Position numbers and translations under genes: made by a program
The notes under the pieces: model-generated
What the model was told of the DNA's origin: nothing
Database searches by the model: none
Seen by the model: only the letters and a program-made list of their open reading frames with translations
Part shown: one piece after another, positions 1 to 64,000 of the stretch
How positions within the stretch are numbered: the first letter of the stretch is position 1
Layout: every line of letters starts with the position of its first letter
DNA from: Pirellulales bacterium
Lineage (GTDB): Bacteria > Planctomycetota > Planctomycetia > Pirellulales > JADZDJ01
Length of the DNA stretch: 64,000 nucleotides
NCBI GenBank assembly: GCA_963719205.1
Contig: CAVRAW010000005.1
Span: 280,958 to 344,957 of the forward strand
Reading direction: 5' to 3'

Positions 1-906
1 TCCAACGAACGCTGTCGGCTGCCGAACGATGCGATGCGAAAACCACCGGCGATCATCTCGCGTAGCAAATCCGCCTCCGAGCTCTCATCCCCTTCGTGCG
101 CGAACGTCACGATGTCGCCATCGATTTTTAGTTCCTGCACGTCCCCCCGCGCCGTCAGCCACAAACCCAATCCGTCCGCCCCGCCCAACACGCCGCACCT
201 GCACCCAGCTTTGATGCGGCAACTGCGCCTTGCGCTGAATCTCCGCCACCGTCCCCACCGCCACCATCCGCCCCTGCTCGATAATCCCCACCTCATCGCA
301 CATCTCCGCCAATTCCGTCAAAATGTGCGAACTGACCAAAATCGTTTTCCCCTCGGCTGCCAGCCGCCGAAACATCTCGCGCAGCTCAATCCGCGCCCGT
401 GGATCCAACCCCGCCGCCGGTTCGTCCAGCACCAGCACCGCCGGATCATGAATCATCGCCCGCCCCAAACACAGTCGCTGCTTCATCCCCTTCGATAGCC
501 CGCTGACCGCTTTCTCCGCCAAATCCTCCAGCCCTGTGAAATCCATCACGCGACTGATCGCCCGCCGCCGCTCGCTGCCGCGCAACTGGTAAGCACGCGC
601 AAAAAAATCCAGATACTCCGTCACATTCACATTCGGATACGTGCCGTAATAGTCCGGCATGAATCCCAATCGCCGCCGCACACGATCCGGATCATCCAGC
701 ACCGAAAACCCGTCCACAAACGCATCGCCCGTCTGCGGACAATCCAGCGTCGCCAAAATCCGCATCGTCGTCGTCTTGCCCGCTCCGTTGGGACCGATGT
801 ATCCAAACACCGTCCCGCGCGCAACCTCGAACGAAACATCGTCCACCGCCTTGGTGCTCCCAAAGTAGCGCCGCAGTCCACGCAATTCGATCATCGGAGA
901 ATTCAT
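1..906 (-). CDS. ABC transporter ATP-binding protein; runs off the left window edge; frame broken near 205
   Basis: ATG at 906. Walker A GPNGAGKTT, signature LSKGMKQRL, Walker B VLVLDEP. The ORF-track stop at 85 follows an RG-rich nonsense-looking tail. Shifting frame near 205 gives a typical C-terminal domain (VLGGADGLGLWLTARGDVQELKIDGDIVTFAHEGDESSEADLLREMIAGGFRIASF) that continues past position 1. Confidence 0.85.
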
Positions 907-987
907 AATGGTTAGCGTCGGCCGCCAGGCCGAACTACTATCGCGCACCTTCCATCCGCTTGCGGCGTAGCACATTGCTCCGAAGGG

Positions 988-3310
988 TCACCACTTCCCC
1001 ACCACCAAATGAAAACTCGTTTCTTCTCGCGCCCCCGGCGTTCCCAACTCCACTCCCGGCGATGTTTCCATCACCGCCACATACGAGCGCCGCAGCAGCT
1101 TGTTGTCCTTAAGTTGCTCGGCCGTCTCGCGAAACGTTCGTTCCAGCACGCTCGTGTTTTGCGATGCGTCCGGCAGCGCGGTCCCGCCGGATTGCCTTGG
1201 GTATGCCGGGCCGTAACGGTACGGGTATTGATAGCGGTAGCGCCCCCCCAAACCGAAAAAGCTGCGGTCGCCCGAACTGTAGGCCATACCCGGCGGCACT
1301 TCCGGTTGACTGGCCGTTAGCAATGCGCTGATCGGTCCGAACGCTTCATGCTGCGATGCCGCACGCGTTAGCGCAATCGATGCGTCCGGCGCCAAGTCGG
1401 CTCCCACAAAGCAACCCCCATTTTCGTCAACCAGCACTAATTGCTTAATTCGCGCGCCAAGTTGATTGACAATCTGCGGCGACTGCCCGGCTTCGACTGC
1501 TTTAACTTCCAGCATCGCTTTCGTCTTGCCGATTCGCGACGTGACAAATTGCGTTGGCGTACGCGCCTGCAACCACCCGTCGGCTAATCGCTGCTCCAAC
1601 GGCGACGCCTGGTCCGAAGCATTGGACCGCCGCCACTCAACGATTCGCAACGAACGCTTCTCCGCGCTACTTTCCGGCTGCGATTCCAACGGCAGTACGG
1701 CAGTGCCTTCAGAAAATCTCAATCCATCCCCCGGCGCCAAACCCGCGTAGTACGAAAGCCGCGCCCAGCAGGCGGCCTCACCGCTGCGCTGATCGATCGT
1801 AGTCACGCTGCGCGCCCGCACTCGCACTCCCAATCCATCGGCCAACAAAGCAACGGCGATCAGCGCGACTGTCACTACCAGCGCGCCGGCCGGCACCGTG
1901 ATCACCATCAAATTCAATTTGCCCCATCGCCTGAGCACGAAGTAATTCACCGGCCCGATGACGACCATAAACAGCGTGATGAACACCTGAAATTGCGAGA
2001 CCGGCGCCAGCCCCACGCCCGGAATCAAAAAATTCCAAAAGTCCGAATTCTCGCGCCAGCGACAAGCCCCAGCGCTGATGCCACTGCCAACGCTCCGGCC
2101 CCAACGTGTTCAACAGCCAGGTCCAATGGAATCCGCTCCCATCAAAGGTATTGTCTCCGCGGATGGCAACCACCATCCCCATTCCAAGTGGCCGCGTGAC
2201 GAACGGCGCGTCCGCCACATCCGCCGCTTCTCGCGGCGCCGATTCCGGAGGCGTCTCGTCCAATTCCTCCTTGCGCAGCGACTTCACGGGCAGATTCCAA
2301 CCGCGCTTCGACGGATCGCGCTCCTCCTCGACAGCCGTTCCATCGCTTTCAGCCATCCCAATCGTCTGCTCCAGTTGCGAAATTCTGTCCCAATCTTTTC
2401 CGGCCCCGTACACGACCAAATTCCCGCCGTTGCGCACCCAATCGCGGATCGCATTCCACTGGCCGGGATACTGCGTCGCCAAGTCTCGCAATCTCCCTCG
2501 CGAGCACAACACCAGGTCCACGCCGCTGTAATCGATCCACTGCGTCGGCAACTCGTCGATGCTGATGGCATCCTTCTGAGCAAACCCCTGGCTCGCCGCC
2601 GAAGACTGCAGCGCGGTTTTGGAATCGCCTTTGACAAACAATTGCTCCGGCGCACTGTCGCCGATCTGAATTTGCACCTGCGACTTCCGATTGTCATCGC
2701 CCAACGCCAGCACGACCGGCAGCGATCGATCGCCAATCTCCGTCCCGCTCCAGCTCGTCCAACCCGCTTTAGGACCGATCGAAAGTTGGTCCACGTATTC
2801 CTTGTCCTCAAACACATCCAGCTCGAACGATCCCCACGCCCCTTCCTGCGGCACAGAAATTGTCATCTGCGCCGCGCTGCTGCCGGCCGGAATCTCCAAA
2901 ATCTGGCTCACCTCCACGCTCGCTTTCTGCGTGTAGCCCATGCGCGGACGAAAACGAATTGTGAGCACGCGGTCGGCAATCACTGGTCCGGCGATGGATC
3001 GCGCCGCCACCCGCACCGGCCGATAGCCGAACGAATCGACCCAGGTGGTATCGATCGTCAGTTCCAATCCGGTGGCGTTCACCTGATTGGGCCCCAGCAT
3101 GGGCAGCGTGATTGCCCCGCCCGACGCCGCCCACGCAGACTGCCCTAGAGCCAGCGAACTGAACAACACCAGCCATCCGGCGATCAAAGTGTTCGTCGAG
3201 GACGGCGGCGCCTTAGATCGCAATCGCCCCAGCAGCCGCGCTGAATAGCCACGCCACGCCAAACAGCAGCGCGTAAACAGCAAACGCGATAACAATTGCC
3301 AACAGTCCAA
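988..3310 (-). CDS. hypothetical signal-peptide/membrane protein (~770 aa), frame broken near 2050
   Basis: Same-strand ORFs 1778..3310 and 988..2028 overlap by 250 nt. They join cleanly if one base is restored near 2050 (..LSLAR|ENSDFWNFLIPGVGL..). Signal-like segment LIAGWLVLFSSLALGQSAWA; TM helices in the C-terminal half (FITLFMVVIGPVNYFVL, VITVPAGALVVTVALIAVALLA). No family recognised and the start is uncertain. Confidence 0.5.
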
Positions 3311-3425
3311 TCGAGACGCCGGCCGCCCATGCCCATCCGCGCCCCGCCGTCGAAGTTACAAACGCCACCACCGCCAGCGCCGCCATAATTCCCAGAATCA
3401 GCCGCAGCGAGAACTGCGGAATCAT
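3213..3425 (-). CDS. small hypothetical two-TM membrane protein (70 aa)
   Basis: ATG at 3425 gives MIPQFSLRLILGIMAALAVVAFV...GLLAIVIAFAVYALLFGVAWLF, with two clear hydrophobic helices. No homology recognised. Confidence 0.35.
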   Translation of the reverse strand: MIPQFSLRLILGIMAALAVVAFVTSTAGRGWAWAAGVSIGLLAIVIAFAVYALLFGVAWLFSAAAGAIAI

Positions 3426-3533
3426 CGTGCGTCGAACTTCTCCCATGCATTCGATTGTGCACTCGAGCCCGCAGCGCAAGCAAGGGCAGCCGTTTAGCCG
3501 CGACGCGCAGTCCGCGGAGCGGAGCGCGGCACT

Positions 3534-4220
3534 TCACCCGAACCGATATCGAATGATGCACCACAACGCCCGCACGCCATCGACCCACCCGATCTTTTTC
3601 CCCTCTTCGCGCGTCCGCGCTCGATATCGGATGGGCCGTTCCACAATCCGAATGCCCGGAATCTTCACCACTCGCGCCGAAAGTTCGATTTCCACCCCAA
3701 ATCGACTATCGATCAATTGCGGCGCGACCTTCTGAATGATCTCGCGGCGAAAAACCTTGTAACACGTCTCCACGTCGGTCAGTTTGACCCAATACACCCA
3801 GTTGAACACTCTCGTAATAATCCGGTTCGCCCAATACGTAGTATTCGAAATTTGCGAATCGGCCCCCTTCATGAAGCGGCTGCCGTACACCACGTCGGCC
3901 GCGCCGCTCGTGATCGGCTCCACCAGCGCCGAATAATCCCCCGGATCGTATTCCAAATCGGCATCCTGCACGATCACCAAGTCCCCCTTCACCGCCGCAA
4001 AGCCGGTCTTCAACGCATCCCCCTTGCCGCGGTTTTCCGGATGCCGCAACACGCGCACGTTCGCCTGGCACTCCAGATGCTTCAGCGACTCATAAGTGTT
4101 GTCGCTGCTGCCGTCGTCGACGATCACCAGTTCGTGCTCGATCGGCGTCTGCTGGATGACTTCCACCACCTGCCGCGCAGTCTCCGCTTCGTTATAAACG
4201 GGGATTACAATAGACAGCAT
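3534..4220 (-). CDS. family 2 glycosyltransferase (polyprenyl-phosphate sugar synthase-like)
   Basis: IVIPVYNE, VDDGSSDNT and the DxD-type QDADLEYDP motif. The length (228 aa) is typical of GT2 Dpm1/GtrB-like enzymes. Confidence 0.85.
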   Translation of the reverse strand: MLSIVIPVYNEAETARQVVEVIQQTPIEHELVIVDDGSSDNTYESLKHLECQANVRVLRHPENRGKGDALKTGFAAVKGDLVIVQDADLEYDPGDYSALVEPITSGAADVVYGSRFMKGADSQISNTTYWANRIITRVFNWVYWVKLTDVETCYKVFRREIIQKVAPQLIDSRFGVEIELSARVVKIPGIRIVERPIRYRARTREEGKKIGWVDGVRALWCIIRYRFG

Positions 4221-4483
4221 TCAGCCCGCCGTAATCATTCTCATGGGCGAAAAACGATGGACGTATACTATAATCGCCGCTCGTCCGCAGTGCAGCGTGA
4301 CCCTCCCCTTCTTTTTGCCTTTTTTTGATCGTCATCTTTTCAATAACAAAATCTTCCCTTCGGCCTTGCCGGTCGCCATCGATCGCATCCGATCACCCCG
4401 TTCATGCCAGGACCTAAAAATCCCTCCGTCCCCGCGCCAAATCGCTTCGGCCTGCTGTCGGGTGGCCCTCGTCGCCAAGTCAC

Positions 4484-6434
4484 TTGGTTCTGGGCGGCGT
4501 GGCATTGATCTTCTTCGCCATCTGCGTGGCTTACTATCCCGCTGTGCAAGGTGGCTTCATCTTAGACGATGACAAATTGGTGACCGGCAACAGCCTGGTC
4601 AAAGCACCCGATGGGCTCGTGCGATTTTGGTTTACCGCCGAAGGCGCGACTACTGGCCGATGACAAATTCCACGTTCTGGTTGGAATGGCGGCTCTGGGG
4701 AATGAATCCCACCGGTTATCACATCACCAACCTGCTCTTGCACTTCGTTTCAGCGCTCATGATATGGGCAATACTCCGAAAGCTATCCATTCCCGGTGCG
4801 TTTCTGGCGGCGCTGTTGTTCGCCGTGCATCCGGTGAACGTGGAATCAGTCGCTTGGATCGCGCAACGCAAGAATACCTTGGCGATGTTCTTCTTTCTGC
4901 TGTCGACCTGTTGGTATATCCAGGCGGATAGCTCGTTGTCGCGCACCGACGAAGTCATTCCCGTCGACAAGTCATCACCTCGTGCGACGCTTTTCGGAAG
5001 TGGCCGGTATTGGTTAAGTCTTATTGCGTTTGCCCTCGCGGCGCTCAGCAAAGGCTCAGTAGCAGTTTTGCCGCTAATACTCTGGGCAATCATTTGGTGG
5101 AAACGTGGCAGGATCGCGCCCAGCGATTTAGCACGCACCCTCCCGTTCTTTCTCATCGCGATTGTGCTGACGTTGGTGAATGTTTGGTTTCAGACTCACG
5201 GCGCCGACGTCGAATTTCGCGACGTCAATTTCGCGCAGCGATTGGCCGGCGCAGCGCCGTGGTGTGGTTTTATGCATCGAAGGCGATCCTCCCAATCCAT
5301 CTGCTTTCTGTATATCCACAGTGGGAAATTCATCCCGCTCAATGGCTTTGGTGGCTGCCTTTAGTTGCCGCCTTGGCGGCGACCATCGTGCTTTTACACC
5401 AACGCTTCAATCGATGGGGTCGGCCGCTGCTGTTTGCCTGGGGTTTCTTTTGTGTTGCTCTTCTCCCTGTGATGGGCTTCACCGACGTGGGCTTCATGCA
5501 GTATTCGCTCGTGGCCGATCATTATCAGCACATTGCCCTCATTGGAATTGTCGTGCTCGTGGCAGCAACCTGGTGTGTCTGGTACGCCCAAGCGCCAACA
5601 GCAATTCGCCCGGCGGCAACCACGATCACTATCTTCATCGTGCTTTGCCTGACGCTTCTAACCTGGAAACAATCTCGGCTCTATGCCAATCCTCGAACAT
5701 GGTACACAGCCGCTTTGAGTGAAAACCCAAACTGTTGGTTGATCCAAAATAACCTGGGCAGCGTGTTGCTGGAGGAACAACGTTTGCCTGAGGCTCTCGA
5801 GCATTTCCAACTAGCCCTGCAATTACGGCCCAACGATGCATTGACCCATAAAAATTTGGGCCTCGCCTTATCCATGCAAGGCAACTTCGAACAGGCAATC
5901 GCGCATTTCCAGCGGGCGCTTCAACTGAATCCCAAGTTCTTCAAAGCGCACGTTGATTTTGCCAATACACTGGTGCAGTTAGGCCGCCTCGCGGAAGCGA
6001 TCGATCAGTTTCAACAAGCCCTCGAGTCCAATCCCGATGCCGCTTTTGTCCACTACAATCTGGCCAACGCCCTGCGAAAAGCCGGTCGGCTCCAAGAAGC
6101 GATCTTTCACTACCAGGAGGCCCTCAAGCGAACGCCCGATTTTGCCGAAGCCCACAACAACCTCGGCTACCTGCTGGTGAATAACGGTCGGACTTTGGAG
6201 GGCATCGAACAGTTTCGGGAGGCTGTGCGATTGAAGCCCAACCACACCAATGCTTGGATCAATCTGGCGGATGCCTACGCACAGTTGCAGCGATTCCCCG
6301 AAGCCATCGATGCCGCTCAAACGGCCTTGAATCTAGCTCGATCCCAGCAGCAGACGGCGCTGGTCCAGAAAATCGAGGGCCTGTTGATCTCGTATCGGGC
6401 GAACCAATCGAATCCTCCCGGGCGCCTTGATTGA
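4484..6434 (+). pseudogene. TMTC/PMT-like GT-C membrane glycosyltransferase with C-terminal TPR array, disrupted by two frameshifts; paralog of 36650..39010
   Basis: Three frames align collinearly with the intact 818-aa paralog. Matches run GGFILDDDKLVTGNSLVKAP.. (frame from 4484), then [41 protein letters not shown] (4627..5364), then VVWFYASKAILPIHLLSVYPQW...ADHYQHIALIG plus about 9 TPRs (5010..6434). Shifts lie near 4645 and 5254. Confidence 0.75.
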
Positions 6435-6519
6435 ATCGACGTAGCCGAGGTCCAGTGGCAGAATAACTCGCATGGCTAGAGTTTTGCAGCGTTTCCGGTG
6501 TCTTCAAGAGCGCCCGGAA

Positions 6520-6987
6520 ATGCAAATGATTTCGAACATCCGCATCCGGTGCTACAGCTGCGAGTCGGACATCTTCCCGTTCCTGGAGCTGCGGCATTCG
6601 GCTTTTGCACGCCAGCGAGTCGGAGTGCGCAAATGGAGCTGTGAAGACTTCCACTCCGAGTTCGCCGGCTCCTGGTGGTGGCGTCCGGATCACATGTGGT
6701 TGGCCGAAACGCTCGACGTGGCGTCAGCAGATTCGCAGCAGCACCCGCTTGTTGGTTCGGTCACGCTTGCAATGCGCGGCCAGCCCGGCGATGCTCGACC
6801 GGTCATCCATTGGCTGATGGTGCTCCCAACCTACCGGCGTCGCGGAATCGGACGCTTGCTGATCGCTCACTTGGAGCGAGCCGCCTGGGACGCCGGCCAT
6901 CGCACAATCTGGCTGGAAACCCACGCCGACTGGGAAGCCGCCGCAAAGTTCTACGATTCGCTCGGATACCACCCCGAACATCATTGA
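6520..6987 (+). CDS. GNAT family N-acetyltransferase
   Basis: Acetyl-CoA binding motif VLPTYRRRGIGRLLI followed by WLETHADWEAAAKFYDSLGY. ATG at 6520 (MQMISN). Confidence 0.8.
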   Translation: MQMISNIRIRCYSCESDIFPFLELRHSAFARQRVGVRKWSCEDFHSEFAGSWWWRPDHMWLAETLDVASADSQQHPLVGSVTLAMRGQPGDARPVIHWLMVLPTYRRRGIGRLLIAHLERAAWDAGHRTIWLETHADWEAAAKFYDSLGYHPEHH

Positions 6988-7691
6988 ATTGCCGCGCGCC
7001 GCTCGTCGAATTCTGCCTTCTGCCTTCTGCTTTCTGCCTTTTGCACCATTCGCAACCGCCCCTCTTCCATCCGCACTTTCCCCAATCCAATCAACCGCAG
7101 TGCTTCCGGATACGCTTCGCACTCGGCCTCAAACACGCGCGCGGCCAAAGTGCCCGGCGTGTCATCATCGAGCACCGCCACCCTCCGCTGCAAGATAATT
7201 GGCCCATGATCGTACTGGTCATCCACTAAATGCACCGTGCAACCGCTGATTCGCGCCCCCGATTCTAGCACCGCTTCATGCACCCGCGCACCAAACAATC
7301 CCCGCCCGCAATACCCGGGCAACAGCGCCGGATGAATGTTCGTCACGCGGTTGCGAAAATCCGCCGGAATCAATACATGTTTGAGAAAGCCCGCCATCGC
7401 TACCAAATGCACACCCGCTTCGCGGCACCTCCCAAACACCGCCTCGCTATATTGTTCCGCGGAGACATCGTCGCTCGGCGCCTCCACAAGCGCCGCAATG
7501 CCAGCCTGCCGCGCAATTTCCAACCCCGGCGCCTTGGATGTGCTGGAAACCACCAATTCAATTCGTGCATCCAGCCGTCCCGCGCAAATGCATTGAATCA
7601 AATTCCCCAGTGTCCTCCCCTTGCCGGAAATTAAAACCGCCAATCGCAAGGGGGAAACAGCCTGTCCGAGTGTGAAGGACATGCCAGTCAT
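6981..7691 (-). CDS. purN: phosphoribosylglycinamide formyltransferase
   Basis: [27 protein letters not shown] and [17 protein letters not shown]. The start ATG overlaps the ileS stop (ATGA). The last ~20 codons are encoded by a TTCTGCC heptamer array. Confidence 0.9.
7011..7045. repeat. heptamer array TTCTGCC x4-5 at the convergent GNAT/purN 3' ends
   Basis: ttctgcc ttctgcc ttctgct ttctgcc ttttgca. It encodes the purN tail [11 protein letters not shown] on the minus strand. Confidence 0.75.
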
Positions 7692-10600
7692 TTCTTCACA
7701 ATCCGCAAATACAGTTGCGAAACGTCGTCGCCGACTTTGATTTCGCTCGCCTCGGCCCCCTCAATCGGCCCCGCTCTTAGAACAGTCGCCAGCGTTTCGC
7801 CGCGAATGTAATCGCCGAAATGGTCGATCGCGCGGCGAATCTCCGCCGACTCGCTTCCGATCCCCACCTCAATGCGGTCCGTATATTCACAATCCCGGTC
7901 TTTGCGGCAATTCTGAATCGCATGCACAATTTCCCGAGCCACTCCCTCGGTCACCAACTCCGGAGACAACTCCGTTGCCAAAACCACCACGCAGTCCTTG
8001 CCCTGCGCCGCCGCCCAGCCCGGCTTGGCCTGCAGGCGCACCTGCAAATCATTGCGGTCCAGCATTTCGCTGCTGCCGTCGTCCAACTTTAGCGAAACGC
8101 TCCCCGCTTTTTCCATTTCCGCAAGCAGCTTGCCGGCGTCCGACTTCGCCAATGCATTTTTCACCAGCGGCAACTTCTTGCCCAGCCGCGGTCCAAGCCG
8201 TTTCAAATCCGGCAGTACGGTATAAGTGATGTACTGCTCCGCCTTTTGCGTGAACTCCACATGTTTGACATTTAGCTCTTTACGCAACAGGTCGAAATGA
8301 TCCTCCAGCCATGCTTGTTGGCTTCGATCCGCCAGAATCACCTCCACCTTCCCCAGCGGCTGCCGCACCTTGAGCTTTGCCCCCATCCGTGCCGCCAGGC
8401 CCAGCGACGCAATCTCGCGCACCAGGTTCATCTGAATCGAAAGCTGCTCATCGATCGCTGCCCGATCCCCCGTGGGAAAATCGCACAGATGAACGCTTGT
8501 AGCGCTCATGGCTTCACCGCCTGCTGCTTGCTGCCTGCCGCCTGCCAGATTTTGCCACATCGCCTCCGCAATGAACGGCACAAACGGCGCAATGATTTTG
8601 CACGTCGTGATCAAACACTCGTACAGCGTCCAATAAGCGTCCAACTTGTCCGGATCGCGCTTGTCTTCCGCCCAAAACCGATCCCGGCTGCGCCGCACGT
8701 ACCAGTTCGAAAGCGCATCGACAAACTCGATGATCCGCTGCGCCGCCGCATAGTTGTCGTAAGCATCCATCCGCTCCACGACCGCCGCCGCCGTGCGATT
8801 CAATTCGCTCAAGATCCAGCGATCCAACTCCGCCCGCTCTTTGATTGGTCGAGCCGATTCGTCCCCCTGATTCTTGACTCCTGATCCCTGACTCCTGGGA
8901 TCAAATCCATCGATATTCGCGTAGATCACAAAAAAGCTGTACACATGCCACAGCCTTAACAAGAATTCCGGAATGCTGTCGCGGATCGCCCGCTCGCTAT
9001 AGCGGATCGTGGTCCACGGCGGCTGCGTGGCAAAAAAGTACCACCGCAACGCATCGGCGCCGTACTTGTCAAAAATCTCCGCAGGCTCGCGGTAATTCCG
9101 CTTGCTCTTCGCCATCTTCTGCCCGTCTTCGCCCAGCATCAGCCCCAGCACAATGCAATTGCGAAACGGCCGCGGAATCGGCTTGTCGAACACCAGCGTC
9201 GAAATCGCCAACTGGCTGTAAAACCACCCGCGCGTCTGATCGAGCGCCTCGCTAATGAAGTCGGCAGGAAACTGCTCATGAAATTTCCCGGCAGCGGCCG
9301 CGCGGCTGCCTTCCGTCGTTCCGCCTTCCGCCTTCCCCCTTCCGCCTTCCCCTTGATATCCCCACTGTGCAAACGGCATCGCCCCGCTGTCGTACCAACA
9401 GTCGATCACATCCGGCACGCGCCGCATCGTGCCGCCGCACTCGCACGAAAACAGGACAGCGTCGATATACGGCTTGTGAACTCTCAAATCGTCGATAAGC
9501 TTCGGATTTGCCTTCTTCGCCTTCTCCCACACTTCCGTTCCTGCAATTCCTGGCTTCCTAATTAATTCTTCGTAATTGCTGATTGCCGACTGCTGATTGC
9601 ACTTCTCGCATTGCCAGATGGGAAGCGGCGTGCCCCAAAATCGCTCCCGCGAAAGCGCCCAATCGACATTTGTCTCCAGAAAATTCCCGAACCGCCCTTC
9701 CTTGATATGGTCCGGCAGCCAGTTGATATGCCGATTATTCTCCAGCATCTGTTCCTTAAACTGGCTGGTTTTGATGAACCAGCTCCGTCGCGGATACTGA
9801 ATCAGCGGATCCTCCTCCGCCCGCCAGCAAAACGGATACTCGTGCCGATATTCTTCGCGATGAAACAACAACCCGCGCTGTTTCAAATCATGAATAATGT
9901 CCTTATCGCATTCCTTCACCCATCGCCCGCGGCAATACTCCGGCCCTTCATCTGTGAATTTGCCGTCCGGCGCTACGGAGCAAATCAGTTCCAAACCCGG
10001 GCCGTCTTCAAATCGACTGCGTTCATGGATCAGCACATCGAAATCGACTTCGCCAAACGCCGGCGCTTGATGCACTACCCCCGTGCCACTATCAATGGTG
10101 ACAAATCCGGCGCTGACCACGCGCCAAGCAATGTACTCCTTGCCATCGCCTTTTAATTGTCCCTGTGCGGACCCCAGCGAACGATAGTAATTGTCAAACG
10201 GCGGCACATACCGCAGCCCGATCAGTTTCTGTCCTTGAATCTTTTTCTCAACCTTGAATTCCCGCTTCACTTTCCCCGCGATCGCCTCCACTAGCGCGCT
10301 TGCAACAACTAACTTTTCCGTCGCGCCCGTCGCGTCGTTGTCGTCCACAACAACTGAATACTCCAACTCCGGATGCACCGCCGCAAACTGATTGCTCGGC
10401 AGCGTCCACGGCGTCGTCGTCCACACCAACAAACTCGCGCCGTCCAAACCCAATTCCTTTGTGCGCGCATCTGACACCAACGGAAACTTCACATACACGC
10501 TCGGGTCCGCCACCTCCCGGTAACCCAACCCCACCTCGCCGCTCGAAAGCGCCGTCCCCCCTGCGCCCACCACCAAACAATCTTGTGCCCCTGATACAAC

Positions 10601-11112
10601 AGCCCCCGATCGAACAACTGCTTCAAGCTCCACCACACGCTCTCCACGTAGCTCTGGTGGTAGGTGACGTACGCCTCGTCCAAATTCACCCAAAACCCGA
10701 TCCGCTCCGTCATCCGCCGCCACTCTTGCATGTACCGCCACACGCTCTGTTGGCACTTCTGAATAAACGGCTCCACGCCGTACTGCTCGATATCCTCCTT
10801 CGAGTGGATTCCCAGCTCTTTGCAGACCTCCACCTCGACCGGCAGACCGTGGGTGTCCCATCCCGCTTTGCGTTCGCACAACTGTCCGCGCATCGTCCGG
10901 TAACGGGGGAAAAGGTCCTTGATCGCCCGGGTCAAACAGTGCCCGGGATGGGGCATCCCGTTGGCCGTCGGCGGACCCTCGTAAAACACAAATCGCTCGG
11001 CGTTTTTCCGCCTTTCAAGCGACTTTGCATACACCTTTTGATCGCCCCAAAAACGGAGGATTCCCTCTTCGAGTTTTGGGAAGTTGACGTTGCTCTCGAC
11101 CGGCTCAAACAT
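7688..11112 (-). CDS. ileS: isoleucine--tRNA ligase, frame broken in a C6 homopolymer at 10556-10561
   Basis: N-terminal fragment 10489..11112 carries the HIGH-type motif [11 protein letters not shown]. Fragment 7688..10879 continues at ..[16 protein letters not shown].. and carries [18 protein letters not shown] and KMAKSKRN (KMSKS). The fragments join as [11 protein letters not shown]|TALSSGEV if the G/C run is 7 rather than 6. Confidence 0.95.
8864..8898. repeat. heptamer array (YTCCTGA x5) inside ileS
   Basis: cccctga ttcttga ctcctga tccctga ctcctgg. It translates on the minus strand as ..[13 protein letters not shown].. in a variable region of IleS. Confidence 0.7.
9308..9349. repeat. 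heptamer array (CGCCTTC x6) inside ileS
   Basis: gccttcc gtcgttc cgccttc cgccttc ccccttc cgccttc. It translates on the minus strand as ..[16 protein letters not shown].., inserted between PFAQWGY and [10 protein letters not shown]. Confidence 0.7.
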
Positions 11113-11487
11113 TGCAAAATCTGATTTGTCTCTTGACGAATCGGAAACCAGTGGCGAAACTCTATGAAACCAAGGTTAGGGAACAGAGAGTGAGCACTTC
11201 GCAATCGCCATGCTTTCGGGTGTCACACCCAGCTGGCTTAGGGGACTAGATCAGGCGTTCTTCGTGAGCCCGGCTATCCGTCCACGTTCGTCGAGTTATT
11301 GGACTGAGATAGAAGCGCGTCAGTGTAGCAACCACCTAGGATAGCGACTACAGGAAGACTCTACACCATCTCGTTTAACCTCATTGCCTCATCGCATTCG
11401 CGCTCCTGTCCTTTTTTACCGCCGATCCAACACTTTTAGCGATATTCAGCCGGAAATTTGTAGAAAACCAGCAGAAGTGGCATTACA

Positions 11488-14249
11488 ATGTATCCAGTCA
11501 AAAAGCAACCTAGTATTAGCATCGCTGATCAAGGCACCCTCTTGAAGTTTCTACAGGCGCACGCAACTGCATTTCTGCGGCTAATTGTATGCCTGGCGGC
11601 GCCGGCAGCATCCGTCGCCCTCTGCACTCGTTCGGCGCTGGCTGATTACGAAGTCCCCAATCCCGCTTACGATGCGCCCGCCGGTTATTACAATTCGGCC
11701 ACCGGCACGGGAACCACGCTGCGCGGCAATCTGCATACCATCATTTCCAGCGGCTTCAACACCTACAACTATGGCGATGCCCGCACCATCCTGCCGATTC
11801 TCTGGGAAGATCCCAACGACTCCTCGAGAATGATCCTGGTTTACAACAACCAGTCGATCGTCAAACCCAACCCCAGTGGGACCAACCCGGCGGGCCTCCC
11901 GGGTTGGGACGGTGGCACCACTTGGAACCGCGAACACCTCTGGCCTCAGTCGCTGTTGGGGGTCTCGGTTTCAAACTCCTACAAAGGCCCGGCCAGCGAT
12001 CTCTTTGAACTGGCCCCCTGTAACCCCTCGGTCAACAGCTCCCGCGGGAATAATGACTACGGCACGACCGACGCCAGTGGCACGTACTTCAACCACGGCA
12101 CCAATCCGCATCCCTTCTACTTTTTCCCCGGCGATGCACAAAAGGGCGATGTCGCCCGCTCCATCTTTTACATGGCCACGCGCTACTACGGTGGCACCGG
12201 CATCCAGAACTTGAGCGTCCTCGACGGGTTTCCCAACGATACCATGGTCAACACTTACTCGATCGGCGATCGCCAGTCCCTGCTGCGATGGAATTACGCC
12301 GACGGCGTCGATAATTTTGAACGTCGAAAAAACGACCTGATCTACGACGACTATCAGCACAACCGCAATCCTTACATCGACCATCCCGAGTATGTTTGGG
12401 CCATCTTCGGCGATAGCGACAACAACTCACAAATTTCCGTCGCCACGCCCGCCGCCGACGGCTCGTCTTCCACCACGGCAAATCTCGGCAACGTGATCGT
12501 CGGCACTGCCTTCGGCACCGCCAATGTTACCGTCAGCAAGTCGGGTCACACGCCAACCACCTTCGACATTACAACTTCAGGAAACGCCGTCACCACGGGC
12601 AGTGGTTTGCTTGCAGGCACCGGGCACCCGTTCAATTACGACAGTCAATCGAAGGGCATGACCGTCGGCTGGACCGGTTCAACAGCCACTGCCGGTGCGA
12701 AATCCGGGACGATCACCATCGACAACACCGACCTGACTACCGCCGGTACCGGCCAAGGCTCCGCCGACGGCAACGACACGGTGACCGTCACCGGCAACGT
12801 CTACGATCACGCCAACGCCAGCTTTACCAGTCCCAGCGATACCAATTCCACGACGGTCGATGTGGGCATCTACAAAACCGGCACGGAACGCAATCCGCCG
12901 GCTTTGACATCTACAACCTCGTCAATACCGCCAGCTTCACGGCCGGGCTCCAATATGTCAGTCAGTCCGGCAGCGGCGACACCGCCCAGTTGTCTTCCAA
13001 CGTCGCCACCGCTTTCACCAGCGTTTTGGCGGCAGGTAGCAACATCGGGCTGAATGCGAACCTCAGCACCGCATCCATCGGCAGTTTCTCCGCCGCGTAT
13101 ACGCTCACGGTCGGCGACGATGCCAGCATTACCGGCCACACCAACCAGAACGTTACGCTCAATCTTGCCGGCCGCGTGCGCAACAACGGCACTATCTACT
13201 GGACAGCCGCCGGAGATTCCGCTTGGGATCTGAGTCATACGAAAACGAATTGGACCGACTTGTCTTTGAGCGACGTTTATCTCGAGGGCGATACTGTCGT
13301 TTTCAACGACGCTCAGAACCCCTCGGGCAGCCGCTCGGTGACGTTGAACAACTCCGTCACGCCGGCTTCGGTCTCCGTGAATCACAGCACCGGCAGCGAT
13401 TACACCATCAGCGGCTCAGGCGATATCGGCGGAAGCGGAGGGCTTACCAAAGCCGGTAGCGGTAAGTTCACATTGTCTACAAACAACACCTACAGCGGCG
13501 GCACCACGGTGAACGATGGCACGCTGGTGGTCGGTCACGTAAACGCCTTGGGCACCGGCGGCCTGGCGATTAACAGCACCGCCACCACGCAGTTGCAGGC
13601 CGGCTTGAGCGGGCCGGTGCAATTGCCCACCTTGTCGATCGCCGGCGGCTCCAGTCCGACCGCCACATTGGACATCACGGACAACAACATGATCGTCCAC
13701 AACGGCGATCTGTCCGCCTTAACCGCACAGGCCAAGGCCGGGCTCAGCGGCGGTTTCGACTGGAATGGCACTGGCCTCACCAGCACCACGGCACGTGACG
13801 ATTCCAATTTCGCCACCGCCGTGGGTGTGATCCAGAACGACGATGGCGGTGGCGGCGCCTTCTACAGCAGCTGGCCCGCCGGGGCCGATTCCGGTGGCGC
13901 CGTAAGCGTCAGCCAAACCGACGTCCTGATCAAGTACACCTACTACGGCGATGCCGACTTGGACGGCGTGGTGACCTCCGGTCAGGACTACGACTTGTGG
14001 CTGTTCGGCAAGAGCGGCGGCGGTACGGGCTGGGAATTCGGCGACTTCGACTACGACGGATCGATTACCGGCGCCAACGACTACGACCTCTGGCTGTACG
14101 GCAAGTCGGTCAGCGCCGGCAACCCGTTGGGCGGTGGCGGCGGCGTGCAGCCGGTCCCCGAGCCCAGCACGTTGCTCTTGGCCGCACTGGGTCTGGCCGG
14201 AGTGGCGGCCTTTGCCCGTCGGCGGCGGGCCGAAACGGCGCCGATTTAG
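11488..14249 (+). CDS. secreted endonuclease I-family nuclease fused to autotransporter-associated beta-strand (PATR) repeats, dockerin-like repeats and a PEP-CTERM anchor; frame broken near 12897
   Basis: Signal peptide. Endonuclease I motifs WNREHLWPQS, SDLFELAPCNPSVNSSRGNNDYG and GDVARSIFYMATRY. PATR-like GSGGLTKAGSGKFTLSTNNTYSGGTTVNDGTLVV. Two DxDxDG repeats (GDADLDGVVT.., GDFDYDGSIT..). C-terminal VPEPSTLLLAALGLAGVAAFARRRR. ORFs 11488..13053 and 12990..14249 join as ..GTERN(P)|AGFDIYNLVNTASF. Confidence 0.8.
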
Positions 14250-14464
14250 TTTGTGCTGCCTGATTTCCCGCGGAATCGCCCCTCGCGCTGGATTTTTTTT
14301 GAATCCTCGGTTATAAATTAGTCGTTAGGGCAATCGGCCTCTTTCGCAGCAAAACGGTCGCTAGTGATAATTCTCACAGCCTAATAGGTGCCTGACCTCT
14401 CTTGGTCCGCGCCTGGCCGTCTGTTTCTTAACTGCGAATCTTCATTGGCACCTGGGAGTGTTGG

Positions 14465-16138
14465 ATGCTATTTCATCTGGGACGATCGTTTGTTCGTGCG
14501 AACTACATATTTATTGCTTGGCGAAGCGCGCTGGCAATCTGCGCCGGTTTGGCGTTCGCCGCCTCAGCCCAGGCCACCGATTTCGTGGGCGCCGTCCAGC
14601 CGGCCGCGCTGGCTCAGCCCATGATCAATATCGCCCTGAGCACTTCCGATAGCGGCCCGCTGCTGACTTCAACGACCATTGATTTCGATCTGGCCACCGG
14701 TCAAATCGTTGAGAAGACCATTTTCAATCTGCAAGCGTATTTAGACACCGGCGCCAGCGGCATCCTGCTAAGCACTACCACAGCCTCCGACTTCGGCGTA
14801 CCTCTGCAAACCGTCGGCGCCACCCAGGTCACCTATCAGGACGTGGGCGCGGTTGGCTCGGCGACGTTCAACGTCTCGCAGCCGATTTTTCTTCGGCTAT
14901 CGCCCACGAACCCCGCGATCGACCCGGAAAATCCCGCCAACTATTCGCAACTTCCCGGTTCGCTTCGCGCACAAGTAGGTCCCGTATTCGACGCTCAGGG
15001 AGACGATTTGCAAAGGCTCATCAACGAACTGCTCGGAGGCGACATCAATGTTGTCGGCACTCCCGCCATGGCCGGCACTCCCGCCATCCCCGGCAAAGTC
15101 GTCGTGGTTGATCTCCGTGCGACGAACACGCTGGCTAAAAACTCGCCGTCGTTGGATCCAGTGCTCAACAGCATCATCACTGGTTTATTATCCGGGGATC
15201 CGACAATTACCGCAGCGGCCGTGACCCAACTCAACCAACTGGAAGATGGTCTTACTTTGCGTTCCTATCTCTACGCACCCGGCACGCCGTTCCACAATGC
15301 GACGCCGGACACCGATCCGGGAATTCCCGCCACGAATCGCCACATCAAGTTAACTTTGGCGTCGTTCGATCGATTCACTTCCGTCAGTCCCACCGGCGCT
15401 CCCTCTCCGGACTTGTCGGCAAATCCATTCATCGGACCCAATCCAATTTCCGCGATCGACGGCTCGGTCCTTCCCGGCGACGCTCCTGGCGTGAAGATCG
15501 CTTACGGCGGCCTTGCCACGGAAGGAAGCTTTCTGCTCGACACCGGCGCCGCGGCCTCGATGATTTCCACAAATCTAGCCGCCCAATTGCACGTCCGATA
15601 CCACACCAACGCCGACGGCACCCGCTATCTCGAAACCTTCGATCCCGCCAATCCCGGATCAATCGGAACGCAGATCGCCGATCAATTCCAGCTCACCATC
15701 GGCGGCATCGGTAACGACGGCTCGCAGGCTCTGTCCGGTTTCTATCTCGACTCATTGCTGTTGTGCACGCTCGAAGGCGATGCCGGTGATGACGACGACC
15801 CCAACCACCTGCGATTTTTCCAAGCCCCCGTGTTGGTCAACGACATCACGCTGACCGACAGCTTCGGAGCAAGCTTCACTCTCGACGGTATTCTGGGTAT
15901 GAATTTTCTTACCGCCAGTTCGACCGTCAACGGCAGTGATTTTGACTTGTCGTTTGGCGAACTATTCTCCGGCCAATTCGATTGGATGACTGTCGATTTC
16001 AACAGCGACAATCCCGTCCTCGGCCTCCAGCTAAGCGTCGAGGCCGTTCCCGAGCCTTCCTCCGGTCTCTTGGCCGTCTTTGGATTCCTTGCCGGCGCAG
16101 CGATCTTGCGAAAGAAGCGAAAGGCCTTCCGCGGTTGA
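14465..16138 (+). CDS. PEP-CTERM-anchored secreted protein with two retropepsin-like aspartic protease lobes
   Basis: Signal peptide (AICAGLAFAASAQA). Two D-T-G-A motifs, YLDTGASGILL (Asp codon at 14744) and FLLDTGAAASMI (15539). ILGMNFL near the end of lobe 2. C-terminal VPEPSSGLLAVFGFLAGAAILRKKRK. Confidence 0.7.
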   Translation: MLFHLGRSFVRANYIFIAWRSALAICAGLAFAASAQATDFVGAVQPAALAQPMINIALSTSDSGPLLTSTTIDFDLATGQIVEKTIFNLQAYLDTGASGILLSTTTASDFGVPLQTVGATQVTYQDVGAVGSATFNVSQPIFLRLSPTNPAIDPENPANYSQLPGSLRAQVGPVFDAQGDDLQRLINELLGGDINVVGTPAMAGTPAIPGKVVVVDLRATNTLAKNSPSLDPVLNSIITGLLSGDPTITAAAVTQLNQLEDGLTLRSYLYAPGTPFHNATPDTDPGIPATNRHIKLTLASFDRFTSVSPTGAPSPDLSANPFIGPNPISAIDGSVLPGDAPGVKIAYGGLATEGSFLLDTGAAASMISTNLAAQLHVRYHTNADGTRYLETFDPANPGSIGTQIADQFQLTIGGIGNDGSQALSGFYLDSLLLCTLEGDAGDDDDPNHLRFFQAPVLVNDITLTDSFGASFTLDGILGMNFLTASSTVNGSDFDLSFGELFSGQFDWMTVDFNSDNPVLGLQLSVEAVPEPSSGLLAVFGFLAGAAILRKKRKAFRG

Positions 16139-16159
16139 TGCGCGGCTGCTGCGTTGCAG

Positions 16160-16993
16160 CTACACCACTCGCGGTTCGCGGCTCAGTACGCCCAGCACGA
16201 TCTTCTTCAGCTTCGGCTCCGCCAGCGCCGCGCCGCGCAAAACATCTTCGATGTCGACCGGCTTCAAGCAATCGGGAAAGCAGGTGTCGGTTACTGCCGA
16301 CAACCCCAGCACGCGCATTCCGCCGTGCACGGCCACAATACACTCCGGAACGGTCGACATCCCCACGCAATCGGCGCCGATCGTGCGCAGGAACCGATAT
16401 TCCGCCCGCGTCTCCAAGTTCGGCCCGCTGACCGCCACGAACACTCCGCGGTGCGCCGTGAAGTTCTCCATCCGCGCCACTTCCAACGCCCGCTCGATCA
16501 AATCCGGCGTATAGCACCGGCTCATGTCCGGAAACCGCGGGCCCAAGCGGTCGTCGTTCACGCCCATCAGCGGGTTGCCCCCCAGCAGATTGATGTGATC
16601 GTCGATCACCATCACGTCCCCAACCCGGTACGTCGGGTTCATGCCGCCGCAGGCGTTCGAAACGATCAGCATGTCCGCGCCCAAATACTTCATCACCCGC
16701 ACCGGAAAAGTGATCTGCTGATGCGAGTAGGCTTCGTACGAATGCACGCGGCCTTCCATCGCCACGACCGGCACACCGGCCAGCTTGCCGCACACCAAGA
16801 CGCCGGCGTGACTGGTGGCGGTGGATTTTGGAAAATGCGGAATTTCGCCGTAAGGAATCGTCGCTTCGGTTTGAATTTCGCGGGCCACGCTGCCCAAACC
16901 AGTTCCCAAAATGATTCCAGCATGCGGCTTGCCTTGCCATTTCTGGCGAATGCCTGCAATCGCTTCCTGGACCTGGTCGTAAACTCTTAACAT
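16160..16993 (-). CDS. purine nucleoside phosphorylase (PNP/MTAP family, inosine-guanosine type)
   Basis: ILGTGLG, FPKSTATSHAG, VMEGRVH.YE, SNACGG and GMSTVPE motifs over 277 aa. Confidence 0.9.
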   Translation of the reverse strand: MLRVYDQVQEAIAGIRQKWQGKPHAGIILGTGLGSVAREIQTEATIPYGEIPHFPKSTATSHAGVLVCGKLAGVPVVAMEGRVHSYEAYSHQQITFPVRVMKYLGADMLIVSNACGGMNPTYRVGDVMVIDDHINLLGGNPLMGVNDDRLGPRFPDMSRCYTPDLIERALEVARMENFTAHRGVFVAVSGPNLETRAEYRFLRTIGADCVGMSTVPECIVAVHGGMRVLGLSAVTDTCFPDCLKPVDIEDVLRGAALAEPKLKKIVLGVLSREPRVV

Positions 16994-17130
16994 GGTGAGC
17001 CTGATTGCGCTGCGCCGAAATGAAGATCAAGAATCGCCCAGAGCGATCGCCTGGCGGCGTTCAAACAGCGCTATCATCGGCGAAAAAAAGGGCGTTGTCG
17101 AGAGGCCGCCCCGCGGGAAGACAATGGCCG

Positions 17131-17571
17131 TCAGCCGCCCAGCCCGTACTGCCGCATCAAGGCCTGATATTGTGGCAACTGTCGTAGGCTCAACAGATCC
17201 GGATCAACCTCCAAATGGCCAAAGTCGTTGTAGCCCAGCTCGATGGCTCGGCCCAACCAGCGGATGGCTTCCTGCACCGCGCCCCGCATCGCCAGACTGC
17301 ACGCCAGATTGTAATGCACCACTCCGTCCTCCGGCAGCAATCCGGCCAGCTTCTGATCGATCGTCAGTGCCCGATCGTATTGGCCACGGCTCGCATACAG
17401 TTCCCCCAACAACCGCAGCAAGCGAATGTCGTTGGGCTGGCGCTCCAAGATACGCTCGTAGAAGTCAACGTCGAAACCGCGCTGATCGAGCTTGCCGATC
17501 CACGGGTCGCTGCCCGGCGACGCCCCTTGCGCGTCAGAACCTTCGACCCGGAATTCTTTGGAATTCGACAT
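17131..17571 (-). CDS. TPR repeat protein
   Basis: ATG at 17571 (MSNSKEF). TPR-like helices LLRLLGELYASRGQYDRALTIDQKL and YNLACSLAMRGAVQEAIRWLGRAIELG. Confidence 0.6.
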   Translation of the reverse strand: MSNSKEFRVEGSDAQGASPGSDPWIGKLDQRGFDVDFYERILERQPNDIRLLRLLGELYASRGQYDRALTIDQKLAGLLPEDGVVHYNLACSLAMRGAVQEAIRWLGRAIELGYNDFGHLEVDPDLLSLRQLPQYQALMRQYGLGG

Positions 17572-17656
17572 GCCAGGGCGGGCCACAACCGCGTGGCGTA
17601 AGGCGGTAAGTGTTGCGGGAAACCTCAGATGCCACAATCGCCGCGCTGGCGATTAT

Positions 17657-18121
17657 TTATTTTTCGTCTTCGAAACCCTCGTCTTCATCTGTCTCGACCT
17701 CTCCATTGCCCGACGATTCGTCGTCATCCTCAAGCTCTTCCTCAAAATCGTCGTCGAAATCATCGTCGAAGTCATCCTCATCCCATTCGTCTTCCTCAAT
17801 CACCGGTACATCTTCGATGGGACCGTCTTCGTCCAAATCGTCATCGTCGCTTTCCGAATCTTCTTTTTCCTCTTCCTTTTCTTCTTCCGCCTCGTCCTTT
17901 TCAGCGCGAATCGCTCTGCCGACATCGTACGGAAATAGGCCGAAAAACACGCGCCGCCTCAGGCCGCAAAACTCGACCTCGTCATGCGCCGCATCCAACC
18001 ACGAGGGGTAACATTTGACCGCCAGCATGCCGATCGCTCCTAAAAGCCACTCTTGGGGATGAATATCTCGGTGATCAATCAACGTGCGGCAGACGGTGCT
18101 GGCTTGGTTTTCATCGGCCAA
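17657..18121 (-). CDS. hypothetical protein with an extremely acidic C-terminal tail
   Basis: 154-aa ORF whose last ~80 residues are almost only D/E (EKDEAEEEKEEEKEDSESDDDDLDEDG...DDFDDDFDDDFEEELEDDDE). The antisense poly-Ser ORFs are shadows of it. Confidence 0.5.
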   Translation of the reverse strand: MADENQASTVCRTLIDHRDIHPQEWLLGAIGMLAVKCYPSWLDAAHDEVEFCGLRRRVFFGLFPYDVGRAIRAEKDEAEEEKEEEKEDSESDDDDLDEDGPIEDVPVIEEDEWDEDDFDDDFDDDFEEELEDDDESSGNGEVETDEDEGFEDEK

Positions 18122-18210
18122 TCGTGCCGGGCGTCATCAGCCTCGCTGCCGGAATTGCTTTGGTAGCCATCCCACTTTCGTTTGTCAACAGGGCCAAAAC
18201 ACCGCGACGT

Positions 18211-19405
18211 CTACGTGTGGTAATCCGCATTGAGCCGCACGTATTCTGCCGTAAGATCGCTCGTCCAAAATCGCACCGCCCCCTTCCCTTCGCGAAAGCT
18301 CAATACCACCTTCGTCTCGCGGCTTTCCCTGATGCTGGCCGAGACCTTCGCGGCATCGAACTCCAGCGGTGCCCCGGCCCGATAAAGCGCGAATCCATTG
18401 ATCGTCAGATCCACCCCGGCCGGATCAAACGGCACTCCGGCGTAACCGGCCGCCGACACAATGCGCCCCCAATTCGGATCCGCCCCCGCCACCGCTGTTT
18501 TCACCAGCGGACTATCCGCCACGGTCTTGGCGATCTGTCGGGCCGCCGCGATCGTCGCACATCCCTGCACGTCCAGACAAATCAAATGGGTCGCCCCTTC
18601 CCCATCTGCCGGTATCGATTTCGCCAGTTCGGCGCACACTTCGTGCAACGTTTCTTGAAATTTTTCCAGATCGGCGCCGCTTCAAATTCGCGCCCCCGGC
18701 CGCGCCGTTGGCCAATAGCAAGACTGTGTCATTGGTACTCATGTGGCCGTCGACGCTAATGCAATTGAACGTATCGTCGACCACCGCCGACAGAGCCTTC
18801 TGCAGATTCTCGGCGGCAATCGCAGCATCCGTCAGCACCAATCCCAGCATTGTGCCCATGTTTGGCGCGATCATCGCCGCCCCTTTGGCCATTCCTGTGA
18901 TTTGGATCGCCCGCCCGCCGATCTTCGCGCTCCGCCCAGCCACCTTATGGATGGTATCAGTCGTCATCATGCCGCGCGCCGCGGCTACCAGCGAATCTTC
19001 GCCGGACCCTAGTTGCGCCGCACATTCGTGAATGCCCCTCGCGATGCTCTCCATCGGCAAAAACTCGCCGATGATCCCGGTCGATAGAACCAGCGCCTGT
19101 TCCGGTTTCGCGCCGCACGTTGCCGCGGCCAACTTGGCCATCTCCGCAGCGTCGCGCAGCCCACGCTCGCCGGTGCATGCATTGGCATTTCCCGAATTGA
19201 TTGCCACCGCCTGAAATCCCTCGCCAGGCGTGAGCGCCCGGTCGTACGCCACCGGAGCGGCAAACACCAGGTTCTTCGTGTACACCCCCGCGGCCGAAGC
19301 AGGCCGTTCCGACACCACCAGCGCCACATCGTGCCGCGAAGGATTGCGCTTGATCCCCGCATACACGCCCGCCGCTCGATATCCCTGGGGCACTTTCATC
19401 GACAT
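18211..19405 (-). CDS. argJ: bifunctional glutamate N-acetyltransferase/amino-acid acetyltransferase, frame broken near 18682
   Basis: NSGNANACTG, MMTTDT and the autoprocessing-site context NMGTMLGLVLTDA. The C-terminal fragment 18211..18648 carries ADPNWGRIV. The fragments join as ..LLANGAAGGANL|SGADLEKFQETLHEV. Confidence 0.9.
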
Positions 19406-19410
19406 GAATC

Positions 19411-20472
<1,062 letters not shown>

Positions 20473-20480
20473 ATTTGTTC

Positions 20481-20511
20481 CGTCGTTTAGCCCCGGGCTC
20501 GCCCCGGGGGT
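20481..20511. repeat. GC hairpin element family A, copy 1, immediately upstream of the argC start
   Basis: CGTCGTTTAGCCCCGGGCTCGCCCCGGGGGT; 7-bp stem CCCCGGG/CCCGGGG with a 5-nt loop; 29/31 nt identical to 21272..21302. It ends 8 nt from the argC ATG on the minus strand. Confidence 0.8.
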
Positions 20512-20558
20512 AGTGATTCAATACGCCGAATAAATTGAAGCGGCTAAGTATATCCTCT

Positions 20559-20600
20559 CCCTCTCCCTAAAAGGGAGAGGGCTGAAGTGAGGGTGAGACA
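20559..20600. repeat. hairpin repeat element family D, copy 1 (CCCTCTCCC-TAAAA-GGGAGAGGG + GAGGGTGAG tail)
   Basis: Perfect 9-bp stem in the argC/coaB intergenic region. It is related to 33580..33615. Confidence 0.7.
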
Positions 20601-20643
20601 GTTGTTGGCCAAATTGGGTTCGCCCGCAGCTGCTGCGCCAAAT

Positions 20644-21274
20644 TCACTTGATCAACTGTTTCTCGATCAAGCCAAACAACTCCCAGGCCACCTGCTCCTT
20701 CGCGCCGGCGATCGTCGCAATTGCCTCGCCGGTCCGATCCAGCACCTCCACGTTGTTCTCCGCCGAGCCGATCGCCTGCGGGCCATTGAGAACCATCAGA
20801 TCGCAACTCTTCTTTTGCATCTTCGTAATGGCGCGGAATCGCTGGTCCTCTGTTTCCAGTGCAAACCCCACGACCCATTGATCCGGCCGTTTGCCCGAAG
20901 CCAGCGTGGCCACGATGTCCGGCGTTTCCACCAGATGCAGCACCAGCGGCTCCCCCGTCTTCTTGATTTTCTGCTCTTCCACTCGAACTGGGCGATAATC
21001 ACTTGGCGCCGCAATGCCGATCAGCCCGTCGCATTCCGGGAATAGCTTCTGGCAAGTGGCGAGCATTTCTTCAGTCGATACCACAGCCACGACACGACAG
21101 ACTCTCGGATACGAAACTTCCACAGGGCCTGAAACAATCGTGACTTGATGCCCCGCATCCACTGCCGCTTGCGCAATCGCCTGACCCATCCGCCCGCTGG
21201 ACGCATTGGTCAAATACGCGCACCGGATCGAGATGCTGCCGCGTGGGTCCCGATGTAATCAGAATGCGCGCCAT
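20644..21274 (-). CDS. coaB: phosphopantothenate--cysteine ligase, frame broken near 21216
   Basis: MARILITSGPTRQHLDPVR (ORF 21071..21274) continues in ORF 20644..21213 as YLTNASSGRMGQAIAQAA.. once one extra base is removed. The rest matches the CoaB domain of Dfp. Confidence 0.85.
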
Positions 21275-21302
21275 CGTTTAGCCCCGGGCTCGGCCCGGGG
21301 GT
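21272..21302. repeat. GC hairpin element family A, copy 2, spanning the coaC stop and coaB start
   Basis: CATCGTTTAGCCCCGGGCTCGGCCCGGGGGT. On the minus strand it reads ..CCCCCGGGCCGAGCCCGGGGCTAAACGATGG, supplying the last 6 sense codons and the TAA stop of coaC and the ATG of coaB. Confidence 0.8.
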
Positions 21303-21856
21303 GAAGTCGCCTGCGCCAACTCCGCCTCGATTGCCGCGCGAATCCTTTCCGGTTCCGCCATCCGCCCCACCCCCACGTCGCGGCAGCTCAGCCAGCCCTC
21401 TTCCGGATCGACGATGGCCACTCCATCGGCGCGCAATTGCTCGACGTTGCGCTGCACCGCCGGTTGCGACCACATCTCGGCGTTCATCGCCGGCGCAACG
21501 ATTACCGGCCCGCGAAACGCTAAATACAGCGTGCTTAGCAAATCGTCGGCCATGCCGGTGGCCGCTTTCGCCAAGAAGTTGGCCGTCGCCGGCGCGATGC
21601 ACAGCACATCCGCCTGCCGCGCCAGTTCGATATGTGCCCCCAGCGGAAAATTTGGATCGCCGAATATCCCGCGTGGCAGCGGCCGCCCCGTCAGCGCTTC
21701 GAAGGTCGTGGGCCCGACAAATTCCTTGGCCGCTTCCGTCAAGATCGCCGTCACCCCGGCGCCGTCTTGCACCAAGCGGCTCACCAGCGCCGCGGTCTTA
21801 TAAGCCGCGATCCCGCCCGTCACGCCGATGACTATTTCGCGGCCCTTCATGACCAT
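21278..21856 (-). CDS. coaC: phosphopantothenoylcysteine decarboxylase (flavoprotein)
   Basis: IVIGVTGGIAAYK, APATANFLAK and PAMNAEMW. The stop TAA (21278-21280) lies inside a GC hairpin element and is 3 nt from the coaB ATG. Confidence 0.88.
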   Translation of the reverse strand: MVMKGREIVIGVTGGIAAYKTAALVSRLVQDGAGVTAILTEAAKEFVGPTTFEALTGRPLPRGIFGDPNFPLGAHIELARQADVLCIAPATANFLAKAATGMADDLLSTLYLAFRGPVIVAPAMNAEMWSQPAVQRNVEQLRADGVAIVDPEEGWLSCRDVGVGRMAEPERIRAAIEAELAQATSPPGRARG

Positions 21857-21860
21857 GTGG

Positions 21861-21955
21861 AAATTAGGATTTCTGATTTAGGAATTAGGACAGAAATCTC
21901 GGATCGCCATCCTTTCAAATCCTACATCCTAAATTCTAATTCACAGATTCTTACA
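21861..21955. repeat. phased heptanucleotide array in the rpoZ/coaC intergenic region
   Basis: gatttct gatttag gaattag gacagaa ... aaatcct acatcct aaattct aattcac agattct, all with a 7-nt period. Confidence 0.65.
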
Positions 21956-22217
21956 GATCGGCCAGATCCAATTCCGGCGGTCCGCCGGTGCCCTGATCTT
22001 CTTCGCCGGTGACCCGAACCTGGGCGCTCGTATCCAAGTATATTTTATCTTCCTTGATCTCGCGGATCACGATTTCCAGGTTGTTGTCAGTTTGCAGATC
22101 GACCAGTGGCCGGCTGCCGCTATTCAGCGCCACCAGCCGCTTCTGGATCAATGTGGAAAGCTTGAATCGCCCCCCCACCTTGTTGACGATTTCCTCTTCT
22201 TTCAAATCTTCAAGCAT
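21951..22217 (-). CDS. rpoZ: DNA-directed RNA polymerase subunit omega
   Basis: 88 aa; [19 protein letters not shown] is typical of RpoZ. It sits in the conserved gmk-rpoZ-coaBC neighbourhood. Confidence 0.85.
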
Positions 22218-22815
22218 TTTGTCGTCTCTCGCTCTTCTGAAGGTTACTGTTTCCTAGAATTTGCAAAATCTCATCAACCGCCCGGTCGATGGTTTGGTTC
22301 GTTACCCGGTAGCGGTACATGCCGGCCGCCGCCACTTCCTGGCGGGCCACTTCCAACCGTCGCTCCAGCGCCTCCTCCGACTCGGTGCCCCGTTTTCGCA
22401 ACCGGCGCTCCAGTTCCTCCAGCGTCTCCGGCTGAACGAAGATTGTCACGGCATCGGGATAGCGCTCGACGACCGCCCGGGTCCCTTGCGTATCAATCTC
22501 TAAGACTACCCATTTCCCCGCCGCCAGTCGAGGGGCAACTTCCTCCGTCAGTGTTCCGTACCACGTTCCCCGGTTAAATACTTCCGCACATTCCAGAAAG
22601 TCGCCGTCCTTGCGCCGCCGTTGAAACTCTTCATCAGAAAGAAAATGGTAGTCGCGCCCGTTAAATTCACTCGGCCGCGGCTGCCGCGTCGTTGCCGACA
22701 CGCTGGGCACCAACCGATCGCACCGCGCCAACAGCTCCTTCAAAAGCGTAGTCTTCCCCGCCCCGGACGGCCCGGAAATGATAATCACACGACCCGCTGT
22801 TGCCTTCTCTGCCAT
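22210..22815 (-). CDS. gmk: guanylate kinase
   Basis: P-loop [28 protein letters not shown] and EIDTQG. Confidence 0.9.
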
Positions 22816-22835
22816 TTAATCATTCAGACTTTTAG

Positions 22836-23720
22836 TCATTCGACGTTCTGTATCATCTCCCGCAACCGCTCGATCGCACCTTTCATTTCAATCACACGCC
22901 GCGCAATCTCCACGTCCGTGCTCTTCGATCCGATGGTATTCACTTCACGCAGCATCTCCTGCGTGAGGAACTCCAGCTTCCGCCCGGCGCTGTCCTTTTC
23001 TCCCATGATTTCGTCGAACTGCTTCAAATGGCTGTCTAGCCGCACGATCTCCTCCGAGATGTCCGCCCGCTCGGCGTAAATCGCCACCTCGCGCACCAAG
23101 TCCCCCGGACTTAGCGCCACCTTATGTTCCTCCAGCGCCCTTCGCACCCGCTCTTCCAATTTGGCGCGATACGTATCCACCGCCAACGGCGCCCGCGCCG
23201 TCACTTGCTTCAGCTCCGCCGCAATCGCCCGGCAGTTAGCCGTCAAATCGGCCGTCATCGCCTTGCCCTCTTCGCGCCGCATCTTGGCCAGGTTCGCCAG
23301 CGCCTCTTTCAGCGTGCGCTCGATCACCGGCCAATCGGCTTCCGCCACGTCCGGATCCGAATGCTTCTCGTTCACCACGCCGGGCAATAGCAGCAAGTTT
23401 TCGATCAGCACCTGCGGCGGCAATTTCAGCCGGTTCTGCAAATCCTGAATCTGCTGCCGATAATTTTCCAACACCGCCGTGTTGATCAAAAAATCCTCCG
23501 GCGACGATTGCCGCTCCACTCGCAAATTCACTTGCACGGTCCCGCGCTTGATGTGCTCCCGCACCGCGGTTTCCATTTGCGATTCCAGCGCCGTATATCC
23601 CTCGCCCGAGCGCATCGAGAATTTGAAGTAACGGTTATTGATCGTGCGCACCTCCACCGCCACGGCCAATCCATTGGCTTGATGGTGCGCTTCGCCAAAA
23701 CCGGTCATGCTCAATAGCAT
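22836..23720 (-). CDS. yicC: YicC/YloC family endoribonuclease-like stress protein
   Basis: N-terminus SMTGFG, then RTINNRYF, a central coiled coil, and the C-terminal EKLEFLTQEMLREVNTIGSKS motif. Confidence 0.85.
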   Translation of the reverse strand: MLLSMTGFGEAHHQANGLAVAVEVRTINNRYFKFSMRSGEGYTALESQMETAVREHIKRGTVQVNLRVERQSSPEDFLINTAVLENYRQQIQDLQNRLKLPPQVLIENLLLLPGVVNEKHSDPDVAEADWPVIERTLKEALANLAKMRREEGKAMTADLTANCRAIAAELKQVTARAPLAVDTYRAKLEERVRRALEEHKVALSPGDLVREVAIYAERADISEEIVRLDSHLKQFDEIMGEKDSAGRKLEFLTQEMLREVNTIGSKSTDVEIARRVIEMKGAIERLREMIQNVE

Positions 23721-23752
23721 GGACGCTCCGCAGATGGACAGGATGCTAAATT

Positions 23753-24289
23753 CTATGTCGCCGAAATTGTCTGTGCCGGACCGTCATGAACCACCAGTAA
23801 ATAGACCGACGGTCTCACTAAATAGCCCGACTGTGTCAGTCTGGTCGGGCCTACTTCGACGGTTCCGTTTTGCCGCCCCCGGTCGCTGGTTGTTCCGCGC
23901 CGCCGCTCGGCGCCGCTCCGCCCTGCGGTTCCCCTTCGTTGCTTCCACTGGGAGCGCTGCTTCGGTGCGCCGCCTTCGCCGCCAGGCATTGCAGGTCCCT
24001 GCGATTGCGGCATATTTGCCGGCGCGCTGCCGCCCAGATTTGTCGCCAGCGGACTGGTCCCGCCCCCCATCAACTTCATGCTCACCACGCACAGAATGAT
24101 CCAAAACGCCGCCACGCCGATCGTGATCCGCGTGAACATATCCCCGGCTTTCGTGCCGAACGCGCTTTGGCCACCCATGCCCCCGAATGCCCCGGCCAGC
24201 CCGCCGCCACGTCCCCGCTGAATCAGCACCAGCAGAATCAGAAACAGCGCGGTCACTATCATCAAGATCGCAAGCAACGTATTAAGCAT
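23753..24289 (-). CDS. secG: preprotein translocase subunit SecG with a low-complexity tail (C-terminus uncertain)
   Basis: [62 protein letters not shown] is the SecG two-TM core, and GAGGAG lies 10 nt upstream of the ATG at 24289. A +1 frame from about 23965 reads as a more natural tail ([36 protein letters not shown]) with a stop at 23851, so another indel is possible. Confidence 0.75.
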
Positions 24290-24318
24290 GAACTCACTTC
24301 TCCTCAGCCGCGTCTGCT

Positions 24319-25074
24319 TCAACAACAGCTCGCGATGATTCCCAAAAAATCGTCCGCCACCAAACTCGCCCCGCCGACCAACGCTCCATCGATATTCGGC
24401 TGGCTCATCAACTCGCCGGAATTCGACGGCTTAACGCTGCCGCCGTACTGAATTCGCACGGCCTCCGCAACCTCTGCATTGTAGCGGTCTCCGATTAGCT
24501 TGCGAAGATCGGCATGCACTTCCTCCGCCTGCTCCGGCGTGGCGACTTTCCCCGTGCCGATCGCCCACACCGGCTCGTAAGCAATCGTCGTTTTCGCCAT
24601 GTCCTCCGGCGAGATCTCCGCAAACGACTCCTCGAACTGGCTGCGAATCACCTCCATCGTGCGCCCCGCTTCGCGCTCGTCCAAATGCTCCCCCACGCAC
24701 ACAATCGGCGACAATCGCACCGCCAGCGCCGCCTTCAATTTGCGATTCACTTCGGCGCTCGACTCATGAAAAATGTCCCGCCGCTCGCTGTGTCCCAAAA
24801 TCACATACTTGCACCCGCAATCCAACAGCATCCCCGGGCTGATCTCCCCCGTGAACGCCCCCTTCGCCTCGTGACACAGATTTTGCGCTCCCAGCGCCAC
24901 CGGCGACCCGATCCGCACCTTTTGCACCGCCTCCAAATAAACAAACGGCGGGCACAGCGCAACATCGACGTTCGGGAAATCCTTGGCTCGCTTCACCACC
25001 GCCTCCGCTAGCGCCACCGCCCCGGCCCGATCCAAATTCATCTTCCAATTCCCGGCAATAAATTTCTTACGCAT
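24319..25074 (-). CDS. tpiA: triose-phosphate isomerase
   Basis: [25 protein letters not shown] and QYGGSV. Confidence 0.92.
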
Positions 25075-25087
25075 TTCTCACGCTCGT

Positions 25088-25114
25088 CCCATAAAGCCGC
25101 GACCGTCGGTCGCG
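25088..25114. repeat. hairpin repeat element family C, intergenic copy downstream (minus strand: upstream) of tpiA
   Basis: CCCATAAAGCCGCGACCGTCGGTCGCG with stem GCGACCG/CGGTCGC. It is near-identical to 30428..30455 inside clpB. Confidence 0.75.
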
Positions 25115-25211
25115 CAAACTTGCCAAGAGAGTCACCAGAATAAGAAACTCACGCACAGGCGCAAAGGCGTAAAGAAGTCGATTTTGCCCGCTGCCCGCAG
25201 CCGGCCGCCGG

Positions 25212-26332
25212 CTACTCCGCCGCCGCCGCCTTGGCATAAGAGCCCAGAATATTCAGCCGCACCGCCCGCCGCGCCAGCGCCTCCGTCGCCCGCACCACTT
25301 TCTTGTCCTGCTGATGTCCTTCCATTTCGACGAAGAACAAATAGCCCCCCTCAGGCCGCGCAATCGGGAACGATTCAATCCAAGTCAGATTCAACTTATT
25401 GCGCTTGAATATATTCAGCGCCTCAGCCAGCGACCCCGGCTTGTGCACGACCTCGAACATCAGCGCCGTCTTGTCGCGCCCCGTGCGCGGACCCGAATGC
25501 TGCCCAATCACGGCAAACCGCGTCAGGTTCCCCTGCTGATCCTCAATGTTCTCCGCCAAAACGCTCAGCCCGTGATGCGTCGCCGCCTGCACGCTGGCGA
25601 TCGCCGCCGCCCCTGGCTTCTCCTTCGCCAACTGCGCCGCCGTCGAAGTGCTGGTCACCTCGATCGTCCGCGCCTGCGGCAAATGTCGCGTCAACCAGTT
25701 GCGACATTGCGACAATGCCTGCGGCCGACTGTAAACTTCCTGCACTTCACTCCGCTGGCACTGCCCCAACAAGCAATGATGAATCGGCAAATTCACCTCG
25801 GCACAAATCTGCACCGGCAGCCGCGTGAACATGTCCAGCGTGTCCGCAATTCGCCCATCCGTGCTATTCTCGATCGGCACCAGCCCATAGTCGCAGTGCC
25901 CGCGATTCACTTCCTCGAACACCGCCCCGATGCTCGCCACCGGCACATATTCCACCGTCTGGCCAAACCGCTGAATGGCCGCCAAATGACTATAGGTATA
26001 CGCCGGCCCGAGATGGGCGATGCGAAGCATCTTTTCCAAAGCCCGCGAGCCGCTGATGATCTCCCGAAACGCCGCCTGCAAACATTGGTTCGACAGCGGC
26101 CCATGATTGTGCCCCGTCACCCGCCCCAGCACTTCATCCTCGCGCACCGGATCGTACGCCCGCTGACCATTCTGCTCTTTTACCTTCCCAATCTGGTGCG
26201 CGAGCTTCGCCCGCTCATTCATCCGCGAAACCAACTCCCGGTCGATCTTGTCTATCTTCGGCGCAGCCCCGCCACGGTCGGAGTTCGAGCAGACGTTTTG
26301 GAGGCCGCCTTCGGCGGCTTACGTTTGGCCAT
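25212..26332 (-). CDS. pheA: bifunctional chorismate mutase/prephenate dehydratase, frame broken near 26260
   Basis: The prephenate dehydratase core carries LGPAYTYSH, ENSTDG and LTRFAVIG, followed by an ACT domain. The chorismate mutase helix 1 (..LRPKIDKIDRELVSRMNERAKLA) is complete only if the ATG at 26332 (MAKRKPPKAASK..) is joined across a missing C near 26260. Confidence 0.88.
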
Positions 26333-26793
26333 GATGCGTTAGCGAAGTGCCGAATGAGGAGATTGCCCGGCGACAGGCGTTTCCCCTGTGTACTGGAACG
26401 AATTCGATTTCTCAATGATATTTCGCAATTTCCCGCCGTTCGCGCGCATTCTCGGCGCATTAACTCGCCTTCTTAATCCCGCCGCCGGCAAAACCCCTTG
26501 CACCGCCGGCCAACCTTCCCGCCAAACCGTGCCAATCTGGCAGCCCTTATCTTCTCCTCAAAGATAGGTCCGCCCCCATTTTTGGCAGCCTCCTCGCCAC
26601 AATCCCCACCGCATCCTACACTTACGAAACGGCCACCTCGCCGGAAACCCCCGGCACGGCCTTTGCTTTCTTTCCGTAAGTCGTTCTATCCGACAGTCAT
26701 TCTCGCAGTACGTACATCAATCGCAATTCTAACCGGCAATCGTTGGCCCTTTGATGGCCGCCAACCACACGCCGAAATAACAAGGAGTTGTTC

Positions 26794-28719
26794 ATGGCCT
26801 CCGGCGAAAAAATCATCGGCATCGATCTCGGCACCACCAACTCCGTCGTTGCAGTGATGGAGGGCAAAGAAGCCAAGGTCATCCCCAATCAAGAAGGCAA
26901 CCGCCTCACGCCGAGCGTCGTGGCCTTCACCGACAAGGGCGATGTCCTGGTCGGCGAACTCGCCCGTCGTCAGGCCGTCACCAACCCCAAGAAAACCGTC
27001 TACTCGATCAAGCGCTTCATGGGTCGCCGCCACAGCGAAGTGGCCAGCGAAGAAAAGATCGTCCCCTACCAGGTCGTTGGCGGCGCCGAAGACTACGTGA
27101 AAGTCAAGGTCGGCGATAAAGAATACACGCCCCCCGAAATCTCCGCCCGCATCCTCCGCAAGCTGAAGGAAGCGGCCGAAGCCTACCTCGGCCACAAAGT
27201 AAACAAAGCCGTCATCACTGTGCCGGCCTACTTCAACGATTCCCAGCGTCAGGCCACCAAAGACGCCGGCCAAATCGCCGGCCTCGAAGTCGCCCGCATC
27301 ATCAACGAACCCACCGCGGCCGCGCTGGCCTACGGCCTCGATCGCAAAGAACACGAAAAGATCGTCGTGTTCGATCTCGGCGGCGGCACGTTCGACGTCT
27401 CCGTCCTCCAAGTGGCCGACGGTGTGTTCCAAGTCATCAGCACCAACGGCGACACGCACCTCGGCGGCGACGATTTCGACCAGGTCCTCATCAACTACGT
27501 CGCCGACGAATTCAAAAAGGAAAACGGCATCGATCTCCGCAAAGACCCCATGGCCCTGCAGCGCCTCCAGGAAGCCTGCGAAAAGGCGAAGAAAGAACTC
27601 AGCTCCGCCAGCAGCACCGACATCAACCTGCCCTTCATCACCGCCGATGCCAGCGGCCCCAAGCACCTGCAATTCAACATCACCCGCAGCAAGTTCGAAC
27701 AATTGGAAGATTCGCTCTTCGAACGTTGCCGCGGCCCGGTGCAGCAGGCTCTCAAAGACGCCAAGCTCGAACCCAAAGATATCGACGAAGTCGTCCTCGT
27801 CGGCGGCTCCACCCGCATCCCCAAGGTGCAGGAGCTCGTCCAAAAAATGTTCGGCGGCAAGGAACCGCACAAGGGCGTGAATCCCGACGAAGTGGTCGCC
27901 GTCGGCGCTGCCATCCAGGGCGGCGTCCTCGCCGGCGAAGTGCAAGATGTGCTCCTGCTCGACGTCACCCCGCTCTCGCTGGGCATCGAAACCGAAGGCG
28001 GCATCTTCACCAAGCTCGTCGAACGCAACACCACCATCCCCACCGAACGCAAGCAAGTCTTCAGCACCGCGGCCGACAACCAATCCGCCGTCACCGTGGT
28101 GGTCTACCAGGGCGAGCGCCCCATGGCCCGCGATAACCGCGAGCTCGGCCGCTTCAACCTGGAAGGCATTCCGCCGGCCCCGCGCGGCATGCCCCAAATC
28201 GAAGTCAAGTTCGACATCGACGCCAACGGCATCGTCAGCGTTACCGCCAAAGATTTGGGCACGGGCAAAGAAGCCAAGGTCCGCATCGAAAACGCCAGTT
28301 CCATCCCGAAGGACGAAATCGAAAAGATGCGCCGCGACGCCGAATCGCACGCCGAGGAAGACAAACGCAAACGTGAACTCGCCGAGTTGCACAACCAAGG
28401 CGAATCGATGGTCTTCCAATTGGAAAAGATGATCAAAGAGCAAGCCGACAAGTTGAAGGAATCCGACAAGGCCGCCTTGGAAAGCGCGATGGGCAAAGTC
28501 CGCGATAGCATCAAGGGCGATAACGCCGACACCATCAAATCCGCCATCAGCGAACTTGAACAAGCCTCGCACGCCTTCACCAAGCAGTTGTACGAAGCCG
28601 CACAAGCCGCAGCCGGCGGCGCCGCAGGCGCAGCTCCCGAAGGCGCCCCCGCCGGCGACGGCAAAAAACCCGGCGAAGAAGAAGCCATCGACGCCGAATT
28701 CGAAGTCAAGAAAGAGTAA
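26794..28719 (+). CDS. dnaK: molecular chaperone DnaK (Hsp70)
   Basis: AAGGAG lies 6 nt upstream of the ATG at 26794. [18 protein letters not shown] and [10 protein letters not shown]; 641 aa. Confidence 0.97.
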
Positions 28720-28748
28720 TCGACCCAACCGGTCGGCAACACATATTT

Positions 28749-28779
28749 AGCCCCCGGTGATAACACCGGGGGCTTTTTG
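28749..28779 (+). terminator. rho-independent terminator downstream of dnaK
   Basis: Perfect 11-bp stem AGCCCCCGGTG / CACCGGGGGCT with loop ATAA, followed by TTTTT, 30 nt after the dnaK stop. Confidence 0.8.
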
Positions 28780-28807
28780 CTTTACCTCTCACCCCTCACT
28801 CCCACCA

Positions 28808-31552
<2,745 letters not shown>

Positions 31553-31577
31553 CCTTTGGTCAGTTCATGGAGGATTC

Positions 31578-32238
31578 ATGACGGTAAAAACCCAATCGGA
31601 AGCAGCATTCGAGCAAGCTTGTCGCTCCTTCGGTATCAAGATCGAACCAATCCCACGTGCCGTCAACCAATCGCCCGACTGCAAAATCTACCTCTCGGGC
31701 AACTTGGTTTATGCTGAAGTCAAACAATTTGACCTGAACGAAGCCGAAAAACGCGCGTTAGAGGAAATGCGATCCAAGGGCTGTAGCGCATACTGGCCGA
31801 GAGAAGATTGGCGAATCCGATCGAAAATCCATGAAGCGAACTCACAATTAAAATCCCTGACCGAGAGCAAATATCCCGGGGTGGTGATCCTCTTTGTCGG
31901 TTCGTCTATTGGAAGTTTCGACTCTGAGGACATCCACGCGGCGATGTATGGAAGCGAATCCTGCAGTTTTGCGGTCCCAAGAAACGGTGCCGGGGAAACT
32001 GTGCCTCTCGGAAGCGTCGCTTGCTCCAAATGGCACATGTAGAGCTCAAAGGCATACGACAACCAGTGCCGTTGTTTCGCTTTGGCGACTAGACACATCG
32101 CAATTCCGCATGAATTTCTATCACAACACTTTCGCGAAGAACCCGGTCACACCCGACTGGTTGCGGTGTGATGGAATTCAACACTTCACATCAAAACGGC
32201 CCGACGAAAACAAGCTCCCTAATTGGGTGGCGATTTGA
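31578..32238 (+). CDS. hypothetical PD-(D/E)xK nuclease-like protein, frame probably broken near 32025
   Basis: GGAGGA lies 3 nt upstream of the ATG at 31578. SEAAFEQACRSFG..SPDCKIYLSGNLVYAEVKQ fits the E...PD...(D/E)xK restriction-endonuclease-fold pattern. The ORF stops at 32042, but the overlapping frame continues plausibly (..TSAVVSLWRLDTSQFRMNFYHNTFAKNPVTPDWL..) to 32238. GC is visibly lower than in the flanks. Confidence 0.5.
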
Positions 32239-32266
32239 TAGGACGATTATCTAAAAAAGGGAATTT

Positions 32267-33154
32267 ATGCAGGACGTAGAAAAATACGCGCCGCCGACAG
32301 AGACTCTGGGCGATCAAGTGCATGCAGTCGCACGTGCCGCACTAGGCGCAATACCGTATGCGGGAAACGCGGCTTGTGAGCTGCTCCAAAAGATCGTCGC
32401 GCCGCCGATCAAAATACGAATTAACGACTGGATGGAAAACATAGCCGACGGTCTCAAGAGACTTGAAAACGAGCAACGGTGTAAAATCGAAGACCTTGGC
32501 AAAAACGATGCGTTTACGGACACGATTATGTATGCAACGCAGGCGGCCGTGCGCACATCCAAAGACGGAAAGCGAAAGGCCCTCCAAAATGCAGTGTTAA
32601 ACTCTGCCCTGCCAAATCCACCGGACGAGACCTCGAGACAAATGTTCTTGTCATTGGTAGACACCTTCTCCGAATTGCACTTGCGTTTCCTCGCAATTTT
32701 TCAGGACCCGCCAAGCTGGCTTGCGGCAAACAACAAACCCATTCCTACTAGAGAATCAAGGACGCTGTGGGAGCTTGTGTCATACATATTTCCAGAATTG
32801 AAGGATCAGCGAGCAATAGCCGAACAAGTCTGCAAGGAATTGCATAACCGTGGATTATTGATCGCTGCGTCTTTGAACGAGGAAGTTTCTCGCTACCCTT
32901 ACTTTCCAACTAAACCAATCGAGCAGCAACCCGGATACTACTTCGCAGAAACCCCTGGAATTGGAAATGTCGTTTATTCCGGAAGTCATTCCGCTTTAAG
33001 ACCGTGGACAACCGAACTGGGGAACCAGTTTTTAGCGTTTATATCATCGCCAACCGAACAGCAGCCAGTCACCCTTGCTTCTCGCGCCGGGTGCCATACC
33101 CACGCTCTAGCGTGGGCATGTGACGTCGTCCTGGCTTCCTGCTTTCCTAATTGA
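32267..33154 (+). CDS. hypothetical protein (295 aa), no family recognised
   Basis: Clean ORF in the low-GC islet, 28 nt after the previous gene. Helical N-terminal half (..KRKALQNAVLNSALPNPPDETSRQMFLSLVDTFSELHLRFL..). The last ~12 codons are encoded by a palindromic repeat element. Confidence 0.55.
   Translation: MQDVEKYAPPTETLGDQVHAVARAALGAIPYAGNAACELLQKIVAPPIKIRINDWMENIADGLKRLENEQRCKIEDLGKNDAFTDTIMYATQAAVRTSKDGKRKALQNAVLNSALPNPPDETSRQMFLSLVDTFSELHLRFLAIFQDPPSWLAANNKPIPTRESRTLWELVSYIFPELKDQRAIAEQVCKELHNRGLLIAASLNEEVSRYPYFPTKPIEQQPGYYFAETPGIGNVVYSGSHSALRPWTTELGNQFLAFISSPTEQQPVTLASRAGCHTHALAWACDVVLASCFPN
33094..33119. repeat. palindromic repeat element family B, copy 2
   Basis: CATACCCACGC-TCTA-GCGTGGGCATG, an 11-bp stem with one mismatch, forming the 3' end of ORF 32267..33154. 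Confidence 0.75.
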
Positions 33155-33579
33155 ATCTCGGCTTCTCCGCGCCTCCATGTCTCTGCGGTTCACAATGTTT
33201 TCTGCGTCAAGCCCCGAATTGGCCACCTAGAAATTGGGCCAGCGCCTGTCCTAAACAACACCCAGACGATGCGGCCATCGATATCAGCCAAAGTAGCAGG
33301 ACCGACATAGGAAGTCGCGTCAATGGCGTGCCGACATCGGGAAACCTTTCGCCGCCTGAGGCCGGAGGCAATTCCTCCGGTACACTGAAAGTTCGCTTTC
33401 AGTGCTTTGCCGTGCCACGGGGTTATCGTGCGCGGAACAACAACTCGAGGCGGTCACCATCAGGTACTAACCCAGGGGCTCGTCCGCCAATGTGGCGCGT
33501 CGGGCAGGCAAGCAGCGTGAGCGTGGACTCCGTTCCCGTCACAAGCTTGTCGGCGACGGCTGTTGCAAGTGTAGAAACT

Positions 33580-33615
33580 CCTCTCCCTTTAAGGGAGAGG
33601 CCGGGAGAGGGTAAC
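33580..33615. repeat. hairpin repeat element family D, copy 2
   Basis: CCTCTCCCT-TTA-AGGGAGAGG (9-bp stem) followed by CCGGGAGAGGGTAAC. Confidence 0.7.
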
Positions 33616-33792
33616 GCCTCGCGCGCTATCCGTCTTCCATGCAACCTACGCCCCGTCGCATTTTGAATTCGGCCGGCCCCAACCCTACCGAATGGCCCGA
33701 CCCGCCACGGCGGACGAGCGCCAAATTTTTTTATTGCGACTTTTTGTGCTTTTCGTGGCAATCGCCGCCAATGCCCCTCCGCGCACACATCT

Positions 33793-33876
33793 AACTTGAA
33801 ACATGCAACTTGAAACCTGAAACCCCTTCCGCCTTCCTACTTCCTACATCCTAATTCCTACTTCCGACTTCCACGC
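33793..33876. repeat. phased heptanucleotide tandem array (12 units)
   Basis: aacttga aacatgc aacttga aacctga aacccct tccgcct tcctact tcctaca tcctaat tcctact tccgact tccacgc. Strict 7-nt phase over 84 nt, ending 17 nt before the ATG at 33894. Confidence 0.8.
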
Positions 33877-33893
33877 ATGACCTAAACTTGTCC

Positions 33894-34400
33894 ATGCCCC
33901 TGCACACCCTCGTACTGACCTTCCACATCACCTGCGGCGTCATCGCCCTGACGCTCGGCCTGATCGCCATGGCCGCCGAAAAATCCCGCGGCCTGCACAC
34001 CTTCGTCGGCAACGCCTACCACTGGGTCTACGTCGCCCTGGCAACTTCCGCCTGCGGCGTGGCATCCTTCGATTGGCCGCGGTTGTGGTGGTACGTCCCC
34101 ATCGCGTTGGGATCCTACTCGCTGGCGCTCATGGGCTTCCTCGCCGCCAAAATCCGCTGGAACAATTGGCTCCAGTCGCACCTCTCCGGCCAACTCGGAT
34201 CGTACATCGCCATGACCACCGCGGTGCTGGTCGTGAACTTCGGCAGCGTCTGGTGGGCCTGGATCACTCCCACGATCATCGGCTCGCCGCTAATCGCCTG
34301 GCTCAAGCGCGAAGTCCGCGCCGGCCACCGCCCCAAATACAAATCCACAATCGAGAACACGCTCGCCACGTCCTCGCGAGAATTGCAGCCCGTCAATTAG
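33894..34400 (+). CDS. hypothetical integral membrane protein (4-5 TM)
   Basis: ATG at 33894. Hydrophobic helices LVLTFHITCGVIALTLGLIAMAA, WVYVALATSACGVASF, YVPIALGSYSLALMGFLAA, LGSYIAMTTAVLVVNF and WAWITPTIIGSPLIAWL. Confidence 0.6.
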   Translation: MPLHTLVLTFHITCGVIALTLGLIAMAAEKSRGLHTFVGNAYHWVYVALATSACGVASFDWPRLWWYVPIALGSYSLALMGFLAAKIRWNNWLQSHLSGQLGSYIAMTTAVLVVNFGSVWWAWITPTIIGSPLIAWLKREVRAGHRPKYKSTIENTLATSSRELQPVN

Positions 34401-34574
34401 CCCGCCTGCCCGTCGTTCTGTCGTGGTACGAATCGCCGCCGCTCCGTGTCTCTGTGCCTCCGTGGTTAAGTGCGAGCGCAAAAAAATAGCCCCCGACGAT
34501 TTCTCGCCGAGGGCTAAACAACATCCGTGTAATTCCTCTGCCTGTCCTGAGCAGTCAGATTCAGGTAATTGCGA

Positions 34575-35714
34575 TCAGTCGCGGCCGCGCCGCCCACTGG
34601 CCAGCCGGCCGAGGCCTTTCACATCCAGCGTGCCGGTGATGGTCGTGTCCACGCTAATCGCGCTGCCGGCGGTCGGCGTGACCGACACATTCGTCAGCAC
34701 CGCATGGCCGTTGCCATTAACATCGGTATCGATCGTCCCGACCACCGTGCCGTCGATCGCCACGTCGAGCGTGCTACCTGCCGCCGCGCCGCGCACGTTC
34801 ACGATCAACTTGCTATCGACCGAGCCGTCGCTAAGCGTCCGGCTCAAGAAGATCGCCGTGCCGGTCGCGCCGCTGGCCGAGTCGCTCAGCCGCGAGCGCA
34901 AATGCAACACCGATGTCACCTCGGGGGCAAGCGCAAACGTGCCGGTGGCATCGCCAACGGCAATCGTGCTGCCTTCATTCACGGTGATCGCCGCATCCTT
35001 GAGCACGAGCGACCCGTTGCCGTTGGCATCGGTGCTGATCGTGCCGACAGTGTTGCCGTCGATCATCACAGCGATATCGGTGCTGGCGGCCGTGCCGTTG
35101 ATTGTCACCACCAAGTTCGATTCGGTGTTGCCGTCCTCGGTTTCACTCTTGAACGAAGCCGTGCCGGTCACCGCGCCGGTGGTGTCGGTCAACTGGGTCG
35201 TCAGCTTCACTTCATTTTCATCACCTTCATCATGGCCGGCGGTGCGCACTGCCAAATCGCCAGTGGCAGTGCCCACGGCCACGGTGTCGCCGGCTGCGGG
35301 AGTAACGGCCAAGCTGCCTTTGAGCGCAATTGCGCCCGATCCGCTATCGTCGGTCATGATGGTGCCGACGGCCGTGCCGTTAATATCCACTTCGTAGGGC
35401 GTGTTGGCCGCGGCGCCTTTGATGTTGGCGGTCAACACCGAGGTGGTTGTGCCGTTGTGAGTAATGCTGGTGAACGACACGTGGCCGGTCACGTTGGCAT
35501 CGTTCGGATCGCTGAGCGTGGCGCTCAAAAACGTTCCTTGAATGCTGGCCGAGCCGGCAAGGCGCGACGACGCCAGCACCGCAATATTCGACGTGTCATG
35601 ATGCGAAGCCGCGATGCTCAAACCGGCGGTCACACCAGCGGCGACCGAGCAACCCGACAACATACTGCGCGACTCAAGCTGTTCGAATGCGCGCACAGGC
35701 GAAGAACGTAACAT
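34575..35714 (-). CDS. secreted protein with three ~95-aa tandem domain repeats
   Basis: N-terminal FEQLESRSMLS motif, common at the start of planctomycetal exoproteins. Three repeats follow the pattern L..L.D....TG.A.F.S........L...I.GAAA.T..V.I.G..VGTI.TD..G.G...L.....T...G..I.V...TG. The opposite-strand ORFs look like GC shadows. Confidence 0.65.
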   Translation of the reverse strand: MLRSSPVRAFEQLESRSMLSGCSVAAGVTAGLSIAASHHDTSNIAVLASSRLAGSASIQGTFLSATLSDPNDANVTGHVSFTSITHNGTTTSVLTANIKGAAANTPYEVDINGTAVGTIMTDDSGSGAIALKGSLAVTPAAGDTVAVGTATGDLAVRTAGHDEGDENEVKLTTQLTDTTGAVTGTASFKSETEDGNTESNLVVTINGTAASTDIAVMIDGNTVGTISTDANGNGSLVLKDAAITVNEGSTIAVGDATGTFALAPEVTSVLHLRSRLSDSASGATGTAIFLSRTLSDGSVDSKLIVNVRGAAAGSTLDVAIDGTVVGTIDTDVNGNGHAVLTNVSVTPTAGSAISVDTTITGTLDVKGLGRLASGRRGRD

Positions 35715-36066
35715 GGGGATCCTCCTCTGTTCACAAAGTTCCGTTGACCGCTGGCCACTTTCTGTGGGTTCCGAGTGCTCTGTTCACCCGGCGAGTGGCG
35801 CTGGATCGGCCTTGCCTCTGGCACATTCCCTATAGCAAACCGCACGTCACTTGTGGAAGTTGCCGCGGAATTTTTTCCGAGAAAAGATTCCGTGCATGTG
35901 CAATGACCAGCGGCGTGGTCAAGATAGATAAGCCGCGAGATTTGCAGATAAAGAATATCGCAGAAAAGCTAGTTCTTCCGAGGCATGCCAACGGCATGTG
36001 GAAATGCGCCGCGAGATATTTGATCGCCCGCGCCCTGAACCGCAGCCTGCCAGGCTGAGCGCCAAA

Positions 36067-36261
36067 TTAACGCTTGCGCTCGTCCAAGCCAAGAGTGGAG
36101 ATGATCGTTTCCGCGCCAGGCGTCATGCGGCGAAGCTTATCGGCGATGTTCGCCTTTTCCGAAACGGTGGCTTTCTTCAGCTTCCGCTGAAAGACGACCA
36201 GCTTCTTGCGCCGCCGGCGGCGCCGCTTGATTTCCTGCTTCCGATCGCTGATGCCACCCAC
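36067..36261 (-). CDS. small highly basic hypothetical protein (64 aa)
   Basis: GTG at 36261 gives MGGISDRKQEIKRRRRRRKKLVVFQRKLKKATVSEKANIADKLRRMTPGAETIISTLGLDERKR. Lys/Arg-rich, like ribosome- or nucleic-acid-associated small proteins. Confidence 0.5.
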   Translation of the reverse strand: MGGISDRKQEIKRRRRRRKKLVVFQRKLKKATVSEKANIADKLRRMTPGAETIISTLGLDERKR

Positions 36262-36333
36262 GTGTAGGCTCCTGGGGTCAAAGTGATCTGCTTTTGTAAC
36301 ACGACCGCCATGAAACGTCAACGCATAACGAGG

Positions 36334-36424
36334 AATGACCGATGACCAGTTGCCAATGACCCGCGACAGATTGACCGTTGCCGCCTGTTGGTCACTGGGT
36401 TTTGTTCATTGGTCATTCTGATTA
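36334..36424. repeat. inverted pair of heptamer arrays (AATGACC-type)
   Basis: Left arm: aatgacc gatgacc agttgcc aatgacc. Right arm: ggtcact gggtttt gttcatt ggtcatt, which is the reverse complement of aatgacc aatgaac aaaaccc agtgacc. Confidence 0.65.
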
Positions 36425-36479
36425 GCCCCGAACATTTGACACTTTCCGCTGCTCAAAGCTACAGTTGCGCTATCTTGCC

Positions 36480-36516
36480 GGACGGGTGGCCGAGCGGTTT
36501 AAGGCACCGGTCTTGA
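36480..36516 (+). tRNA. truncated tRNA-Ser(UGA) 5' half (acceptor stem to anticodon), copy 1; not a functional tRNA
   Basis: GGACGGGTGGCCGAGCGGTTTAAGGCACCGGTCTTGA matches the class II tRNA-Ser 5' half (acceptor GGACGGG, D-arm GCC-GAGCGGTTTAA-GGC, anticodon stem CCGGT, loop CTTGA..). The sequence after the anticodon is unrelated: no ACCGG return strand, no T-arm, no CCCGTCC. Confidence 0.75.
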
Positions 36517-36649
36517 TGGCCGAAGCGGCCTGCCCACTGCCGTTCGGAGTCGGATGCGCGATCCGCTTCGGTGGTCGTTGGACTGCGCTAAGGCCCAAGC
36601 GAGCTACAACGCGTCAAATCGCTCGACCAACGATTTATTGGTCCTGGAA

Positions 36650-39010
36650 ATGGAAAATTCCTCTACTTCTACTACGCCACGACAGTCGGGATTTCGCGTG
36701 GTTGCCGCAGGCGCGTTGCTTGCTTTGGCAACCATCGTGGTCTATTTCCCGTCCATGCACGGCGGATTTCTGTTCGACGATGATCAGTTGCTGACGAACA
36801 ACCCACTGATCAAGGCCCCGAACGGCCTCTTTCGTTGTTGGTATACAACCCATCAGTTGGACTATCTGCCCCTTACCATTTCGACGCTGTGGCTGGAATG
36901 GCGACTATGGGGGATGGATCCCACCGGCTATCGTGTTACCAATTTGCTGTTGCATATCGCGGCATGCTTTCTGATTTGGACAGTGTTGCGACGACTATCG
37001 ATTCCCGGCGGATTCCTCGCAGCACTTCTATTTGCAGTTCACCCGGTCAATGTCGAAAGCGTTGCTTGGATTGAGCAACGCAAGAGCACGCTTTCGCTGG
37101 TGCTCTTCTTGCTGTCCATTCTATGGTACCCGATCGACGAGCCGGATCGCGAAACCAGGAAACATGCGTCGGCGTTGGGCGTCGGGCGATGGTACTGGCT
37201 TAGCCTGATGGCGTTCACCCTGGCGATGTTCAGCAAGGGCTCCGCTGCTATTTTGCCGTTCGTATTGCTTTTGATCGTGTGGTGGCGGCGCGACAGGATC
37301 ACGAAACCCGATGTGCTGCGCAGTGCCCCGTTTTTTTTGGTGGCCGCGGTCTTCACGCCGATCATCATTTGGTTTGTTGCGCACGGCGCGACGACGACGA
37401 TTCGCGAACTGACGTTTGGCCAGCGTGCGGCCTGCAGTGGAACGGTCGTGTGGTTCTACCTGTGCAAGGCATTGATTCCAATCCGCCTGTTGTTTGTCTA
37501 TCCGCAATGGCAAATTGACGCTGACAATCTGCTGTGGTGTTTGCCGTTGTTGGCGTCGTTCGTCATCACGGCGGAGTTGATCGGGCGGCAAAATCACAGG
37601 TGGATTCGGCCGATCTTGTTTGCTTGGGCGTCGTACTGTATCGGGCTCAGGCCGGTGCTGGGGTTCACCGATCCAGGCTATATGAGCGTAGCGGCGGTGG
37701 CCGACCATTACCAATACATTTCTTTAATCAGCATCACCGCACTGGCGGGCGCCGCTTGGTACAGGTGGCACCAACATGCTCGGAATATGATCCTTACGAT
37801 GACCGCCGCCACGACGGCAGTGGGCATACTTATGTTTTTGACGTGGCAACAAAGCCAGCTATATGCGGATCCGATTGTGCTGTATGAAGCCACCTTGGAG
37901 CACAATCCCGATTGTTATTTCATCCATAACAATTTGGGCGCAGAGCTCGCAAAGTCCGGCCGCTCGCAAAACGCAATCGGACATTTCCAAAAGGCGATTC
38001 GGTTAAAGCCGGATTACGCCCTGGCACACTTCAATTTGGGGGAAACGCTGCTCGCGTCAGGTCGAGCAGAAGGTGCGATCGAACATTATCGACAGGCGGT
38101 CCGCTTCCAGCCCGATTTTACCTTGGCGTATCATAATTTGGGCAATGCGTTGCGCGATACCGGCCACATCCAAGAGGCAATCGAGTCTTATGAGCGTGCG
38201 ATAGCGCTTGCACCGGCGTTCGCGACCGCTCACTTCAATCTTGGAATTGCCTTGATGCAGGAGCATCAAATCGACAAAGCGATCGAGCAATTCCGACTAG
38301 GCTTGCATTTTGATCCCGACAATGCTGCAGCGCACCACCAGCTTGGCAATGCTCTGCGTGCCGCACACCAACCGCAAGAGGCGGTTGATGAGTACCTGGC
38401 GGCACTGCGATTGAAGCCGGATGATGCCGAAGCGCAAGCAAGTCTGGAAATGCTGTTGTCCGGCCGAAGCCCTGCTGAAGAACCGCTGCATAACGTAGGC
38501 CACTTGACACCGGAGGATCGAAACGCCGTTGCCGCACAATTCAATCTGGGAATTGCCCAGCTTCACGCCGGACATCCAGAAAAGGCTCTGGAGTTCTTTG
38601 AGCGCGCTTTGTCCACGAAGTCCGATATTCCCGAGGTGCAATCGGCGATGGGCGCCGCGCTGGTCATAATGGGCCGATCCCAGCCGGCGCTGGAGCACTT
38701 GCAAATCGCATTGCGACTACGGCCCGATGACGCCGATGCTCAAAATAACCTGGCGTCCGCATTAGGCGCTCTGGGTCGCACATCGGAAGCGGTGGAACAT
38801 TGTCGAGAAGCGGTCCGCCTCCGACCAGCTTTTATCGAACCCTGGAACAATCTGGTAATTTTCTACGATCAATTACGCCAGCCTGAAAAAGCTGTCGCTG
38901 CTGCTGAGAAAGTGTTGGACCTGGCACGCTCTCAGGGAAAAACTGCTTTGGCTGAGCAAATGGAGGACTGGCTGGCTGCGCACCGCGGCGCCATCGAAAT
39001 AGCTCGTTAA
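36650..39010 (+). CDS. TMTC/PMT-like GT-C membrane glycosyltransferase with C-terminal TPR array (intact)
   Basis: ATG at 36650 (MENSSTST). Multi-TM N-terminal half with a first-loop FLFDDDQLL motif, WLEWRLWGMDPTGYR, AVHPVNVESVAWIEQRKS and ADHYQYISLIS. About 11 TPR units follow (AIGHFQKAIRLKPDYALAHFNLG etc). Confidence 0.85.
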   Translation: MENSSTSTTPRQSGFRVVAAGALLALATIVVYFPSMHGGFLFDDDQLLTNNPLIKAPNGLFRCWYTTHQLDYLPLTISTLWLEWRLWGMDPTGYRVTNLLLHIAACFLIWTVLRRLSIPGGFLAALLFAVHPVNVESVAWIEQRKSTLSLVLFLLSILWYPIDEPDRETRKHASALGVGRWYWLSLMAFTLAMFSKGSAAILPFVLLLIVWWRRDRITKPDVLRSAPFFLVAAVFTPIIIWFVAHGATTTIRELTFGQRAACSGTVVWFYLCKALIPIRLLFVYPQWQIDADNLLWCLPLLASFVITAELIGRQNHRWIRPILFAWASYCIGLRPVLGFTDPGYMSVAAVADHYQYISLISITALAGAAWYRWHQHARNMILTMTAATTAVGILMFLTWQQSQLYADPIVLYEATLEHNPDCYFIHNNLGAELAKSGRSQNAIGHFQKAIRLKPDYALAHFNLGETLLASGRAEGAIEHYRQAVRFQPDFTLAYHNLGNALRDTGHIQEAIESYERAIALAPAFATAHFNLGIALMQEHQIDKAIEQFRLGLHFDPDNAAAHHQLGNALRAAHQPQEAVDEYLAALRLKPDDAEAQASLEMLLSGRSPAEEPLHNVGHLTPEDRNAVAAQFNLGIAQLHAGHPEKALEFFERALSTKSDIPEVQSAMGAALVIMGRSQPALEHLQIALRLRPDDADAQNNLASALGALGRTSEAVEHCREAVRLRPAFIEPWNNLVIFYDQLRQPEKAVAAAEKVLDLARSQGKTALAEQMEDWLAAHRGAIEIAR

Positions 39011-39094
39011 CGCTTGCCCGACAACTTGGCCAGTCTGGTTTGAACGATACCTGCCAAATGACTCCAAACATACGAAATGCTATAACCAATTGCC

Positions 39095-39133
39095 CGGACG
39101 GGTGGCCGAGCGGTTTAAGGCACCGGTCTTGAA
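39095..39133 (+). tRNA. truncated tRNA-Ser(UGA) 5' half, copy 2; not a functional tRNA
   Basis: Same 37 nt as copy 1 plus two further loop bases (CTTGAAA), then unrelated sequence. It shares a 39-nt identical block (CCGGACGGG...GGTCTTGA) with copy 1. Confidence 0.75.
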
Positions 39134-39870
39134 ATCGATTTTGCACGATCGGTAGTGCGATCAAGAAAACGCTAATTCACTCGGCAAATCTTGGACAATT
39201 GTCGCTTCGATCGCAAGTGATGGATTGGGCAAAAACGTGGCAATAAATGGCACTTGCGGGTGTCAGTGACACCCGGTCATCGCGGGTGATCCGTCTGTTT
39301 GAATTTGCGGCGCACGGTGAGGGAGCAATCGTGTCATCAAGCAAATCCCCCTAAGTCAGTAGAGTGCAATACTGGCAGAAGCCCGGGAAATGATCCAGAT
39401 AAAAGCCACCTACACCGACGGATTACAGCGAGCTACGGCGTTTCGGCACGTTGGCTCCGTGATTTCCAGCGTCCTTCACCGGCACAAGATGGCGTGTCAG
39501 CTTCGGCCCGGGGATCACGTTTTCACGGAGAGCCCTGAGACACCTAGCATCGGGAAAATTCGCGTCGTCAAGAAAATCGAGAATGTCTTTGACTACTAGG
39601 CTGGCCGCTGGACGATTACCGTCGACCACCCGTCAGGTGAGAATATGCCAGCGGAAAAAGGCCCTGACTCGGATGATATTCACTTTCACTTTGTGTCTCA
39701 CGATCCCGAGGTAAAGCGAAAGCGTGCAAGAATTCCGTCTGTTTGGCTTTCGATTGCCAGCCACAAGCTGTGCCACGAAGCCACCATGCTGCAGACACGA
39801 TTCGGCTCGGACGACAAAATGTCTCTCCCGCGAGCGCGTGTATCATATCGAAGCGAAGCGCTGCAGCTAG

Positions 39871-41985
39871 CTATTCGGGTAACAAGCCCAGTTGAAGCCA
39901 TCCGCGGTCGACGTGCGCATGGGCGACACGAAACCGCTCTCTTCGATCGGATGCAGTCGGCAACGAGAATCGCGACCATACGAGCTCCTCAGCGAGGACC
40001 TTTCCCAGCGTGCGCTGCACGACGGTTCGCAACGCTTGTTGTCGGCCGCTTAACGGCGACTCGTATCCCTCCTCGTATGATAGCGTCTTGACCTTTAGAG
40101 CGCCTTGTCGGATTAGTGCGAGACCGCCGTCTCGTTCCTGGACGTTGTATGTCGCATCGACCATCATCGGCGGGTATTTCACGTCGCCTGATTCGAACGA
40201 TTCGATATGGAATCTGGCGCGGATCTGACCATCGACCAGTTCGGCAGTGCAGGGACGTTTTGAAAACGCAATGTTAAAATTTTGACCGGTATACTTCGGC
40301 GCGGCGACTCGCCAAGCGCTTCGTCGATCACTTGGATCAACTCATTCGCCGTCATTCGACGGCCGCTGAACGCAGTCGTTACAAGACTTTCCAGGGCGGA
40401 TGCGGCGCAGCAGACGAAGACATCCGAATGGCCGTCAAAATCCTGCGTCGGATCGTGATCTGGAATCGAATTGAAACCTACCAGAATCGCTTCCCAAGTC
40501 AGCGCGCCACCCGAGGTCTTTACACGGATCTCGGGAGTTGGCAGATTTGCATAGATGATCGGATCGCGGAACCTTGCGAAATACCACCGATTGAAAGCGT
40601 CGGCGAGTTTTTGGCCTTCCGCGTCCAACCGCGAGGTGACTGAATGGCGAGCCGCGGCTGCACTTTCAGCTTCTGCCATCGGCCGGCGAGCATATGTCCG
40701 CCGAACGGCCTCTTTACGACGGCGGCGGAGTCCGCGAGCGGCGATGTCGGTGTAGACGATGTTCGTCATGGCGCTCGCCTCAGCGGGCCGGGGAACGAGC
40801 CCACGTGCGTCAAGCGTGAACGGCTTGTCACCGGCGAGCGAAGTAGTGGCGCGACTACTCACTCGGACGCCTTCACTGTAGGCGGTGGTCGAGGCGTTGA
40901 CAGTTCCATCGAGTCGCACGGTCAGCCTTCCGACCGCGCTGGACGGAATGGCCTCCAGGCGAGATTTGCCGTGCATGCGACCGGTGCCGAAGGTGCTGGC
41001 GCCCCCGTACACGCCCTGAATCGGATACTGTTCGTCGAGCGACTTCGCCAGATGCGACGCTAACCAATCGGTTCGCAACACGACGATGAGGTTGGGGTGT
41101 GAAAACTTGCGGTAGATGGAGGCAGTTAAGGGTGTCGCCTGACCGAGTCGTTCGCGCTGATTGACGGCGTCAATGATCCTGGTTGCATCCGTTCCGGAGT
41201 CGGACGCGGAAGCGCTCAGCAATTCGGCCAGGTCGTCCCACGCCGACGCGTATTGCGCCGGGGTTTCGTGCGCCCGACGCCCGCGCACTAATGGTATCAG
41301 GGACCGGACGGCCAGAGAGGCCTCGATCAATTCGGCCGCATCCCAGACATCGGCCGCATTGTGCCAGCGCGTTTCTAAAGCGTCGAGCTCTAAAGCATCG
41401 GGGGGGCTGGCGGTCGAAGCGCACGGGCTTCCGGCCAATGCAGGTACAATCTCCACGGATCGTCGGTGCGCCGCAACTGGGGAAATCGCCGTTCTAGGGC
41501 ATCCAGGCGCTCAGTGACCCGCGCTGCGCCTGCCTGACTTCATTGTCCGAGATCGGCGCGTAGGAACGTGCCTTTTGGTGGCACAATTCGGTCCACTGGC
41601 TTTCGGGTATGGGCGTCAGCTCCTGGGCCCGCGCTTCCAGGGCGGTTGCGAGTCGCTGGAACGCTTCCCCGCGAAATTCAGACATGCTCGCCGTGCGCAA
41701 TCGTTCAGCCGCTGAGGCCAAGGGCGCGGGCTCGGCGCGGTTTCCAGCACGTAGCTCTTGCGTTGCGTCGTCCAGATCAAGTTGACGCGTCAGATTGCCC
41801 CACACCGGTAACTGCCCCGTCGTTTGTCGCAGTTGGCGGATTGTAGCCCGTGCATCGCGTGCCGACTGGGTATCGATCTGAGCGCAGGCTGGCTGTTGTA
41901 GAAATCCAAGAGTTAGCAGCGCCATCACGAAAGCAACGGAGGGATCGCGACTCAACCTTCGAGCGATGGATTGCAGCATTTTCAC
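39871..41985 (-). CDS. large hypothetical secreted protein (~700 aa), frame broken about 3 times
   Basis: Signal peptide at 41985 (VAFVMALLTLGFLQQPACAQ). ORFs 41494..41985, 40179..41456 and 39871..40182 connect through short alternative-frame stretches (..LDALERRFPQLRRTDDPW.. and ..ELVDGQIRARFHIESFESGDVKYPPMMVDATYNV..). Shifts lie near 41500, 41415 and 40250. No family recognised. Confidence 0.5.
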
Positions 41986-42006
41986 AGCAGATTGCAGTTC
42001 AGTAGG

Positions 42007-43895
42007 CTACGGTAACGGGGAAGTACTCTTGCGCACGACACCCAATTCGACCTTCCAGCCATCATCAGTCAGCGACAGGAACATTCCGGCCTCCGGCATG
42101 GCATCTCGCAAACGTTCGTATTGGGGCACCGTCGAATATGGCAGTGCCTGAGATCGTTCCGTCGTGCCGTAGAAAAGCAATCGCCAGAGATTGGTCAAAA
42201 GGTCGTTTTCGTCGGCCGTCTCAGCATCGGTCGCGGCAGATCGGTAGGAGTCCGCCAACACTTGATCGAGGTGCATGAGCCCCCGCATGCAGTTTGCGAG
42301 TTTTCCTGTCGCTTGATCCATTTGAGCAATGCGGACCAGGCAGCTGAATCGGCGAGCCTGGATCCACTGACGTTGCTCGAGATCGTCGATGTCAAAAAAT
42401 CGACGTCAGGTCCAAACAACAGCTTTCCTTGGCCGATCGCTAGCGCCTCGCACAGTGACCACTGAAGTGCTTTCCCCTTCGACAAAAAGCGATTTTCCTT
42501 TGGGAACCGTCCATAGTTCATAGTTTCCCAAACTGCCATTACTTACAGTTTTATCTCTTGCGTAGAATCGTTTCAGCGCGTTTGCGACCGTCTCTGGTTC
42601 TCTAATGCCGGCAACAAAGAGCCAACGTTCACCAGTGGCCTGGCCTGCCGATGGGTGCTCACGATTCTCAATGGGGCGGACACGAACGACGTCAGGGGTC
42701 AATTGTGCGAACACCTCGCGTCGCAGATCGACTTTGACGCCTTCGGGATCCTCGTGAATCCCATTCAGCATGTCCTCAAACATTCCCTCGCCATCTGGGC
42801 CGGGCTGGTTCATATCGTCGAAGAGATTTCCAAAGCCTTTCATTGCCGTGGGAAAATCCCATCGCCAGAACCAAACGCTCGCTACGTCGTCGCGGACCCA
42901 GTCAGGAACGATGGGAAACGCGCCGGGTTGCAGTTCCAGCAATCTCATTGCGGAACGATAAGGTCGAGGGGCGCGGAACTCGGCCCGCAAATCCCACTCG
43001 CAAGGTTTCGGCGCCTCGAATTCCAAGTGACCCGCAATGGATTGCACCGCGTCGAAGCCTAAACGACGAAATCGCGTTGTTCTGGAGTCGGCGTCCTGAT
43101 TGCGCTTTGCGGCGACGAGCTCCCACAATTCAATAGGACGAATAAAGAAGTTGACGTGCTGCTTGCTTGTGGGATTGCGGTCGGCATCGGCTAGAAAGGT
43201 CTTTCGGAACGCTTCTTGGTCCGTGAGGGAGTGGCCGGATCTGACATTCAGCAGTGCCTCGGCCGCCGCCGGAGAATTGGCGACACCGTAGTATCGGCTG
43301 CCAATGAACAGCACTCGCTGCGATTGCGAATCCTGTGTCGTCGGGAGTGCGAACACAGCCACTGCGACGTCGCCGACTTGGTGGGTCGATTTCTGATATC
43401 CCTGCCCACGGAAGTAGCGTTCTGCCGCAAGCAAGCATGGCGGGGTTTGATCGAGCGCGGTGGTGGAGGTAAACAGCCACGCTATGCCAACCGAGCGATT
43501 TTCCAGCGGAAAGATCACGAATCCGCCAGGATCACGCACCTGGAGCAGATCGCTCCAGTTCATACCGATCGCCGGGGCGGATTCAGTGGACCGGCCAGGT
43601 TGAGCCGCCCCAGCTCGCCAGCCAAGAGCGAGAAGTCAGGACCACACAGTTTTGCCCCGAAGCTCGATTTCTCGAAGAGATGACAACTAGCGCCAACGTT
43701 GGAGCAGAACGCTGCCAAGCAAGCATTTCCGGGCATGTAATCGGCTAAACCACCAGGCGATTGAGCGTGGCCAACGTGCGCAGCTAACGAAAGTGCCAGC
43801 ACGATGCACACCGCGAAGTATCGCGGAACAGTTCCACGGGCTCTGATTCGTGTCGCAAATCGTTGAATCGCCGCGGTTCTTGACATGCCACACAT
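42007..43895 (-). CDS. large hypothetical secreted protein (~630 aa), frame broken 2-3 times
   Basis: Signal peptide (YFAVCIVLALSLAAHVGHAQS). ORFs 43560..43895, 42406..43563, 42195..42539 and 42007..42321 join as ..VVTVRGA|LAIGQGKLLFGPDVDFL.. (near 42445) and ..AAWSALLKW|MDQATGKLANCM.. (near 42322). The first junction (near 43590) could instead be an ATGA-coupled gene boundary. Confidence 0.5.
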
Positions 43896-43966
43896 TATCT
43901 GCGCTCATGGACGGGTCTGCAAGCTAGGATAAACAGCTAACATGGACTAAATAGGCATACTATTCC

Positions 43967-46900
43967 ATGCATGTCCTGGAGGCGATTCAAGTCTGCAAGG
44001 AATACGGCAATGGATCGATCAAGGTCCAAGCCTTACGCCACGTAGACCTGCGTGTGGAAGCCGGCGAGTTCTTAGCGATCATGGGTCCGTCCGGGTGTGG
44101 CAAGAGCAGCTTGCTGCACATCTTGGGTGCGGTCGACTTGCCGAGCTCTGGGCGGGTATTGCTCGATCGATGCGATTTGGGACTTCTGGACGATTTGGCA
44201 CGAAGCTTAATTCGTCGTCGCCGGATCGGCTTTGTGTTTCAGAAGATGAACCTGCTGCCGACGCTTTCGGCGCTGGAGAACGTTTCGCTGCCATTGCGGA
44301 TCGATGGTGTGGGGCGGATCGCCGCGCATGATCGATCGCATGCCGTCCTGCAACAAGTCGGCATGGCGCATCGTGCGACCCATTTTCCTCATGAGCTATC
44401 GGGTGGCGAGCAACAACGCATCGCGATCGCACGCGCCCTGGTAATCCGTCCGGCTGTCGTCTTGGCCGATGAACCAAGCGGTGCGCTCGACAGTAGCAAT
44501 GGCCAGCGGGTTTTAGATCTCTTATGCGAATGTTCGGCGCGCGGACAAACCGTTGTCATGGTGACCCACGATCCCAATTTGGCACGCCGGGCTGGCCGAG
44601 TGATTCAAATGTATGACGGGCGAATCGCCAACAGTGCCAGTACGCCGGATTGCGCCGGGCGTCTTCACCGTCGCACGCCAATAGGCCGCACAATGATGAA
44701 CCTCGCGCATCTGCTTGCTCGCCAGTGGCGACAGCGTCGCATGCGAACGCTGCTTTCGATTCTTAGTGTGTCGATTGCAACAGCCGTGGTATTGGGCACG
44801 TCTCTGGCGAACACTAGCGTCCGGCTCGGAAACCGCAAACTCCTGCAAGCGGTCGAACAGCATCCCACTTTGGAAATCATTTCGGTCGTCGGCGGGCGCT
44901 TTATGGCCGCGGACGTGCCGAGATTGAACGAAATCTCCGGAGTATCGGCCTCCATTCCCATCGTTACACGCAGCACATTGATCCGGGTGCAGGGGAAGCG
45001 GCTGCAAACTGTGGTGGTCGGTGTGGCGCCGGATCATAAGGAAGTCCGGGAGGAACTGTCCCTGGCCTCCAATCGATTCCTTCAACAGTCCCGCGACGTG
45101 CTGCTATCTGCCGACGTTGCCAAACGATTCAAAATCAACGCGGGGGACCGTCTCACGATGCTCACGCTTCGCGGCCCGCGAACGGCGACGATCGTCGGGT
45201 TGGTCGATTCGGCTGGGCTTGGGAGCCTGCGCCCGGGGCAAGCGTCGTGATGCCGATTGAGACCGTTCAAGATTGGTTCGGGCTCGAAGGGCAAGTGGAT
45301 CGGCTGCGAATTCCAATCGGTCCTCATGGGCAAATCGAGGCGGCGCGATCTGCCATTGTGCAGCGCCTACCCGAAGGCTTGGTCGTACAGTCGTCAGGGC
45401 GACAATTGGAATTAGCCGAAAATGTACTACGACCCATCGATCTGGCGTTGCGCTTTGCGGGCGGCGCTGTCGATGGCGATGGCCGCATTCATCATCTTGA
45501 ATACGTTGCGGATGAATTTTGCCGAGCGTCGGCACGACATGGGAGTGGTGCGTATGCTTGGGGCCACATCGCGACAGATTGCGGGATTGCACTTGCTGGA
45601 GGGACTTTGTCTGGGCCTGTGCGGATCACTATTGGGGATTCCGCTGGGGATTTGGCTGGGGCGAGGATTGGGGCAGGTGATGGGACTAGTTTTGGACACT
45701 GAGATCGTGACACCACAGATTGCTCCGTCCGCAATCGCCATCGCATTGGCGCTAGGACCCGTAGTGGCTTGCATCGCGGCGCTCGCGCCTGCCCTGCAAG
45801 CGCGCCACGTTTCCCCGATCGAGGCTGTGGGCGACTCAGAGTTGCGACAGGCGGAACGTTTTCCGCTGTGGGCCATCGGTATGAGCCTTGTGGCGTGGTG
45901 TGTCGCGACCGTGGTGCTGCTGCTGATTGCCCACGGGCTAATGCCGCCCGACACGGCCATTCCTGCAGGATTGTTAATGCTAGTGGCGTTCATCATGTTG
46001 ATTCCGGCAGTTCTTGGGCCGATTGTGCTGCGCTTCGGTGTGGTGTCTGGCGGGATGGATGAATGTTGAAGGGAAACTGGCAGCAGAACAACTGCTGCGA
46101 CGGCCTACTCGCACTGGTTTGACCGTCGGAGTGGTCGTCGTCGCGGTCAGCACGTGCTTGGGTTTGGGCAACGCAATTGTCAACAACGTGAACGACGTGC
46201 GGGGCTGGTTTCGTCGGACGATGCAGGGTGATGTTTTGGTCACCGACCCATCCTCGGCGGATCAAGCTGTCACGGTGCCTGCTCGGAGCCAAGTGCGAGA
46301 GATGATCGCTGGGCAGGAGGGGGTCGACTACCTCGTCGAGTTACACTTTTTTCCGGTCCGGATCAACGGGTCGCCCACGATGTGCGTCGCACGTGACTTT
46401 GCTCCACAGGCGGAGCTGCCATGGTCCCTACCCTCGGCCGTTGAGGCACATACGCGCGCCGCCTTATCCAGGGGCGATGCCGTAATCAGTAGCGTGATGG
46501 CCAAAAAGCTCGGACTGTCCATCGGTGACAAGTTCCAGATGGAAGCGCGCGGTCGAATCCTGTCAGGTCAGGTGGCTGCGGTCGTGAACGATTATTGGAT
46601 GGGGGGCACAGCAATCTTTCTGGAACGCGCTGCGGCCGCGGAATTGATCGACCTGGGACCGGCCAACATCTACATCGTACAGGCCAAGCATGACGCATCT
46701 GTGCAAGCTCTGCGCAACAGCCTGTCGGGCCTGGCGGATCGAGAAGGGCTAGTCGTCCATTCCTTTACGGAGCTGCGCGTCGAGGTCGATCAATTGATCA
46801 ATGGCGTGGTGGGCGCACTGTGGAGCGTGCTGGCCGTCGGCTTTGTGATTGGGGGAGTGGCTGTGGGCAATACGCTGACCATGAGCGTGTTTGAACAGAC

Positions 46901-47207
46901 GCGTGAGATCGGTTTGCTGCGAGTTGTGGGAATGACACGACGGCAGGTACGGAAGATGGTGGCCTGTGAAGCACTATTGCTGGGAATTGTAGGTGTTTTG
47001 ATGGGTATCTTGGCCGGCGCGACGACGGCGCTGATTATCCATCTATGCAATGAGCCGTTGCTCGACCGACCGATACCGTTTGTGTTCCATACCTGGCTGC
47101 TGGCAGTTAGCGCGGGTGGTGGTTTGTTGGTCGCGATGCTGGCTGCCTGGCCGCCGGGCTACCGGGCGGCGCAATTGGATTTGCTTTCTGCAATCGCTTA
47201 CGAGTGA
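43967..47207 (+). CDS. ABC transporter: MacB/LolD-type ATPase in frame with two FtsX-family permease domains, frame broken about 3 times
   Basis: Walker A GPSGCGKSS, LSGGEQQRIAIARAL and VVLADEPSGALD. Then MNLAHLLARQWRQRRMRTLLSILSV (FtsX TM1), a periplasmic domain, and LNTLRMNFAERRHDMGVVRMLGATSRQI (FtsX core 1). A second unit follows with LRRPTRTGLTVGVVV...MSVFEQTREIGLLRVVGMTRRQV. Shifts lie near 45245, 45455 and 46040. Confidence 0.8.
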
Positions 47208-47226
47208 AAAGTGACGTGGTGAAAAG

Positions 47227-48149
47227 GTGGCTTGCTTATCGTTCGTAAAGTTTGCAGTGGCCGATGGCGTTGCCACGATTACTGTCGACCGACCCGATGT
47301 GCTCAATAAATTGAACCCGGTTGTTGTCCATCAGCTGCAGCAAGCGTTCGACCAAGCGTCTGCTGATCCAGAGGTGCGGGGAATTGTGCTGGCGGGCGAG
47401 GGAAAGGCGTTCATGGTCGGCGTCGATGTCGAATTCTTCATTCGCTGCATCGAGTCGGACGATATCGCGCGGATTGTAAAGTTCACCGAAGCAGGTCACC
47501 AACTGCTCAACGCAATTGATCGGTCGGCCAAGCCGGTGGTGGCGGCGCCAACGGCGCGGCATTGGGGGCGGGCCTTGAATTGGCCTTGGCCTGCGACTGG
47601 ATTGTGGCTTCGACGAGCGCGAGTTTCGGCTTTCCGGAGACAAGCTTGGGAATCTATCCCGCCCTGGGTGGAACACAAAGATGCCCGCGCACGATCAGCG
47701 TCGGATTGGCGAAATGGTTGATCCTTACTGGAAAGACGCTCTCAGCGGCCGATGCGGCGAAAATCGGGTTAGTCGACCGCGTCGTCGACGCCACGCAATT
47801 GGACGAAGTGGGCCGCGGGCTTGCGCTGGGTCGGTTGGCAAGCCAGAGGCCGACGACCGTACCAAACGAACTAACTGCGATCGAGCGATTCTTCAACAGA
47901 AGCCGCGCTGTCGACCTGCATGCGGGGACGGCCGATTCAGAAGGCAGTCCTGTACTTGTCCGCGCAATGCGATCGGTCGGCGCCAAGTCCCCCGTAGCTC
48001 TCGTACTAGCCGAGTGGCTGATTGAAGAGGGAAGTCGGCGGTCACTTGAAGAGGGATTGCAGATGGAGATCGACCACCTTCGGGACGTTTTCTCCACGGC
48101 CGAGGCCTATATCGGGCTGATGTCCTGCTTGCGGAGGGGGGCGTGGTAG
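47227..48149 (+). CDS. enoyl-CoA hydratase/isomerase (crotonase) family protein, frame broken near 47549
   Basis: VATITVDRPDVLNKL, LAGEGKAFMVGVD, then after the shift NGAALGAGLELALACDW and FGFPETSLGIYPALGGTQR. Confidence 0.8.
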
Positions 48150-48512
48150 TCGTCGTCAGTTGGTTGGAAAAGTCCAAGTATTCAGCCCTTCTTATCCAAC
48201 CGTCGCCGCTTGACAAGCCCATCCCAGGGTCGATAATCCGGGGAGATATTAAGGACGGTAAGTCAGGTTGCATGCGAAGGAAAGGCATCTCGCAAGGCAT
48301 TCAGTTCGGATTGGCTGGCCCTCGCGACGCGTGCAGAGAGTACGGAAATCCGTGGCCTGTGCGGCCATGATATCTCGGCAACCATCCGTCGCATTTCGTT
48401 CGATGGCCTGCTCTCACGTTGCTTGGCCGATTCGGGCCAGTCGCCGTCGACACAGGCCGAGTACCGATGCACCGTAACCTGTTCGGACAGACGGTGCCTT
48501 TTTTGTGCCTAT

Positions 48513-49634
48513 ATGCAGTTTGGATTCTGTTACATTCCGGACTACCGCGCGAGCCAGCATGGCACGTACCAATCGTGGTACGAACGACTACTGCATGAAT
48601 GGAAGACAGCCGACGATTTGGGATATGACGCTTTATGGATCGCGGAACATCGCTTCCCTGGATATGGCTTCTGCTCGACACCCGTCGTGGCCCAGGCGAT
48701 TGCCGGCCGGACGGAACGGATTCGTATTGGTACCGCAGTGGTGCTGCTGCCACAACGGCATCCCGTACTGACGGCCGAGGATTGGGCGGCCGTGGATCTA
48801 CTCTCCGGCGGCCGCCTTAATTTCGGTATTGGACGCGGCATTTTTGCCTATGACTTCGCGACCGTTGGCGTGAGATCATCGGAATCGTGCGCGCTTCGAG
48901 GAGGCCTGGGAGATCATCCGCCGACTTTGGACCGAACAGCGGGTGACGTACCAGGGCAAATTCTGGTCGTTTATCGATCATTCGCTCGAGCCGCAGCCGC
49001 TACAAAAGCCAACGCCGCCCACATTCGTGGGTTGCATCGCGACGCCGGAATCGTATCGCTGGGCCGGCGCCAACGGCATGCACCTGATTGTGGCGCCATT
49101 TCTGCTCAAATCAACCGAACAGCAGCGGGAGCTGCTCGACATTTACCGCGACTCGCTCGCTGAGGCTGGCTACGAGCCGGCCAGCTTTCAGGTCATTGCC
49201 AACTACCATTTAGCGCTCGTGTCAAGTGAGGGCGAACTGCGGGACGCGGAACAATACCTTTTTCGGTACCTGGACTTTCTTGCGGACGCCGAGTCGAAGC
49301 AGAAATCGTATTTGGACAAGCAACAATACGCAGCCTACGCACCGGCCGAAGCTCGGTCGCGGGATGTAGAAGATGTGCGTGCGCATTGCGCGGTCGTCGG
49401 AACAGCGCAACAGTGCATCGATCGAATCGCCGAATTGGCAGAAGCGTGCGGGCTTTCCGGCTGGATGTTTCACATCAATTATGGCGGCGTACCGCACGAA
49501 CGTGTCATCGAACAGATGCATTTGTTCGCCGAGGATGTGATGCCGACTTTCGCGAGTCCACACGAATTGGCTGCCTCAACGGGTGGGGCGTTAGGCAGGA
49601 CCCGGTCGACGAGCGGTTCGGTTGCGACCATTGA
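48513..49634 (+). CDS. LLM-class (luciferase-like) flavin-dependent oxidoreductase, frame broken near 48873; 3' boundary ambiguous
   Basis: MQFGFCYIP.., LGYDALWIAEHRF and LLSGGRLNFGIGRG, then after removal of one base DHRNRARFEEAWEIIRRLWTEQRVTYQGKFW..GTAQQCIDRIAELAEACG..AEDVMPTF. As given, the frame reads on into the next domain without a stop. Confidence 0.8.
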
Positions 49635-49635
49635 A

Positions 49636-50751
49636 ATGGAGCCGCTTTCAAACGGCCGGCTTGCCTCGCCATGTGACGCTTGGAGCGCGACAGCGACCAA
49701 CGGCGACGCGCTTTCGCCCACACGCCTCCGGATTTCGACCGAACTGGCGAGCGGCGCACGAGATATGACCAGTCGGGCCGTGAGCTATTGGCGAAGTTGT
49801 GTATTGTTTGCCGCGAACAAACTGGAGATTTTCAGCACGGTTGGCCACCGAACGATGACCGCGGGCGACGTTGCCGGCGAACTGCAATTGGACGTTCGTG
49901 GCACTGAAAAGTTGTTGAATGCGTGCGCGAGTCTTGGCCTGATGCAGAAGGAAGGTTCGAGATATTCACTTTCCGAAGACAGCCGACTGTATCTAGACCG
50001 CTCGTCAAGCGTGTACTTGGGAGATTGGGTGGCGCACTGGGCCGACATGCTTGCAAAGGGCAATTGGCAGAGGCTCGACGAAGCGGTCCGCAGCGGGCAA
50101 CCAGTCGCCGCGGCACAGACCTTATTCGGATTCGACGATCGCCGCGATCCGATGCACAACTGGGTTGTCGGCATGCATGAAATGGGGGTCGCAGGACATG
50201 CCGACCTGCTCGCGTCCGCAGCGTCGATCGACAACGTGAGCAGCCTCTTGGACGTGGGAGGTGGGCCTGGAACTTACAGCATTTACTTGTGCCGTCGATT
50301 TCCTGCTCTTGAAGCCACCATCGTTGACGCACCCGATGTAGCAATCGTGGCGAAGAAGTTGATCGCCCAGGCGAATTTGAACGAACGGGTTCATATTGTA
50401 AATCTTGATTTTCGTACGCAAGGGCTTGGTCGAAAGTTTGACATCGTTCTACTCTCGAACGTTTTGCACATGTGTTGCAAAGCGGACGCCCTCTTGATGC
50501 TCCGTAACGCGGCAGGGCACCTCGCCCAGCGCGGTCGATTGGTGATTCAGGAGTGGATTTTGAACGACGACGCCACTGGGCCCGAGCTTGCCGCGCTTTT
50601 CGACTTGCATATGTTGCTCAATCCTAACGCCGATGTCTATCGGTTCTCGGAGTTGATCGAAATGATCACTCAGTGTGGCTTTCGATTGGTGGAGTCGATC
50701 CCGACCGGTGGTTTGTATGACTTGATGATTGCGCAAAGACAATGCGACTGA
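49636..50751 (+). CDS. class I SAM-dependent O-methyltransferase (COMT/dimerisation-domain type); separate gene or fused to the LLM domain
   Basis: Winged-helix/dimerisation part LFAANKLEIFSTVGHRTMTAGDVAGEL..LLNACASLGLM. SAM motif I LLDVGGGPGTYS, then DIVLLSNVLH. A candidate ATG at 49636 lies 1 nt after a TGA in the +1 frame. Confidence 0.75.
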   Translation: MEPLSNGRLASPCDAWSATATNGDALSPTRLRISTELASGARDMTSRAVSYWRSCVLFAANKLEIFSTVGHRTMTAGDVAGELQLDVRGTEKLLNACASLGLMQKEGSRYSLSEDSRLYLDRSSSVYLGDWVAHWADMLAKGNWQRLDEAVRSGQPVAAAQTLFGFDDRRDPMHNWVVGMHEMGVAGHADLLASAASIDNVSSLLDVGGGPGTYSIYLCRRFPALEATIVDAPDVAIVAKKLIAQANLNERVHIVNLDFRTQGLGRKFDIVLLSNVLHMCCKADALLMLRNAAGHLAQRGRLVIQEWILNDDATGPELAALFDLHMLLNPNADVYRFSELIEMITQCGFRLVESIPTGGLYDLMIAQRQCD

Positions 50752-50767
50752 TGAAGGGGCCATCCTG

Positions 50768-52006
50768 ATGACTGCGGAGACGCAATACGAATCGCCGCAA
50801 GCCGATGTCAGTGACCCAATCGTTGTCGTGGGAGCGGGCGCCGCTGGCATGGGGGCGGCAATTGCCGCGGCCCGATCGGGTTCGAAAGTGCTTTTGGTTG
50901 ACTCCGCTGAAGGCCCTGGCGGAACTGTCACCAGCGCGCTCATCCACACACTCGGAGGAATCTATGATGATCGCCAGCAATACCTCAACGATGGAGTCGT
51001 CTGCGAACTCGCGGAGCGGCTACGCCGGGCCAGTTCATCGACACGTCCCCGCAAAATTGGACAGACCTGGTGCCTGAACGTTTGCCCCGAAGTGTACCGG
51101 ACGGTCGTCGAGAGGTGGATTGCGGAGGAAACCTTGATTCAACCGTTGTTTGGCGCCCGCGTTACGCGAGTGATAACCGATTGTGGAATGGCCGAAGAGC
51201 TAGAGTACCGCGGACTTTGGGGGACGCAGCGCGTTTTGTTGAAAGCGATCATTGACGCAACGGGCACAGCCGAGATCGTTCGGATGATTAATCCAGATCT
51301 GGTCTACGACGACGACGATCGAGCGGCCGGTGGAATGATTTTCCGGCTGCGGGACGTGAATCCCGGGGCGCTGAAGTTCCCCAACGGCGTCATTTTGATG
51401 CAACGCATGCGCACCGCGGCTGAGAATGCAGCGCTGCCGGCGCTTTGTGCACATGCCTGGCTGGATCAGGGTGTTTTCGAGGACGAAGTATTTGTAAAGC
51501 TGTTTGTACCATTAACGAATGATTGGACCCAGTCGGGGCAATGGACTCTGATTACACGGGAAGCGCAAGACGCGCAGGCCTGCATCATCGAGTATTTGGG
51601 GCGGCTTCCAGAGTTTGCACACGCGCGACTGGTTCAGACCGGCGTTTTGGGAGTTCGCGATGGCGGCCGCATCAAGGGGGAATACTATCTGACGGAAGAT
51701 GACGTGCGGTGCGGTCGTGCCTTTCCCGATCCAGCCTGTCGATGCTGCTGGCCGATCGAATATTGGCATCCGAGACGCGGCCTTGAATTGGAGTATCTGC
51801 GGCCCGGTACACGCTACGAGATTCCCTTGCGTGCGCTCAAAGTGAAGGGATTGAGAAATGTCTGGGCGGCCGGCAAATGTCTTTCGGCGGATCACCGAGC
51901 TCAAGCCTCGGCACGCGTTGTCGGGCAGTGTTGGGCGATGGGCCAGGCCGTCGCGAGGGCAGTTGTCGGTATTGGAAGCGATCGGTATGGCGCCAAATTG
52001 TTGTAG
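50768..52006 (+). CDS. FAD-dependent oxidoreductase (FAD_oxidored/GIDA-like fold)
   Basis: ATG at 50768. Dinucleotide-binding IVVVGAGAAGMGAAIAAARSGSKVLLVDSAEGPGGT and C-terminal WAAGKCLSADHRAQASARV. Confidence 0.8.
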   Translation: MTAETQYESPQADVSDPIVVVGAGAAGMGAAIAAARSGSKVLLVDSAEGPGGTVTSALIHTLGGIYDDRQQYLNDGVVCELAERLRRASSSTRPRKIGQTWCLNVCPEVYRTVVERWIAEETLIQPLFGARVTRVITDCGMAEELEYRGLWGTQRVLLKAIIDATGTAEIVRMINPDLVYDDDDRAAGGMIFRLRDVNPGALKFPNGVILMQRMRTAAENAALPALCAHAWLDQGVFEDEVFVKLFVPLTNDWTQSGQWTLITREAQDAQACIIEYLGRLPEFAHARLVQTGVLGVRDGGRIKGEYYLTEDDVRCGRAFPDPACRCCWPIEYWHPRRGLELEYLRPGTRYEIPLRALKVKGLRNVWAAGKCLSADHRAQASARVVGQCWAMGQAVARAVVGIGSDRYGAKLL

Positions 52007-52015
52007 GTGTTTGTC

Positions 52016-53473
52016 ATGTTCAATCTGTTCGAAGTATTTCGTCAGATGGCGAAGCGGCGACCTCGGCAGATCGCGTTGGTCGATTGTGATTTGCAAGAAT
52101 GCATGTCGTACGGCGAGCTGCTCGAGGAGGTCGAGCGATTTGCGCAATGTTTGCAGCGTGGCAAACTCCGCGCAGGCCAGTGCATCGGCTTGCATGTGCC
52201 CAGTGGCCGCAATTACATTTTGGCGACCTACGCCGCCTGGAAGTGCGGCGTCTGTGTCGTGCCCATCCCGATGGAATTGAGCACGCTGGAAAAGCAACTC
52301 ATTTGCGCGAGTATTGCCCAACATGGAATGCTGACTTGTGCGACTTCCACAATATTCTGGCAATCTTGGCAGCGCGGAGACGCCATACGACTGGGACCAC
52401 TTGAAATGGTTTTGCTCAAACCGGCGATTCGGCCGCCGGCAGGCCTCCAGGACATCAACGCGGCGTTCATTCGCTTCAGTTCGGGAACGACCGGTGACGC
52501 TAAGGGCGTCGTCCTTTCGCACGAAACGATTCTTGAACGAATCCACGCGGCCAACGAGGGATTGCATATTGGGCCGCGGGACCGTGTGGCCTGGCTGCTA
52601 TCGATGTCGTACCATTTCGCGGCATCCATCGTGGCTTACTTGTCGTTTGGCGCAACTGTCATCCTTCCAAAGCGAGAGCTGAATCTTGGAGGCGCCTTCA
52701 TCGATGCCGCGAGCCGATACGAGGCCACGCTGATCTACGGATCGCCGTTGCAGTACAAGCTGATGGCCATGGACCGCGGGAATCGTAGACTGGACACCGC
52801 ACGGATTGCGATTTCCACAGCTTCGTCGTTGTCGCGCGACACGGCCGAGTCGTTTTACAAGCGATTTGGCATCGCCTTGTCGCAGGTGTATGGCCTCATT
52901 GAAGTGGGGCTGCCGTGTATGAATTTGCGCTTTCCTTATGAGCACTATGATTCCGTCGGGCAGATGCTGCCGGCCTTCGAACTGCGATTGATCGACAGCG
53001 GCCACGGCGGCCACTTGAAAGAGATTCAACTGCGGGGGCGCGGATTTCTCGATGCTTACTACGACCCCTGGCAAACACGCCGTCAAATCATGCCGGACGG
53101 CTGGTTTCACACGGGGGATCTGGGCGAGGTGAACGAAGACGGGTGCCTGTTCATCCGTGGGAGATCCAAAGAGGTGATCAACGTAGGGGGCATGAAGGTT
53201 TTTCCTCGAGAAGTTGAGGCCGTGCTGCAATTACACCCGGCAATCAAAGAGGTGGCCGTCTTCGGAGTCCGCCAGATGCGAAGCCGAGAGTCGCTGTGGG
53301 CGGATGTGGTCATTCACCCCGAGGTCAAGACTCCGCCGAAGGAGAGCGAACTACGGCAATTTTGTGCCAAGCAATTGGCTCACTACAAGGTGCCGGAGCG
53401 AATCGCACTTGTGCCGCAACTGGCACGTACGGCGAGTGGCAAAGTCCTGCGTCGTGCAGTGGAATCCGCGTAA
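52016..53473 (+). CDS. AMP-dependent synthetase/ligase (fatty acyl-AMP/CoA ligase-like)
   Basis: Adenylation cores FSSGTTGDAKGV, GWFHTGDLG, GRSKEVINVGGMKV and ARTASGKVLRR. Directly abuts the previous stop (TAG 52004-52006); the alternative start is GTG at 52007. Confidence 0.88.
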   Translation: MFNLFEVFRQMAKRRPRQIALVDCDLQECMSYGELLEEVERFAQCLQRGKLRAGQCIGLHVPSGRNYILATYAAWKCGVCVVPIPMELSTLEKQLICASIAQHGMLTCATSTIFWQSWQRGDAIRLGPLEMVLLKPAIRPPAGLQDINAAFIRFSSGTTGDAKGVVLSHETILERIHAANEGLHIGPRDRVAWLLSMSYHFAASIVAYLSFGATVILPKRELNLGGAFIDAASRYEATLIYGSPLQYKLMAMDRGNRRLDTARIAISTASSLSRDTAESFYKRFGIALSQVYGLIEVGLPCMNLRFPYEHYDSVGQMLPAFELRLIDSGHGGHLKEIQLRGRGFLDAYYDPWQTRRQIMPDGWFHTGDLGEVNEDGCLFIRGRSKEVINVGGMKVFPREVEAVLQLHPAIKEVAVFGVRQMRSRESLWADVVIHPEVKTPPKESELRQFCAKQLAHYKVPERIALVPQLARTASGKVLRRAVESA

Positions 53474-53513
53474 CGAGATATCTTTCAGACCCTGCCACGT
53501 CGTGCGGATCAAT

Positions 53514-54362
53514 ATGCAACTGGGCAATTGGCAACTTGATACAGTCAGCGGGGGGACCTTTTGGCTGGACGGCGGCGTGATGTTCGGGGTCGTGCCCAAG
53601 TCGCTCTGGCAAGACATCGCAGCGCCGGACCCAATGAACCGCATCAAGTGCGCGAATAACTGCGTGTTGGCACGCGATGGTCGCCACACCGTGCTCATTG
53701 ATACTGGCTACGGTGGCAAGTTCTCGCCACTCGAGCGCAGGTTCTATGTCATGGAATCGGGTGAACCACTCTTGGCAAGCCTGGCCGCGTTGGGCGTGGC
53801 GGCGGAGGAGATCGACACGGTCGTCCTTAGCCATCTTCATTTCGACCACGTTGGCGGAGCGACTCGGCTTGATACACAGGGGCGGCGCGTCCCTGTCTTC
53901 ACTCGGGCGCGTCATTTCGTGAGCCGTTGCGAATGGGAGGACGCCACAAGCGGGAGTTCCGAACTCGCGTCCGCATATCCGCTGGATGACATTCTTCCGT
54001 TACGCGAAGCAGGTTTGATCAGGGTTGTAGAGGATGGACAAGAACTGCTGCCTGGGCTCCGCGGCCGCGTGACGGGGGGGCACACGCGTGGGCACATGTC
54101 GGTGTTTTTCGAATCCGGTGGTCAAACGACTGCCTATCTTGGAGATATTTGCCCGACGACCGCACATCTCAGGCGAATGTGGCATCTCGCGTATGACACC
54201 CACCCGTTGGATACTCGGCGGCGTAAGCCGGCACTGCTGAGCCAGGCAGCAGATGAGGGCTGCTGGGTCATCTGGAACCACGACCCGCGCGTGGCGGTCA
54301 GCCGAGTTGCCCGACATCCAAAGCGCGAATTTGTGGCGATCGATCGACGCGAGGCACTATAA
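53514..54362 (+). CDS. MBL-fold metallo-hydrolase
   Basis: ATG at 53514. Metal-binding motif LSHLHFDHVGG, with downstream GGHTRGH and WNHD. Confidence 0.85.
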   Translation: MQLGNWQLDTVSGGTFWLDGGVMFGVVPKSLWQDIAAPDPMNRIKCANNCVLARDGRHTVLIDTGYGGKFSPLERRFYVMESGEPLLASLAALGVAAEEIDTVVLSHLHFDHVGGATRLDTQGRRVPVFTRARHFVSRCEWEDATSGSSELASAYPLDDILPLREAGLIRVVEDGQELLPGLRGRVTGGHTRGHMSVFFESGGQTTAYLGDICPTTAHLRRMWHLAYDTHPLDTRRRKPALLSQAADEGCWVIWNHDPRVAVSRVARHPKREFVAIDRREAL

Positions 54363-54537
54363 GGTGCATCACTAAACCAACTAATCAGCAGTGTCTAGGT
54401 AGTTTTTGCAGTCTGTCTATTTGATCTATGTTGACTGCCTAAGGATTAGTCTTAGAATCAGGGCCGTTAGCTTTGAAGGCTTTGGGTAAGGTGGGGCTAT
54501 CAGGTAGCGTCTCTCGTCGATCGGCTGGGGGAACCGC

Positions 54538-56012
54538 ATGTCGCAACGGAAGTACACATTGCTGACTGGTGCAACGGGACTAGTAGGCGGTTATTTGCTC
54601 CGCGATTTTCTGAAGGCGGAAGTTGCGGTTGCCGTCCTGCGCGCTCGAACCACATGGCGTCCGCGGGGGGGCGGATCGACGCAGTTATGCGGCGTTGGGA
54701 GGACTTGGCCGGTTGCTTTTTGCCACGGCCTGTGGTGCTCGAAGGCGATCTTCGGGATCCTCATTTAGGGCTCAATGATCGCGACGCTGCTTGGGTCGCG
54801 GACAACTGTGATGCGGCCGTTCACAATGCAGCCAGCATGACGTTCCGCGAAGACAGCCACGGAGAGCCGTTCCGCACGAACGTCGACGGAATACGGAACT
54901 TGCTGGTAATTTGCGAACAGGCGGAGATCAGGAAATTCCATCATGTTTCGACGGCATACGTGTGCGGTCTTCGGGATAGTCTGATCTTTGAGGATGAACT
55001 GGACGTCGGCCAGCAAAACGGCAACGTTTACGAGATCAGCAAGTTGACCGCCGAGAAGATGGTGCGTGGGGCCGGATTTCTTAAGGAGTTGACAGTCTAT
55101 CGGCCCGCCAGCGTCGTTGGAGACTCGCAGACCGGTTACACCACGTCAACGCACGGCTTCTATTTGCCGCTGCAATTGGCCTATGCCATGGCCGACAAGG
55201 TTCCGACCCAGCTGATGGGCGACCGGTTCTTTCGGTTGCTTGGGCTGCAGGGAAACGAGGGCAAGAATCTGGTGCCGGTTGACTGGCTGTCAGCAGCGAT
55301 TGTGTACGTCGTGACTCACTCGGAGCACCATGGGAAGACGTATCACCTCACCAATCCATGCCCGGTGACGGTGCAGTGCATCCAGGAAGTGGTGCAAGAA
55401 GCCATTGAGAAGTATTCGTCGCGCCGCTTCGTCGGATCTCTGAGCGAGGAAGAGATTTCCCAATACGAGGAATTGTTTCGAAACTATATGGAGGTTTATC
55501 GGTCGCACTGGCGGGATGATCCGATCTTCGACCGTACAAACAGCGATGCTGCGCTCGCTCATTTGCCATGTCCACCGATTGATCATGATATGCTCCTGCG
55601 AATCGCGGGCTACCCGGTGCAGCAACGATTCATCTTGAAGCGCACGGCACCGACAGAGACTGGATTTCGGCCCCAAACTCATTTGCAGCGGTTTGCCCGC
55701 TGCGCCAGTCGGACAAATGGCAGCGCCGAGACAGAACAGAGCATCGGTATTAACATCACGGGCCGCGGTGGCGGACAGTGGCGAATCATTGTTCGCAATA
55801 ATCAGGTCGTGGGCATTGAATTGGGCCTGGGTTCCTTGGATCAGGCACAATTCTACATGAACTCAGACACATTTTTATCGCTTGTCGAAGGGCGATGTTC
55901 GGTTGACCAGTCGCTATGCGCTGGACGCATCTTCATCGAAGGCGGTAATGGTGGCATCGGCGGCCACCAGGAACACGTCAGGATTCTCGAGCACGTCGTC
56001 TCCTCTCGTTGA
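54538..56012 (+). CDS. thioester reductase-type SDR (NAD_binding_4 / fatty acyl reductase-like) fused to a C-terminal SCP2 lipid-binding domain, frame broken near 54642
   Basis: LLTGATGLVGGYLL (Rossmann), HNAASM, HHVSTAYVCG and YEISK (YxxxK). The C-terminal INITGRGGGQWRIIVRNNQVVGIELG..DTFLSLVEGRCSVDQSLCAGRIFIEGGNG is SCP2-like. ORFs 54538..54768 and 54654..56012 join at ..AVAVLRA|SNHMASAGGRIDAV. Confidence 0.8.
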
Positions 56013-56134
56013 GAAAATCGGCCGAACGGCAGAAAGCATTCTGCCGCGACACCAAGCGATGGCTGAACAACAAAGAGTTCAGACGGCTTGGATGCGCGAA
56101 TGATGAATGTGAAAGTCACGACGGTTCACAAGTT

Positions 56135-59100
56135 ATGAATAACTCCAAAGAGCGCACAAACGTTCCCGTGGCCATCATCGGCATGGCCTGCCGTTTACCT
56201 GGCGCTGACAATCTGGAGCAATACTGGGAGCTCTTGGTCGGCGGAAAGTGCGTTGTCGGCGAATTGCCGCACGAGCGTCTCGATCAGAGCATGTACTATG
56301 ATCCATGTCGTGGAAAGCGCGGCAAAACCTATTCGAAGCTTGGGGCCATCGTTTCGAGCCGCGACTTCGACCGCGGATCCTGCCCAATACCAACAGAATT
56401 AGAACGCAACGTCGACCTTGCGCATTTGCTGACGTGCCAGGTTGCAGCCGAGGCGTGCCGTCATGCCGGCCTAGATCCCTTCAATCTGCTGCTAAGGAAT
56501 ACGGGCGTCTACATCGGTCACGCACAAGGAAGCGACTTGTCCGGCGAATATATCTATGGCACTTGCATTGAAGAGGCCTGCGCAGTTTCTGCGCGAGGTT
56601 GAAGGCTTTCAGCAATTGCCGCCGGAGATGCAAGCGTCGGTTATCCGCGAGGTGGTCGAGACAGTCCGATCGGAAATGCCCAAACGAACGACAGACGCCC
56701 CGGACGTGGCGATTCACATGGCGGCGGGAACGATTTCCAAGGCCTTTGGGCTCACCGGCCCGTACATGGCGGTGAATTCAGCTTGTGCATCATCGCTGCA
56801 AACGATTCAGCTCGGTGTCCGCGCCTTGCAGATGGGGCGGATTGATATGGCCATTGTCGGTGGAGCTTCCGACCTCAAGTCGGACACGCTGGTCTTGTTC
56901 TCGCACGCCCAGTCGATGAGCGAAACCGGTTCGCGTCCTTTTGACGCCAGCGCCGACGGCCTGATTTGTTCTGAAGGCTACGTGGCTCTGGTGCTCAAGA
57001 CGTTGCCGAGGGCGCTAGCCGACGGCGACCCGATCCAGGCGGTCATTGTGGGATTAGGCGCTTCCTCGGACGGTCGAGGCAAGAGTCTGTGGGCGCCCGA
57101 AAGGAAGGGCAAATAAAGGCCATGGAGCGCGCCTACCGGAATGGAATCGACATGGCGTCGCTCCAATATATCGAGGCTCACGCGACATCGACGAGTCTCG
57201 GCGATGCCACAGAACTCAACACGTTGGTCGAAGTGTTCGGCCAGAAGTTTCCGCAGGGGAAAAGAATTCCAGTAGCCAGTGTCAAGGCGAACATCGGGCA
57301 CGCACTCGAATCGGCAGGTATCGCAGGCGTCATTAAGACCATCTTGTGCATGCAGCGTCGGACGATTGCCCCGGCAATCAATATTCAGTCACTCAACCCG
57401 AAGATCGATTGGGAAACGGCGCCAGTTTATGTCCCGCTGCAGCGCGAGAGCTGGCCGGAACAGCCCGATGGAACGCCACGTCGAGCCGCGGTAAACGCTT
57501 TTGGGATCGGCGGCTTAAATGTCCACATAGTCTTGGAAGAGTTTACCGAGGCGCGACGGTCCGAACTTTCTCAACCCTCCGCGAGAGAAGAACCTCAGTC
57601 GCTTCGCTCAGTGGGTGCCGCATCCTGGACGGCAGCCGAACATTCCGACCCCGACGCAATCGCCATTGTCGGAATGGGGTGCATATTCCCTGGCGCCTTG
57701 CATATAACGAAATTCTGGGAACTGCTTCGGTCCGGCCGCGACCCGAAGGGGCCCACGCCGCCTGGTCGATGGCGAGCCGATTTGGCGTATGAACGAGGCG
57801 CGCCAAAGCCCCACCGTACGCCGACGACGTTGGGCGGGTACATCACCGGCTTTGCTTACGATTGGAGGAAGCACAAGGTGCCGCCCAAGCAGGTCGAGCA
57901 GGCTGACCCCCTGCAATTCATGCTTCTGGAAGCGGTTGACCAGGCGCTTGCCGACGCGGGATACGACAAGCAGCCGTTTGACCGCTCGCGAGTGGGAGTG
58001 ATGGTCGGAACCCAATTTGGGAGCGATTTTGGTACGCAATTGGAGATCGGACTGAAGATCGTTCCTCTGGAAATCATGGTCCGGGAAGCCCTCGCCAAGC
58101 GGAGCGTTGTCGGCAGCGAGGCCGCGCAAATTGCTCGCAGTTCGCCGACGTCTTGGTGAAGCACTGGCCGGCCATCATCGACGAGACCGGCAGCTTTAGC
58201 ACAAGCACTCTCGCGTCGCGCATCACTAAGACCATGGATTTAATGGGAGGTGCCGCGGGGCTCGACAGTGGCTATACGTCGGCGGCCACGGCGCTGTCCG
58301 CCTGCAGGGACTTACTGCTGTCGGGTGATTGCGACATGATGATTTGCGCTGCAGGCCAACGGTGCATGACGCTGCCGCAATACGAAGGCATGGCGTTGGC
58401 AGGCATTCTTGCCACGAATGAGAGACCCGTCAGCCCATTTGATGCGAAGGCCAAAGGCGTAGTGCCCGCTGAAGGGGTCGGGGTGGTTCTCCTCAAGCGA
58501 CTTTCGGACGCCGTGCGCGACGGCAATCGCATCCACACAATCATCCGTGGAATTGGCGCCGTGCACGGCCGATCGGCCGACGAGGCGATGCGGCAGGCCA
58601 TGGAGCGCGCCCTCCAGGAGGCGTACGCAGCTCCTACCGACGTGGCCGCAATCGAACTGGACGGCACCGGTTTGCCAACGAGCGATGAGGAACAAATTCG
58701 CGCTGTGCTTTCGGTTTACGGCCAATCGCAACGGAAAGAGCCGCTCCTGTTGAGCACGATCGTGGGTCAGATTGGGCATACGATTGGCGCTTCGGCGATG
58801 GCATCGCTTATCAAGGCCAGCATGGAGGTCGAAAAAGGGGAGATGCCGGGCACCGTTGGTCTTGAATCACCGCTGGCGATCCTGCCTCAGAACTCCAGCG
58901 CGATCCGTGCCTCGACCGTTTTGCAGCCGATTCGTCACATGACCCCCGATGGACGACGATTGGTAGCCGTCAGCTCGTTCGGGAAGGGACTTGCTTATCA
59001 TATTTTGCTGGAACGCGGCGAACGTGTCCCCGTGATCGATGCCGCGATAAAATCCCCTGGGCTGCGGAAGGCCGACCCACGACGGCTCGTCACGACAGCG

Positions 59101-60584
59101 GCGCCGATTGGTGAAGAATTGGCCGCGGCCGACGCAATCCTTGGTTCGTCCAGAAGCAAATTCAGAATCTGTCGGCTGGGAGCTGCGACGCCGGACGAAT
59201 TAGACGCCAAAATCAAAGAGTCGCTAGGGGATTGCGCCGCAGTATTTGCGGCTGGCGAGTTCGCTCCGTTCGCCCCTGCCGATCCGTGCGCCTGGCCATC
59301 GTGGCCGACAGTGTGGAAATGCTGTCCCGGAAGTTGCAATCGGCCGCAAAGCAGTGGCGAAATCCAGATGCGGTGCCGGTATTGGAACAGCAGGGTTGCT
59401 TCTATCGGACGACTGGGGTGCGGCAACCGAGGGTGGCATTTCTATTCCCGGGACAAGGGTCGCACTATCACGGAATGCTTCGCGAGCTTGTTCGGGACGT
59501 GCCGGCTGCCGCTGCTGCAATGCGCGCGATGGACGCGGTGATGATGCAGCACGGCTTGCAGACGTTTGGGCAAATGGCCTGGGAGAATCCGAACGAACTG
59601 GGCAGCGACATTTGGGTGACACAGGTCGTAATGTTGCTGGCCGATTTGATTGTCCATGCGGCCATTATGGATCTGGGCGTGCGACCGGACTTGATTGCCG
59701 GCCACAGCTACGGCGAATTGGCGGCGATAACCGCTGGCACCTCATGGGACCTTGAGACAGCCATTACCGCGGCCAGAGCACGCTACGAGAGTATCGAAGC
59801 CACTCCTAGCGCCCGCGGTTTCATGCTGGCCACTGATGCCGGACCGCAACAGATCGAGCAATTGGCAGCCCTGCTGTCCAATCCAGTTTATGTTGCCAAT
59901 ATCAATGCGCCGGATCAAGCGGTCGTTGGAGGTCGCATCGAAGGTTTGAAGGAACTGGCTGGGTTACTGGAATCGCGAGGCCAAGTCGCCCAGATACTCT
60001 CGGTGCCCTGCCCCTATCACACGCCGCTGATGGAGGGAGTCGGCGCTTTGTTCAAGCGAACGCTGGATGCACTGTCGATCCACCCTCCGCGTGTGCCAAT
60101 GCTTTCGACGGTGACCAACCGCTACGTAGCCGAACCGGACGAGATTCGCTCAAACCTCGCCGCTCAACTCACAACGCCAGTGCGTTATTTAGAACTGGTA
60201 CAGCGCATTGCCGATGAACAATACACGGTGTTCGTAGAAGTCGGACCACAACAAGCGCTGACAAGGCTCAACCGTCGAATTCTGGAAGGTCGCGAAGTGG
60301 CAGGGATAATCGCTTGTGACAACCCGAAGCGAGCCGGATTGGAGCAACTACTGCAGGTGAGAGCTTTGCTTGAGTGCGTGGGAGGGCTGCCGGCGCCATC
60401 GGCGGCGCAACCGGTCCACATAACTGCAAAGCCTGCGGCAACCCCCGAAGCAATCCGATTGAAAAAGGGAAGCATTACCCACATCGATGCGACGGAGCGG
60501 CGCCGCCAAAAGATGCGACAAGCGGCGACAAAAGTGTCCTCAACCGCCGGTTCCGAAAACGGATGCAGTCACCAGCGATTATGA
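56135..60584 (+). CDS. type I PKS / PUFA-synthase-like subunit A: KS - inactive KS (CLF-like) - acyltransferase; frame broken 4 times
   Basis: KS1 carries VAIIGMACRLPGA, active-site VNSACASSL, EAHATSTSLGD and KANIGHALESAG. KS0 carries IAIVGMGCIFPGA, but LDSGYTSAATAL (Cys to Tyr) and ELDGTGLPTSD (His to Asp). AT carries FLFPGQGSHY, GHSYGE and PYHTPLM. Shifts lie at 56557-56590, and near 57098, 58142 and 59284. The stop overlaps the next ATG (ATGA at 60581-60584). Confidence 0.88.
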
Positions 60585-63500
60585 CGCAATCGCATGGCTC
60601 AAAGTCGCTTGTTGCACGTACGGATTCCCAACCGGCGGCCAGAACATCAATGCCCGCCGGCCGGCCTGCGCCGGATTCTTTGCCACCTGCGCGACTTGCG
60701 CCTCGAGATGCCGGTGGGGCTGGGCCGCCGCCGAGGTTGGCGCCGGCTCCCAAATCGTCCGCCGTGCTTGCGGCAACTGGAATACCGGAGCGGGCTGAGA
60801 ATTGGTCGGGCGCCTCGGACGCCGACGTACACGAGCCGCACCAATCGAAAGAGCAGAACACAGCCGAGTTGGAGCAGTTTTTGATTAACTTCGTGGTGGA
60901 GCAGACCGGTTATCCGCCGGAGGTCGTGGAGTTGGATGCGGATCTGGAGGCGGACTTGGGCATCGACAGCATCAAGAAGGCGCAAATGTTCGGCGAGCTG
61001 CGTGAGTACTTCGACGTCACGCCCACGGACAACCTGACGCTGGATGATTTTCCGACATTGCGGCACATCGTGAATTTCCTGGCCGCCGCCCCGCAAAAAG
61101 CTGCACCGCAAAAAACGGCCGCAACAGCAGTCGCGGCGCCTGCTCCGCAGGCTCCGCAGCCTGCTTCGCCACCCGCAGTTCATGCCGTGTACGCGCCGGT
61201 TGCTCGCCGGACTGGCGAGTCTGTCCCGGCGAGCCGGCCCACGCCAGCGGCCGCGCCGAACGTCGACACAGCCGAGTTGGAGCAGTTTTTGATCAACTTC
61301 GTGGTGGAGCAGACCGGTTATCCGCCGGAGGTCGTGGAGTTGGATGCGGATCTGGAAGCGGACTTGGGCATCGACAGCATCAAGAAGGCGCAAATGTTCG
61401 GCGAGCTGCGTGAGTACTTCGACGTCACGCCCACGGACAACCTGACGCTGGATGACTTTCCGACATTGCGGCACATCGTGAATTTCCTGGCCGCCGCCCC
61501 GCAAAAAGCTGCACCGCAAAAAACGGCCGCAACAGCAGTCGCGGCGCCTGCTCCGCAGGCTCCGCAGCCTGCTTCGCCACCCGCAGTTCATGCCGTGTCC
61601 GCGCCGGTTGCTCGCCGGACTGGCGAGTCTGTCCCGGCGAGCCGGCCCACGCCAGCGGCCGCGCCCAACGTCGACACAGCCGAGTTGGAGCAGTTTTTGA
61701 TCAACTTCGTGGTGGAGCAGACCGGTTATCCACCGGAGGTCGTGGAGTTGGATGCGGATCTGGAGGCGGACTTGGGCATCGACAGCATCAAGAAGGCGCA
61801 AATGTTCGGCGAGCTGCGTGAGTACTTCGACGTCACGCCCACGGACAACCTGACGCTGGATGACTTTCCGACATTGCGGCACATCGTGAATTTCCTGGCC
61901 GCCGCCCCGCAAAAAGGATCGGCTATGCCGGTGCCGTTGCCTGCTGAAAGGAAGGATTCAGCGGCGGGAACTGCTGTGTCATCCGCGGATAGCCTGGCCG
62001 CTCGGGCGAACATCACCGTCGGTGCCGTCGCGGCTACAGAGCCCAGGGGCCTCACAAACGTCGACGTGCTATACCTGCGAGGATCTTCCTACGAGATGGG
62101 CTACCAACAGGGTATCGAAAAAAAGGCGGAAATTCGGCGCATTCTGCGGCGACTTGTCGACCTCACGGACGGAGACTGGAGCGAACTGCCGATTCCGCCT
62201 GCCGCACTGGAGCAACCGGAGCGGTTCTTTTCCGCCGATGAGCTTGAGGAATTGCGTGGGCTGGCAGACGCCGTTGAGGTTCCACAATCCAATTTACAGG
62301 CGCTGAATCTGGCGTTTCGCGGCGACCTGTCAGGAAATTGTGCCCAGGTGGGCATTGCTCCAAACAGCCGCAGCGCGGCAAGCGTTTTGCACGGCTTCGT
62401 TGGCGACCTCTCATTGCCGCCGGCGCTCGTGGAAATGTTATGTCCGTTCATCGCAGTGCGCGAACCGGCTCATGGCTGGGCCTGTGCGACAGTGAGTTTT
62501 CCGGGAATGGCAGGCAGTCTTGTGGGCGTGAATGGCAACGGGCTAGCTGCGTCGCTTGGCGCTCTTTTGAATGGGCAGGATCGATCGAGCGGCCCCGTTC
62601 ATGTCGGTCCGAGCTTACGAGTCGAAGATGTGCTGCATCGTGACGGAACGATTACTCAGGCCAAAGCGAGTTTGCAGGCAAGTCGCTTACCACAGGGCTG
62701 GGTGGGACTTCTCAGCCGTTCGGGCGAAGGACGTATGTGCGTCGTTGAGCACGACGGATCAGAAATTGCGGCGCTGGAACGCGACGACCAACTATTTGCC
62801 ACGAATCACTGTCTTGTGCGCCGGAATGCATCCCCGGCACCAGCACGATCGACGGAGCGATTAGCCTGGTTGCAGCAGCGGCTGAGCGGACCGCGTGTTC
62901 CGAACAACGCGGCCGAATTGCTCGGGGCATTGGGAGAGTTGCCATCGCAGGCATCAATGCGAATTGTGGTCGTCGTCGACGCAGCGGGGGGCGATCTCTT
63001 GTTGCAGCATAATTCAACTCAAGAGCGGATTCACGTGGCGCACTTTTGCCCTGTCACCCCGCCGGGGACGTCGAAATCGCGCTCGCGGGCAATACCACGA
63101 TTGGCGACGTGGAAAACCCAGAGTGCGAAAGCCAAGATCTTCACTACGACGTGAATGAGGAAGGCCAGTACTTACGCTTTACGCTGCGCATGCGACCGTT
63201 CCCGTGGGAGACAAAGCCGGCCGAGTTTCCAAATTGGAAAGGGGCTGCTGCAATCCACGGCAATGGGGCAATGGCCGAGGCCCTGCAGCGCCGCTTGATT
63301 GCCGGCGGTGCAACCGTAGTTCGATTGCACGAATCGGATTCGCCAGAGGCGGCCGTGGCTGAATTCGAGCGCCTCTCACGGTTCCACGATCGCACACTTG
63401 TTCCTCACCTCCCTTCGCGACGAACAGCGGTTGGAACGTATCGATTCTGCTGATTGGAATCGACTCGTCGAGCGTCAGCTCCAGGTGCCGTATTTCCTCT

Positions 63501-64000
63501 GTCAGCGATTTTTTCAGTTGGCGGGCGACGCCCGACGGCTCGACGACTGTAGCGTGGTCGCGCTGGTCGACCTCGGCGGAGATTTCGGCTTCTCCGGGAA
63601 TGTGGCGACCCCCGAATCGGGCTTTCTGACGGGGCTGATGAAGGAACTTTACCTGGAACACTCGATCGTGCGTGGCTTCAAGCACGTCCGCTGCAAAGCG
63701 ATCGATGCGCCCCGCGGGGAAGAGCCCGACGTGCTGGCGGCCAATATCTGTCGCGAGCTCGCGGGTGGGACCAACGACTACGAGGTCGCATTCGTCGAGG
63801 GTCGGCGGTATGTGCAGGTGGCCCTGCCTGCGGCGGCAAAACTCGAGCCACACAGTGCAGTCCGGCCGGGAGGTACCTGGGTAGTGACCGGCGGCGCCCG
63901 GGGGATTACGGCCGAGTGTGCTTTTGAACTAGGCCGTCGATTCGGATTGAAGTTGCACCTGATCGGCAGGTCGCGGCTGGCCAGTATCGACCCGTCGTGG
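60581..64000 (+). CDS. type I PKS / PUFA-synthase-like subunit B: 3 tandem ACPs - C45/Ntn-hydrolase (IAT-like acyltransferase) domain - ketoreductase; partial at the right edge; frame broken twice
   Basis: Three copies of ELEQFLINFVVEQTGYPPEVVELDADLEADLGIDSIKKAQMFGELREYF (Ser in DSI). LRGSSYEMGYQQG...SGNCAQVG...FPGMAGSLVGVNGNGLAASL...FATNH is peptidase-C45/AAT-like. KR structural part HGNGAMAEALQRRLIAGGATVV and catalytic Rossmann GTWVVTGGARGITAECAF..LHLIGRS. Shifts lie near 63050 and 63385, and the ORF is open at 64000. Confidence 0.85.
60861..61915 (+). repeat. 408-bp tandem DNA repeat (~2.6 copies) encoding the ACP units plus Ala/Pro linkers
   Basis: Units begin at 60861, 61269 and 61677, an exact 408-nt period. 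Only a handful of substitutions separate the copies (e.g. gattaac/gatcaac, gatgatttt/gatgacttt, tacgcg/tccgcg). Confidence 0.9.

Follow-up and report, generated by a model that had tools for sequence, protein, structure and literature searches.

One-base consensus errors, almost all at GCGC, almost certainly account for the broken genes in a Pirellulales contig

Results

Gene content and location of frame breaks

The window, by which we mean the whole stretch of 64,000 nucleotides analysed, comes from an uncultured Pirellulales planctomycete whose best DnaK match stands at 82% and whose best IleRS match (among 5.8 billion proteins) stands at 79%. Its core region (1–39 kb) holds ileS, argJ, argC, coaB, secG and pheA, which are essential or single-copy. 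Two hypothetical genes (gene A, ~630 aa; gene B, ~705 aa) and an ABC transporter follow at 40–46 kb, and a polyketide synthase (PKS) cluster with its neighbours lies at 47–64 kb.

We compared the window with two related contigs, a sister (ERZ25039463:contig_63694; 94–98% identical; loci L084, L086 and L087) and a second relative (ERZ25039539:contig_488; 87–92% identical; locus L085). A break was confirmed when a profile or homologue continued in another frame, or by a one-base gap against these contigs. The first-pass annotation had counted about 27–30 breaks, and 26 of its 29 listed points were confirmed within ~50 nt, most within 15. Among the other three, 205 proved to be an ambiguous compensating pair, 63050 is probable and 32025 is unsupported. 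Two sites listed with a "perhaps" (23965 in secG, and 43590) showed one-base gaps against relatives at 23963 and 43576. Beyond that list, we confirmed three breaks (3243, 19463 and ~60500) and found further probable ones (44651, 6423/6432 and 50751).

Breaks in the core region

The candidate sites at 1–39 kb were as follows; here and below, closing brackets give the first-pass position where it differs.

194 and 231 (-), one extra and one missing base, respectively, C-terminal part of an ABC ATPase gene; ambiguous (205)
2043..2058 (-), frameshift in a gene of ~820 aa with a weak DUF4350 match (2050)
3243 (-), extra base in the same ~820-aa DUF4350-like gene; absent from L085 and L087
4644 (+), base missing in a PMT_2/TPR gene; context G-GCGCG; gap against L086 (4645)
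5255 (+), base missing in the PMT_2/TPR gene; GGCGCAG-CGCC against GGCGCAGGCGCC in L086 (5254)
6423..6432 (+), compensating pair (-1, +1) in the final codons of the TPR gene, seen against L086 only; ambiguous
10556..10562 (-), ileS; C6 on the plus strand, with the frame restored by C7; run flanked by GCGC
12884..12885 (+), base missing in a PATR/PEP-CTERM surface protein gene (12897)
18682..18683 (-), extra base in argJ; absent from L085 (intact ArgJ, 395 aa) and L086
19463 (-), extra base within the argC stop codon; absent from both relatives
21217 (-), extra base in coaB, directly before GCGC; absent from L085 (CoaB, 219 aa) and L086 (21216)
23963 (-), extra base in secG; absent from both relatives (23965)
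26260..26261 (-), base missing in pheA; GCGC-CGAAG against GCGCGCGAAG in the sister
32025 (+), site from the first-pass annotation; unsupported

At the left edge, the one-base gaps at 194 and 231 lie 37 nt apart against L087, and each touches GCGC; because the ORF stays open in both contigs, either could be the wrong one. Homologues of the DUF4350-like gene (P0283–P0286, 846–874 aa) ran from 3446 to 991 in three frames, changing frame between 3261 and 3238, next to 3243 (1 nt from GCGC), then keeping one frame from 3238 to 2048 and another from ~2076 to 991. The comparison with relatives placed one-base gaps at 2043 and 2056, with GCGCGC at 2053–2058. The L086 counterpart of the PMT_2/TPR gene is an intact ORF of 604 aa. 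The gap at 12884 appeared in the comparisons with L085 (intact, 905 aa) and with L086, and a 1012-aa ORF of locus L081 bridged it across two window frames; this was the sole confirmed site with no GCGC nearby.

For ileS, TIGR00392 positions 3–178 and 181–856 fell in two frames. The repaired IleRS aligned to homologues along its full length (100%), with 79% identity. The sister has C7 at this site (L086), and contig_488 (L085) shares both the C6 and the 207-aa N-terminal fragment.

Homologues of argJ (L012 and L016) likewise fell in two window frames. The argC product has 353 aa in the window versus 336 aa, a 17-aa C-terminal extension; ArgC ends in ...ETTALL* at 336 aa in the short-read relatives (JGI, Logan) and in two other relatives. 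In coaB, the start and the rest of the first ~19 codons are out of frame, homology begins at 21216 and the earliest in-frame start codon is at 21213. In this genome, coaC is naturally not fused to coaB. The extra base in secG alters the last ~37 codons and lengthens the ORF: the SecG profile covers residues 51–116 of a 225-aa open frame, and the L085 gene encodes 145 aa. The pheA start codon and N-terminus are displaced into a different frame, with homology starting upstream of the first in-frame start codon. Neither ORF piece at 32025 matched any family or homologue, and GCGC was absent nearby; the site sits in a window-specific low-GC insert (31537–33959) that is absent from the sister contig.

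Breaks in genes A and B and the ABC transporter

At 40–46 kb we placed the following sites.

40298 (-), base missing in gene B (40250)
41418 (-), base missing in gene B (41415)
41523 (-), base missing in gene B (41500)
42288 (-), base missing in gene A; TGCGCT in the sister (42322)
42447 (-), extra base in gene A (42445)
43576 (-), base missing in gene A; CCGCGCCC in the sister (43590)
44651 (+), extra base (probable) close to the 3' end of the ABC ATPase gene
45229 (+), base missing in the MacB-type permease gene (45245)
45464 (+), extra base in the MacB-type permease gene (45455)
46029 (+), extra base in the MacB-type permease gene (46040)

A 708-aa homologue of gene B (P0242) was scattered over four frame pieces in three frames. 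It changed frame between 40302 and 40281, and the site at 40298 shows a gap against the sister, whose gene B product is P0244 (650 aa); gaps are present at 41418 and 41523 too. The gene A ORF is uninterrupted in the sister, which yields gaps at 42288, 42447 and 43576; because the sister carries TGCGCT at 42288, the deletion there abolishes a GCGC in the window. The base at 44651 fuses the ATPase in frame to the permease, two separate genes in relatives, and its removal would give a product of ~239 aa ending in ...DGRIANSASTPDAPGVFTVARQ*. At a 2-nt gap at 44543 it is the sister that is in error: the window frame there carries the conserved VTHD loop. In relatives the MacB-type permease is one protein of 835–838 aa with two PCD-FtsX units, and the 835-aa permease (679 aa of it in locus L083) read across three window frames, with gaps at 45229, 45464 and 46029.

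Breaks in the PKS cluster and its neighbours

The sites at 47–64 kb were as follows.

47545..47550 (+), enoyl-CoA hydratase (ECH) gene, base missing at GGCGCC (47549)
48880..48886 (+), luciferase-like monooxygenase (LLM) gene, frame 3 to 1 in a GCGCGC run (48873)
50751 (+), one-base difference where LLM-OMT stops and the FAD-oxidoreductase starts; probable, on ambiguous evidence
54639..54641 (+), thioester reductase gene, base missing at GCGCGC; gap against the sister (54642)
56579 (+), PKS gene, extra base; gap against the sister (56570)
57096 (+), PKS gene, base missing; GGCGCCCC read as GGCGCCC (57098)
58136 (+), PKS gene, base missing; TGCGCAG read as T-CGCAG (58142)
59285 (+), PKS CLF-AT linker, base missing; gap against the sister's 1,271-aa ORF (59284)
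60497..60530 (+), PKS AT to ACP junction, frame 3 to 2; confirmed
63013..63151 (+), frame 2 to 1 after an ACP/C45-like region; probable (63050)
63369..63395 (+), KR-domain region, frame 1 to 2; GCGC at 63369; confirmed (63385)

Two domains were split between two frames, ECH_1 (positions 4–94 and 96–195) and Bac_luciferase (11–122 and 122–310). The ECH break is common to the sister: the comparison with L084 is free of gaps here, and the ECH ORF of that locus is likewise cut short (181 aa). The LLM break occurs in the sister too, but with a different length. The FAD-oxidoreductase has 412 aa in the window and 421 aa in the sister. The NAD_binding_4 match of the thioester reductase begins at profile position 54, and an L082 homologue aligned by residues 19–48 in frame 1 and 50–503 in frame 3.

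A single homologue of the PKS (KS-CLF-AT-ACP; 1,757–1,764 aa) shifted frame at 56570, 57098, 58142 and 59284, and comparison with the sister's 1,271-aa ORF gave a one-base gap at each (56579, 57096, 58136 and 59285). Around 59285, residues 661–1029 of P0121 aligned in frame 1 and 1031–1486 in frame 3. At the AT to ACP junction, residues 1039–1472 of P0122 aligned in frame 3 up to 60530 and 1481–1747 in frame 2 from 60497; the sole GCGC within 60497–60530 is at 60500. One L083 ORF, from a locus that is itself error-prone, spans the ACP repeats and a segment aligning to frame 1 at 63136–63375, and GCGC occurs at 63038 and 63079. The L083 KR ORF aligned by residues 52–118 in frame 1 and 126–326 in frame 2.

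Coding is otherwise intact and breaks are tied to GCGC

Apart from the breaks, the coding sequence is intact and under purifying selection. In the relatives' frame, we found no in-frame stops in 7,615 codons (3,569 + 4,046), and pN/pS was 0.32 for the 3,569-codon set and 0.21 for the 4,046-codon set, genes with three breaks included. The indels are contig-specific: relatives read through the break points, with a one-base difference from the window there, and the sister reads across almost every window break and has its own breaks elsewhere, with dnaK and clpB shredded and pheA split at 26024 rather than 26260. Independently, an ab initio frame-switching model switched at 193/194, 2052, 3214, 4646, 10576, 12894, 18679, 46045, 47540, 48871, 57087 and 58132.

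GCGC lay within the 15-nt context of 31 out of 35 sites, compared with 10.6% of random 15-mers (p = 2e-26), whereas CGCG without GCGC never occurred at a break. In a 98.2%-identical block, 26 out of 29 gap columns fell within GCGC plus or minus 1, compared with 5.8% of all columns, and mismatches against the sister were 2.5-fold enriched near GCGC. Both insertions and deletions were present, nearly all of one base (the LLM site at 48886 is +1 or -2). This clustering indicates basecalling errors that are motif-specific and probably linked to methylation.

Breaks are denser after 39 kb

The estimate of a roughly 2.5-fold higher density at 39–64 kb held up, with 11 confirmed breaks in 39 kb versus 18 in 25 kb (0.28 versus 0.72 per kb; ratio 2.55; binomial p = 0.010 when scaled by length and 0.0035 when scaled by GCGC count). 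The excess is patchy, with dense stretches at 1–6.5, 40–46 and 54–60.5 kb, and GCGC density (10.0 versus 8.7 per kb) does not explain it. The lower coverage raised in the first-pass annotation is plausible. A public assembly contains a second contig 94–99.8% identical to the region, and we therefore tentatively suggest that effective read depth is lower here or that strains are mixed in the pile-ups; the sole basis of the coverage reading is a post hoc correlation with stretches where the sister contig is clean.

Discussion

The broken genes in the sequence file are almost certainly due to one-base long-read consensus errors, almost only at GCGC, and almost certainly not to biological gene decay. 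The first-pass annotation had reasoned that breaks in essential genes point to an artefact, and that indels from assembly or basecalling make up most of the breaks. Both statements agree with our results: ileS, argJ, argC, coaB, secG and pheA are affected, relatives read through, the restored frames are clean and the context is motif-specific. The artefact reading is thus strongly supported. The first-pass warning of fragmented ORF annotation is borne out by the database gene calls for this contig, P0241 (425 aa) and P0243 (98 aa), compared with 650–708 aa in relatives. The breaks are of little biological interest, and their use is as a caution for annotators.

We consider it very probable that the errors are consensus indels at GCGC from nanopore-type, long-read-only data and linked to methylation; the platform and the role of methylation are what we infer. 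The 717,590-bp contig containing the window would come from a long-read-only assembly, most likely Oxford Nanopore data in a Flye-type assembly with light polishing, with ~30–35 single-base indels left in the window consensus. The organism would methylate GCGC, the modified base would distort the pore signal, basecaller and polisher would miscount bases there, and a few per cent of these motifs would end up with the wrong length in the consensus. Each one-base error shifts the frame, and genes therefore look like pieces in different frames. GCGC is a classic target of type II cytosine methyltransferases; we saw no methyltransferase gene within the window. The rate of ~5e-4 errors per base is in line with metagenome bins built from nanopore reads only. 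Flye and one Medaka round on R10.4.1 data produced public Pirellulales bins of similar style (PMC12313526), and nanopore errors mediated by base modification at specific motifs are on record (PMC10687267, PMC11610573, PMC11610603).

Miscounting by assembler or polisher in short alternating G/C such as GCGC, irrespective of base modification, is an unlikely alternative to which all the artefact evidence applies equally. Overlapping GCGCG/CGCGC runs occur in 11 out of 31 contexts, and published methylation-linked errors are mostly substitutions rather than indels, which is also a counterpoint to the methylation-linked reading. CGCG, however, is equally repetitive yet was never hit unless GCGC was present, the errors hit only a few per cent of the GCGC motifs and vary between contigs as a noisy signal would, and the motif is a methyltransferase target. 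Generic homopolymer length errors, from long-read or flow-based sequencing, are very improbable. The ileS break does lie in a C6/C7 run, 57096 in C3/C4 and 6423 in G3/G4, but a run of at least 4 occurs in the 15-nt context of only 4 out of 31 sites and one of at least 5 at ileS only, and almost all of the ~190 runs of at least 5 in the window are spared. The remark that several breaks sit in homopolymers therefore does not identify the driver, which is GCGC; as a main cause, homopolymer errors are refuted by the GCGC association and the run-length counts.

Recent pseudogenization of a decaying accessory cluster (39–64 kb), over a lower error background, is less probable again. The 2.55-fold density past 39 kb, the dispensable nature of a PKS/ABC transporter locus and the ECH break common to the sister would suit it. 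Against it, the sister (97.5–98.2% identical there) is intact at 15 out of 17 confirmed 40–60 kb sites, the GCGC signature equals that in essential genes, the 3,569 codons hold no nonsense mutation at a pN/pS of 0.32, multi-base deletions within genes are absent and breaks are equally dense in the opening 6.5 kb of the core. The suggested island decay thus finds no backing: 40–64 kb is a PKS gene cluster that is syntenic in related Pirellulales rather than a strain-specific island, and it is intact in short-read relatives. A point against the artefact reading is that two breaks recur in independent contigs, the ileS C6 in contig_488 and the ECH break in the sister; systematic error accounts for this, as a real mutation also would. 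The least probable explanation is that some breaks are true and decoded by programmed ribosomal frameshifting, for example at the G GGG GGA heptamer in ileS, which has the formal X XXY YYZ shape of a putative -1 slippage site. The window and contig_488 share the six-base run and the 207-aa fragment, but the sister has seven bases and a continuous ileS frame, all 120 IleRS homologues among the matches listed are single full-length proteins, and the site is GCGC-flanked like other error sites.

Among known systems, pseudogene-rich genomes, as in host-restricted bacteria under reductive evolution, contain many frameshifted genes. Nonsense mutations and larger deletions accompany the frameshifts there, selection is relaxed, and essential genes stay untouched. 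The window resembles them in that frameshifts interrupt many genes, but it shows none of these further features, and its essential genes are hit as well. Assemblies with homopolymer indels from nanopore, 454 or Ion Torrent data (PMC9262707, PMC8103633) share one-base indels, split genes, a need for polishing and dependence on coverage; unlike in those, only ileS lies in a long homopolymer here, and the GCGC context dominates. Modification-mediated nanopore errors (PMC10687267, PMC11610573, PMC11610603) differ in being mostly substitutions at motifs such as GCAGC, GCTGG or RACG, whereas the window has single-base indels at GCGC, with a presumed role of methylation. Like the breaks described here, they recur at one short lineage-specific motif, persist despite depth, vary between strains or assemblies and lower consensus quality to about Q30–35.

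Gene content of the window and its relatives

The window has a G+C content of 59%, and we found no tRNA genes within its 64 kb. Its DnaK shared at most 82% identity with those of species representatives, with the top matches all coming from Pirellulales bins, and the repaired IleRS reached a maximum of 79% identity to any of 5.8 billion proteins. A sister contig (contig_63694 of ENA assembly ERZ25039463; 165,897 bp) was collinear with window positions 1-60434 at 94-98% identity, and a more distant relative (contig_488 of ERZ25039539; 4.25 Mb) was 87-92% identical across 2.5-26 kb. The genes were as follows; the stretches 39.9-43.9 kb and 31.5-33.9 kb had no Pfam, NCBIfam or PADLOC match.

Genes identified in the window
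1-39 kb: ABC ATPase; gene of about 820 aa with a weak DUF4350 match; GT2 glycosyltransferase
1-39 kb: PMT_2/TPR protein; GNAT acetyltransferase; purN; ileS; PATR/PEP-CTERM surface protein
1-39 kb: aspartic-protease-like protein; purine nucleoside phosphorylase; argJ and argC; coaB and coaC
1-39 kb: rpoZ and gmk; yicC-like gene; secG, tpiA and pheA; dnaK and clpB
1-39 kb: low-GC insert; TPR protein
39.9-64 kb: two hypothetical genes; MacB-type ABC exporter; enoyl-CoA hydratase
39.9-64 kb: luciferase-like monooxygenase (LLM)-O-methyltransferase fusion; FAD oxidoreductase; acyl-AMP ligase; metallo-beta-lactamase-fold protein
39.9-64 kb: thioester reductase; large KS-CLF-AT-ACPx3 polyketide synthase (PKS), then KR-type domains

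Two inserts were truly specific to the window, 31537-33959 and about 36516-39094. The first (2.4 kb) was missing from the sister, had a G+C content of 49-53% and gave no coding signal under the genome codon model. By eye, the ORF at 31512-32042 carries a PD...EVK nuclease-like motif, and the ORF at 32255-33151 had hypothetical homologues, at 24-29% identity, on Bacillus, Planktothrix and Vibrio plasmids. This insert is probably recently acquired foreign DNA. The second contains an 818-aa PMT-like/TPR gene (36554-39010) that the sister lacks, with a paralogous TPR gene at 4484-6434. On the + strand, GC skew was about -0.2 up to approximately 34.5 kb independently of gene strand, with the + strand genes dnaK and clpB likewise C-rich, and became 0 to +0.14 beyond approximately 35-36 kb. 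This switch may mark the origin or terminus of replication, or else the edge of a rearrangement; we detected no cluster of DnaA boxes beside it, with five near-matches window-wide against 6.3 expected.

Most bacteria carry a fused coaBC gene. Here and in other Pirellulales, coaC (about 192 aa) and coaB (about 219 aa; together 20644-21856, - strand) are adjacent separate genes, and in one relative (the contig encoding P0004) three genes lie between them. The LLM-O-methyltransferase fusion is common to the window and the sister. In the PKS (56135-63151 and beyond), the same frame runs on after KS-CLF-AT-ACPx3 into a C45-proenzyme-like acyltransferase domain (NF040521, 82.8 bits, slightly under the cut-off of 85); the PKS of the closest relatives ends after the ACPs (1,757-1,787 aa). 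Collinearity with the sister breaks off sharply within the PKS, where AT meets ACP (window 60434; position 19702 of sister locus L088), beyond which the sister encodes unrelated ORFs, FG-GAP repeats among them; either the two contigs differ structurally here or one of them contains a chimeric join. Divergence from the sister is mosaic, with mismatches of 0.15-1.5% at 2-6, 22-24 and 46-60 kb and 5-10% at 10-14 kb, which suggests strain recombination or mosaic metagenome contigs.

Reading-frame breaks

A first-pass annotation made from the sequence by eye had listed 29 places where a protein changes reading frame. We examined these by three independent lines: a frame-switching dynamic programme, profiles and homologues followed across frames, and nucleotide alignment to related contigs. 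The dynamic programme, whose codon-usage model came from the window itself, took over from GC3 and codon-position ORF screening, which discriminated poorly beyond 39 kb. Homologues, profiles and alignments to two related contigs confirmed 26 of the 29 breaks, mostly to within 15 nt, and the nucleotide alignments gave the exact indel for nearly all sites. As for the remaining three, an indel pair relative to the sister was present at 194/231 near the break placed at 205, but which contig errs is ambiguous; the break at 63050 was probable only; and the one at 32025 had no support of any kind.

The dynamic programme reported same-strand direct frame switches at 193/194, 2052, 3214, 4646, 10576, 12894, 18679, 46045, 47540, 48871, 57087 and 58132. 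Profile matches were split in the same manner: in ileS, TIGR00392 positions 3-178 fell in one frame and 181-856 in another, ECH_1 was divided between positions 4-94 and 96-195 and Bac_luciferase between 11-122 and 122-310, and the PKS profiles changed frame in two ketosynthase domains and KS_C. A PKS homologue of 1,757-1,764 aa passes successively through window frames 2, 3, 2, 1, 3 and 2, a 708-aa homologue lies in four frame pieces from 41934 to 39886, and homologues of 846-874 aa span three frames from 3446 to 991. Homologues of the thioester reductase, permease and KR likewise continue across frames.

Three confirmed breaks were absent from the first-pass list (3243, 19463 and about 60500), as were further sites that are probable or ambiguous (44651, 6423/6432 and 50751). 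At 19463, an inserted base abolishes the argC stop codon and yields an ORF of 353 aa, compared with 336 aa in four relatives, JGI and Logan short-read assemblies included. The indel at 44651 is the probable reason why the ABC ATPase frame runs on into the permease. We placed the additional PKS break at about 60500 because this is the only GCGC inside 60497-60530.

Several candidates were reassigned. The break at 21216 had been considered a natural coaC-coaB gene boundary, but a three-way nucleotide comparison overturned this, and the coaB break is real. The switches at 19442, 22225 and 24329 were ordinary boundaries (argJ/argC, rpoZ/gmk and secG/tpiA, respectively), as was that at 50733 between the LLM-O-methyltransferase and FAD oxidoreductase genes. 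The 2-nt gap at 44543 was an error of the sister, since it is the window's frame that encodes a conserved VTHD loop, and so was the 2-nt gap at 42036, which lengthens sister gene A until it overlaps the beginning of gene B. Since profiles or homologues back the window's frame at these two gaps and at 46812, 49070, 53900, 55424-56028 and 59808, all are sister errors.

Most of the broken genes are intact in relatives

The breaks affect essential or single-copy genes (ileS, argJ, argC, coaB, secG and pheA), and the confirmed indels were all +1 or -1, except for one that was -2 or +1, with deletions making up about two-thirds and insertions about one-third. Sister ORFs were continuous at 15 out of 17 confirmed sites in the 40-60 kb region and at the core sites (1-39 kb). 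The sister had breaks of its own elsewhere: its dnaK and clpB were so fragmented that the gene caller chose antisense ORFs, and its pheA was split at 26024, compared with 26260 in the window. In contig_488, argJ, secG, coaB and the gene for a 905-aa surface protein were intact, and ileS was in three pieces. The breaks in common were the ileS C6 run, shared with contig_488, and the enoyl-CoA hydratase and LLM genes, broken in the sister too. When the window was read in the frames of its relatives, we found no stop codons in 3,569 codons at 39.9-51.8 kb or in 4,046 core codons (7,615 in total). The pN/pS ratios were 0.32 and 0.21, respectively, and 0.34-0.38 in three genes with three breaks each. 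Taking the essential genes hit, the read-through in relatives, the lack of stops with low pN/pS and the one-base events together, the breaks are not a biological feature. This agrees with the first-pass view of mostly assembly or basecalling indels, and in the cell itself the affected genes almost certainly have no breaks.

Real decay of an island beyond 39 kb, which the first-pass annotation had entertained on account of the denser breaks there, failed these tests: even the thrice-broken genes show neither nonsense codons nor relaxed pN/pS, and the cluster genes are intact in syntenic short-read relatives. From 40 kb to 60 kb or further, the sister and less closely related Pirellulales have a syntenic cluster, so the island is not strain-specific either. 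Programmed ribosomal frameshifting failed as well, because every gene tested is one continuous ORF in relatives. It is very improbable that even a small subset of breaks, such as the ileS six-base run and the break in the enoyl-CoA hydratase gene that the sister also carries, is true sequence. The six-base run does occur in two independent assemblies and lies on a formally slippery heptamer (G GGG GGA), and were it genuine and read by slippage into the -1 frame, this Pirellulales lineage would use ribosomal frameshifting to produce an essential aminoacyl-tRNA synthetase; but the sister has seven bases and the homologues are all single ORFs, so we give this reading only a slight chance.

Breaks occur mostly at GCGC

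In the window sequence, 15 of the 23 alignment-placed sites were inside or directly adjoining GCGC, compared with 5.7% of random positions, and in two of three apparent exceptions the deletion itself had destroyed the GCGC. When the longer allele was considered in a 15-nt context, GCGC was present at 31 out of 35 sites vs 10.6% of random 15-mers (p = 2e-26). The tetramers ranking next were overlaps of GCGC, and CGCG never occurred at a site without GCGC. Every PKS break had GCGC at or beside it. The first-pass annotation had remarked that several breaks sit in homopolymers; these are not the dominant context: a run of four or more bases was nearby in 4 of 31 sites and a run of five or more in one (ileS), GCGC dominating instead.

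Within the 98.2%-identical block at 40740-60434, 26 of the 29 gap columns, counting both contigs, fell within GCGC plus or minus 1, compared with 5.8% of all columns. Mismatches to the sister in the same block were enriched 2.5-fold near GCGC (48/335 vs 5.8% expected), a figure in which real differences are not separable. The window contains 609 GCGC sites, about 5% of which were hit, and the subsets hit differed among the window, the sister and contig_488; the sites hit in more than one contig were the GCGC-flanked C7 run of ileS, the enoyl-CoA hydratase gene at GGCGCC and the LLM gene at GCGCGC. Differing subsets with few common sites fit a context-dependent systematic error.

Break density along the window

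We counted 11 confirmed breaks in 1-39 kb and 18 in 39-64 kb (0.28 vs 0.72 per kb), a ratio of 2.55 that reproduces the 2.5-fold excess noted at first pass. The binomial p value was 0.010 by length, 0.013 when stretches that did not permit a test were excluded, and 0.0035 when exposure was measured by the number of GCGC sites. The pattern was patchier than two blocks.

Breaks per kb along the window
1-6.5 kb: about 1
6.5-39 kb: about 0.2
40-46 kb: about 1.8
46-64 kb: about 0.55

GCGC density did not cause the excess, being 10.0 per kb before 39 kb vs 8.7 after; instead, the failure rate per motif rose from about 3% to 8-10%. A mismatch level below 2% to the sister predicted the window's error density only weakly; local scarcity of random errors in the sister was the better predictor. 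Where the window was error-rich (1-8 and 40-60 kb), the sister nearly lacked its otherwise abundant random indels, and where the sister was noisy (8-22 and 28-40 kb), the window was clean; 30 of the 35 events fell in stretches making up 57% of the length compared (p = 0.0003, for a partition picked after viewing the data). Such a reciprocal pattern would arise if the reads of two co-occurring strains were shared or split between contigs in those stretches. The contig of the rarer strain would then appear deeper there, and this contig's uniquely mapped depth or pile-up purity would be lower, the counterpart of the lower coverage proposed at first pass.

Consequences for annotation

With the genes almost certainly intact, the breaks carry little biological weight; their practical value lies in a warning, as fragments are already in public protein sets, and in a recipe for correction, which can be targeted because the errors are motif-specific. 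As anticipated at first pass, ORF-based annotation is fragmented: public protein sets carry wrong calls for at least 17 of the roughly 50 window genes. One protein of about 705 aa, for instance, is represented there by fragments of 425 aa (P0241) and 98 aa. P0241 equals the window ORF at 40179-41456, which showed the window's own contig to be a record of 717,590 bp. The ArgC C-terminal extension is an artefact, as, probably, is the apparent ABC ATPase-permease fusion. For this bin and for sister bins of the same study, estimates of completeness, pseudogene counts and predicted gene clusters will be distorted.

Similar ORFs occur in other contigs. At 18946-20596 of sister locus L084, two ORFs matching Pfam NAD-GH run antisense to the frameshift-shredded dnaK; these are spurious family matches from the same error process. 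In two long-read Pirellulales loci, L083 (contig_113000 of ERZ25039463) and L037 (MFD04944.bin.2.58), the AMP-ligase, lactamase-fold, reductase, KR, DnaK and ClpB ORFs were split. These ORFs were intact in short-read relatives (such as the contigs encoding the PKS homologues P0121 and P0122), with the exception of one in-frame stop in the lactamase-fold gene of locus L082.

Origin of the errors and comparison with known systems

Consensus errors that recur at a short palindromic motif in assemblies built from long reads only are the known signature of modification-mediated nanopore errors (PMC10687267, PMC11610573, PMC11610603). Long-read bins of the Microflora Danica project, many of them Pirellulales, derive from R10.4.1 soil metagenomes assembled using Flye and one round of Medaka (PMC12313526), and such long-read bins occur among the DnaK matches. 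The same procedure would fit the contig naming, the deposition of assembly plus bin and the error level, which is approximately 5e-4 per base. We infer a nanopore platform and methylation as the cause; being motif-specific, the errors also offer a clue to the motif that the lineage methylates. Two readings are much more likely than a true-sequence subset among the breaks: that this uncultured lineage has a GCGC-specific DNA methyltransferase, made visible by indels restricted to GCGC, and that these indels show an indel-type error mode under-described for nanopore-only bins. Among the annotated ORFs of the 64-kb window, we found no cognate methyltransferase gene.

A base miscount in GCGC contexts that is independent of methylation appears unlikely. 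The indel form of the errors speaks for it, but the complete absence of CGCG-only sites favours motif specificity over repeat structure. Among known systems, the window breaks resemble modification-mediated nanopore consensus error and, slightly, homopolymer error, although the published modification-mediated errors are mainly substitutions, whereas the detectable errors in the window are indels.

Follow-up and report, generated by a model that had tools for sequence, protein, structure and literature searches.

Short heptanucleotide arrays that lie in frame within ileS and at the end of purN in a Pirellulales genome represent a familiar kind of repeat in a setting that has rarely been described: they fill dispensable surface loops, belong to a clade-wide repeat habit and pose no threat to the genes that carry them. 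The arrays are real, lineage-specific and degenerate, they occupy indel-tolerant loops, they start within conserved codons and they recur independently in relatives. They are probably the product of a lineage-wide mutational habit of the Pirellulales, in which slippage in situ is coupled to a selection filter.

The window, i.e. the complete 64-kb stretch of DNA that was analyzed, contains on its minus strand the gene for a type-2 isoleucyl-tRNA synthetase, ileS (7688-11112), assigned from the ORF list and from matches to IleRS entries of the PDB (E = 1e-75). A 1-nt deletion in a G run splits this gene into two ORFs in the assembly (10489-11112 and 7688-10879). Comparison with relatives places the frame shift point at a G6 run on the minus strand (C6 on the plus strand; 10556-10561), where the window reads CAG GGG GG_ ACG and relatives read CAR GGN GGN ACN (WWWAQGGT), and the frameshift is most likely an assembly consensus error. 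The repaired IleS has 1141 aa, and 594 relatives were retrieved; the closest IleS shares 70% identity within the genome collection and 76% in a search of 5.8 billion proteins. The initial annotation had described three in-frame arrays, two in ileS and one in the purN tail, and Tandem Repeats Finder (TRF) recovered all three (9308-9354, 8866-8897 and 7011-7044, all read on the minus strand), together with a fourth in-frame array within ileS (8519-8545) that had been overlooked. Site A (9308-9354) comprises 6.7 copies of GCCTTCC on the plus strand, or GGAAGGC in the sense orientation, with 83% matches and one indel. Site B (8866-8897) is a degenerate 7/14-nt array (sense CAGGAGT/CAGGGAT) that TRF reports as 4.6 copies of CCTGACT on the plus strand with 72% matches, a 14-mer of 2.3 copies scoring higher. 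Site C (8519-8545) contains 3.9 copies of GCCTGCT on the plus strand (sense GGCAGGC/GGCAGCA; 85% matches) and codes for GGRQQAAGG. The peptides originally quoted for the two ileS arrays are correct, that of site A lying between PFAQWGY and FPADFI.

All three ileS arrays, located at about 60%, 73% and 83% along the protein, coincide with places where IleS varies in length. Site A falls in the loop between PFAQWGY and FPADF, site B in the linker between NIDGFDP and ELDRW, where the conserved ancestral linker has been replaced, and site C in the loop between WQNLA and SVHL. Relative to the solved IleRS structure 8c8v, sites A, B and C appear as gaps of 17, 12 and 13 residues, respectively; the same sites are length-variable columns in alignments of 81 and 13 sequences, and the loops holding arrays vary in length across 87 relatives. 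Additionally, the AlphaFold model of IleS predicts pLDDT values below 50 at residues 557-565 (site B) and 674-682 (site C), both flanked by confident helices. For site A the model was not used as evidence, as the region 383-527 has low confidence throughout, probably because the model lacks the N-terminal half of the catalytic domain. An alignment with relatives, which had been proposed as a check, reveals the inserts to be lineage-specific: in comparison to the Pirellulales consensus, site A adds 17 residues and site C about six, the linker at site B is substituted, and the PurN tail is missing from about 50 of 53 relatives. The first units of each array overlap conserved codons of the host gene, which are GGG GAA GGC of QGEG at site A, GAT CCC of FDP at site B and GCA GGC of LAG at site C.

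The fourth coding array lies in purN (6981-7691, minus strand), a 236-aa ORF for phosphoribosylglycinamide formyltransferase (Pfam PF00551, E = 6e-37; ORF list) that is followed by a convergent GNAT acetyltransferase gene (6472-6987, plus strand; Pfam PF00583; ORF list), and the ileS-purN-GNAT synteny is kept in relatives. The array (7011-7044) consists of 4.9 copies of TTCTGCC on the plus strand, or GGCAGAA in the sense orientation, with 88% matches, and codes for residues about -21 to -10 of PurN rather than for its last ~12 residues as first thought; the last nine residues, FDERRAAIQ, are encoded by 6984-7010. The placement of the array within the overlap with the GNAT gene was likewise mistaken. 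The stop codons of purN (6981-6983) and of the GNAT gene (6985-6987) delimit a gene overlap of 7 nt, the array starts 24 nt past the GNAT stop, and the GNAT gene stays short of it. An alignment of the C-termini of the 53 relatives and a DNA comparison of the 3' ends define a C-terminal extension of roughly 20 residues (6984-7046, minus strand), in which the start point of the array corresponds to the stop codon of the relatives and the extension fills the position of their 0-149-nt purN-GNAT spacer. Pfam places the end of the Formyl_trans_N domain at residue 198 of 236. As the array resides in a non-conserved extension beyond this domain, a slip there alters only a dispensable tail.

These positions bear on the view that any slippage would frameshift the genes and render them mutationally fragile. 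The first part applies to ileS, in which gain or loss of one unit in any of the arrays would truncate IleS; in purN, only the tail would change. The fragility was overstated, because the longest perfectly periodic tracts of the four coding arrays, whose match levels range from 72 to 88%, measure just 20, 14, 12 and 18 nt (2.9, 2.0, 1.7 and 2.6 units), and the indel variability of simple sequence repeats (SSRs) increases with the length of the perfect tract in a steep, non-linear way (Lin and Kussell, PMC3315296). Nor is the persistence of the arrays in essential genes surprising, given that the loops differ in length in every relative and that an excess of heptamer repeats has been documented for Planctomycetes, the phylum with the highest median for 7-mers repeated at least three times (category +2.0; PMC4060949, Table 2). 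A literature search on heptamer repeats in Planctomycetes specifically gave no match.

The coding arrays are part of a wider set. TRF detects ten period-7 arrays built from at least eight units in the 64-kb window, half of them coding, and a period scan (score of at least 10) yields six arrays at period 7 compared to 0.1 in dinucleotide-preserving shuffles and none at periods 4-6 and 8-11; seven is the sole non-triplet period enriched in the window. Three of the window arrays have GGCAGCA-like units. Outside the ileS and purN genes, an intergenic inverted pair detected by TRF and pair detection (21862-21939) joins 4.1 copies of AATTAGG and 3.3 copies of AAATCCT across 27 nt. It can fold as a hairpin (fold z = -2.5 and -3.0) and abuts the 5' side of a minus-strand coaC-like gene (Pfam Flavoprotein). 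Another array identified by TRF (25185-25213, TGCCCGC in 4.1 copies), the reverse complement of which is GGCAGCG and thus GGCAGCA-like, is found directly past the stop codon of a pheA-like gene (25212-26234, minus strand; Pfam PDT/CM_2). Two adjoining TRF arrays, 4.6 copies of AACCTGA and 5.7 copies of CTTCCTA, occupy 33793-33872, where the ORF list holds no spanning ORF of at least 90 aa; the two nearest plus-strand ORFs produce a weak Pfam match below the curated cut-off (33888-34400) and no match (33151-33666). A replication origin was considered at the GC-skew sign change, but a Pfam search of a few ORFs near it (34569-35714 and 40179-45250) returned no DnaA or DnaN domain. A search for RNA families over the whole window had no match, which places the arrays outside described RNA families.

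The same periodicity extends to relatives. A survey of 1.04 Mb of Pirellulales DNA for arrays with 2.8 or more copies yields 55 of period 7 and 27 of period 8, compared to 1, 1, 2, 3 and 2 of periods 4, 5, 10, 11 and 13, respectively, and closely related genomes are split between periods 7 and 8. Arrays of 7/8-nt units are present inside ileS in 15 of 87 loci, mostly within the same four loops and with differing units. Among 99 IleS inserts that are lineage-specific and 30 nt or longer, 14 still have period-7/8 structure (0.04 expected from shuffles), and none is periodic at 4, 5, 10, 11 or 13 nt. Recurrence can be followed at site C, where an array of the GGCAGCA type is found in the window and in three relatives (P0002, P0004 and P0009). 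These carriers form a clade in none of 200 bootstraps of a neighbor-joining (NJ) tree, and the sister of the window (P0001) retains the ancestral sequence; therefore, the array grew independently from the same seed. A shared descent of the site C array with that of L082, suggested by 24 nt with one mismatch, was rejected in view of the tree and of the sister without an array. At the remaining sites, the sister lineage has no arrays at B and in the PurN tail, and a different unit at A; even so, the arrays of the window have already fallen to 72-88% matches.

Slippage is inferred as the generating step from the seeding of arrays in conserved codons and from their convergent growth. Resident words of 7 bases, or 8 bases in some genomes, would be tandemly duplicated during replication, and arrays would be born genome-wide, with selection sparing few of those within genes. 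The survivors would be stop-free in all three frames, would insert or substitute complete codons only and would be confined to protein positions that tolerate any length. In IleS, such places may be the four surface loops or linkers; in PurN, the tolerant place would be the stop-codon region with the 3' spacer, a stop-free array having presumably lengthened the ORF. Once fixed, arrays would decay through point mutation and lose their slippage potential, and later arrays may overwrite decayed ones. The encoded peptides, rich in Gly, Ala, Gln, Arg, Lys, Glu and Ser, would serve as passive, disordered filler, and we assume selective neutrality of the inserts. According to summaries of the studies by Mrazek and co-workers, the preference for 7/8 nt may correspond to the stretch of DNA touched by the polymerase. 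Several features exceed the scheme. Simple slippage leaves unexplained that 10 of 27 neighboring array pairs in relatives are reverse complements (1.06 expected), and the excess of arrays in ileS, which holds 43% of arrays in 29% of the DNA examined, is not predicted by purely random birth followed by a filter, unless IleS is unusually permissive.

The inverted pairs are one argument for a different origin, namely that the arrays are remnant half-elements of small mobile or copy-pasted hairpin elements with arms of tandem 7/8-mers, inserted in frame at tolerant loops in the manner of Rickettsia palindromic elements, so that the solo arrays of the window would be decayed single arms. We regard this origin as rather unlikely, even though it accounts for several observations. 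The pairs occur in ileS and in spacers of relatives, whose arrays in the IleS loops often take this inverted, hairpin-forming arrangement, and they fold strongly (z = -6 to -8.8); palindromic, hairpin-forming elements are present in L081, L086 and L082. In L081, each of the four IleS loops harbors one near-identical copy of a single 70-90-nt palindromic octamer element with homologous loop sequences, therefore requiring an additional process, either template switching or mobility. A mobile origin would also be consistent with the intergenic inverted pair of the window and with one unit family in seven genomes: 11 of 55 heptamer units belong to the GGCAGCA family (at most one mismatch), in comparison to 1.5 expected, an excess that could reflect common descent of an element or convergent seeding plus selection. 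Against mobility, the four coding arrays of the window have no detectable inverted partner in the window and show no more structure than shuffles do (z = +0.8 to +1.7), their initial units overlap conserved codons of the host genes, and no dispersed copies of the array units were found elsewhere in the 64 kb. Additionally, a metagenome-wide scan for the L081 arm recovered 55 (GTCGAAAA)n loci in mostly unrelated contexts, none with the L081 loop; therefore, no dispersed identical family was seen. Inverted arms can, moreover, form without mobility through quasipalindrome template switching, and, as the inverted array pairs suggest, such switching goes along with slippage.

Selection for a function, either as a flexible IleS/PurN linker or as a nucleic-acid signal that slows ribosomes or forms G-quadruplexes (G4) by GG- or purine-rich mRNA, is improbable. 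The sense strand is purine-rich in all four coding arrays of the window and arrays are commoner in ileS than in flanking DNA, a moderate excess of GG-dimer clusters is reported for planctomycete coding sequences (PMC4060949), and GGGNATC heptamer repeats from Xanthomonas and Nostoc form G4 in vitro (PMC4692102). However, close relatives differ at one and the same loop in presence, length, unit and even period of the array, the inserts are absent from most relatives and from solved IleRS, including the PurN tail in nearly all relatives compared, and the arrays are decaying, which together offers no conserved feature for selection to act on.

An origin of the arrays, or of their copy numbers, as assembly artefacts is highly improbable. 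The assembly has an imperfect consensus quality, as two or more essential genes contain apparent 1-nt indels (ileS in its G run, and coaB at about 21230), but all four arrays keep the frame of long conserved genes, comparable arrays occupy the same loops in 14 relatives that were assembled independently in different projects, and degenerate arrays of 27-47 nt are far below any read length. Equally improbable, and effectively refuted by array anatomy, is that the arrays act as contingency (phase-variation) loci toggling ileS or purN through slippage, an extreme version of the fragility view: although a 7-nt unit does not fit the triplet frame and a one-unit slip truncates IleS, the perfect tracts are too short in view of the steep drop in SSR variability with decreasing length (PMC3315296), the arrays lie mid-gene or 3', away from the 5' end, and switching off a housekeeping gene would either kill the cell or bring it no benefit.

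The arrays of the window can be viewed as ordinary tolerated filler that signals neither decaying genes nor regulation or phase variation, and in annotation such inserts should not be taken for errors. For the clade, the pattern represents a countable example of a 7/8-nt duplication bias that feeds insertions into conserved proteins and of protein structure filtering these insertions; among the larger IleS inserts that are lineage-specific, the periodic signature survives in at least 14%. It also provides natural material on why bacterial genomes favor period 7, an excess of heptamers having first been reported in 2007. More tentatively, and in our estimation less likely than not, Pirellulales may possess a distinctive and highly active insertion process, which would combine 7-8-nt slippage with either hairpin (quasipalindrome) template switching or a still unrecognized hairpin-array mobile element. 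If so, this process would supply the order with a large share of its new protein segments; in essential enzymes, IleS among them, it would colonize the same surface loops repeatedly and convergently, older inserts would be overwritten, and a single palindromic array element would sometimes spread across several loops of one gene, the arrays of the window being one snapshot of it.

Among described repeat systems, the closest are the heptanucleotide long SSRs (LSSRs; Mrazek, Guo and Shah 2007; '7n3' in Huang and Mrazek 2014), which, as far as summarized accounts describe them, are also 7-nt tandems with many unit sequences. Heptamers are the commonest class of long SSRs in prokaryotes, and polymerase slippage was proposed as their origin (Mrazek et al. 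2007, as summarized in PMC4679880). As in LSSRs, period 7 is over-represented here in comparison to chance and to neighboring periods, and with 3.9-6.7 copies (TRF) the coding arrays agree with the definition of at least three head-to-tail 7-nt copies; when perfect copies are demanded, the arrays at 7011-7044 (2.9 units) and at 9308-9354 (2.6 units) are the only ones to approach three. The summarized LSSR literature treats the repeats statistically and as mainly intergenic, with multiple-of-three units expected in coding DNA. Here, in contrast, non-triplet arrays lie in frame in an essential aminoacyl-tRNA synthetase and recurrently in the same loops, and some Pirellulales relatives use period 8. 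The named heptamer families, i.e. cyanobacterial STRR, GGGNATC (Xanthomonas and Nostoc; PMC4692102) and TAACTGA (Beggiatoaceae and cyanobacteria; PMC4679880), are short genome-scattered 7-mer arrays of 2-26 units, which often overlap a stop codon or lie no more than 50 bp away from one, like the purN array and the array at 25185. These families employ few fixed units at many loci, in contrast to the at least eight units of the window in a planctomycete host, and none of the window units matches the published STRR, GGGNATC or TAACTGA units.

Contingency loci, which are slippage-prone SSRs within genes of host-adapted pathogens, have long perfect tracts with a high slippage rate, near the 5' end or promoter of dispensable genes that typically serve surface or restriction-modification functions. 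They share with the present arrays the location of non-triplet repeats inside ORFs, where gain or loss of units shifts the frame, and differ from them in tract length (at most 2.9 perfect units here) as well as in gene type and position (mid-gene in ileS, the last 21 codons in purN). Finally, Rickettsia palindromic elements (RPEs; reviewed in PMC10969869) are selfish palindromic repeats in frame within protein-coding genes and resemble the arrays in adding non-conserved, repeat-encoded peptide segments to housekeeping enzymes at places tolerated by the fold; the gaps relative to 8c8v, the low-pLDDT loops and the preserved frame all correspond to such fold-compatible insertion. RPEs form dispersed families of about 100-150 bp with a conserved consensus, unlike the window arrays, which are 27-47 nt long and single-copy, and a dispersed multi-copy family was found neither within the 64-kb window nor in the metagenome scan for the L081 arm. 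The palindromic character of RPEs is absent from the coding arrays of the window, which, unlike RPEs, are seeded from host codons, and is present in the relatives L081, L086 and L082.

The stretch from 6472 to 11112 holds a GNAT acetyltransferase gene on the plus strand (6472-6987; ORF and Pfam) and, on the minus strand, purN (6981-7691; ORF and Pfam) and a type-2 ileS (7688-11112; ORF). Tandem Repeats Finder places four period-7 arrays in the two minus-strand genes. One lies in purN at 7011-7044 (plus-strand unit TTCTGCC, 4.9 copies, 88% matches) and the others in ileS, namely at 8519-8545 in loop WQNLA/SVHL, here site C (GCCTGCT, 3.9 copies, 85% matches), at 8866-8897 in linker NIDGFDP/ELDRW, site B (CCTGACT, 4.6 copies, 72% matches; better described as a 14-mer in 2.3 copies), and at 9308-9354 in loop PFAQWGY/FPADF, site A (GCCTTCC, 6.7 copies, 83% matches with one indel). 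On the sense strand the units read GGCAGAA (purN), GGCAGCA/GGCAGGC (site C), CAGGAGT (site B) and GGAAGGC (site A), and none contains a stop codon in any of the three frames. Six further period-7 arrays start at 21862, 21917, 25185, 33793, 33833 and 37166. In a period scan of the window, six arrays were recovered at period 7, against 0.1 in dinucleotide-preserving shuffles, and zero at periods 4-6 and 8-11, so the period-7 signal is real and specific. Repeat finding and period scan alike confirm the heptamer arrays that the initial annotation had reported in ileS and the purN tail; the three arrays it named are real, but a fourth, at 8519-8545, had been overlooked.

By its IleS relatives, the window belongs to the Pirellulales (Planctomycetota). 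Identity is 66-70% for the best matches in the genome collection and 76% for the closest among 5.8 billion proteins. When the window IleS is aligned with 80 Pirellulales IleS and with the 12 closest proteins, site A spans 24 residues versus about 7 in the consensus WGY-PHQG..-F..QFPADF, site C has about 6 extra residues in NLA-G-VFGDR-ALESVHL, and site B carries a shorter, unrelated segment in place of the conserved linker G.AGQL...LA.A.GYRP. Alignment gaps against the solved type-2 IleRS 8c8v (17, 12 and 13 residues) are exactly the three array-encoded segments. In an AlphaFold model of the C-terminal 955 residues, pLDDT drops below 50 exactly over residues 557-565 at site B and 674-682 at site C, each flanked by confident helices; for site A, which lies in a stretch of generally low confidence, the model is uninformative. 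By the comparison with relatives that had been proposed as a check, the inserts in IleS and PurN are lineage-specific, being absent or different in relatives, and they occupy positions that tolerate indels.

Relatives without arrays also reveal the likely source of the ileS repeats. At site A the first unit overlaps GGG GAA GGC, the G-E-G of QGEG; at site B it overlaps GAT CCC (D-P in GFDP) and at site C GCA GGC (A-G in NLAG). These codons are conserved in relatives that have no array, and the ileS arrays thus bear the mark of resident sequence duplicated in tandem rather than of inserted foreign DNA. In agreement with tandem duplication, no further copies of the coding-array units occur elsewhere in the 64-kb window, the four coding arrays have no inverted partners, and folding of their RNA does not surpass that of shuffles (z = +0.8 to +1.7). 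The strongest evidence comes from site C, where shared descent was also considered: the window and the relatives with IleS proteins P0002, P0004 and P0009 all have a GGCAGCA-type array that encodes GG.QQAAG, and the window array has 24 nt in common, with one mismatch, with that of L082, a relative's locus. Shared descent is rejected, since the four carriers form a clade in 0 of 200 bootstraps and the window's sister, P0001 (116/200), retains the ancestral AAFG; this pattern argues that the array grew independently from the same seed in separate lineages. P0001 is also without the arrays of site B and PurN, and its site A is built from another unit. The window's four arrays are therefore younger than that split, although they are already no more than 72-88% matched.

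In PurN, the array accounts for residues about -21 to -10 rather than for the last ~12 as first described, and it lies 24 nt beyond the GNAT stop codon, not in the gene overlap, which is confined to 6981-6987. PurN of relatives (n=53) stops 2-6 residues past the V.GRRVRV motif, whereas the window's PurN runs ~20 further residues. The array starts at the position of the relatives' stop codon, occupies what is in them a 0-149-nt purN-GNAT spacer, and encodes a tail that lies past the end of the Pfam domain (residue 198 of 236). The description that fits it best is thus a stop-codon-proximal array of 'intergenic type' that, having a stop-free unit, lengthened the ORF.

A 7-nt slip does shift the frame, as noted initially: gain or loss of one unit in any of the ileS arrays would cut IleS short 9-129 codons downstream of the array start. 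The mutational fragility proposed for these genes is not borne out, as the longest perfectly periodic tracts in the arrays at 7011, 8519, 8866 and 9308 measure only 20, 14, 12 and 18 nt (2.9, 2.0, 1.7 and 2.6 units) and a slip in purN alters only the dispensable tail. Since SSR indel variability climbs steeply and non-linearly with tract length (PMC3315296), the degenerate window arrays should have a stability close to that of ordinary sequence, judging from tract lengths.

Array copy numbers call for caution because of apparent 1-nt indels in ileS and coaB. Because a G run (10556-10561) is one nucleotide short, ileS is divided into two ORFs; the window has CAG GGG GG_ ACG there, and every relative has CAR GGN GGN ACN, the codons of the invariant WWWAQGGT. 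The deletion is most likely an assembly consensus error; if it were real, ileS would be a pseudogene or would require frameshifting. In the coaB (DFP) part of a coaBC-like locus on the minus strand, at about 21213-21278, the frame changes through an extra G after GTG CGC in ..DPVR/YLTNASSGRMGQ.., the second apparent 1-nt indel in an essential gene within 64 kb; coaC (21278-21856) has its own stop codon, 4 nt ahead of an ATG. Elsewhere, a 408-nt tandem repeat at 60858-61916 (2.6 copies, 98% identical), encoding three tandem phosphopantetheine-binding (ACP) domains, comes after an acyltransferase domain ORF (59232-60584). With its tandem ACPs, the region has the look of a polyketide or PUFA-synthase-type gene, and further indels may have split a single gene into the adjoining overlapping ORFs. 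An Endonuclease_1-domain ORF (11488-13053) and an ORF bearing PATR and PEP-CTERM motifs (12990-14249) overlap in different frames; they may be two genes, or a single secreted protein whose frame a further indel has split. GC skew changes sign at about 34000-38000, from about -0.1 to -0.27 (1-36 kb) to about 0 to +0.14 beyond, with a cumulative minimum near 36 kb, as at a replication origin; the nearby ORFs scanned (34569-35714 and 40179-45250) contain no DnaA/DnaN domains.

Arrays were also sought in 80 loci and six from the closest clade (87 loci in the count, 1.04 Mb). Relatives have their own 7-nt arrays inside ileS, with different units, mostly at sites A, B and C and in one more loop, D (window sequence AISTLVF^DKPIPRPF). 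Of the 87 loci, 15 have one or more such arrays inside ileS, and 35 of the 81 period-7/8 arrays fall in ileS, though it makes up only 29% of the DNA examined. Counting arrays of 2.8 copies or more, there are 55 with period 7 and 27 with period 8, and 1, 1, 2, 3 and 2 with periods 4, 5, 10, 11 and 13. Among 99 lineage-specific IleS inserts of at least 30 nt, nine have period-7 and five period-8 structure (shuffle expectation 0.04), and none has another non-triplet period; lag-7 identity is 0.293 in insert DNA versus ~0.26 at neighbouring lags and is not raised in core DNA (0.249). Site A carries an array in 7/7 close genomes, with differing units: GGAAGGC in the window, GGCAGCA in L083 and L082, GTC(A/G)AAAA (period 8) in L084 and L081, GAGGAGC in L085 and AGTGCGG/ACTCCGC in L086. 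This diversity points to a permissive site with rapid array turnover. Heptamer units within one mismatch of GGCAGCA, which is stop-free on both strands and near (CAG)n, account for 11/55 heptamer units (1.5 expected), those of three window arrays included. Convergent seeding together with selection can explain this excess, common descent being a possible alternative.

The window arrays belong to a known kind of repeat, the heptanucleotide SSRs of prokaryotes, and their persistence, initially thought surprising, is less so given the known enrichment in Planctomycetes. For '7-mer repeated at least 3 times', this phylum has the highest median, category +2.0 versus 0-1 in all others (Huang and Mrazek, 2014, Table 2; PMC4060949), a value on which the text of that paper is silent. 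As summarised in other papers (PMC4679880; PMC4692102), Mrazek, Guo and Shah (2007) present heptanucleotides as the most abundant long SSR class in most genomes, propose polymerase slippage over ~7 contacted nucleotides as the cause, and name multiples-of-three units as those expected in coding DNA. A literature search on heptamer repeats in Planctomycetes found nothing, nor any description of recurrent in-frame arrays in the same loops of an essential aminoacyl-tRNA synthetase. The initial reading was thus half right: the inserts are lineage-specific and non-triplet, yet neither surprising in the phylum nor a serious liability. The part deserving genome-wide attention is the clade-level pattern, notable for unit turnover, period 7 versus period 8, and hairpin pairs in coding DNA.

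Many of the relatives' arrays are inverted pairs, (unit)n and (reverse-complement unit)n separated by a 3-95-nt spacer; 10/27 same-period neighbour pairs are so related, against 1.06 expected. Inside ileS, such pairs occur at sites A and C of L086 and site A of L082 and form strong hairpins (z = -3.8 to -8.8). In the window, intergenic (AATTAGG)n and (AAATCCT)n at 21862-21939, inverted and 27 nt apart, share this architecture, could form a hairpin and lie directly upstream of the coaC start codon. Upstream of ileS in L085, a close relative, octamer arrays are nested (4830-4971), CGCAGAGA x3 pairing with its exact reverse complement TCTCTGCG x3 and enclosing a AGGAAACC/TCCTGGCT pair. At 25152-25213 of the window, in a terminator-like position directly past a pheA-like stop codon and upstream of tpiA, a period-8 array (CGCAAAGG x2.9) and a period-7 array (TGCCCGC x4.1) occur with the GC-rich palindrome GCCGGCGGCCGGC.

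In the ileS of P0012 (L081, JGI metagenome 3300046817, 1499-2640), each of the four variable IleS loops houses, in frame, a 70-90-nt palindrome made of octamer repeats, (GTCGAAAA)n-loop-(TCTTCGAC)n. The four are copies of one element; their loops are homologous, and every copy encodes KVE.SKSRKDS...SSTLGLLDSST. When metagenomes were scanned for the arm, many contigs proved to have (GTCGAAAA)n arrays, two with inverted partners; as the L081 loop was absent from all of these contigs, a dispersed mobile family is not demonstrated. Simple slippage does not explain the inverted pairs or the L081 elements. Template switching at quasipalindromes is a known bacterial mutational mechanism, by which an expanded arm could be mirrored in its partner with no need for mobility. 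In their arrangement, the L081 elements resemble the Rickettsia palindromic elements, which enter housekeeping genes in frame (PMC10969869).

Follow-up and report, generated by a model that had tools for sequence, protein, structure and literature searches.

The locus and its features

The window analyzed here, a 64,000-nucleotide stretch from a Pirellulales bacterium, carries on its forward strand a complete coding sequence for a predicted two-lobed aspartic protease of 557 residues. The ORF opens with ATG, and a Shine-Dalgarno-like GGGAG motif is located 7 nt upstream. Public collections hold an identical protein (P0001) and, among the matches listed, at least 381 homologs; the orthologs with 92–94% identity agree with it over the entire protein length. 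The features of the gene and of its neighbor are given below, all on the forward strand, with residue counts that refer to an alignment of 69 family members 41–50% identical to the window protein.

11488..14249 (+), neighboring surface nuclease: Endonuclease_1 domain, autotransporter-type β-strand repeat, PEP-CTERM
14465..16138 (+), complete coding sequence of the predicted two-lobed aspartic protease, 557 aa plus stop (ORF list, homologs)
14465..14575 (+), Sec-type signal peptide, aa 1–37: R7, R11 and R20 in the n-region, core at about aa 21–33, ASAQA
14576..15112 (+), N-terminal catalytic lobe, aa ~38–216: β-rich AlphaFold region, pLDDT mostly above 90
14744..14761 (+), N-lobe active-site loop D94-T-G-A-S-G: D94, T95, G96, S98 and G99 in 69/69, A97 in 63/69; TIGR02281
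14831..14878 (+), N-lobe flap-like β-hairpin, aa 123–138, [FY]-x-D126-V-G128-V-x-G131...F135-x-V-S138: strands 123–128 and 131–138
15050..15064 (+), N-lobe hydrophobic-hydrophobic-Gly motif (psi-loop G-loop) V196-V-G198-T-P200: G198 and P200 invariant (69/69)
15056..15091 (+), imperfect 18-nt tandem duplication, GGCACTCCCGCCATGGCC / GGCACTCCCGCCATCCCC (DNA and ortholog comparison)
15116..15253 (+), variable helical insertion, aa 218–263: helices 218–226, 231–243 and 246–263, pLDDT 86–92
15254..15454 (+), highly conserved inter-lobe linker or putative platform, aa 264–330: invariant or near-invariant columns, strands with pLDDT 96–98
15485..15913 (+), C-terminal catalytic lobe, aa ~341–483: PF13650 and PF13975 match at aa 348–383
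15539..15559 (+), C-lobe active-site loop D359-T-G-A-A-A-S: D359, G361 and S365 in 69/69, T360 in 68/69, L357 invariant
15686..15763 (+), C-lobe putative flap hairpin, aa 408–433, tip I412-G-G-I-G416-(ND)-G419: strands 408–413 and 420–433
15890..15910 (+), C-lobe G-loop and following helix, I476-L-G478-M-N480-F-L: D474 and G475 invariant, G478 61/69, M479 67/69, N480 68/69
15917..16033 (+), four-stranded β region, aa 485–523, with conserved W507 and D511: strands 485–489, 496–501, 505–511 and 518–523
16043..16135 (+), PEP-CTERM sorting signal: VPEP, hydrophobic helix, RKKRK (TIGR02595, motif scan)

The 18-nt duplication adds six residues (TPAIPG) directly after the N-lobe G-loop. It is specific to the window and is missing in the 92–94% identical orthologs P0122 and P0121 and in all other members. 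The neighboring nuclease, which matches PF04231 (4.8e-31), PF12951 and PF07589 (33 bits), is split in the assembly by a frameshift into overlapping frames (11488..13053 and 12990..14249) and forms a single intact ORF of 905 aa in the ortholog locus L002. The original prediction had placed a nuclease with the same type of anchor beside the protease. Both the nuclease and its PEP-CTERM signal are present; the adjacency is not conserved, since the two genes adjoin in only two of 80 related loci, those of the closest relatives. The nuclease is therefore not a conserved functional partner, and a conserved nuclease-protease module was rejected. No neighbor gene recurs across the 80 loci, the maximum being 10/80. 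Promoter and terminator scans gave nothing above background, and Rfam and tRNA scans of the window gave zero matches. The GC skew of the window switches near 36 kb, and DnaA boxes are not enriched.

Two conserved DTG motifs in one chain

The N-lobe DTGA occupies residues 94–97 within the context LQAYLDTGASGILL, with the Asp94 codon (GAC) at nt 14744. The C-lobe DTGA occupies residues 359–362 within SFLLDTGAAASMIS, with the Asp359 codon (GAC) at nt 15539, so that the two Asp residues are separated by 265 residues along the chain. A late ILGMNFL motif follows at residues 476–482 (nt 15890–15910). These are the three motifs from which a two-lobed protease had been predicted; the two Asp codons lie at the expected positions, and the DTGA pair is conserved throughout the family. 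Two D[TS]G motifs spaced 210–265 residues apart occur in 120 of 120 homologs among the matches listed, and at least two occur in 245 of the 249 family proteins examined. Asp94, Thr95, Gly96, Asp359 and Gly361 are invariant in the 69-sequence alignment.

Domain layout

In Foldseek alignments with the tethered HIV-1 protease, the N-lobe is collinear with the first monomer and the C-lobe with the second. The β-hairpin of the N-lobe, in which Asp126, Gly131 and Ser138 are invariant and Gly128 is present in 68/69 sequences, is a putative flap by its position after the DTG. The N-lobe G-loop has the family consensus D-V-[FV]-G-M-P. The helical insertion that follows is shared by close orthologs, and its alignment occupancy is 1–38 of 69 sequences across aa 224–261. 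The inter-lobe region is composed of strands 265–270, 292–299, 306–308 and 320–323 in the AlphaFold model and contains the conserved residues Tyr270, PGIP (285–288), Leu296, Phe301, Phe304, Thr305, Pro315, N320-P-F, Gly324 and Pro327; it may act as a platform and has no retropepsin counterpart.

In the putative C-lobe flap, Phe408, Gly414 and Gly425 are invariant, Gly416 is present in 68/69 sequences and Gly419 in 67/69. The family consensus of this tip, IGGIGG, is the same string as the flap tip of HIV-1 protease, and hhalign places it on HIV-1 protease residues 47–56. The strand with the DTG and the G-loop of the C-lobe likewise align collinearly with HIV-1 protease. The C-lobe G-loop reads [IV]-[FL]-G478, with Gly in 61/69 and Ala in 8/69 sequences, and the ILGMNFL segment presumably corresponds to I84-I-G-R-N-L-L of HIV-1 protease. 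The distance from the DTG to the hydrophobic-hydrophobic-Gly is 104 residues in the N-lobe and 119 in the C-lobe. The β region at aa 485–523, located between the C-lobe and the sorting signal, has near-invariant columns in the 69 sequences and no retropepsin counterpart.

Fold models and structure searches

Template-free AlphaFold models were confident for both the window protein (pLDDT 91.6, pTM 0.89) and a minimal family member with 38% identity to it (pLDDT 93.0, pTM 0.90). For both models, the best 50 listed Foldseek matches in the PDB comprise only aspartic proteases, including the Rv0977 aspartic-protease-like domain for the window model, with 29 matches at E<=1e-3 for the window model and 261 for the minimal member. 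The AlphaFold test of the predicted two-lobed architecture yielded confident models with top matches limited to aspartic proteases, as expected of an acid-protease fold. Candida Sap1 ranks first for the window model, and tethered HIV-1 protease dimers are near the top, with TM scores of 0.58–0.61 of the whole dimer over 430–441 collinear columns. With the minimal member as query, the top rank goes to tethered or single-chain HIV-1 protease dimers (E 5e-8, TM 0.60–0.65); pepsin-family enzymes follow with TM 0.37–0.47, a comparison made imperfect by the differing target lengths. Because the values of 0.60–0.65 are normalized to the entire 198–203-residue HIV-1 dimer, both lobes must superpose in the dimer geometry.

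Superposition on the covalent HIV protease dimers with TM scores above 0.5 suggests that Asp94 and Asp359 are apposed across the lobe interface in the model. Thr95 (69/69) and Thr360 (68/69) are the candidate “fireman’s grip” pair. Sequence identity in the tethered HIV-1 protease matches is just 11–14%. Searches of PDB sequences with the whole protein or with each lobe returned chance matches only, and the family profile gave sub-threshold matches confined to the DTG region (9iy9, Ddi1 and XMRV protease). A viral fold search in BFVD returned weak single-lobe matches and nothing more.

Affiliation with retropepsin-type families

The window protein exceeds the cut-offs of PF13650 (40.2 bits; cut-off 24.3) and PF13975 (36.2 bits; cut-off 28.2), and the significant stretch is located on the C-lobe DTG (aa 348–383). 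The N-lobe DTG yields a weaker match to TIGR02281 (clan_AA_DTGA; aa 88–121, 20.4 bits against a cut-off of 57.95). These HMM matches span approximately 35 residues around each DTG (profile positions 6–38 of 90). All 69 aligned members match both PF13650 and PF13975, 22 match the retroviral RVP model and none matches pepsin PF00026; neither PF00026 nor TAXi was matched by the window protein at E<=1 or by the 69 members at E<=0.01.

Sequence hallmarks of clan AA are present in both halves. A D-[TS]-G is contributed by each of the two lobes in the 69 sequences, and each lobe contains by sequence a hydrophobic-hydrophobic-Gly G-loop, the element that completes the psi-loop in each lobe (PMC2761423, PMC11313796). 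Retropepsin-like families have one lobe per chain and form homodimers; the protein is modeled instead as an intramolecular pseudo-dimer, and it is not an ordinary PF13650/PF13975 member, though it probably works in a similar way. A1 enzymes share the layout of two lobes in a single chain, each with a catalytic Asp, and no A1 HMM match accompanies it here. Retropepsins carry one flap per lobe, and a conserved β-hairpin follows the DTG in both lobes here. Compared with the single flap described for pepsin (PMC8889585), the N-lobe hairpin has [FY]124, yet the C-lobe has a second flap-like hairpin. A1 enzymes also have an N-terminal propeptide, a feature neither supported nor contradicted by aa 38 to about 50 of the window protein. 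HMM scores, conservation and the AlphaFold/Foldseek results agree on two retropepsin-like halves in one chain, as the original prediction held; when the halves are checked separately, the C-lobe lies above the Pfam cut-offs and the N-lobe gives only the weaker TIGR02281 match. The accompanying premise that bacterial retropepsin-like proteins are usually single-lobe dimers is in line with the literature (PMC11957051).

Predicted export and surface sorting

The signal peptide was called from hydrophobicity, the n-region and the AxA site only. Kyte-Doolittle hydrophobicity in a 12-residue window of the chain peaks at 2.3 (aa 22), within an AlphaFold helix at residues 6–33, and cleavage is likely after Ala35 or Ala37, the latter being nearly invariant. 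A signal-peptide-like N-terminus is found in 176 of 245 family members.

PEP-CTERM signals, which consist of a C-terminal PEP motif, a hydrophobic helix and a basic cluster, mark exosortase cargo (PMC1569441). The tail of the window protein (VPEPSSGLLAVFGFLAGAAILRKKRKAFRG) displays this order at the extreme C-terminus, namely VPEP, SSGLLAVFGFLAGAAIL and RKKRK. With TIGR02595 at 17.9 bits (cut-off 16), PF07589 at 18.5 bits, just under its cut-off of 20.7, and a positive motif scan, the predicted PEP-CTERM anchor is borne out. A Pfam scan of the ~42 ORFs of the 64-kb window detected no exosortase (EpsH/Xrt). A PEP-CTERM-type tail is present in 169/245 family members. Among the 69 aligned relatives, the C-terminal modules vary between PEP-CTERM (PF07589, 43/69), dockerin (15/69) and autotransporter-type repeats; such variable display modules fit an extracellular enzyme. 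Judged by its sequence signals, the protein is probably secreted and sorted to the cell surface.

Proposed mechanism and role

The product is probably a clan-AA aspartic endopeptidase that is exported and whose active site is assembled from two halves, each contributed by a different lobe of one polypeptide. Each lobe supplies a retropepsin-type set: D94-T-G-A, the hairpin at aa 123–138 and VVG198 in the N-lobe; D359-T-G-A, the IGGIG-tipped hairpin (tip aa 412–416) and ILG478-MN in the C-lobe. The lobes would pack as an intramolecular pseudo-dimer with the geometry of the HIV-1 protease homodimer. Asp94 and Asp359 would face each other, held by the Thr95/Thr360 “fireman’s grip”, and would activate a water molecule, and an extended peptide substrate would be enclosed by the two non-identical hairpins. 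The difference between the lobes would make the active-site cleft asymmetric. The residue after the DTG is Ala in each lobe, as it is in renin and HIV protease. An Ala at this position has been linked to a neutral pH optimum (PMC2761423), and near-neutral activity is predicted here. The Sec signal peptide would direct export through the cytoplasmic membrane. An exosortase would then receive the protein by its PEP-CTERM tail and either attach it to the cell surface or exopolysaccharide layer or release it there. The role is most likely extracellular protein breakdown for nutrient scavenging.

The main alternative gives the same enzyme another job, namely that of a surface maturase or sheddase that trims anchored proteins, such as the nuclease, and perhaps itself. 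Retropepsins are typically limited-proteolysis enzymes, and in the lineage of the window the protease adjoins another PEP-CTERM protein. A precedent is mycobacterial PecA, a bilobed aspartic protease associated with the cell surface, which processes itself as well as further surface proteins, among them PE/PPE proteins (PMC6819658); its structural relative Rv0977 (4ehc) is among the fold matches of the window model. This role is less likely than scavenging: the adjacency to the nuclease is confined to two of 80 loci, no neighbor is found in more than 10 of 80, and two to three paralogs together with varied display modules (dockerin, β-strand repeats) are more typical of scavenging hydrolases. 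A protein that retains the protease shape and serves as a catalytically dead surface binder or inhibitor, comparable to the plant pepsin-fold inhibitors EDGP and TAXI-I or the allergen Bla g 2, is very improbable. Inactive pepsin-fold EDGP (3vlb, 3vla) does occur among the fold matches of the minimal member, and the activity of the family is predicted from sequence and model only; however, both DTGs are invariant or nearly so, and the G-loops and hairpins are conserved at 41–50% identity, the pattern expected from selection on catalysis. Known inactive homologs carry degenerate catalytic motifs. It is scarcely conceivable that the second DTGA arose by chance or that the ORF is an assembly artefact. 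Indel errors are clearly present in the assembly: frameshifts interrupt several genes of the window (IleRS, ArgJ and the nuclease), and the protease itself contains the 18-nt duplication seen only in the window. Both readings are refuted by the invariance of the DTG motifs across the family and by the collinearity of the ORF throughout with the 92–94% identical orthologs and hundreds of homologs. The composition of the protein predicts just ~0.04 DTGA by chance, which makes two chance motifs unlikely (Poisson ~7e-4).

Possible origin of the two-lobed chain

Duplication and fusion was reportedly proposed as the origin of pepsin in 1978. It has long been asked whether a single-lobed, dimerizing ancestor gave rise to bilobed pepsins and whether retropepsins represent the ancestral or a derived state (PMC2761423); two retropepsin-like lobes in a large natural family are a concrete test case for this question. 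The family may, tentatively, represent an independent natural repeat of this process, in which a single-lobe, dimerizing retropepsin-type gene became a covalent pseudo-dimer with diverged lobes. An origin independent of pepsin is plausible because the family matches retropepsin-type models by sequence and does not match A1. If this were true, the family would represent an extant intermediate between homodimeric and bilobed states that has kept retropepsin hallmarks (DTGA, flap, GxN helix), and bilobed aspartic proteases would have arisen more than once.

Descent from a very diverged pepsin (A1) lineage, in which the lobes would stem from the ancient duplication and fusion of pepsin, perhaps with horizontal transfer, is improbable. 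The chain is single and bilobed as in pepsin, and Sap1 (rank 1 for the window model), plasmepsins, pepsin, cathepsin D, renin and BACE are significant Foldseek matches. The DTG-to-Gly sizes of 104 and 119 are closer to pepsin (~90) than to HIV protease (~61), the conserved inter-lobe region could match the central sheet of pepsin, and [FY]124 in the N-lobe hairpin loosely recalls pepsin Tyr75. Against this lineage stand the lack of a PF00026/TAXi match in the window protein and the 69 members, the matches of all members to retropepsin-type models and of 22 to retroviral RVP, and the higher TM scores to HIV dimers than to pepsins, albeit with targets of different length. Pepsins have a flap on the N-lobe only, whereas the putative C-lobe flap here has a retropepsin-type IGGIGG tip. 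When the profiles of the two lobes are compared with hhalign, just 25 columns can be aligned (probability 22%), which is too few to tell an internal duplication from a fusion of distinct genes.

Distribution and closest known systems

The family comprises approximately 1,100 representative clusters and is encoded by the genomes of at least 143 species, almost all of them Planctomycetota; it is widespread in those of soil and freshwater, and several genomes contain two to three paralogs. A survey of the architecture, as the original prediction had proposed, finds the two-DTG chain to be common across this family. No functional name, curated model or paper was found for it, and the literature on two-lobed bacterial retropepsins, PF13650 architectures and Planctomycetota aspartic proteases does not describe it. 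It is a large uncharacterized family in which each half is retroviral-protease-like. Bacterial aspartic proteases are regarded as rare and mostly cytoplasmic (PMC6819658); the ~1,100 clusters here are of predicted exported, surface-sorted enzymes. Few types of PEP-CTERM cargo have an enzymatic function that can be predicted, and this family is one of them; its predicted neutral-pH activity could have practical uses.

Among solved structures, the nearest analogs are engineered. Tethered HIV-1 protease dimers (1hvc, 1g6l, 1lv1, 4ep2, 3ka2) likewise have two retropepsin lobes per polypeptide, and HIV-1 protease and the C-lobe share LLDTGA, IGGIG and I-[IL]-G-x-N-[LF]-L in the same order. These constructs are man-made fusions of two copies of the 99-residue monomer with a short linker between them. 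Conversely, the lobes of the family are natural, non-identical and approximately twice as large, with a conserved, structured linker of ~65 residues, a variable helical insert, a C-terminal β region and a sorting signal. The family shows a natural version in which the lobes are asymmetric, the two putative flaps differ and a putative platform has been added.

The single-lobe bacterial retropepsin-like proteins (PF13650/PF13975, TIGR02281) are the sole families matched by sequence, and they share the DTGA followed by a short helix. Examples include Rickettsia APRc, Pseudomonas RloA/RimB and Legionella Lpg0085, which have ~120–230 residues and one lobe. RloA is active as a C2 homodimer (PMC11957051), and both RloA (PMC11957051) and APRc (PMC4140852) are secreted or surface-located. 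Compared with these proteins, the family has two diverged lobes in one chain and an inherently asymmetric cleft. The pepsin family A1, including the shewasins (PMC2761423, PMC4814920), provides significant fold matches and an HMM match in 0/69 members, and differs in that the second lobe of the present family bears a retropepsin-type putative flap. The bacterial pepsin homologs have no signal peptide and are predicted to stay inside the cell (PMC2761423), whereas the present family combines a signal peptide with surface-sorting modules.

Two further bacterial proteins are related by fold. The C-terminal domain of PecA/PE_PGRS16 (4ehc; PMC6819658) matches the window model with an E value of 1.1e-3 and is likewise surface-associated, bilobed and fused to a lineage-specific export or anchoring module. 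PecA belongs to another phylum, uses type VII secretion via its PE domain instead of Sec and PEP-CTERM, and has no detectable sequence relationship to the family. The Bacteroides fragilis structure 9iy9, a “putative endopeptidase / exported protein” of 420 aa released in 2025, is also exported and bacterial, although it is from a different phylum and matches by sequence in a single DTG region; a literature search found no paper on it. It is the best, non-significant PDB sequence match of the family profile (FIFDTGAGTS, E 0.089). By fold, it ranks second and sixth with the two models (E 2e-5 and 1e-7, TM 0.38–0.40 of 420 residues), and the alignments cover both query lobes with 12–14% identity.

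Conserved motifs of the protease

The protease gene carries a GGGAG motif 7 nt 5´ of its ATG and encodes the following elements:

14465..16138, +, protease CDS (557 aa, ORF list)
14744, +, Asp codon (GAC) of the N-lobe DTGA, aa 94-97
15539, +, Asp codon (GAC) of the C-lobe DTGA, aa 359-362
15890, +, ILGMNFL, aa 476-482

The ORF, both DTGA motifs with their Asp codons and ILGMNFL all lie in the translation where the original prediction had placed them. The DTGA motifs are spaced 265 residues apart; given the composition of the protein, chance alone would produce about 0.04 of them. All 120 homologs listed have two D[TS]G motifs at a spacing of 210-265 residues, and 245 of the 249 family proteins collected contain two.

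Conserved elements in an alignment of 69 sequences that are 41-50% identical to the protease
N-lobe active-site loop: D94, T95, G96, S98, G99 invariant
C-lobe active-site loop: L357, D359, G361, S365, S368 invariant; T360 68/69
N-lobe hairpin: [FY]124-x-D126-V-G128-V-x-G131; D126, G131 invariant
C-lobe hairpin: consensus I-G-G-I-G-G; G414 invariant, G416 68/69, G419 67/69
N-lobe hydrophobic-hydrophobic-Gly: D-V-[FV]-G198-M-P200; G198, P200 invariant
C-lobe hydrophobic-hydrophobic-Gly: L-D474-G475-[IV]-[FL]-G478-M-N480-[FL]-L

The D-loop (DTG active-site loop) and the G-loop (hydrophobic-hydrophobic-Gly motif) together define the clan-AA psi-loop (PMC2761423, PMC11313796). Both are conserved in each lobe, and therefore each lobe possesses the psi-loop-defining elements. 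A flap-positioned hairpin is also present in each lobe. An imperfect 18-nt tandem duplication inside the gene (15056-15091, +; GGCACTCCCGCCATGGCC / GGCACTCCCGCCATCCCC) inserts TPAIPG immediately after the N-lobe G-loop; it is absent from orthologs at 92-94% identity and may be genuine or an assembly artefact.

Fold and lobe arrangement

A template-free AlphaFold2 model of the protease was obtained with a mean pLDDT of 91.6 and a pTM of 0.89. Foldseek comparison with the PDB returned 29 matches at E<=1e-3, and the 50 best matches listed were all aspartic proteases or the aspartic-protease-like Rv0977 domain. They include Candida Sap1, 9iy9 (a putative endopeptidase/exported protein of Bacteroides fragilis), tethered or covalent HIV-1 protease dimers, plasmepsins, pepsin, cathepsin D and BACE. 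For the tethered HIV-1 dimers, the alignment covers 430-441 collinear columns and the TM is 0.58-0.61, normalised to the 198-203-residue dimer. Superposition of one lobe yields at most 0.5, and therefore both lobes superpose under one transformation; the modelled lobes must be arranged as in the HIV protease dimer. A replicate model of P0112, a minimal family member (460 aa, 38% identity), reached a pLDDT of 93.0 and a pTM of 0.90. Of the PDB structures, HIV-1 protease dimers in tethered or single-chain form match it best (E 5e-8 to 4e-7, TM 0.59-0.65); 9iy9 comes next, and pepsin-family enzymes follow at TM 0.37-0.47. The proposed two-lobed fold in one chain is thus borne out by two models that match tethered HIV-1 protease dimers. 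With the lobes so arranged, Asp94 and Asp359 would be apposed.

The protease also contains parts beyond a tethered dimer. Its lobes are larger, the Asp and the G-loop Gly being 104 and 119 residues apart against 61 in HIV protease. Close orthologs share the variable helical insert (aa 218-263; alignment occupancy 1-38 of 69). The inter-lobe linker (aa 264-330) is strongly conserved (PGIP, L296, F301, P315, N320-P-F, G324, P327) and, with a C-terminal four-stranded region (aa 485-523), probably forms an inter-lobe platform.

Retropepsin-type and pepsin-type features

The protease passes the cut-offs of PF13650 (40.2 bits) and PF13975 (36.2 bits), and the significant stretch is aa 348-383, the C-lobe DTG region. 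The retropepsin-like assignment of both halves stands above cut-off for the C-lobe; in the N-lobe, only weak matches cover the DTG region (TIGR02281, aa 88-121; a second PF13650 stretch appears only at E<=1). Both Pfam models are matched by 69/69 aligned family members and retroviral RVP by 22/69, in contrast to 0/69 for the pepsin PF00026 or TAXi models.

The C-lobe motifs follow the same order as those of HIV-1 protease, a comparison that serves as a lead only. PGVKIAYGG..LLDTGA presumably pairs with PLVTIKIGG..LLDTGA (HIV-1 residues 9-28), IGGIG with residues 47-51, and ILGMNFL with IIGRNLL (residues 84-90). The N-lobe and C-lobe profiles are alignable over 25 columns only, around DTGA and the following helix. 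Judged from these profiles, the two lobes now differ greatly, as is reported for those of pepsin (PMC2761423). In the models, the protease would work like both pepsin and a covalent retropepsin dimer. It lacks the 'single lobe, homodimer' feature that defines retropepsin-like families, and it fails the HMM test of pepsin family A1.

Predicted export and proposed role

The N-terminus comprises a basic n-region, a hydrophobic core and ASAQA, and the C-terminus comprises VPEP, a hydrophobic helix and RKKRK. The predicted PEP-CTERM anchor scores above the TIGR02595 cut-off (17.9 vs 16) but below that of PF07589 (18.5 vs 20.7). PEP-CTERM is matched in 43/69 family members and dockerin repeats in 15/69, longer members add autotransporter-type beta-strand repeats, and a simple motif test finds a PEP-CTERM-like tail in 169/245 family proteins. 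The catalytic core stays constant while the display modules are exchanged, a pattern that speaks for an extracellular enzyme. No exosortase was found within the 64-kb window; this carries little weight, since genes for PEP-CTERM cargo are usually scattered across the genome.

Once the protease is exported by Sec, its lobes would form an intramolecular pseudo-dimer, in which Asp94 and Asp359 would activate water with Thr95 and Thr360 as braces. The two non-identical hairpins would close over the substrate in an asymmetric cleft, and the PEP-CTERM signal would direct the protease to an exosortase and then to the cell surface or exopolysaccharide layer. Because Ala follows DTG in both lobes, the pH optimum is predicted to be near neutral, a property to which this residue has been linked (PMC2761423). 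Protein scavenging seems the most likely role; the main alternative, by analogy with PecA, is that the protease processes surface proteins (PMC6819658).

Family size and distribution

A word-indexed search of 5.8 billion proteins identified at least 381 homologs. One (P0001) is identical to the protease; the next among the full-length homologs has 48% identity. The homologs are labelled only as 'hypothetical', 'PEP-CTERM sorting domain-containing', 'autotransporter-associated beta strand' or 'dockerin', and not one bears a functional name. When 1.84 billion cluster representatives were searched exhaustively with the profile, 1,141 matched at E<=1e-3 (767 of them at E<=1e-10, 384 at E<=1e-30), and nearly all of the best 150 matched both lobes in a single stretch.

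Relatives are encoded in 143 stretches (contigs, one genome per species). Planctomycetota MAGs account for 74 of the best 80 of these loci (Pirellulales, Planctomycetia, Tepidisphaerales, Phycisphaerales, Thermoguttaceae), two or three paralogs are encoded in certain MAGs, and a complete Pirellulales chromosome (L002) encodes an ortholog with 93% identity, so that the window itself most probably derives from a MAG of this order. The other six loci (L007, L012, L039, L050, L064, L076) are in MAGs labelled Nitrospiraceae, Bacillota, Gammaproteobacteria or Marinobacterium, which points either to horizontal transfer from Planctomycetota into other lineages or to errors in the labelling or binning of these MAGs; one Gammaproteobacteria-labelled locus lies on a complete 5.7-Mb chromosome (OZ257136.1).

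Neither the fold nor the chemistry is unfamiliar. The unpublished 9iy9 structure may be a bilobed bacterial protein of a similar kind. For the full family, no model in NCBIfam, no full-length model in Pfam and no sequence-related PDB structure was found, and literature searches found no paper describing it. That single-chain retropepsin-type pseudo-dimers form a large natural family is directly relevant to the duplication-fusion origin of pepsins, and the family adds to the few exported aspartic proteases of bacteria.

Neighbourhood and other features of the window

The protease lies among IleRS, a nuclease, purine nucleoside phosphorylase, a TPR protein, ArgJ, ArgC and CoaBC, with Gmk, YicC, SecG, TIM, PheA, DnaK and ClpB further along this housekeeping neighbourhood. 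Several genes are split:

7688..10879 and 10489..11112, -, IleRS, overlapping frames
11488..13053 and 12990..14249, +, nuclease, overlapping frames (frameshift near 12990-13053)
18211..18648 and 18512..19441, -, ArgJ, overlapping frames
56556-59541, +, ketosynthase ORFs, overlapping frames

The upstream nuclease, a predicted surface enzyme, is an Endonuclease_1 protein with an autotransporter-type beta-strand repeat and a strong PEP-CTERM signal; a dockerin-like GDxDxDG stretch is also present (11488-14249, +). The proposed adjacency and shared anchor hold in the window, where these two proteins have the only PEP-CTERM tails, but among 80 related loci the nuclease adjoins the protease only in L002, where it is intact (a single 905-aa ORF, 3068..5785), and L003. 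In another locus (L058), IleRS and the phosphorylase directly flank the protease, and any given neighbour is shared by at most 10 of the best 80 of 143 loci. The protease is a stand-alone gene.

Because IleRS is essential and the related long-read MAG loci L002 and L003 show similar breaks, the split genes are most likely assembly indel errors rather than pseudogenes. A close protease ortholog (P0121, 676 aa) continues through its PEP-CTERM tail and on in a different frame, and straight translation of the copy in L003 (6001-7567) gives 10 stop codons; these apparent frameshifts likewise point to assembly errors in the long-read MAGs concerned.

A polyketide or fatty-acid-synthase-like cluster (48943-63154, +) encodes a fusion of a luciferase-like domain with an O-methyltransferase, as well as an FAD oxidoreductase, an AMP-binding enzyme, a reductase (NAD_binding_4) and a 926-aa protein that bears three phosphopantetheine-binding (ACP) domains; it also includes several ketosynthase ORFs, which are fragmented. 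At ~35000-37000, the GC skew is negative on the left and positive on the right (cumulative minimum near 36-37 kb), and gene orientation shifts from mostly minus to mostly plus. An origin of replication there is unsupported, as DnaA boxes are not enriched near the switch (5 matches against 6.25 expected) and a dnaA gene is lacking. A 154-aa ORF (17657-18121, -) with an extremely acidic C-terminal half (E and D runs) is conserved only in the closest relative, L002. Just after ClpB, a low-GC island (31512-33154, +; GC 0.48-0.51 vs ~0.59 for the window) carries two ORFs (176 and 295 aa) and may have been horizontally acquired.

Follow-up and report, generated by a model that had tools for sequence, protein, structure and literature searches.

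The E. coli pangenome has yielded two anti-phage systems that each consist of one 'nuclease' gene, PD-T7-5 and PD-T7-1 (Vassallo et al. 2022; PMC9519451; PMC10952713), and for PD-T7-5 the authors' HHpred analysis ranks Hjc first, at residues 63-107 (PMC9519451 supplement). Here we describe a locus directly behind the heat-shock gene clpB in the window, by which we mean the whole 64-kb stretch of DNA that was analysed, whose first gene (gene 1) belongs to a family comparable with both: its members are likewise stand-alone proteins with distant PD-(D/E)xK similarity, but at ~220 aa they are far shorter than the PD-T7-5 and PD-T7-1 models (346 and 452). The alpha-beta-beta-beta-alpha-beta core predicted for gene 1 is that of Hjc, RecU, XisH and the Bax1 nuclease domain, a group that makes up a large share of its Foldseek top list. 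The catalytic residues reported for Pyrococcus Hjc are E9, D33, E46 and K48, a spacing almost equal to that of E8, D34, E47 and K49 in gene 1. Hjc lacks, however, the conserved C-terminal ~100 residues that the gene-1 family adds; the family has no detectable sequence similarity to any PDB chain, and its patchy, island-borne spread misfits a housekeeping resolvase.

The second gene (gene 2) falls in PHROG 26838, a phage family without an assigned function, so that membership supplies no mechanism; among the sequences compared, the window copy alone bears a 29-residue non-homologous tail. In its foreign composition, in the tight packing of unrelated singletons and in having relatives on phages, on plasmids and in a Vibrio cassette array, the locus resembles both small islets of defence or accessory genes and the 'moron' genes of phages; unlike them, it gave no recognised defence system with PADLOC models for either protein. 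Our preferred explanation, to which we give a probability of roughly 0.7, is that an ordinary acquired fragment of ~50% GC sits behind clpB and carries two unrelated, independent single-gene cargo genes, not a cooperating pair. Its present condition is best read as decay.

A low-GC islet directly behind clpB

Starting immediately behind the stop codon of clpB (31550-31552) and reaching to the end of gene 2 homology, the window holds a 1.5-kb islet of foreign composition (31553..33065) with a GC content of 49.8%, flanked by richer sequence on both sides (0.558 over the final 600 nt of clpB, 0.575 at 33066-33887, against 0.498 within). Measured in 300-nt steps, GC lies at 0.46-0.52 from ~31550 to 33150, as against 0.57-0.69 in dnaK and clpB. 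The span 31560-33160 has a GC content of 50.3%, compared with a mean of 58.5% (sd 2.3%) over all 1600-nt segments of the 64 kb (z = -3.55); no other segment of this length in the window is poorer in GC. Genes 1 and 2 have the lowest GC (0.51) among its 52 long ORFs, and their third codon positions depart in the same direction (GC3 0.52-0.56, against 0.76-0.79 in dnaK and clpB and a window mean of 0.67). The initial annotation had described a GC drop across two co-oriented genes after clpB, had called the islet compositionally foreign and had suggested a compositional check; both descriptions stand after the comparison of GC and GC3.

The left border is tight. Between the clpB stop and the ATG of gene 1 at 31578 lies a plus-strand spacer of 25 nt (31553..31577) that contains a GGAGGA ribosome-binding site just upstream of the start; it is too short for a terminator or a promoter, and no terminator-like or sigma-70-like site was found in it. 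Across the islet, searches for tRNAs, Rfam families, terminators and promoters returned nothing. Nor do the islet borders carry direct repeats of at least 8 nt such as att or target sites would leave, and inspection by eye of the listed ORF translations from 27000-37000 and 39100-45300 revealed no integrase or transposase, in agreement with the earlier statement that none accompanies the pair. The islet deviates from its host in composition and shows no flanking repeats or recognisable mobility genes; in lacking any attC, att site or integrase it is unlike small defence or accessory islets.

Comparison with relatives of the host is limited to distant ones, the best ClpB C-terminal identity being 78% in genome_contigs and 69% in metagenome_contigs. 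Pirellulales relatives that keep dnaK-clpB (full-length ClpB ~58-72% identical) do not have the two genes downstream. In one of them (L014) a homolog of window orf84 follows clpB within ~100 nt; in the window orf84 lies at 36067-36321, 4.5 kb downstream of clpB. Composition, together with this one distant comparison, suggests that the islet is accessory.

Gene 1, a frameshifted member of a nuclease-like family

Gene 1 is distributed over two plus-strand frames. Frame A (31578..32042) encodes the N-terminal ~148 residues, which are PD-(D/E)xK-like, and is ended by a premature TAG at 32040-32042; its translation is the 154-aa product of the public annotation (P0001) and scores E = 8e-49 against the family HMM. 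Frame B (32023..32238, with its stop at 32236-32238) encodes the C-terminal ~70 residues, carries the family motifs (H/N)TTxSAV, YHNxFAxNP and a terminal W, matches the HMM independently (E = 1.9e-23) and aligns with the C-termini of 57 full-length relatives. Because the two halves belong to one and the same family, whose intact members are all single ORFs (for example one in L011), gene 1 is, by these alignments, evidently interrupted by a +1 frameshift near residue 145. The shift, one extra base or two missing, is placed in the interval 31985..32031 on the plus strand, where both frames are open and no homopolymer run occurs; a family-conserved Gly (32032-32034) already lies in frame B. Programmed +1 frameshifting at the TAG is unlikely, given that this Gly upstream of it is already in frame B and that the relatives are single ORFs. 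The 28-nt gap originally reported between the two genes is correct only if gene 1 is read through to the stop at 32236-32238; gene 1 is not a single ORF.

The catalytic signature survives in the N-terminal half. The motifs SEAAFEQ, SPD and AEVKQ, with 13 residues from D34 to E47, are present in gene 1 and conserved in the family, giving E8, P33-D34 and E47-V-K49-Q50; over 58 sequences D34 and E47 never vary, and E8, K49 and Q50 are each found in at least 95%, while among the 57 relatives E8 and K49 are each kept in at least 96%. Both gene 1 and its family therefore carry a PD-(D/E)xK catalytic signature. The AlphaFold model of gene 1 shows the alpha-beta-beta-beta-alpha-beta core, albeit from a 3-sequence alignment and in one good model of five, the other four being poor (pTM 0.69; core pLDDT 74-87; mean pLDDT 66.7). 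Its elements run in the order helix 6-17, strands 21-24, 35-39 and 42-51, helices 55-66 and 77-95, and strand 101-107. Residue E8 sits on the first helix, D34 at the second strand, and both E47 and K49 on the third strand. The top Foldseek matches in the PDB are mostly PD-(D/E)xK nucleases, all weak and none at E<=0.001, in a list comprising Bax1, R2 endonuclease, BstEII, XisH, SfsA, Hjc, RecU, DdmD and FokI; the family profile had no meaningful match in a PDB sequence search, and the Pfam DpnII-MboI REase model was weakly matched by 5 of the 58 family members. Taken together, motif and model give moderate support to a Hjc-like PD-(D/E)xK nuclease core in the N-terminal half, and the restriction-endonuclease-fold signature first noticed in the letters proves to be invariant in a large family with a canonical predicted order of elements. 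The C-terminal half of the family has motifs of its own, NTxSAV and YHNxFA.

Run against 5.8 billion proteins, a first sequence search with gene 1 returned just two homologs, each ~35% identical or less; an exhaustive profile search returned 1,228 clusters (at 50% identity) at E<=0.001. Most of the best 150 of these 1,228 clusters are 210-240 aa long and match most of the profile, describing a family of stand-alone proteins of ~220 aa that occurs in bacteria and archaea. It is unnamed and has no Pfam or PADLOC model: the window protein itself matched nothing in Pfam, NCBIfam or PADLOC, and in PHROGs it had two non-significant matches (E>0.1). Members sit in ORFan islands beside integrases, transposases and toxin-antitoxin genes; one of them, P0061, had no match in cultured phage or plasmid records. 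No methyltransferase gene adjoins gene 1 in the window, where it is preceded by clpB and followed by gene 2, and the precomputed Pfam matches of neighbours in 6 contexts include no methyltransferase domain; the absence of an adjoining DNA methyltransferase gene in these contexts speaks against a restriction-modification system.

The kinship with the two E. coli systems emerges at the level of the family. The PADLOC PD-T7-5 model is matched by 45 of the 58 members (best 6e-7) and the PD-T7-1 model by 30 of 58 (best 2.5e-8), in weak and partial alignments of 10-25 bits that mostly span 30-45 residues. For the relatives and the family consensus they cover ~279-323 of the 346 PD-T7-5 positions and ~391-434 of the 452 PD-T7-1 positions, so that neither profile is matched at near full length. 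Family and models have the C-terminal YHNxFAxxPL motif in common, joined in some members by the PD...EVK region. Window gene 1 had no match to the PD-T7 models at E<=10 and, unlike PD-T7-5 and PD-T7-1, is frameshifted; the likeness is one of the family. Distant relationship to PD-T7-1 and PD-T7-5 is the explanation that best fits these matches.

Intact members of the family are predicted to be Mg2+-dependent DNA endonucleases that would act alone against invading DNA. The window gene is most likely dead, because its sole product would be truncated and would lack the C-terminal third that the family conserves. Its catalytic residues are intact, and it differs from the consensus at 5 of 34 conserved columns (family mean 2.0, maximum 6). 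P0002, next in identity to gene 1 among the initial homologs (35%, in L001/L002), is disrupted too: its codon 149 is an in-frame stop, suggesting that family members decay readily. Two other relatives, P0023 (42%) and P0026 (40%), are nearer to gene 1 than P0002 is.

The frameshift could instead be an assembly error, and the islet would then be a live mini defence islet with two independent single-gene defences transcribed by read-through from clpB. Gene 1 would in that case be an active stand-alone PD-T7-5-like nuclease, as its intact catalytic and mostly intact conserved positions would allow; the short distance from the clpB stop without a terminator, the strong GGAGGA, the resemblance of the family to validated single-gene defence nucleases and the accessory positions of gene 2 relatives in phages, plasmids and a Vibrio cassette array are all in keeping with such an islet. 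We nevertheless consider it unlikely: the frameshift interval offers no homopolymer of the kind that typically produces sequencing indels, P0002 is disrupted as well, the public annotation has the same truncated product, and a defence role stays a prediction for either family.

Gene 2 and the proposed module

Gene 2 (32267-33154, plus strand) is intact and encodes 295 aa. Residues 1-266 (32267..33065, plus strand) are homologous to the PHROG 26838-like family and all-helical; the C-terminal 29 residues (33066..33154, plus strand, GC 0.596) are absent from homologs. Searches gave 19 homologs, 33-52% identical over aligned segments, and all 18 that were aligned stop at the residue ~266 boundary. 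The AlphaFold model is all-helical with a pLDDT of 78.9, falling below 50 over residues 267-295. Because the tail has host-like composition and is absent from homologs, we read it as flanking DNA, probably reached by read-through after the original stop was lost.

The window protein matches phrog_26838 at E = 1e-4 (23 bits, residues 18-146), as do all 19 homologs (best E = 1.2e-15), and so belongs to that family; beyond a weak DUF7172 match, the family scans gave it nothing else. Its model found no fold match in the PDB or BFVD, and the family profile no meaningful match among PDB sequences. Kinship with Abi_alpha (PF14337) was rejected: neither the window protein nor the family consensus gives any match to it, and a single homolog of 19 matches weakly (E = 0.0055). 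DUF6616, weakly matched by 4 of 19 homologs and not by the consensus, was likewise set aside, and weak, scattered matches of the consensus to PADLOC PtuB, Cmr4 and DruE were taken as noise. Relatives occur in a cultured Pseudomonas phage (OQ658365), beside a recombinase gene, on 8 IMG/VR viral contigs and on 12 plasmids, and one lies in a plasmid gene run of Vibrio europaeus interspersed with DUF3265 ORFs, which we read as an integron-type cassette array. The initial annotation was right about the length and helical nature of gene 2; its description as an orphan gives way to membership of a family borne by phages, plasmids and cassettes. By context gene 2 would be a typical accessory 'moron' gene, possibly with a role in defence or superinfection exclusion.

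What had been proposed for the two genes was a nuclease-plus-unknown defence or toxin module, to be abandoned if they were never co-located elsewhere. In a census of 32 loci, about 22 independent contexts, gene-2 relatives were present in 0 of 12 loci bearing a gene-1 relative (6 independent), and gene-1 relatives in 0 of 20 loci bearing a gene-2 relative (16 independent); no adjacency is conserved in unrelated genomes, and neither family has a conserved neighbour in the loci examined. A small conserved partner upstream of gene 1 was considered and dropped, the ORFs of 102-106 aa in L001 and L182 being unrelated. Because the families never co-occur and neither keeps a conserved partner, the two-gene module is unsupported. 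Its fullest form, a two-component anti-phage or toxin-antitoxin (addiction) module in which the nuclease would act as effector or toxin while gene 2 would supply its sensor, regulator or immunity partner, would fit two co-oriented genes 28 nt apart with equal foreign GC, the first nuclease-like, and loss of a toxin with retention of its partner is a known decay route of such modules. We regard it as very unlikely and already largely refuted: against it stand the absence of co-occurrence, the occurrence of both families as singletons among unrelated neighbours, the frameshift in gene 1, a gene 2 much bigger than typical antitoxins, and the outcome of the PADLOC check, in which neither window protein matched a recognised defence system.

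Probable acquisition and decay, and surroundings

That the genes are native and vertically inherited with odd composition, for example a Hjc/RecU-like housekeeping resolvase and a structural helical protein, is the least probable account, for although the residue spacing is Hjc-like, Hjc is among the Foldseek matches and the islet has neither mobility genes nor att sites at its flanks, the two genes have the lowest GC and GC3 of all 52 window ORFs, the first search found so few and such distant homologs of gene 1, its family keeps to ORFan islands with mobile and toxin-antitoxin genes, gene 2 relatives ride on phages and plasmids, and the Pirellulales relatives carry dnaK-clpB without the pair. 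Under the preferred explanation, a small horizontally acquired fragment would have lodged directly behind clpB, bringing genes 1 and 2 as independently mobile cargo; because both share the same GC, we infer that they arrived in one event. The stop of gene 2 would have been lost at the right-hand junction, extending the frame by 29 codons into host-like DNA, and the islet would be transcribed by read-through from clpB.

The locus itself matters little, being probably decaying acquired DNA whose two-gene arrangement is not a conserved unit. A modest by-product is the gene-1 family as such: it is sizeable, it has no model, and its compact PD-(D/E)xK-like proteins combine a very clean catalytic motif with a distinctive C-terminal signature. 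Its distant link to two E. coli defence nucleases that are validated but unexplained in mechanism could help to show where the functional core of PD-T7-1 and PD-T7-5 lies. A second is a helical family that recurs at accessory sites on phages, on plasmids and in a Vibrio cassette array. Either family could be entered at little cost in screens for single-gene defence against phages. A bolder and rather doubtful proposal is that the gene-1 family comprises unrecognised, widespread minimal single-protein anti-phage nucleases, stripped-down kin of PD-T7-1 and PD-T7-5, and that PHROG 26838 is likewise a new protein for single-gene defence or superinfection exclusion; the window would then show one gene of each kind parked behind clpB and possibly co-transcribed with it.

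No DnaA-box cluster was found near a GC-skew switch. The repeats said to follow the islet are present in part: 'family B' and 'family D' were not reproduced as multi-copy elements within the window, and the heptamer arrays were found downstream at 33793-33824 and 33833-33872, preceded by perfect hairpins at 33383-33404 and 33580-33600.

Composition and borders of the islet behind clpB

Downstream of the co-oriented dnaK (26788-28719, plus strand) and clpB (plus strand, stop codon 31550-31552), GC content falls to 0.46-0.52 in 300-nt windows over ~31550-33150, compared with 0.57-0.69 in both flanks. At 50.3%, the GC of 31560-33160 is the global minimum of the 64 kb (z = -3.55 against the mean of 58.5%, s.d. 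2.3%, of all its 1600-nt windows), confirming the drop that the initial annotation had judged by eye; it is real, and chance fluctuation is excluded. Codon usage agrees: the two ORFs of this islet, gene 1 and gene 2, have the lowest GC among 52 long ORFs, and their GC3 of 0.52-0.56 compares with 0.76-0.79 in dnaK and clpB. Since GC and GC3 are alike in the two genes, the simplest reading is that both arrived in one event from a donor with ~50% GC.

The right border of the islet is placed at ~33065 by the tail of gene 2 (33066-33154), whose 29 residues occur in no homolog, are modelled with pLDDT <50 and have a host-like GC of 0.596; gene 2 evidently lost its original stop where the acquired DNA ends on the right. 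The islet is not flanked by att-like direct repeats of >=8 nt, and, in keeping with the earlier report that mobility genes are absent beside the pair, reading by eye through the ORF translations from 27000-37000 and 39100-45300 revealed no integrase or transposase.

The window looks like DNA of a Pirellulales-type planctomycete; its closest ClpB relatives come from Pirellulaceae and Pirellulales metagenome-assembled genomes (MAGs), at ~66-72% identity over the full length and 71-78% over the C-terminal query segment; no close relative of the genome was found in the collections searched. Distant relatives keep dnaK-clpB, and what follows differs. The only downstream synteny marker found is an 84-aa, very basic ORF (36067-36321, minus strand; RRRRRRKK run), which has a homolog of 49% identity (3642-3833) ~100 nt or less after clpB in L014, a distant Pirellulales MAG locus, and lies 4.5 kb away from clpB in the window. 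In L014 and in a second Pirellulales clpB locus, L013, a tRNA-Ser(TGA) gene sits close behind, adjoined in L014 by an integrase. Together, the differing content and the placement of these markers across distant relatives indicate that the region behind clpB is variable in the lineage.

Further downstream, two perfect 39-nt direct repeats (36478-36516 and 39094-39132; CCGGACGGGTGGCCGAGCGGTTTAAGGCACCGGTCTTGA) match the L013 and L014 tRNA-Ser(TGA) over its 5' half, as far as the anticodon, and bracket a 2.6-kb segment with one gene, for an 818-aa TPR protein (36554-39010). Neither copy extends into a complete tRNA; ARAGORN and Rfam detected no tRNA anywhere in the window, and a 3' half to match is missing from the 64 kb. 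The repeats may be an att-type duplication from integration into the tRNA gene, or a disrupted tRNA-Ser.

A nuclease-like gene split by a frameshift

Gene 1 starts at ATG 31578 on the plus strand, 25 nt past the clpB stop and with a GGAGGA shortly before it; the spacer between the clpB stop and this ATG shows neither a terminator-like nor a promoter-like site. Its first frame ends at 32040-32042 after 154 aa, matching the publicly annotated product; the +1 frame then adds ~70 residues before its own stop at 32236-32238. The initial annotation, in giving a 28-nt gap to gene 2 and referring to corrected proteins, had spliced these frames implicitly, and family evidence justifies the splice: each frame independently matches one family HMM (8e-49 and 1.9e-23), the spliced 220-aa protein lines up over its whole length, terminal Trp included, with 57 full-length relatives, and the relative at comparison locus L011 is an intact single ORF.

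The frameshift lies at ~31985-32031, where there is no homopolymer run, and marks either a pseudogene or an assembly indel; gene 1 appears to be inactivated. All catalytic residues are kept, and 5 of the 34 conserved columns differ from consensus (family mean 2.0, maximum 6), a state that fits recent inactivation or mild relaxation and is proof of neither. P0002 (35% identical; loci L001/L002, 6001-6672), the next-closest by identity among the first homolog hits, with P0023 (42%) and P0026 (40%) being closer, carries an in-frame stop at codon 149, after which homology resumes for ~75 codons. This stop and the frameshift of the window fall in one and the same variable loop, which may be coincidence or may mean that the family is readily inactivated.

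A word-indexed search of 5.8 billion proteins returned two homologs of gene 1; an exhaustive profile search returned 1,228 clusters at E<=0.001, 661 of them at E<=1e-10. The best 150 of these profile matches are mostly stand-alone proteins of 210-240 aa covering most of the profile. No Pfam domain was found among the relatives, the few named being 'hypothetical protein' from Nitrososphaera and Gammaproteobacteria MAGs. Family motifs comprise TxSExLFExFC, (T/S)PDY, (A/V)EVKQ, RxRxKI, QLK, AMYG, NTxxSAV, (Y/F)HNxxA and a C-terminal W. No sequence departs from D34 or E47; E8, K49 and Q50 are kept in >=95% of sequences.

The AlphaFold model of gene 1 (mean pLDDT 66.7, pTM 0.69; the one good model of five, from a 3-sequence alignment) runs helix 6-17, strands 21-24, 35-39 and 42-51, helices 55-66 and 77-95, strand 101-107. 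This predicted order is that of a PD-(D/E)xK core: helix 1 carries the Glu, the Asp stands at strand 2, and strand 3 bears the ExK. Foldseek gave no PDB match at E<=0.001; its top list, all above that value, consists mostly of PD-(D/E)xK nucleases, and includes Bax1, the R2 endonuclease domain, BstEII, XisH, SfsA, Hjc, RecU, the DdmD nuclease domain and FokI. The E8/D34/E47/K49 spacing is almost that of Pyrococcus Hjc (E9/D33/E46/K48). On the conserved motif, the core order of the model and the Foldseek list, we accept with moderate-to-good confidence the restriction-endonuclease fold proposed initially for gene 1.

A defensive role, also proposed then, is plausible at the level of the family, but no PADLOC model matched the window's gene 1 itself. 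PADLOC PD-T7-5 is matched by 45 of 58 family members (best 6e-7) and PD-T7-1 by 30 of 58 (best 2.5e-8), with the family consensus matching them at 2.4e-6 and 3.2e-6, respectively. The matched part is mainly the C-terminal YHNxFAxxPL, at profile positions ~290-320 of 346 in PD-T7-5 and ~400-430 of 452 in PD-T7-1; occasionally the PD...EVK region matches too. Both are validated single-gene systems labelled 'Nuclease' (Vassallo et al., PMC9519451), those authors' HHpred table lists Pfam Hjc first for PD-T7-5 (78% probability, residues 63-107; PMC9519451 supplement), and a review places both under PD(D/E)XK (PMC10952713). Because the matches cover only part of the profiles at low scores, and the proteins are much shorter than PD-T7-1 and PD-T7-5, the family does not pass as a member of either; judging from the profile matches, it is probably a distant relative, and probably works as they do.

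A mobile singleton and the question of a module

Gene 2 (32267-33154; 295 aa, intact) is wholly helical in its AlphaFold model (pLDDT 78.9, >90 for residues 50-200), as had been supposed, but it is no orphan: it has 19 homologs (180-273 aa; 33-52% identity over aligned segments), all 19 of which match PHROG 26838 (best E = 1.2e-15; window copy E = 1e-4), a group of unknown function, and relatives on phage, plasmids and viral contigs. No similar fold was found in PDB or BFVD, and the family profile has no sequence relative in PDB. Weak assignments to Abi_alpha (1 of 19 members) and DUF6616 (4 of 19) gain no support from the consensus.

In Pseudomonas phage OQ658365 the relative stands alone on the strand opposite to its neighbours, adjoining a recombinase gene. 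On a Vibrio europaeus plasmid (L101; NZ_CP053542.1, 322526-331050) it lies among short co-oriented genes and DUF3265 mini-ORFs, a run that we take to be a Vibrio integron-type cassette array, so that the family is probably spread in the form of an integron cassette. Other relatives occur on Bacillus cereus, Planktothrix, Brevibacterium and Hymenobacter plasmids and on 8 IMG/VR viral contigs. Gene 2 is a member of a mobile singleton family.

The suggestion that the two genes form a defence or toxin module did not survive a census of 12 loci with gene-1 relatives (6 independent contexts) and 20 with gene-2 relatives (16 independent), scanned with both family HMMs down to ORF fragments of 40 or 60 aa. 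Not once in these loci outside the window do the families occur together, an outcome that the initial annotation had said would refute its proposal, and an all-against-all neighbour comparison found no conserved partner within 3 kb of either; a functional module is not supported. Around gene-1 relatives, the islands are rich in ORFans, with an integrase, a transposase fragment or PIN/HicB genes close by and no adjoining methyltransferase. Most likely, then, the islet is a piece of acquired DNA in decay that carries two independent cargo genes, each a unit of its own; its main residual value is that both uncharacterised families are candidates to enter in screens for single-gene defence.

Repeats and strand asymmetry elsewhere in the window

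The non-coding stretch after gene 2 (33160-33890) holds the heptamer arrays reported initially, AACCTGA x4.6 (33793-33824) and CTTCCTA x5.7 (33833-33872), together with perfect hairpins at 33383-33404 and 33580-33600 and a third GGGAGAGG arm at 33603-33610; the repeat families B and D also named there were not recovered as multi-copy elements, and no further copies of the elements of this stretch were found within the window. Rfam found no match in it. At ~35000-37000, GC skew changes sign and cumulative skew reaches its minimum, and the prevailing ORF orientation changes from minus in 1-25 kb to plus in 43-64 kb. The switch may mark an origin of replication or the site of a rearrangement; no DnaA-box cluster was found (5 near-matches in the window, 6.3 expected).

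A 32-nt repeat, 94% identical between its copies (20480-20511 and 21271-21302), lies just outside each end of ORF 20647-21189; it contains a GC-rich palindrome (CCCCGGGCTCGCCCCGGGG) and resembles a hairpin of the REP or terminator type. A 408-nt unit stands three times in tandem (60858-61973; 99% and 86% identity, 300 nt compared) within a 926-aa ORF (60374-63151), a repeat-domain protein gene. Internal repeats of ~300 nt, in three copies of 70-72% identity, also occur in a 379-aa ORF of native-like GC, 0.63 (34575-35714, minus strand), whose N-terminal 'FEQLESRSMLS' motif we take to be typical of secreted planctomycete proteins.
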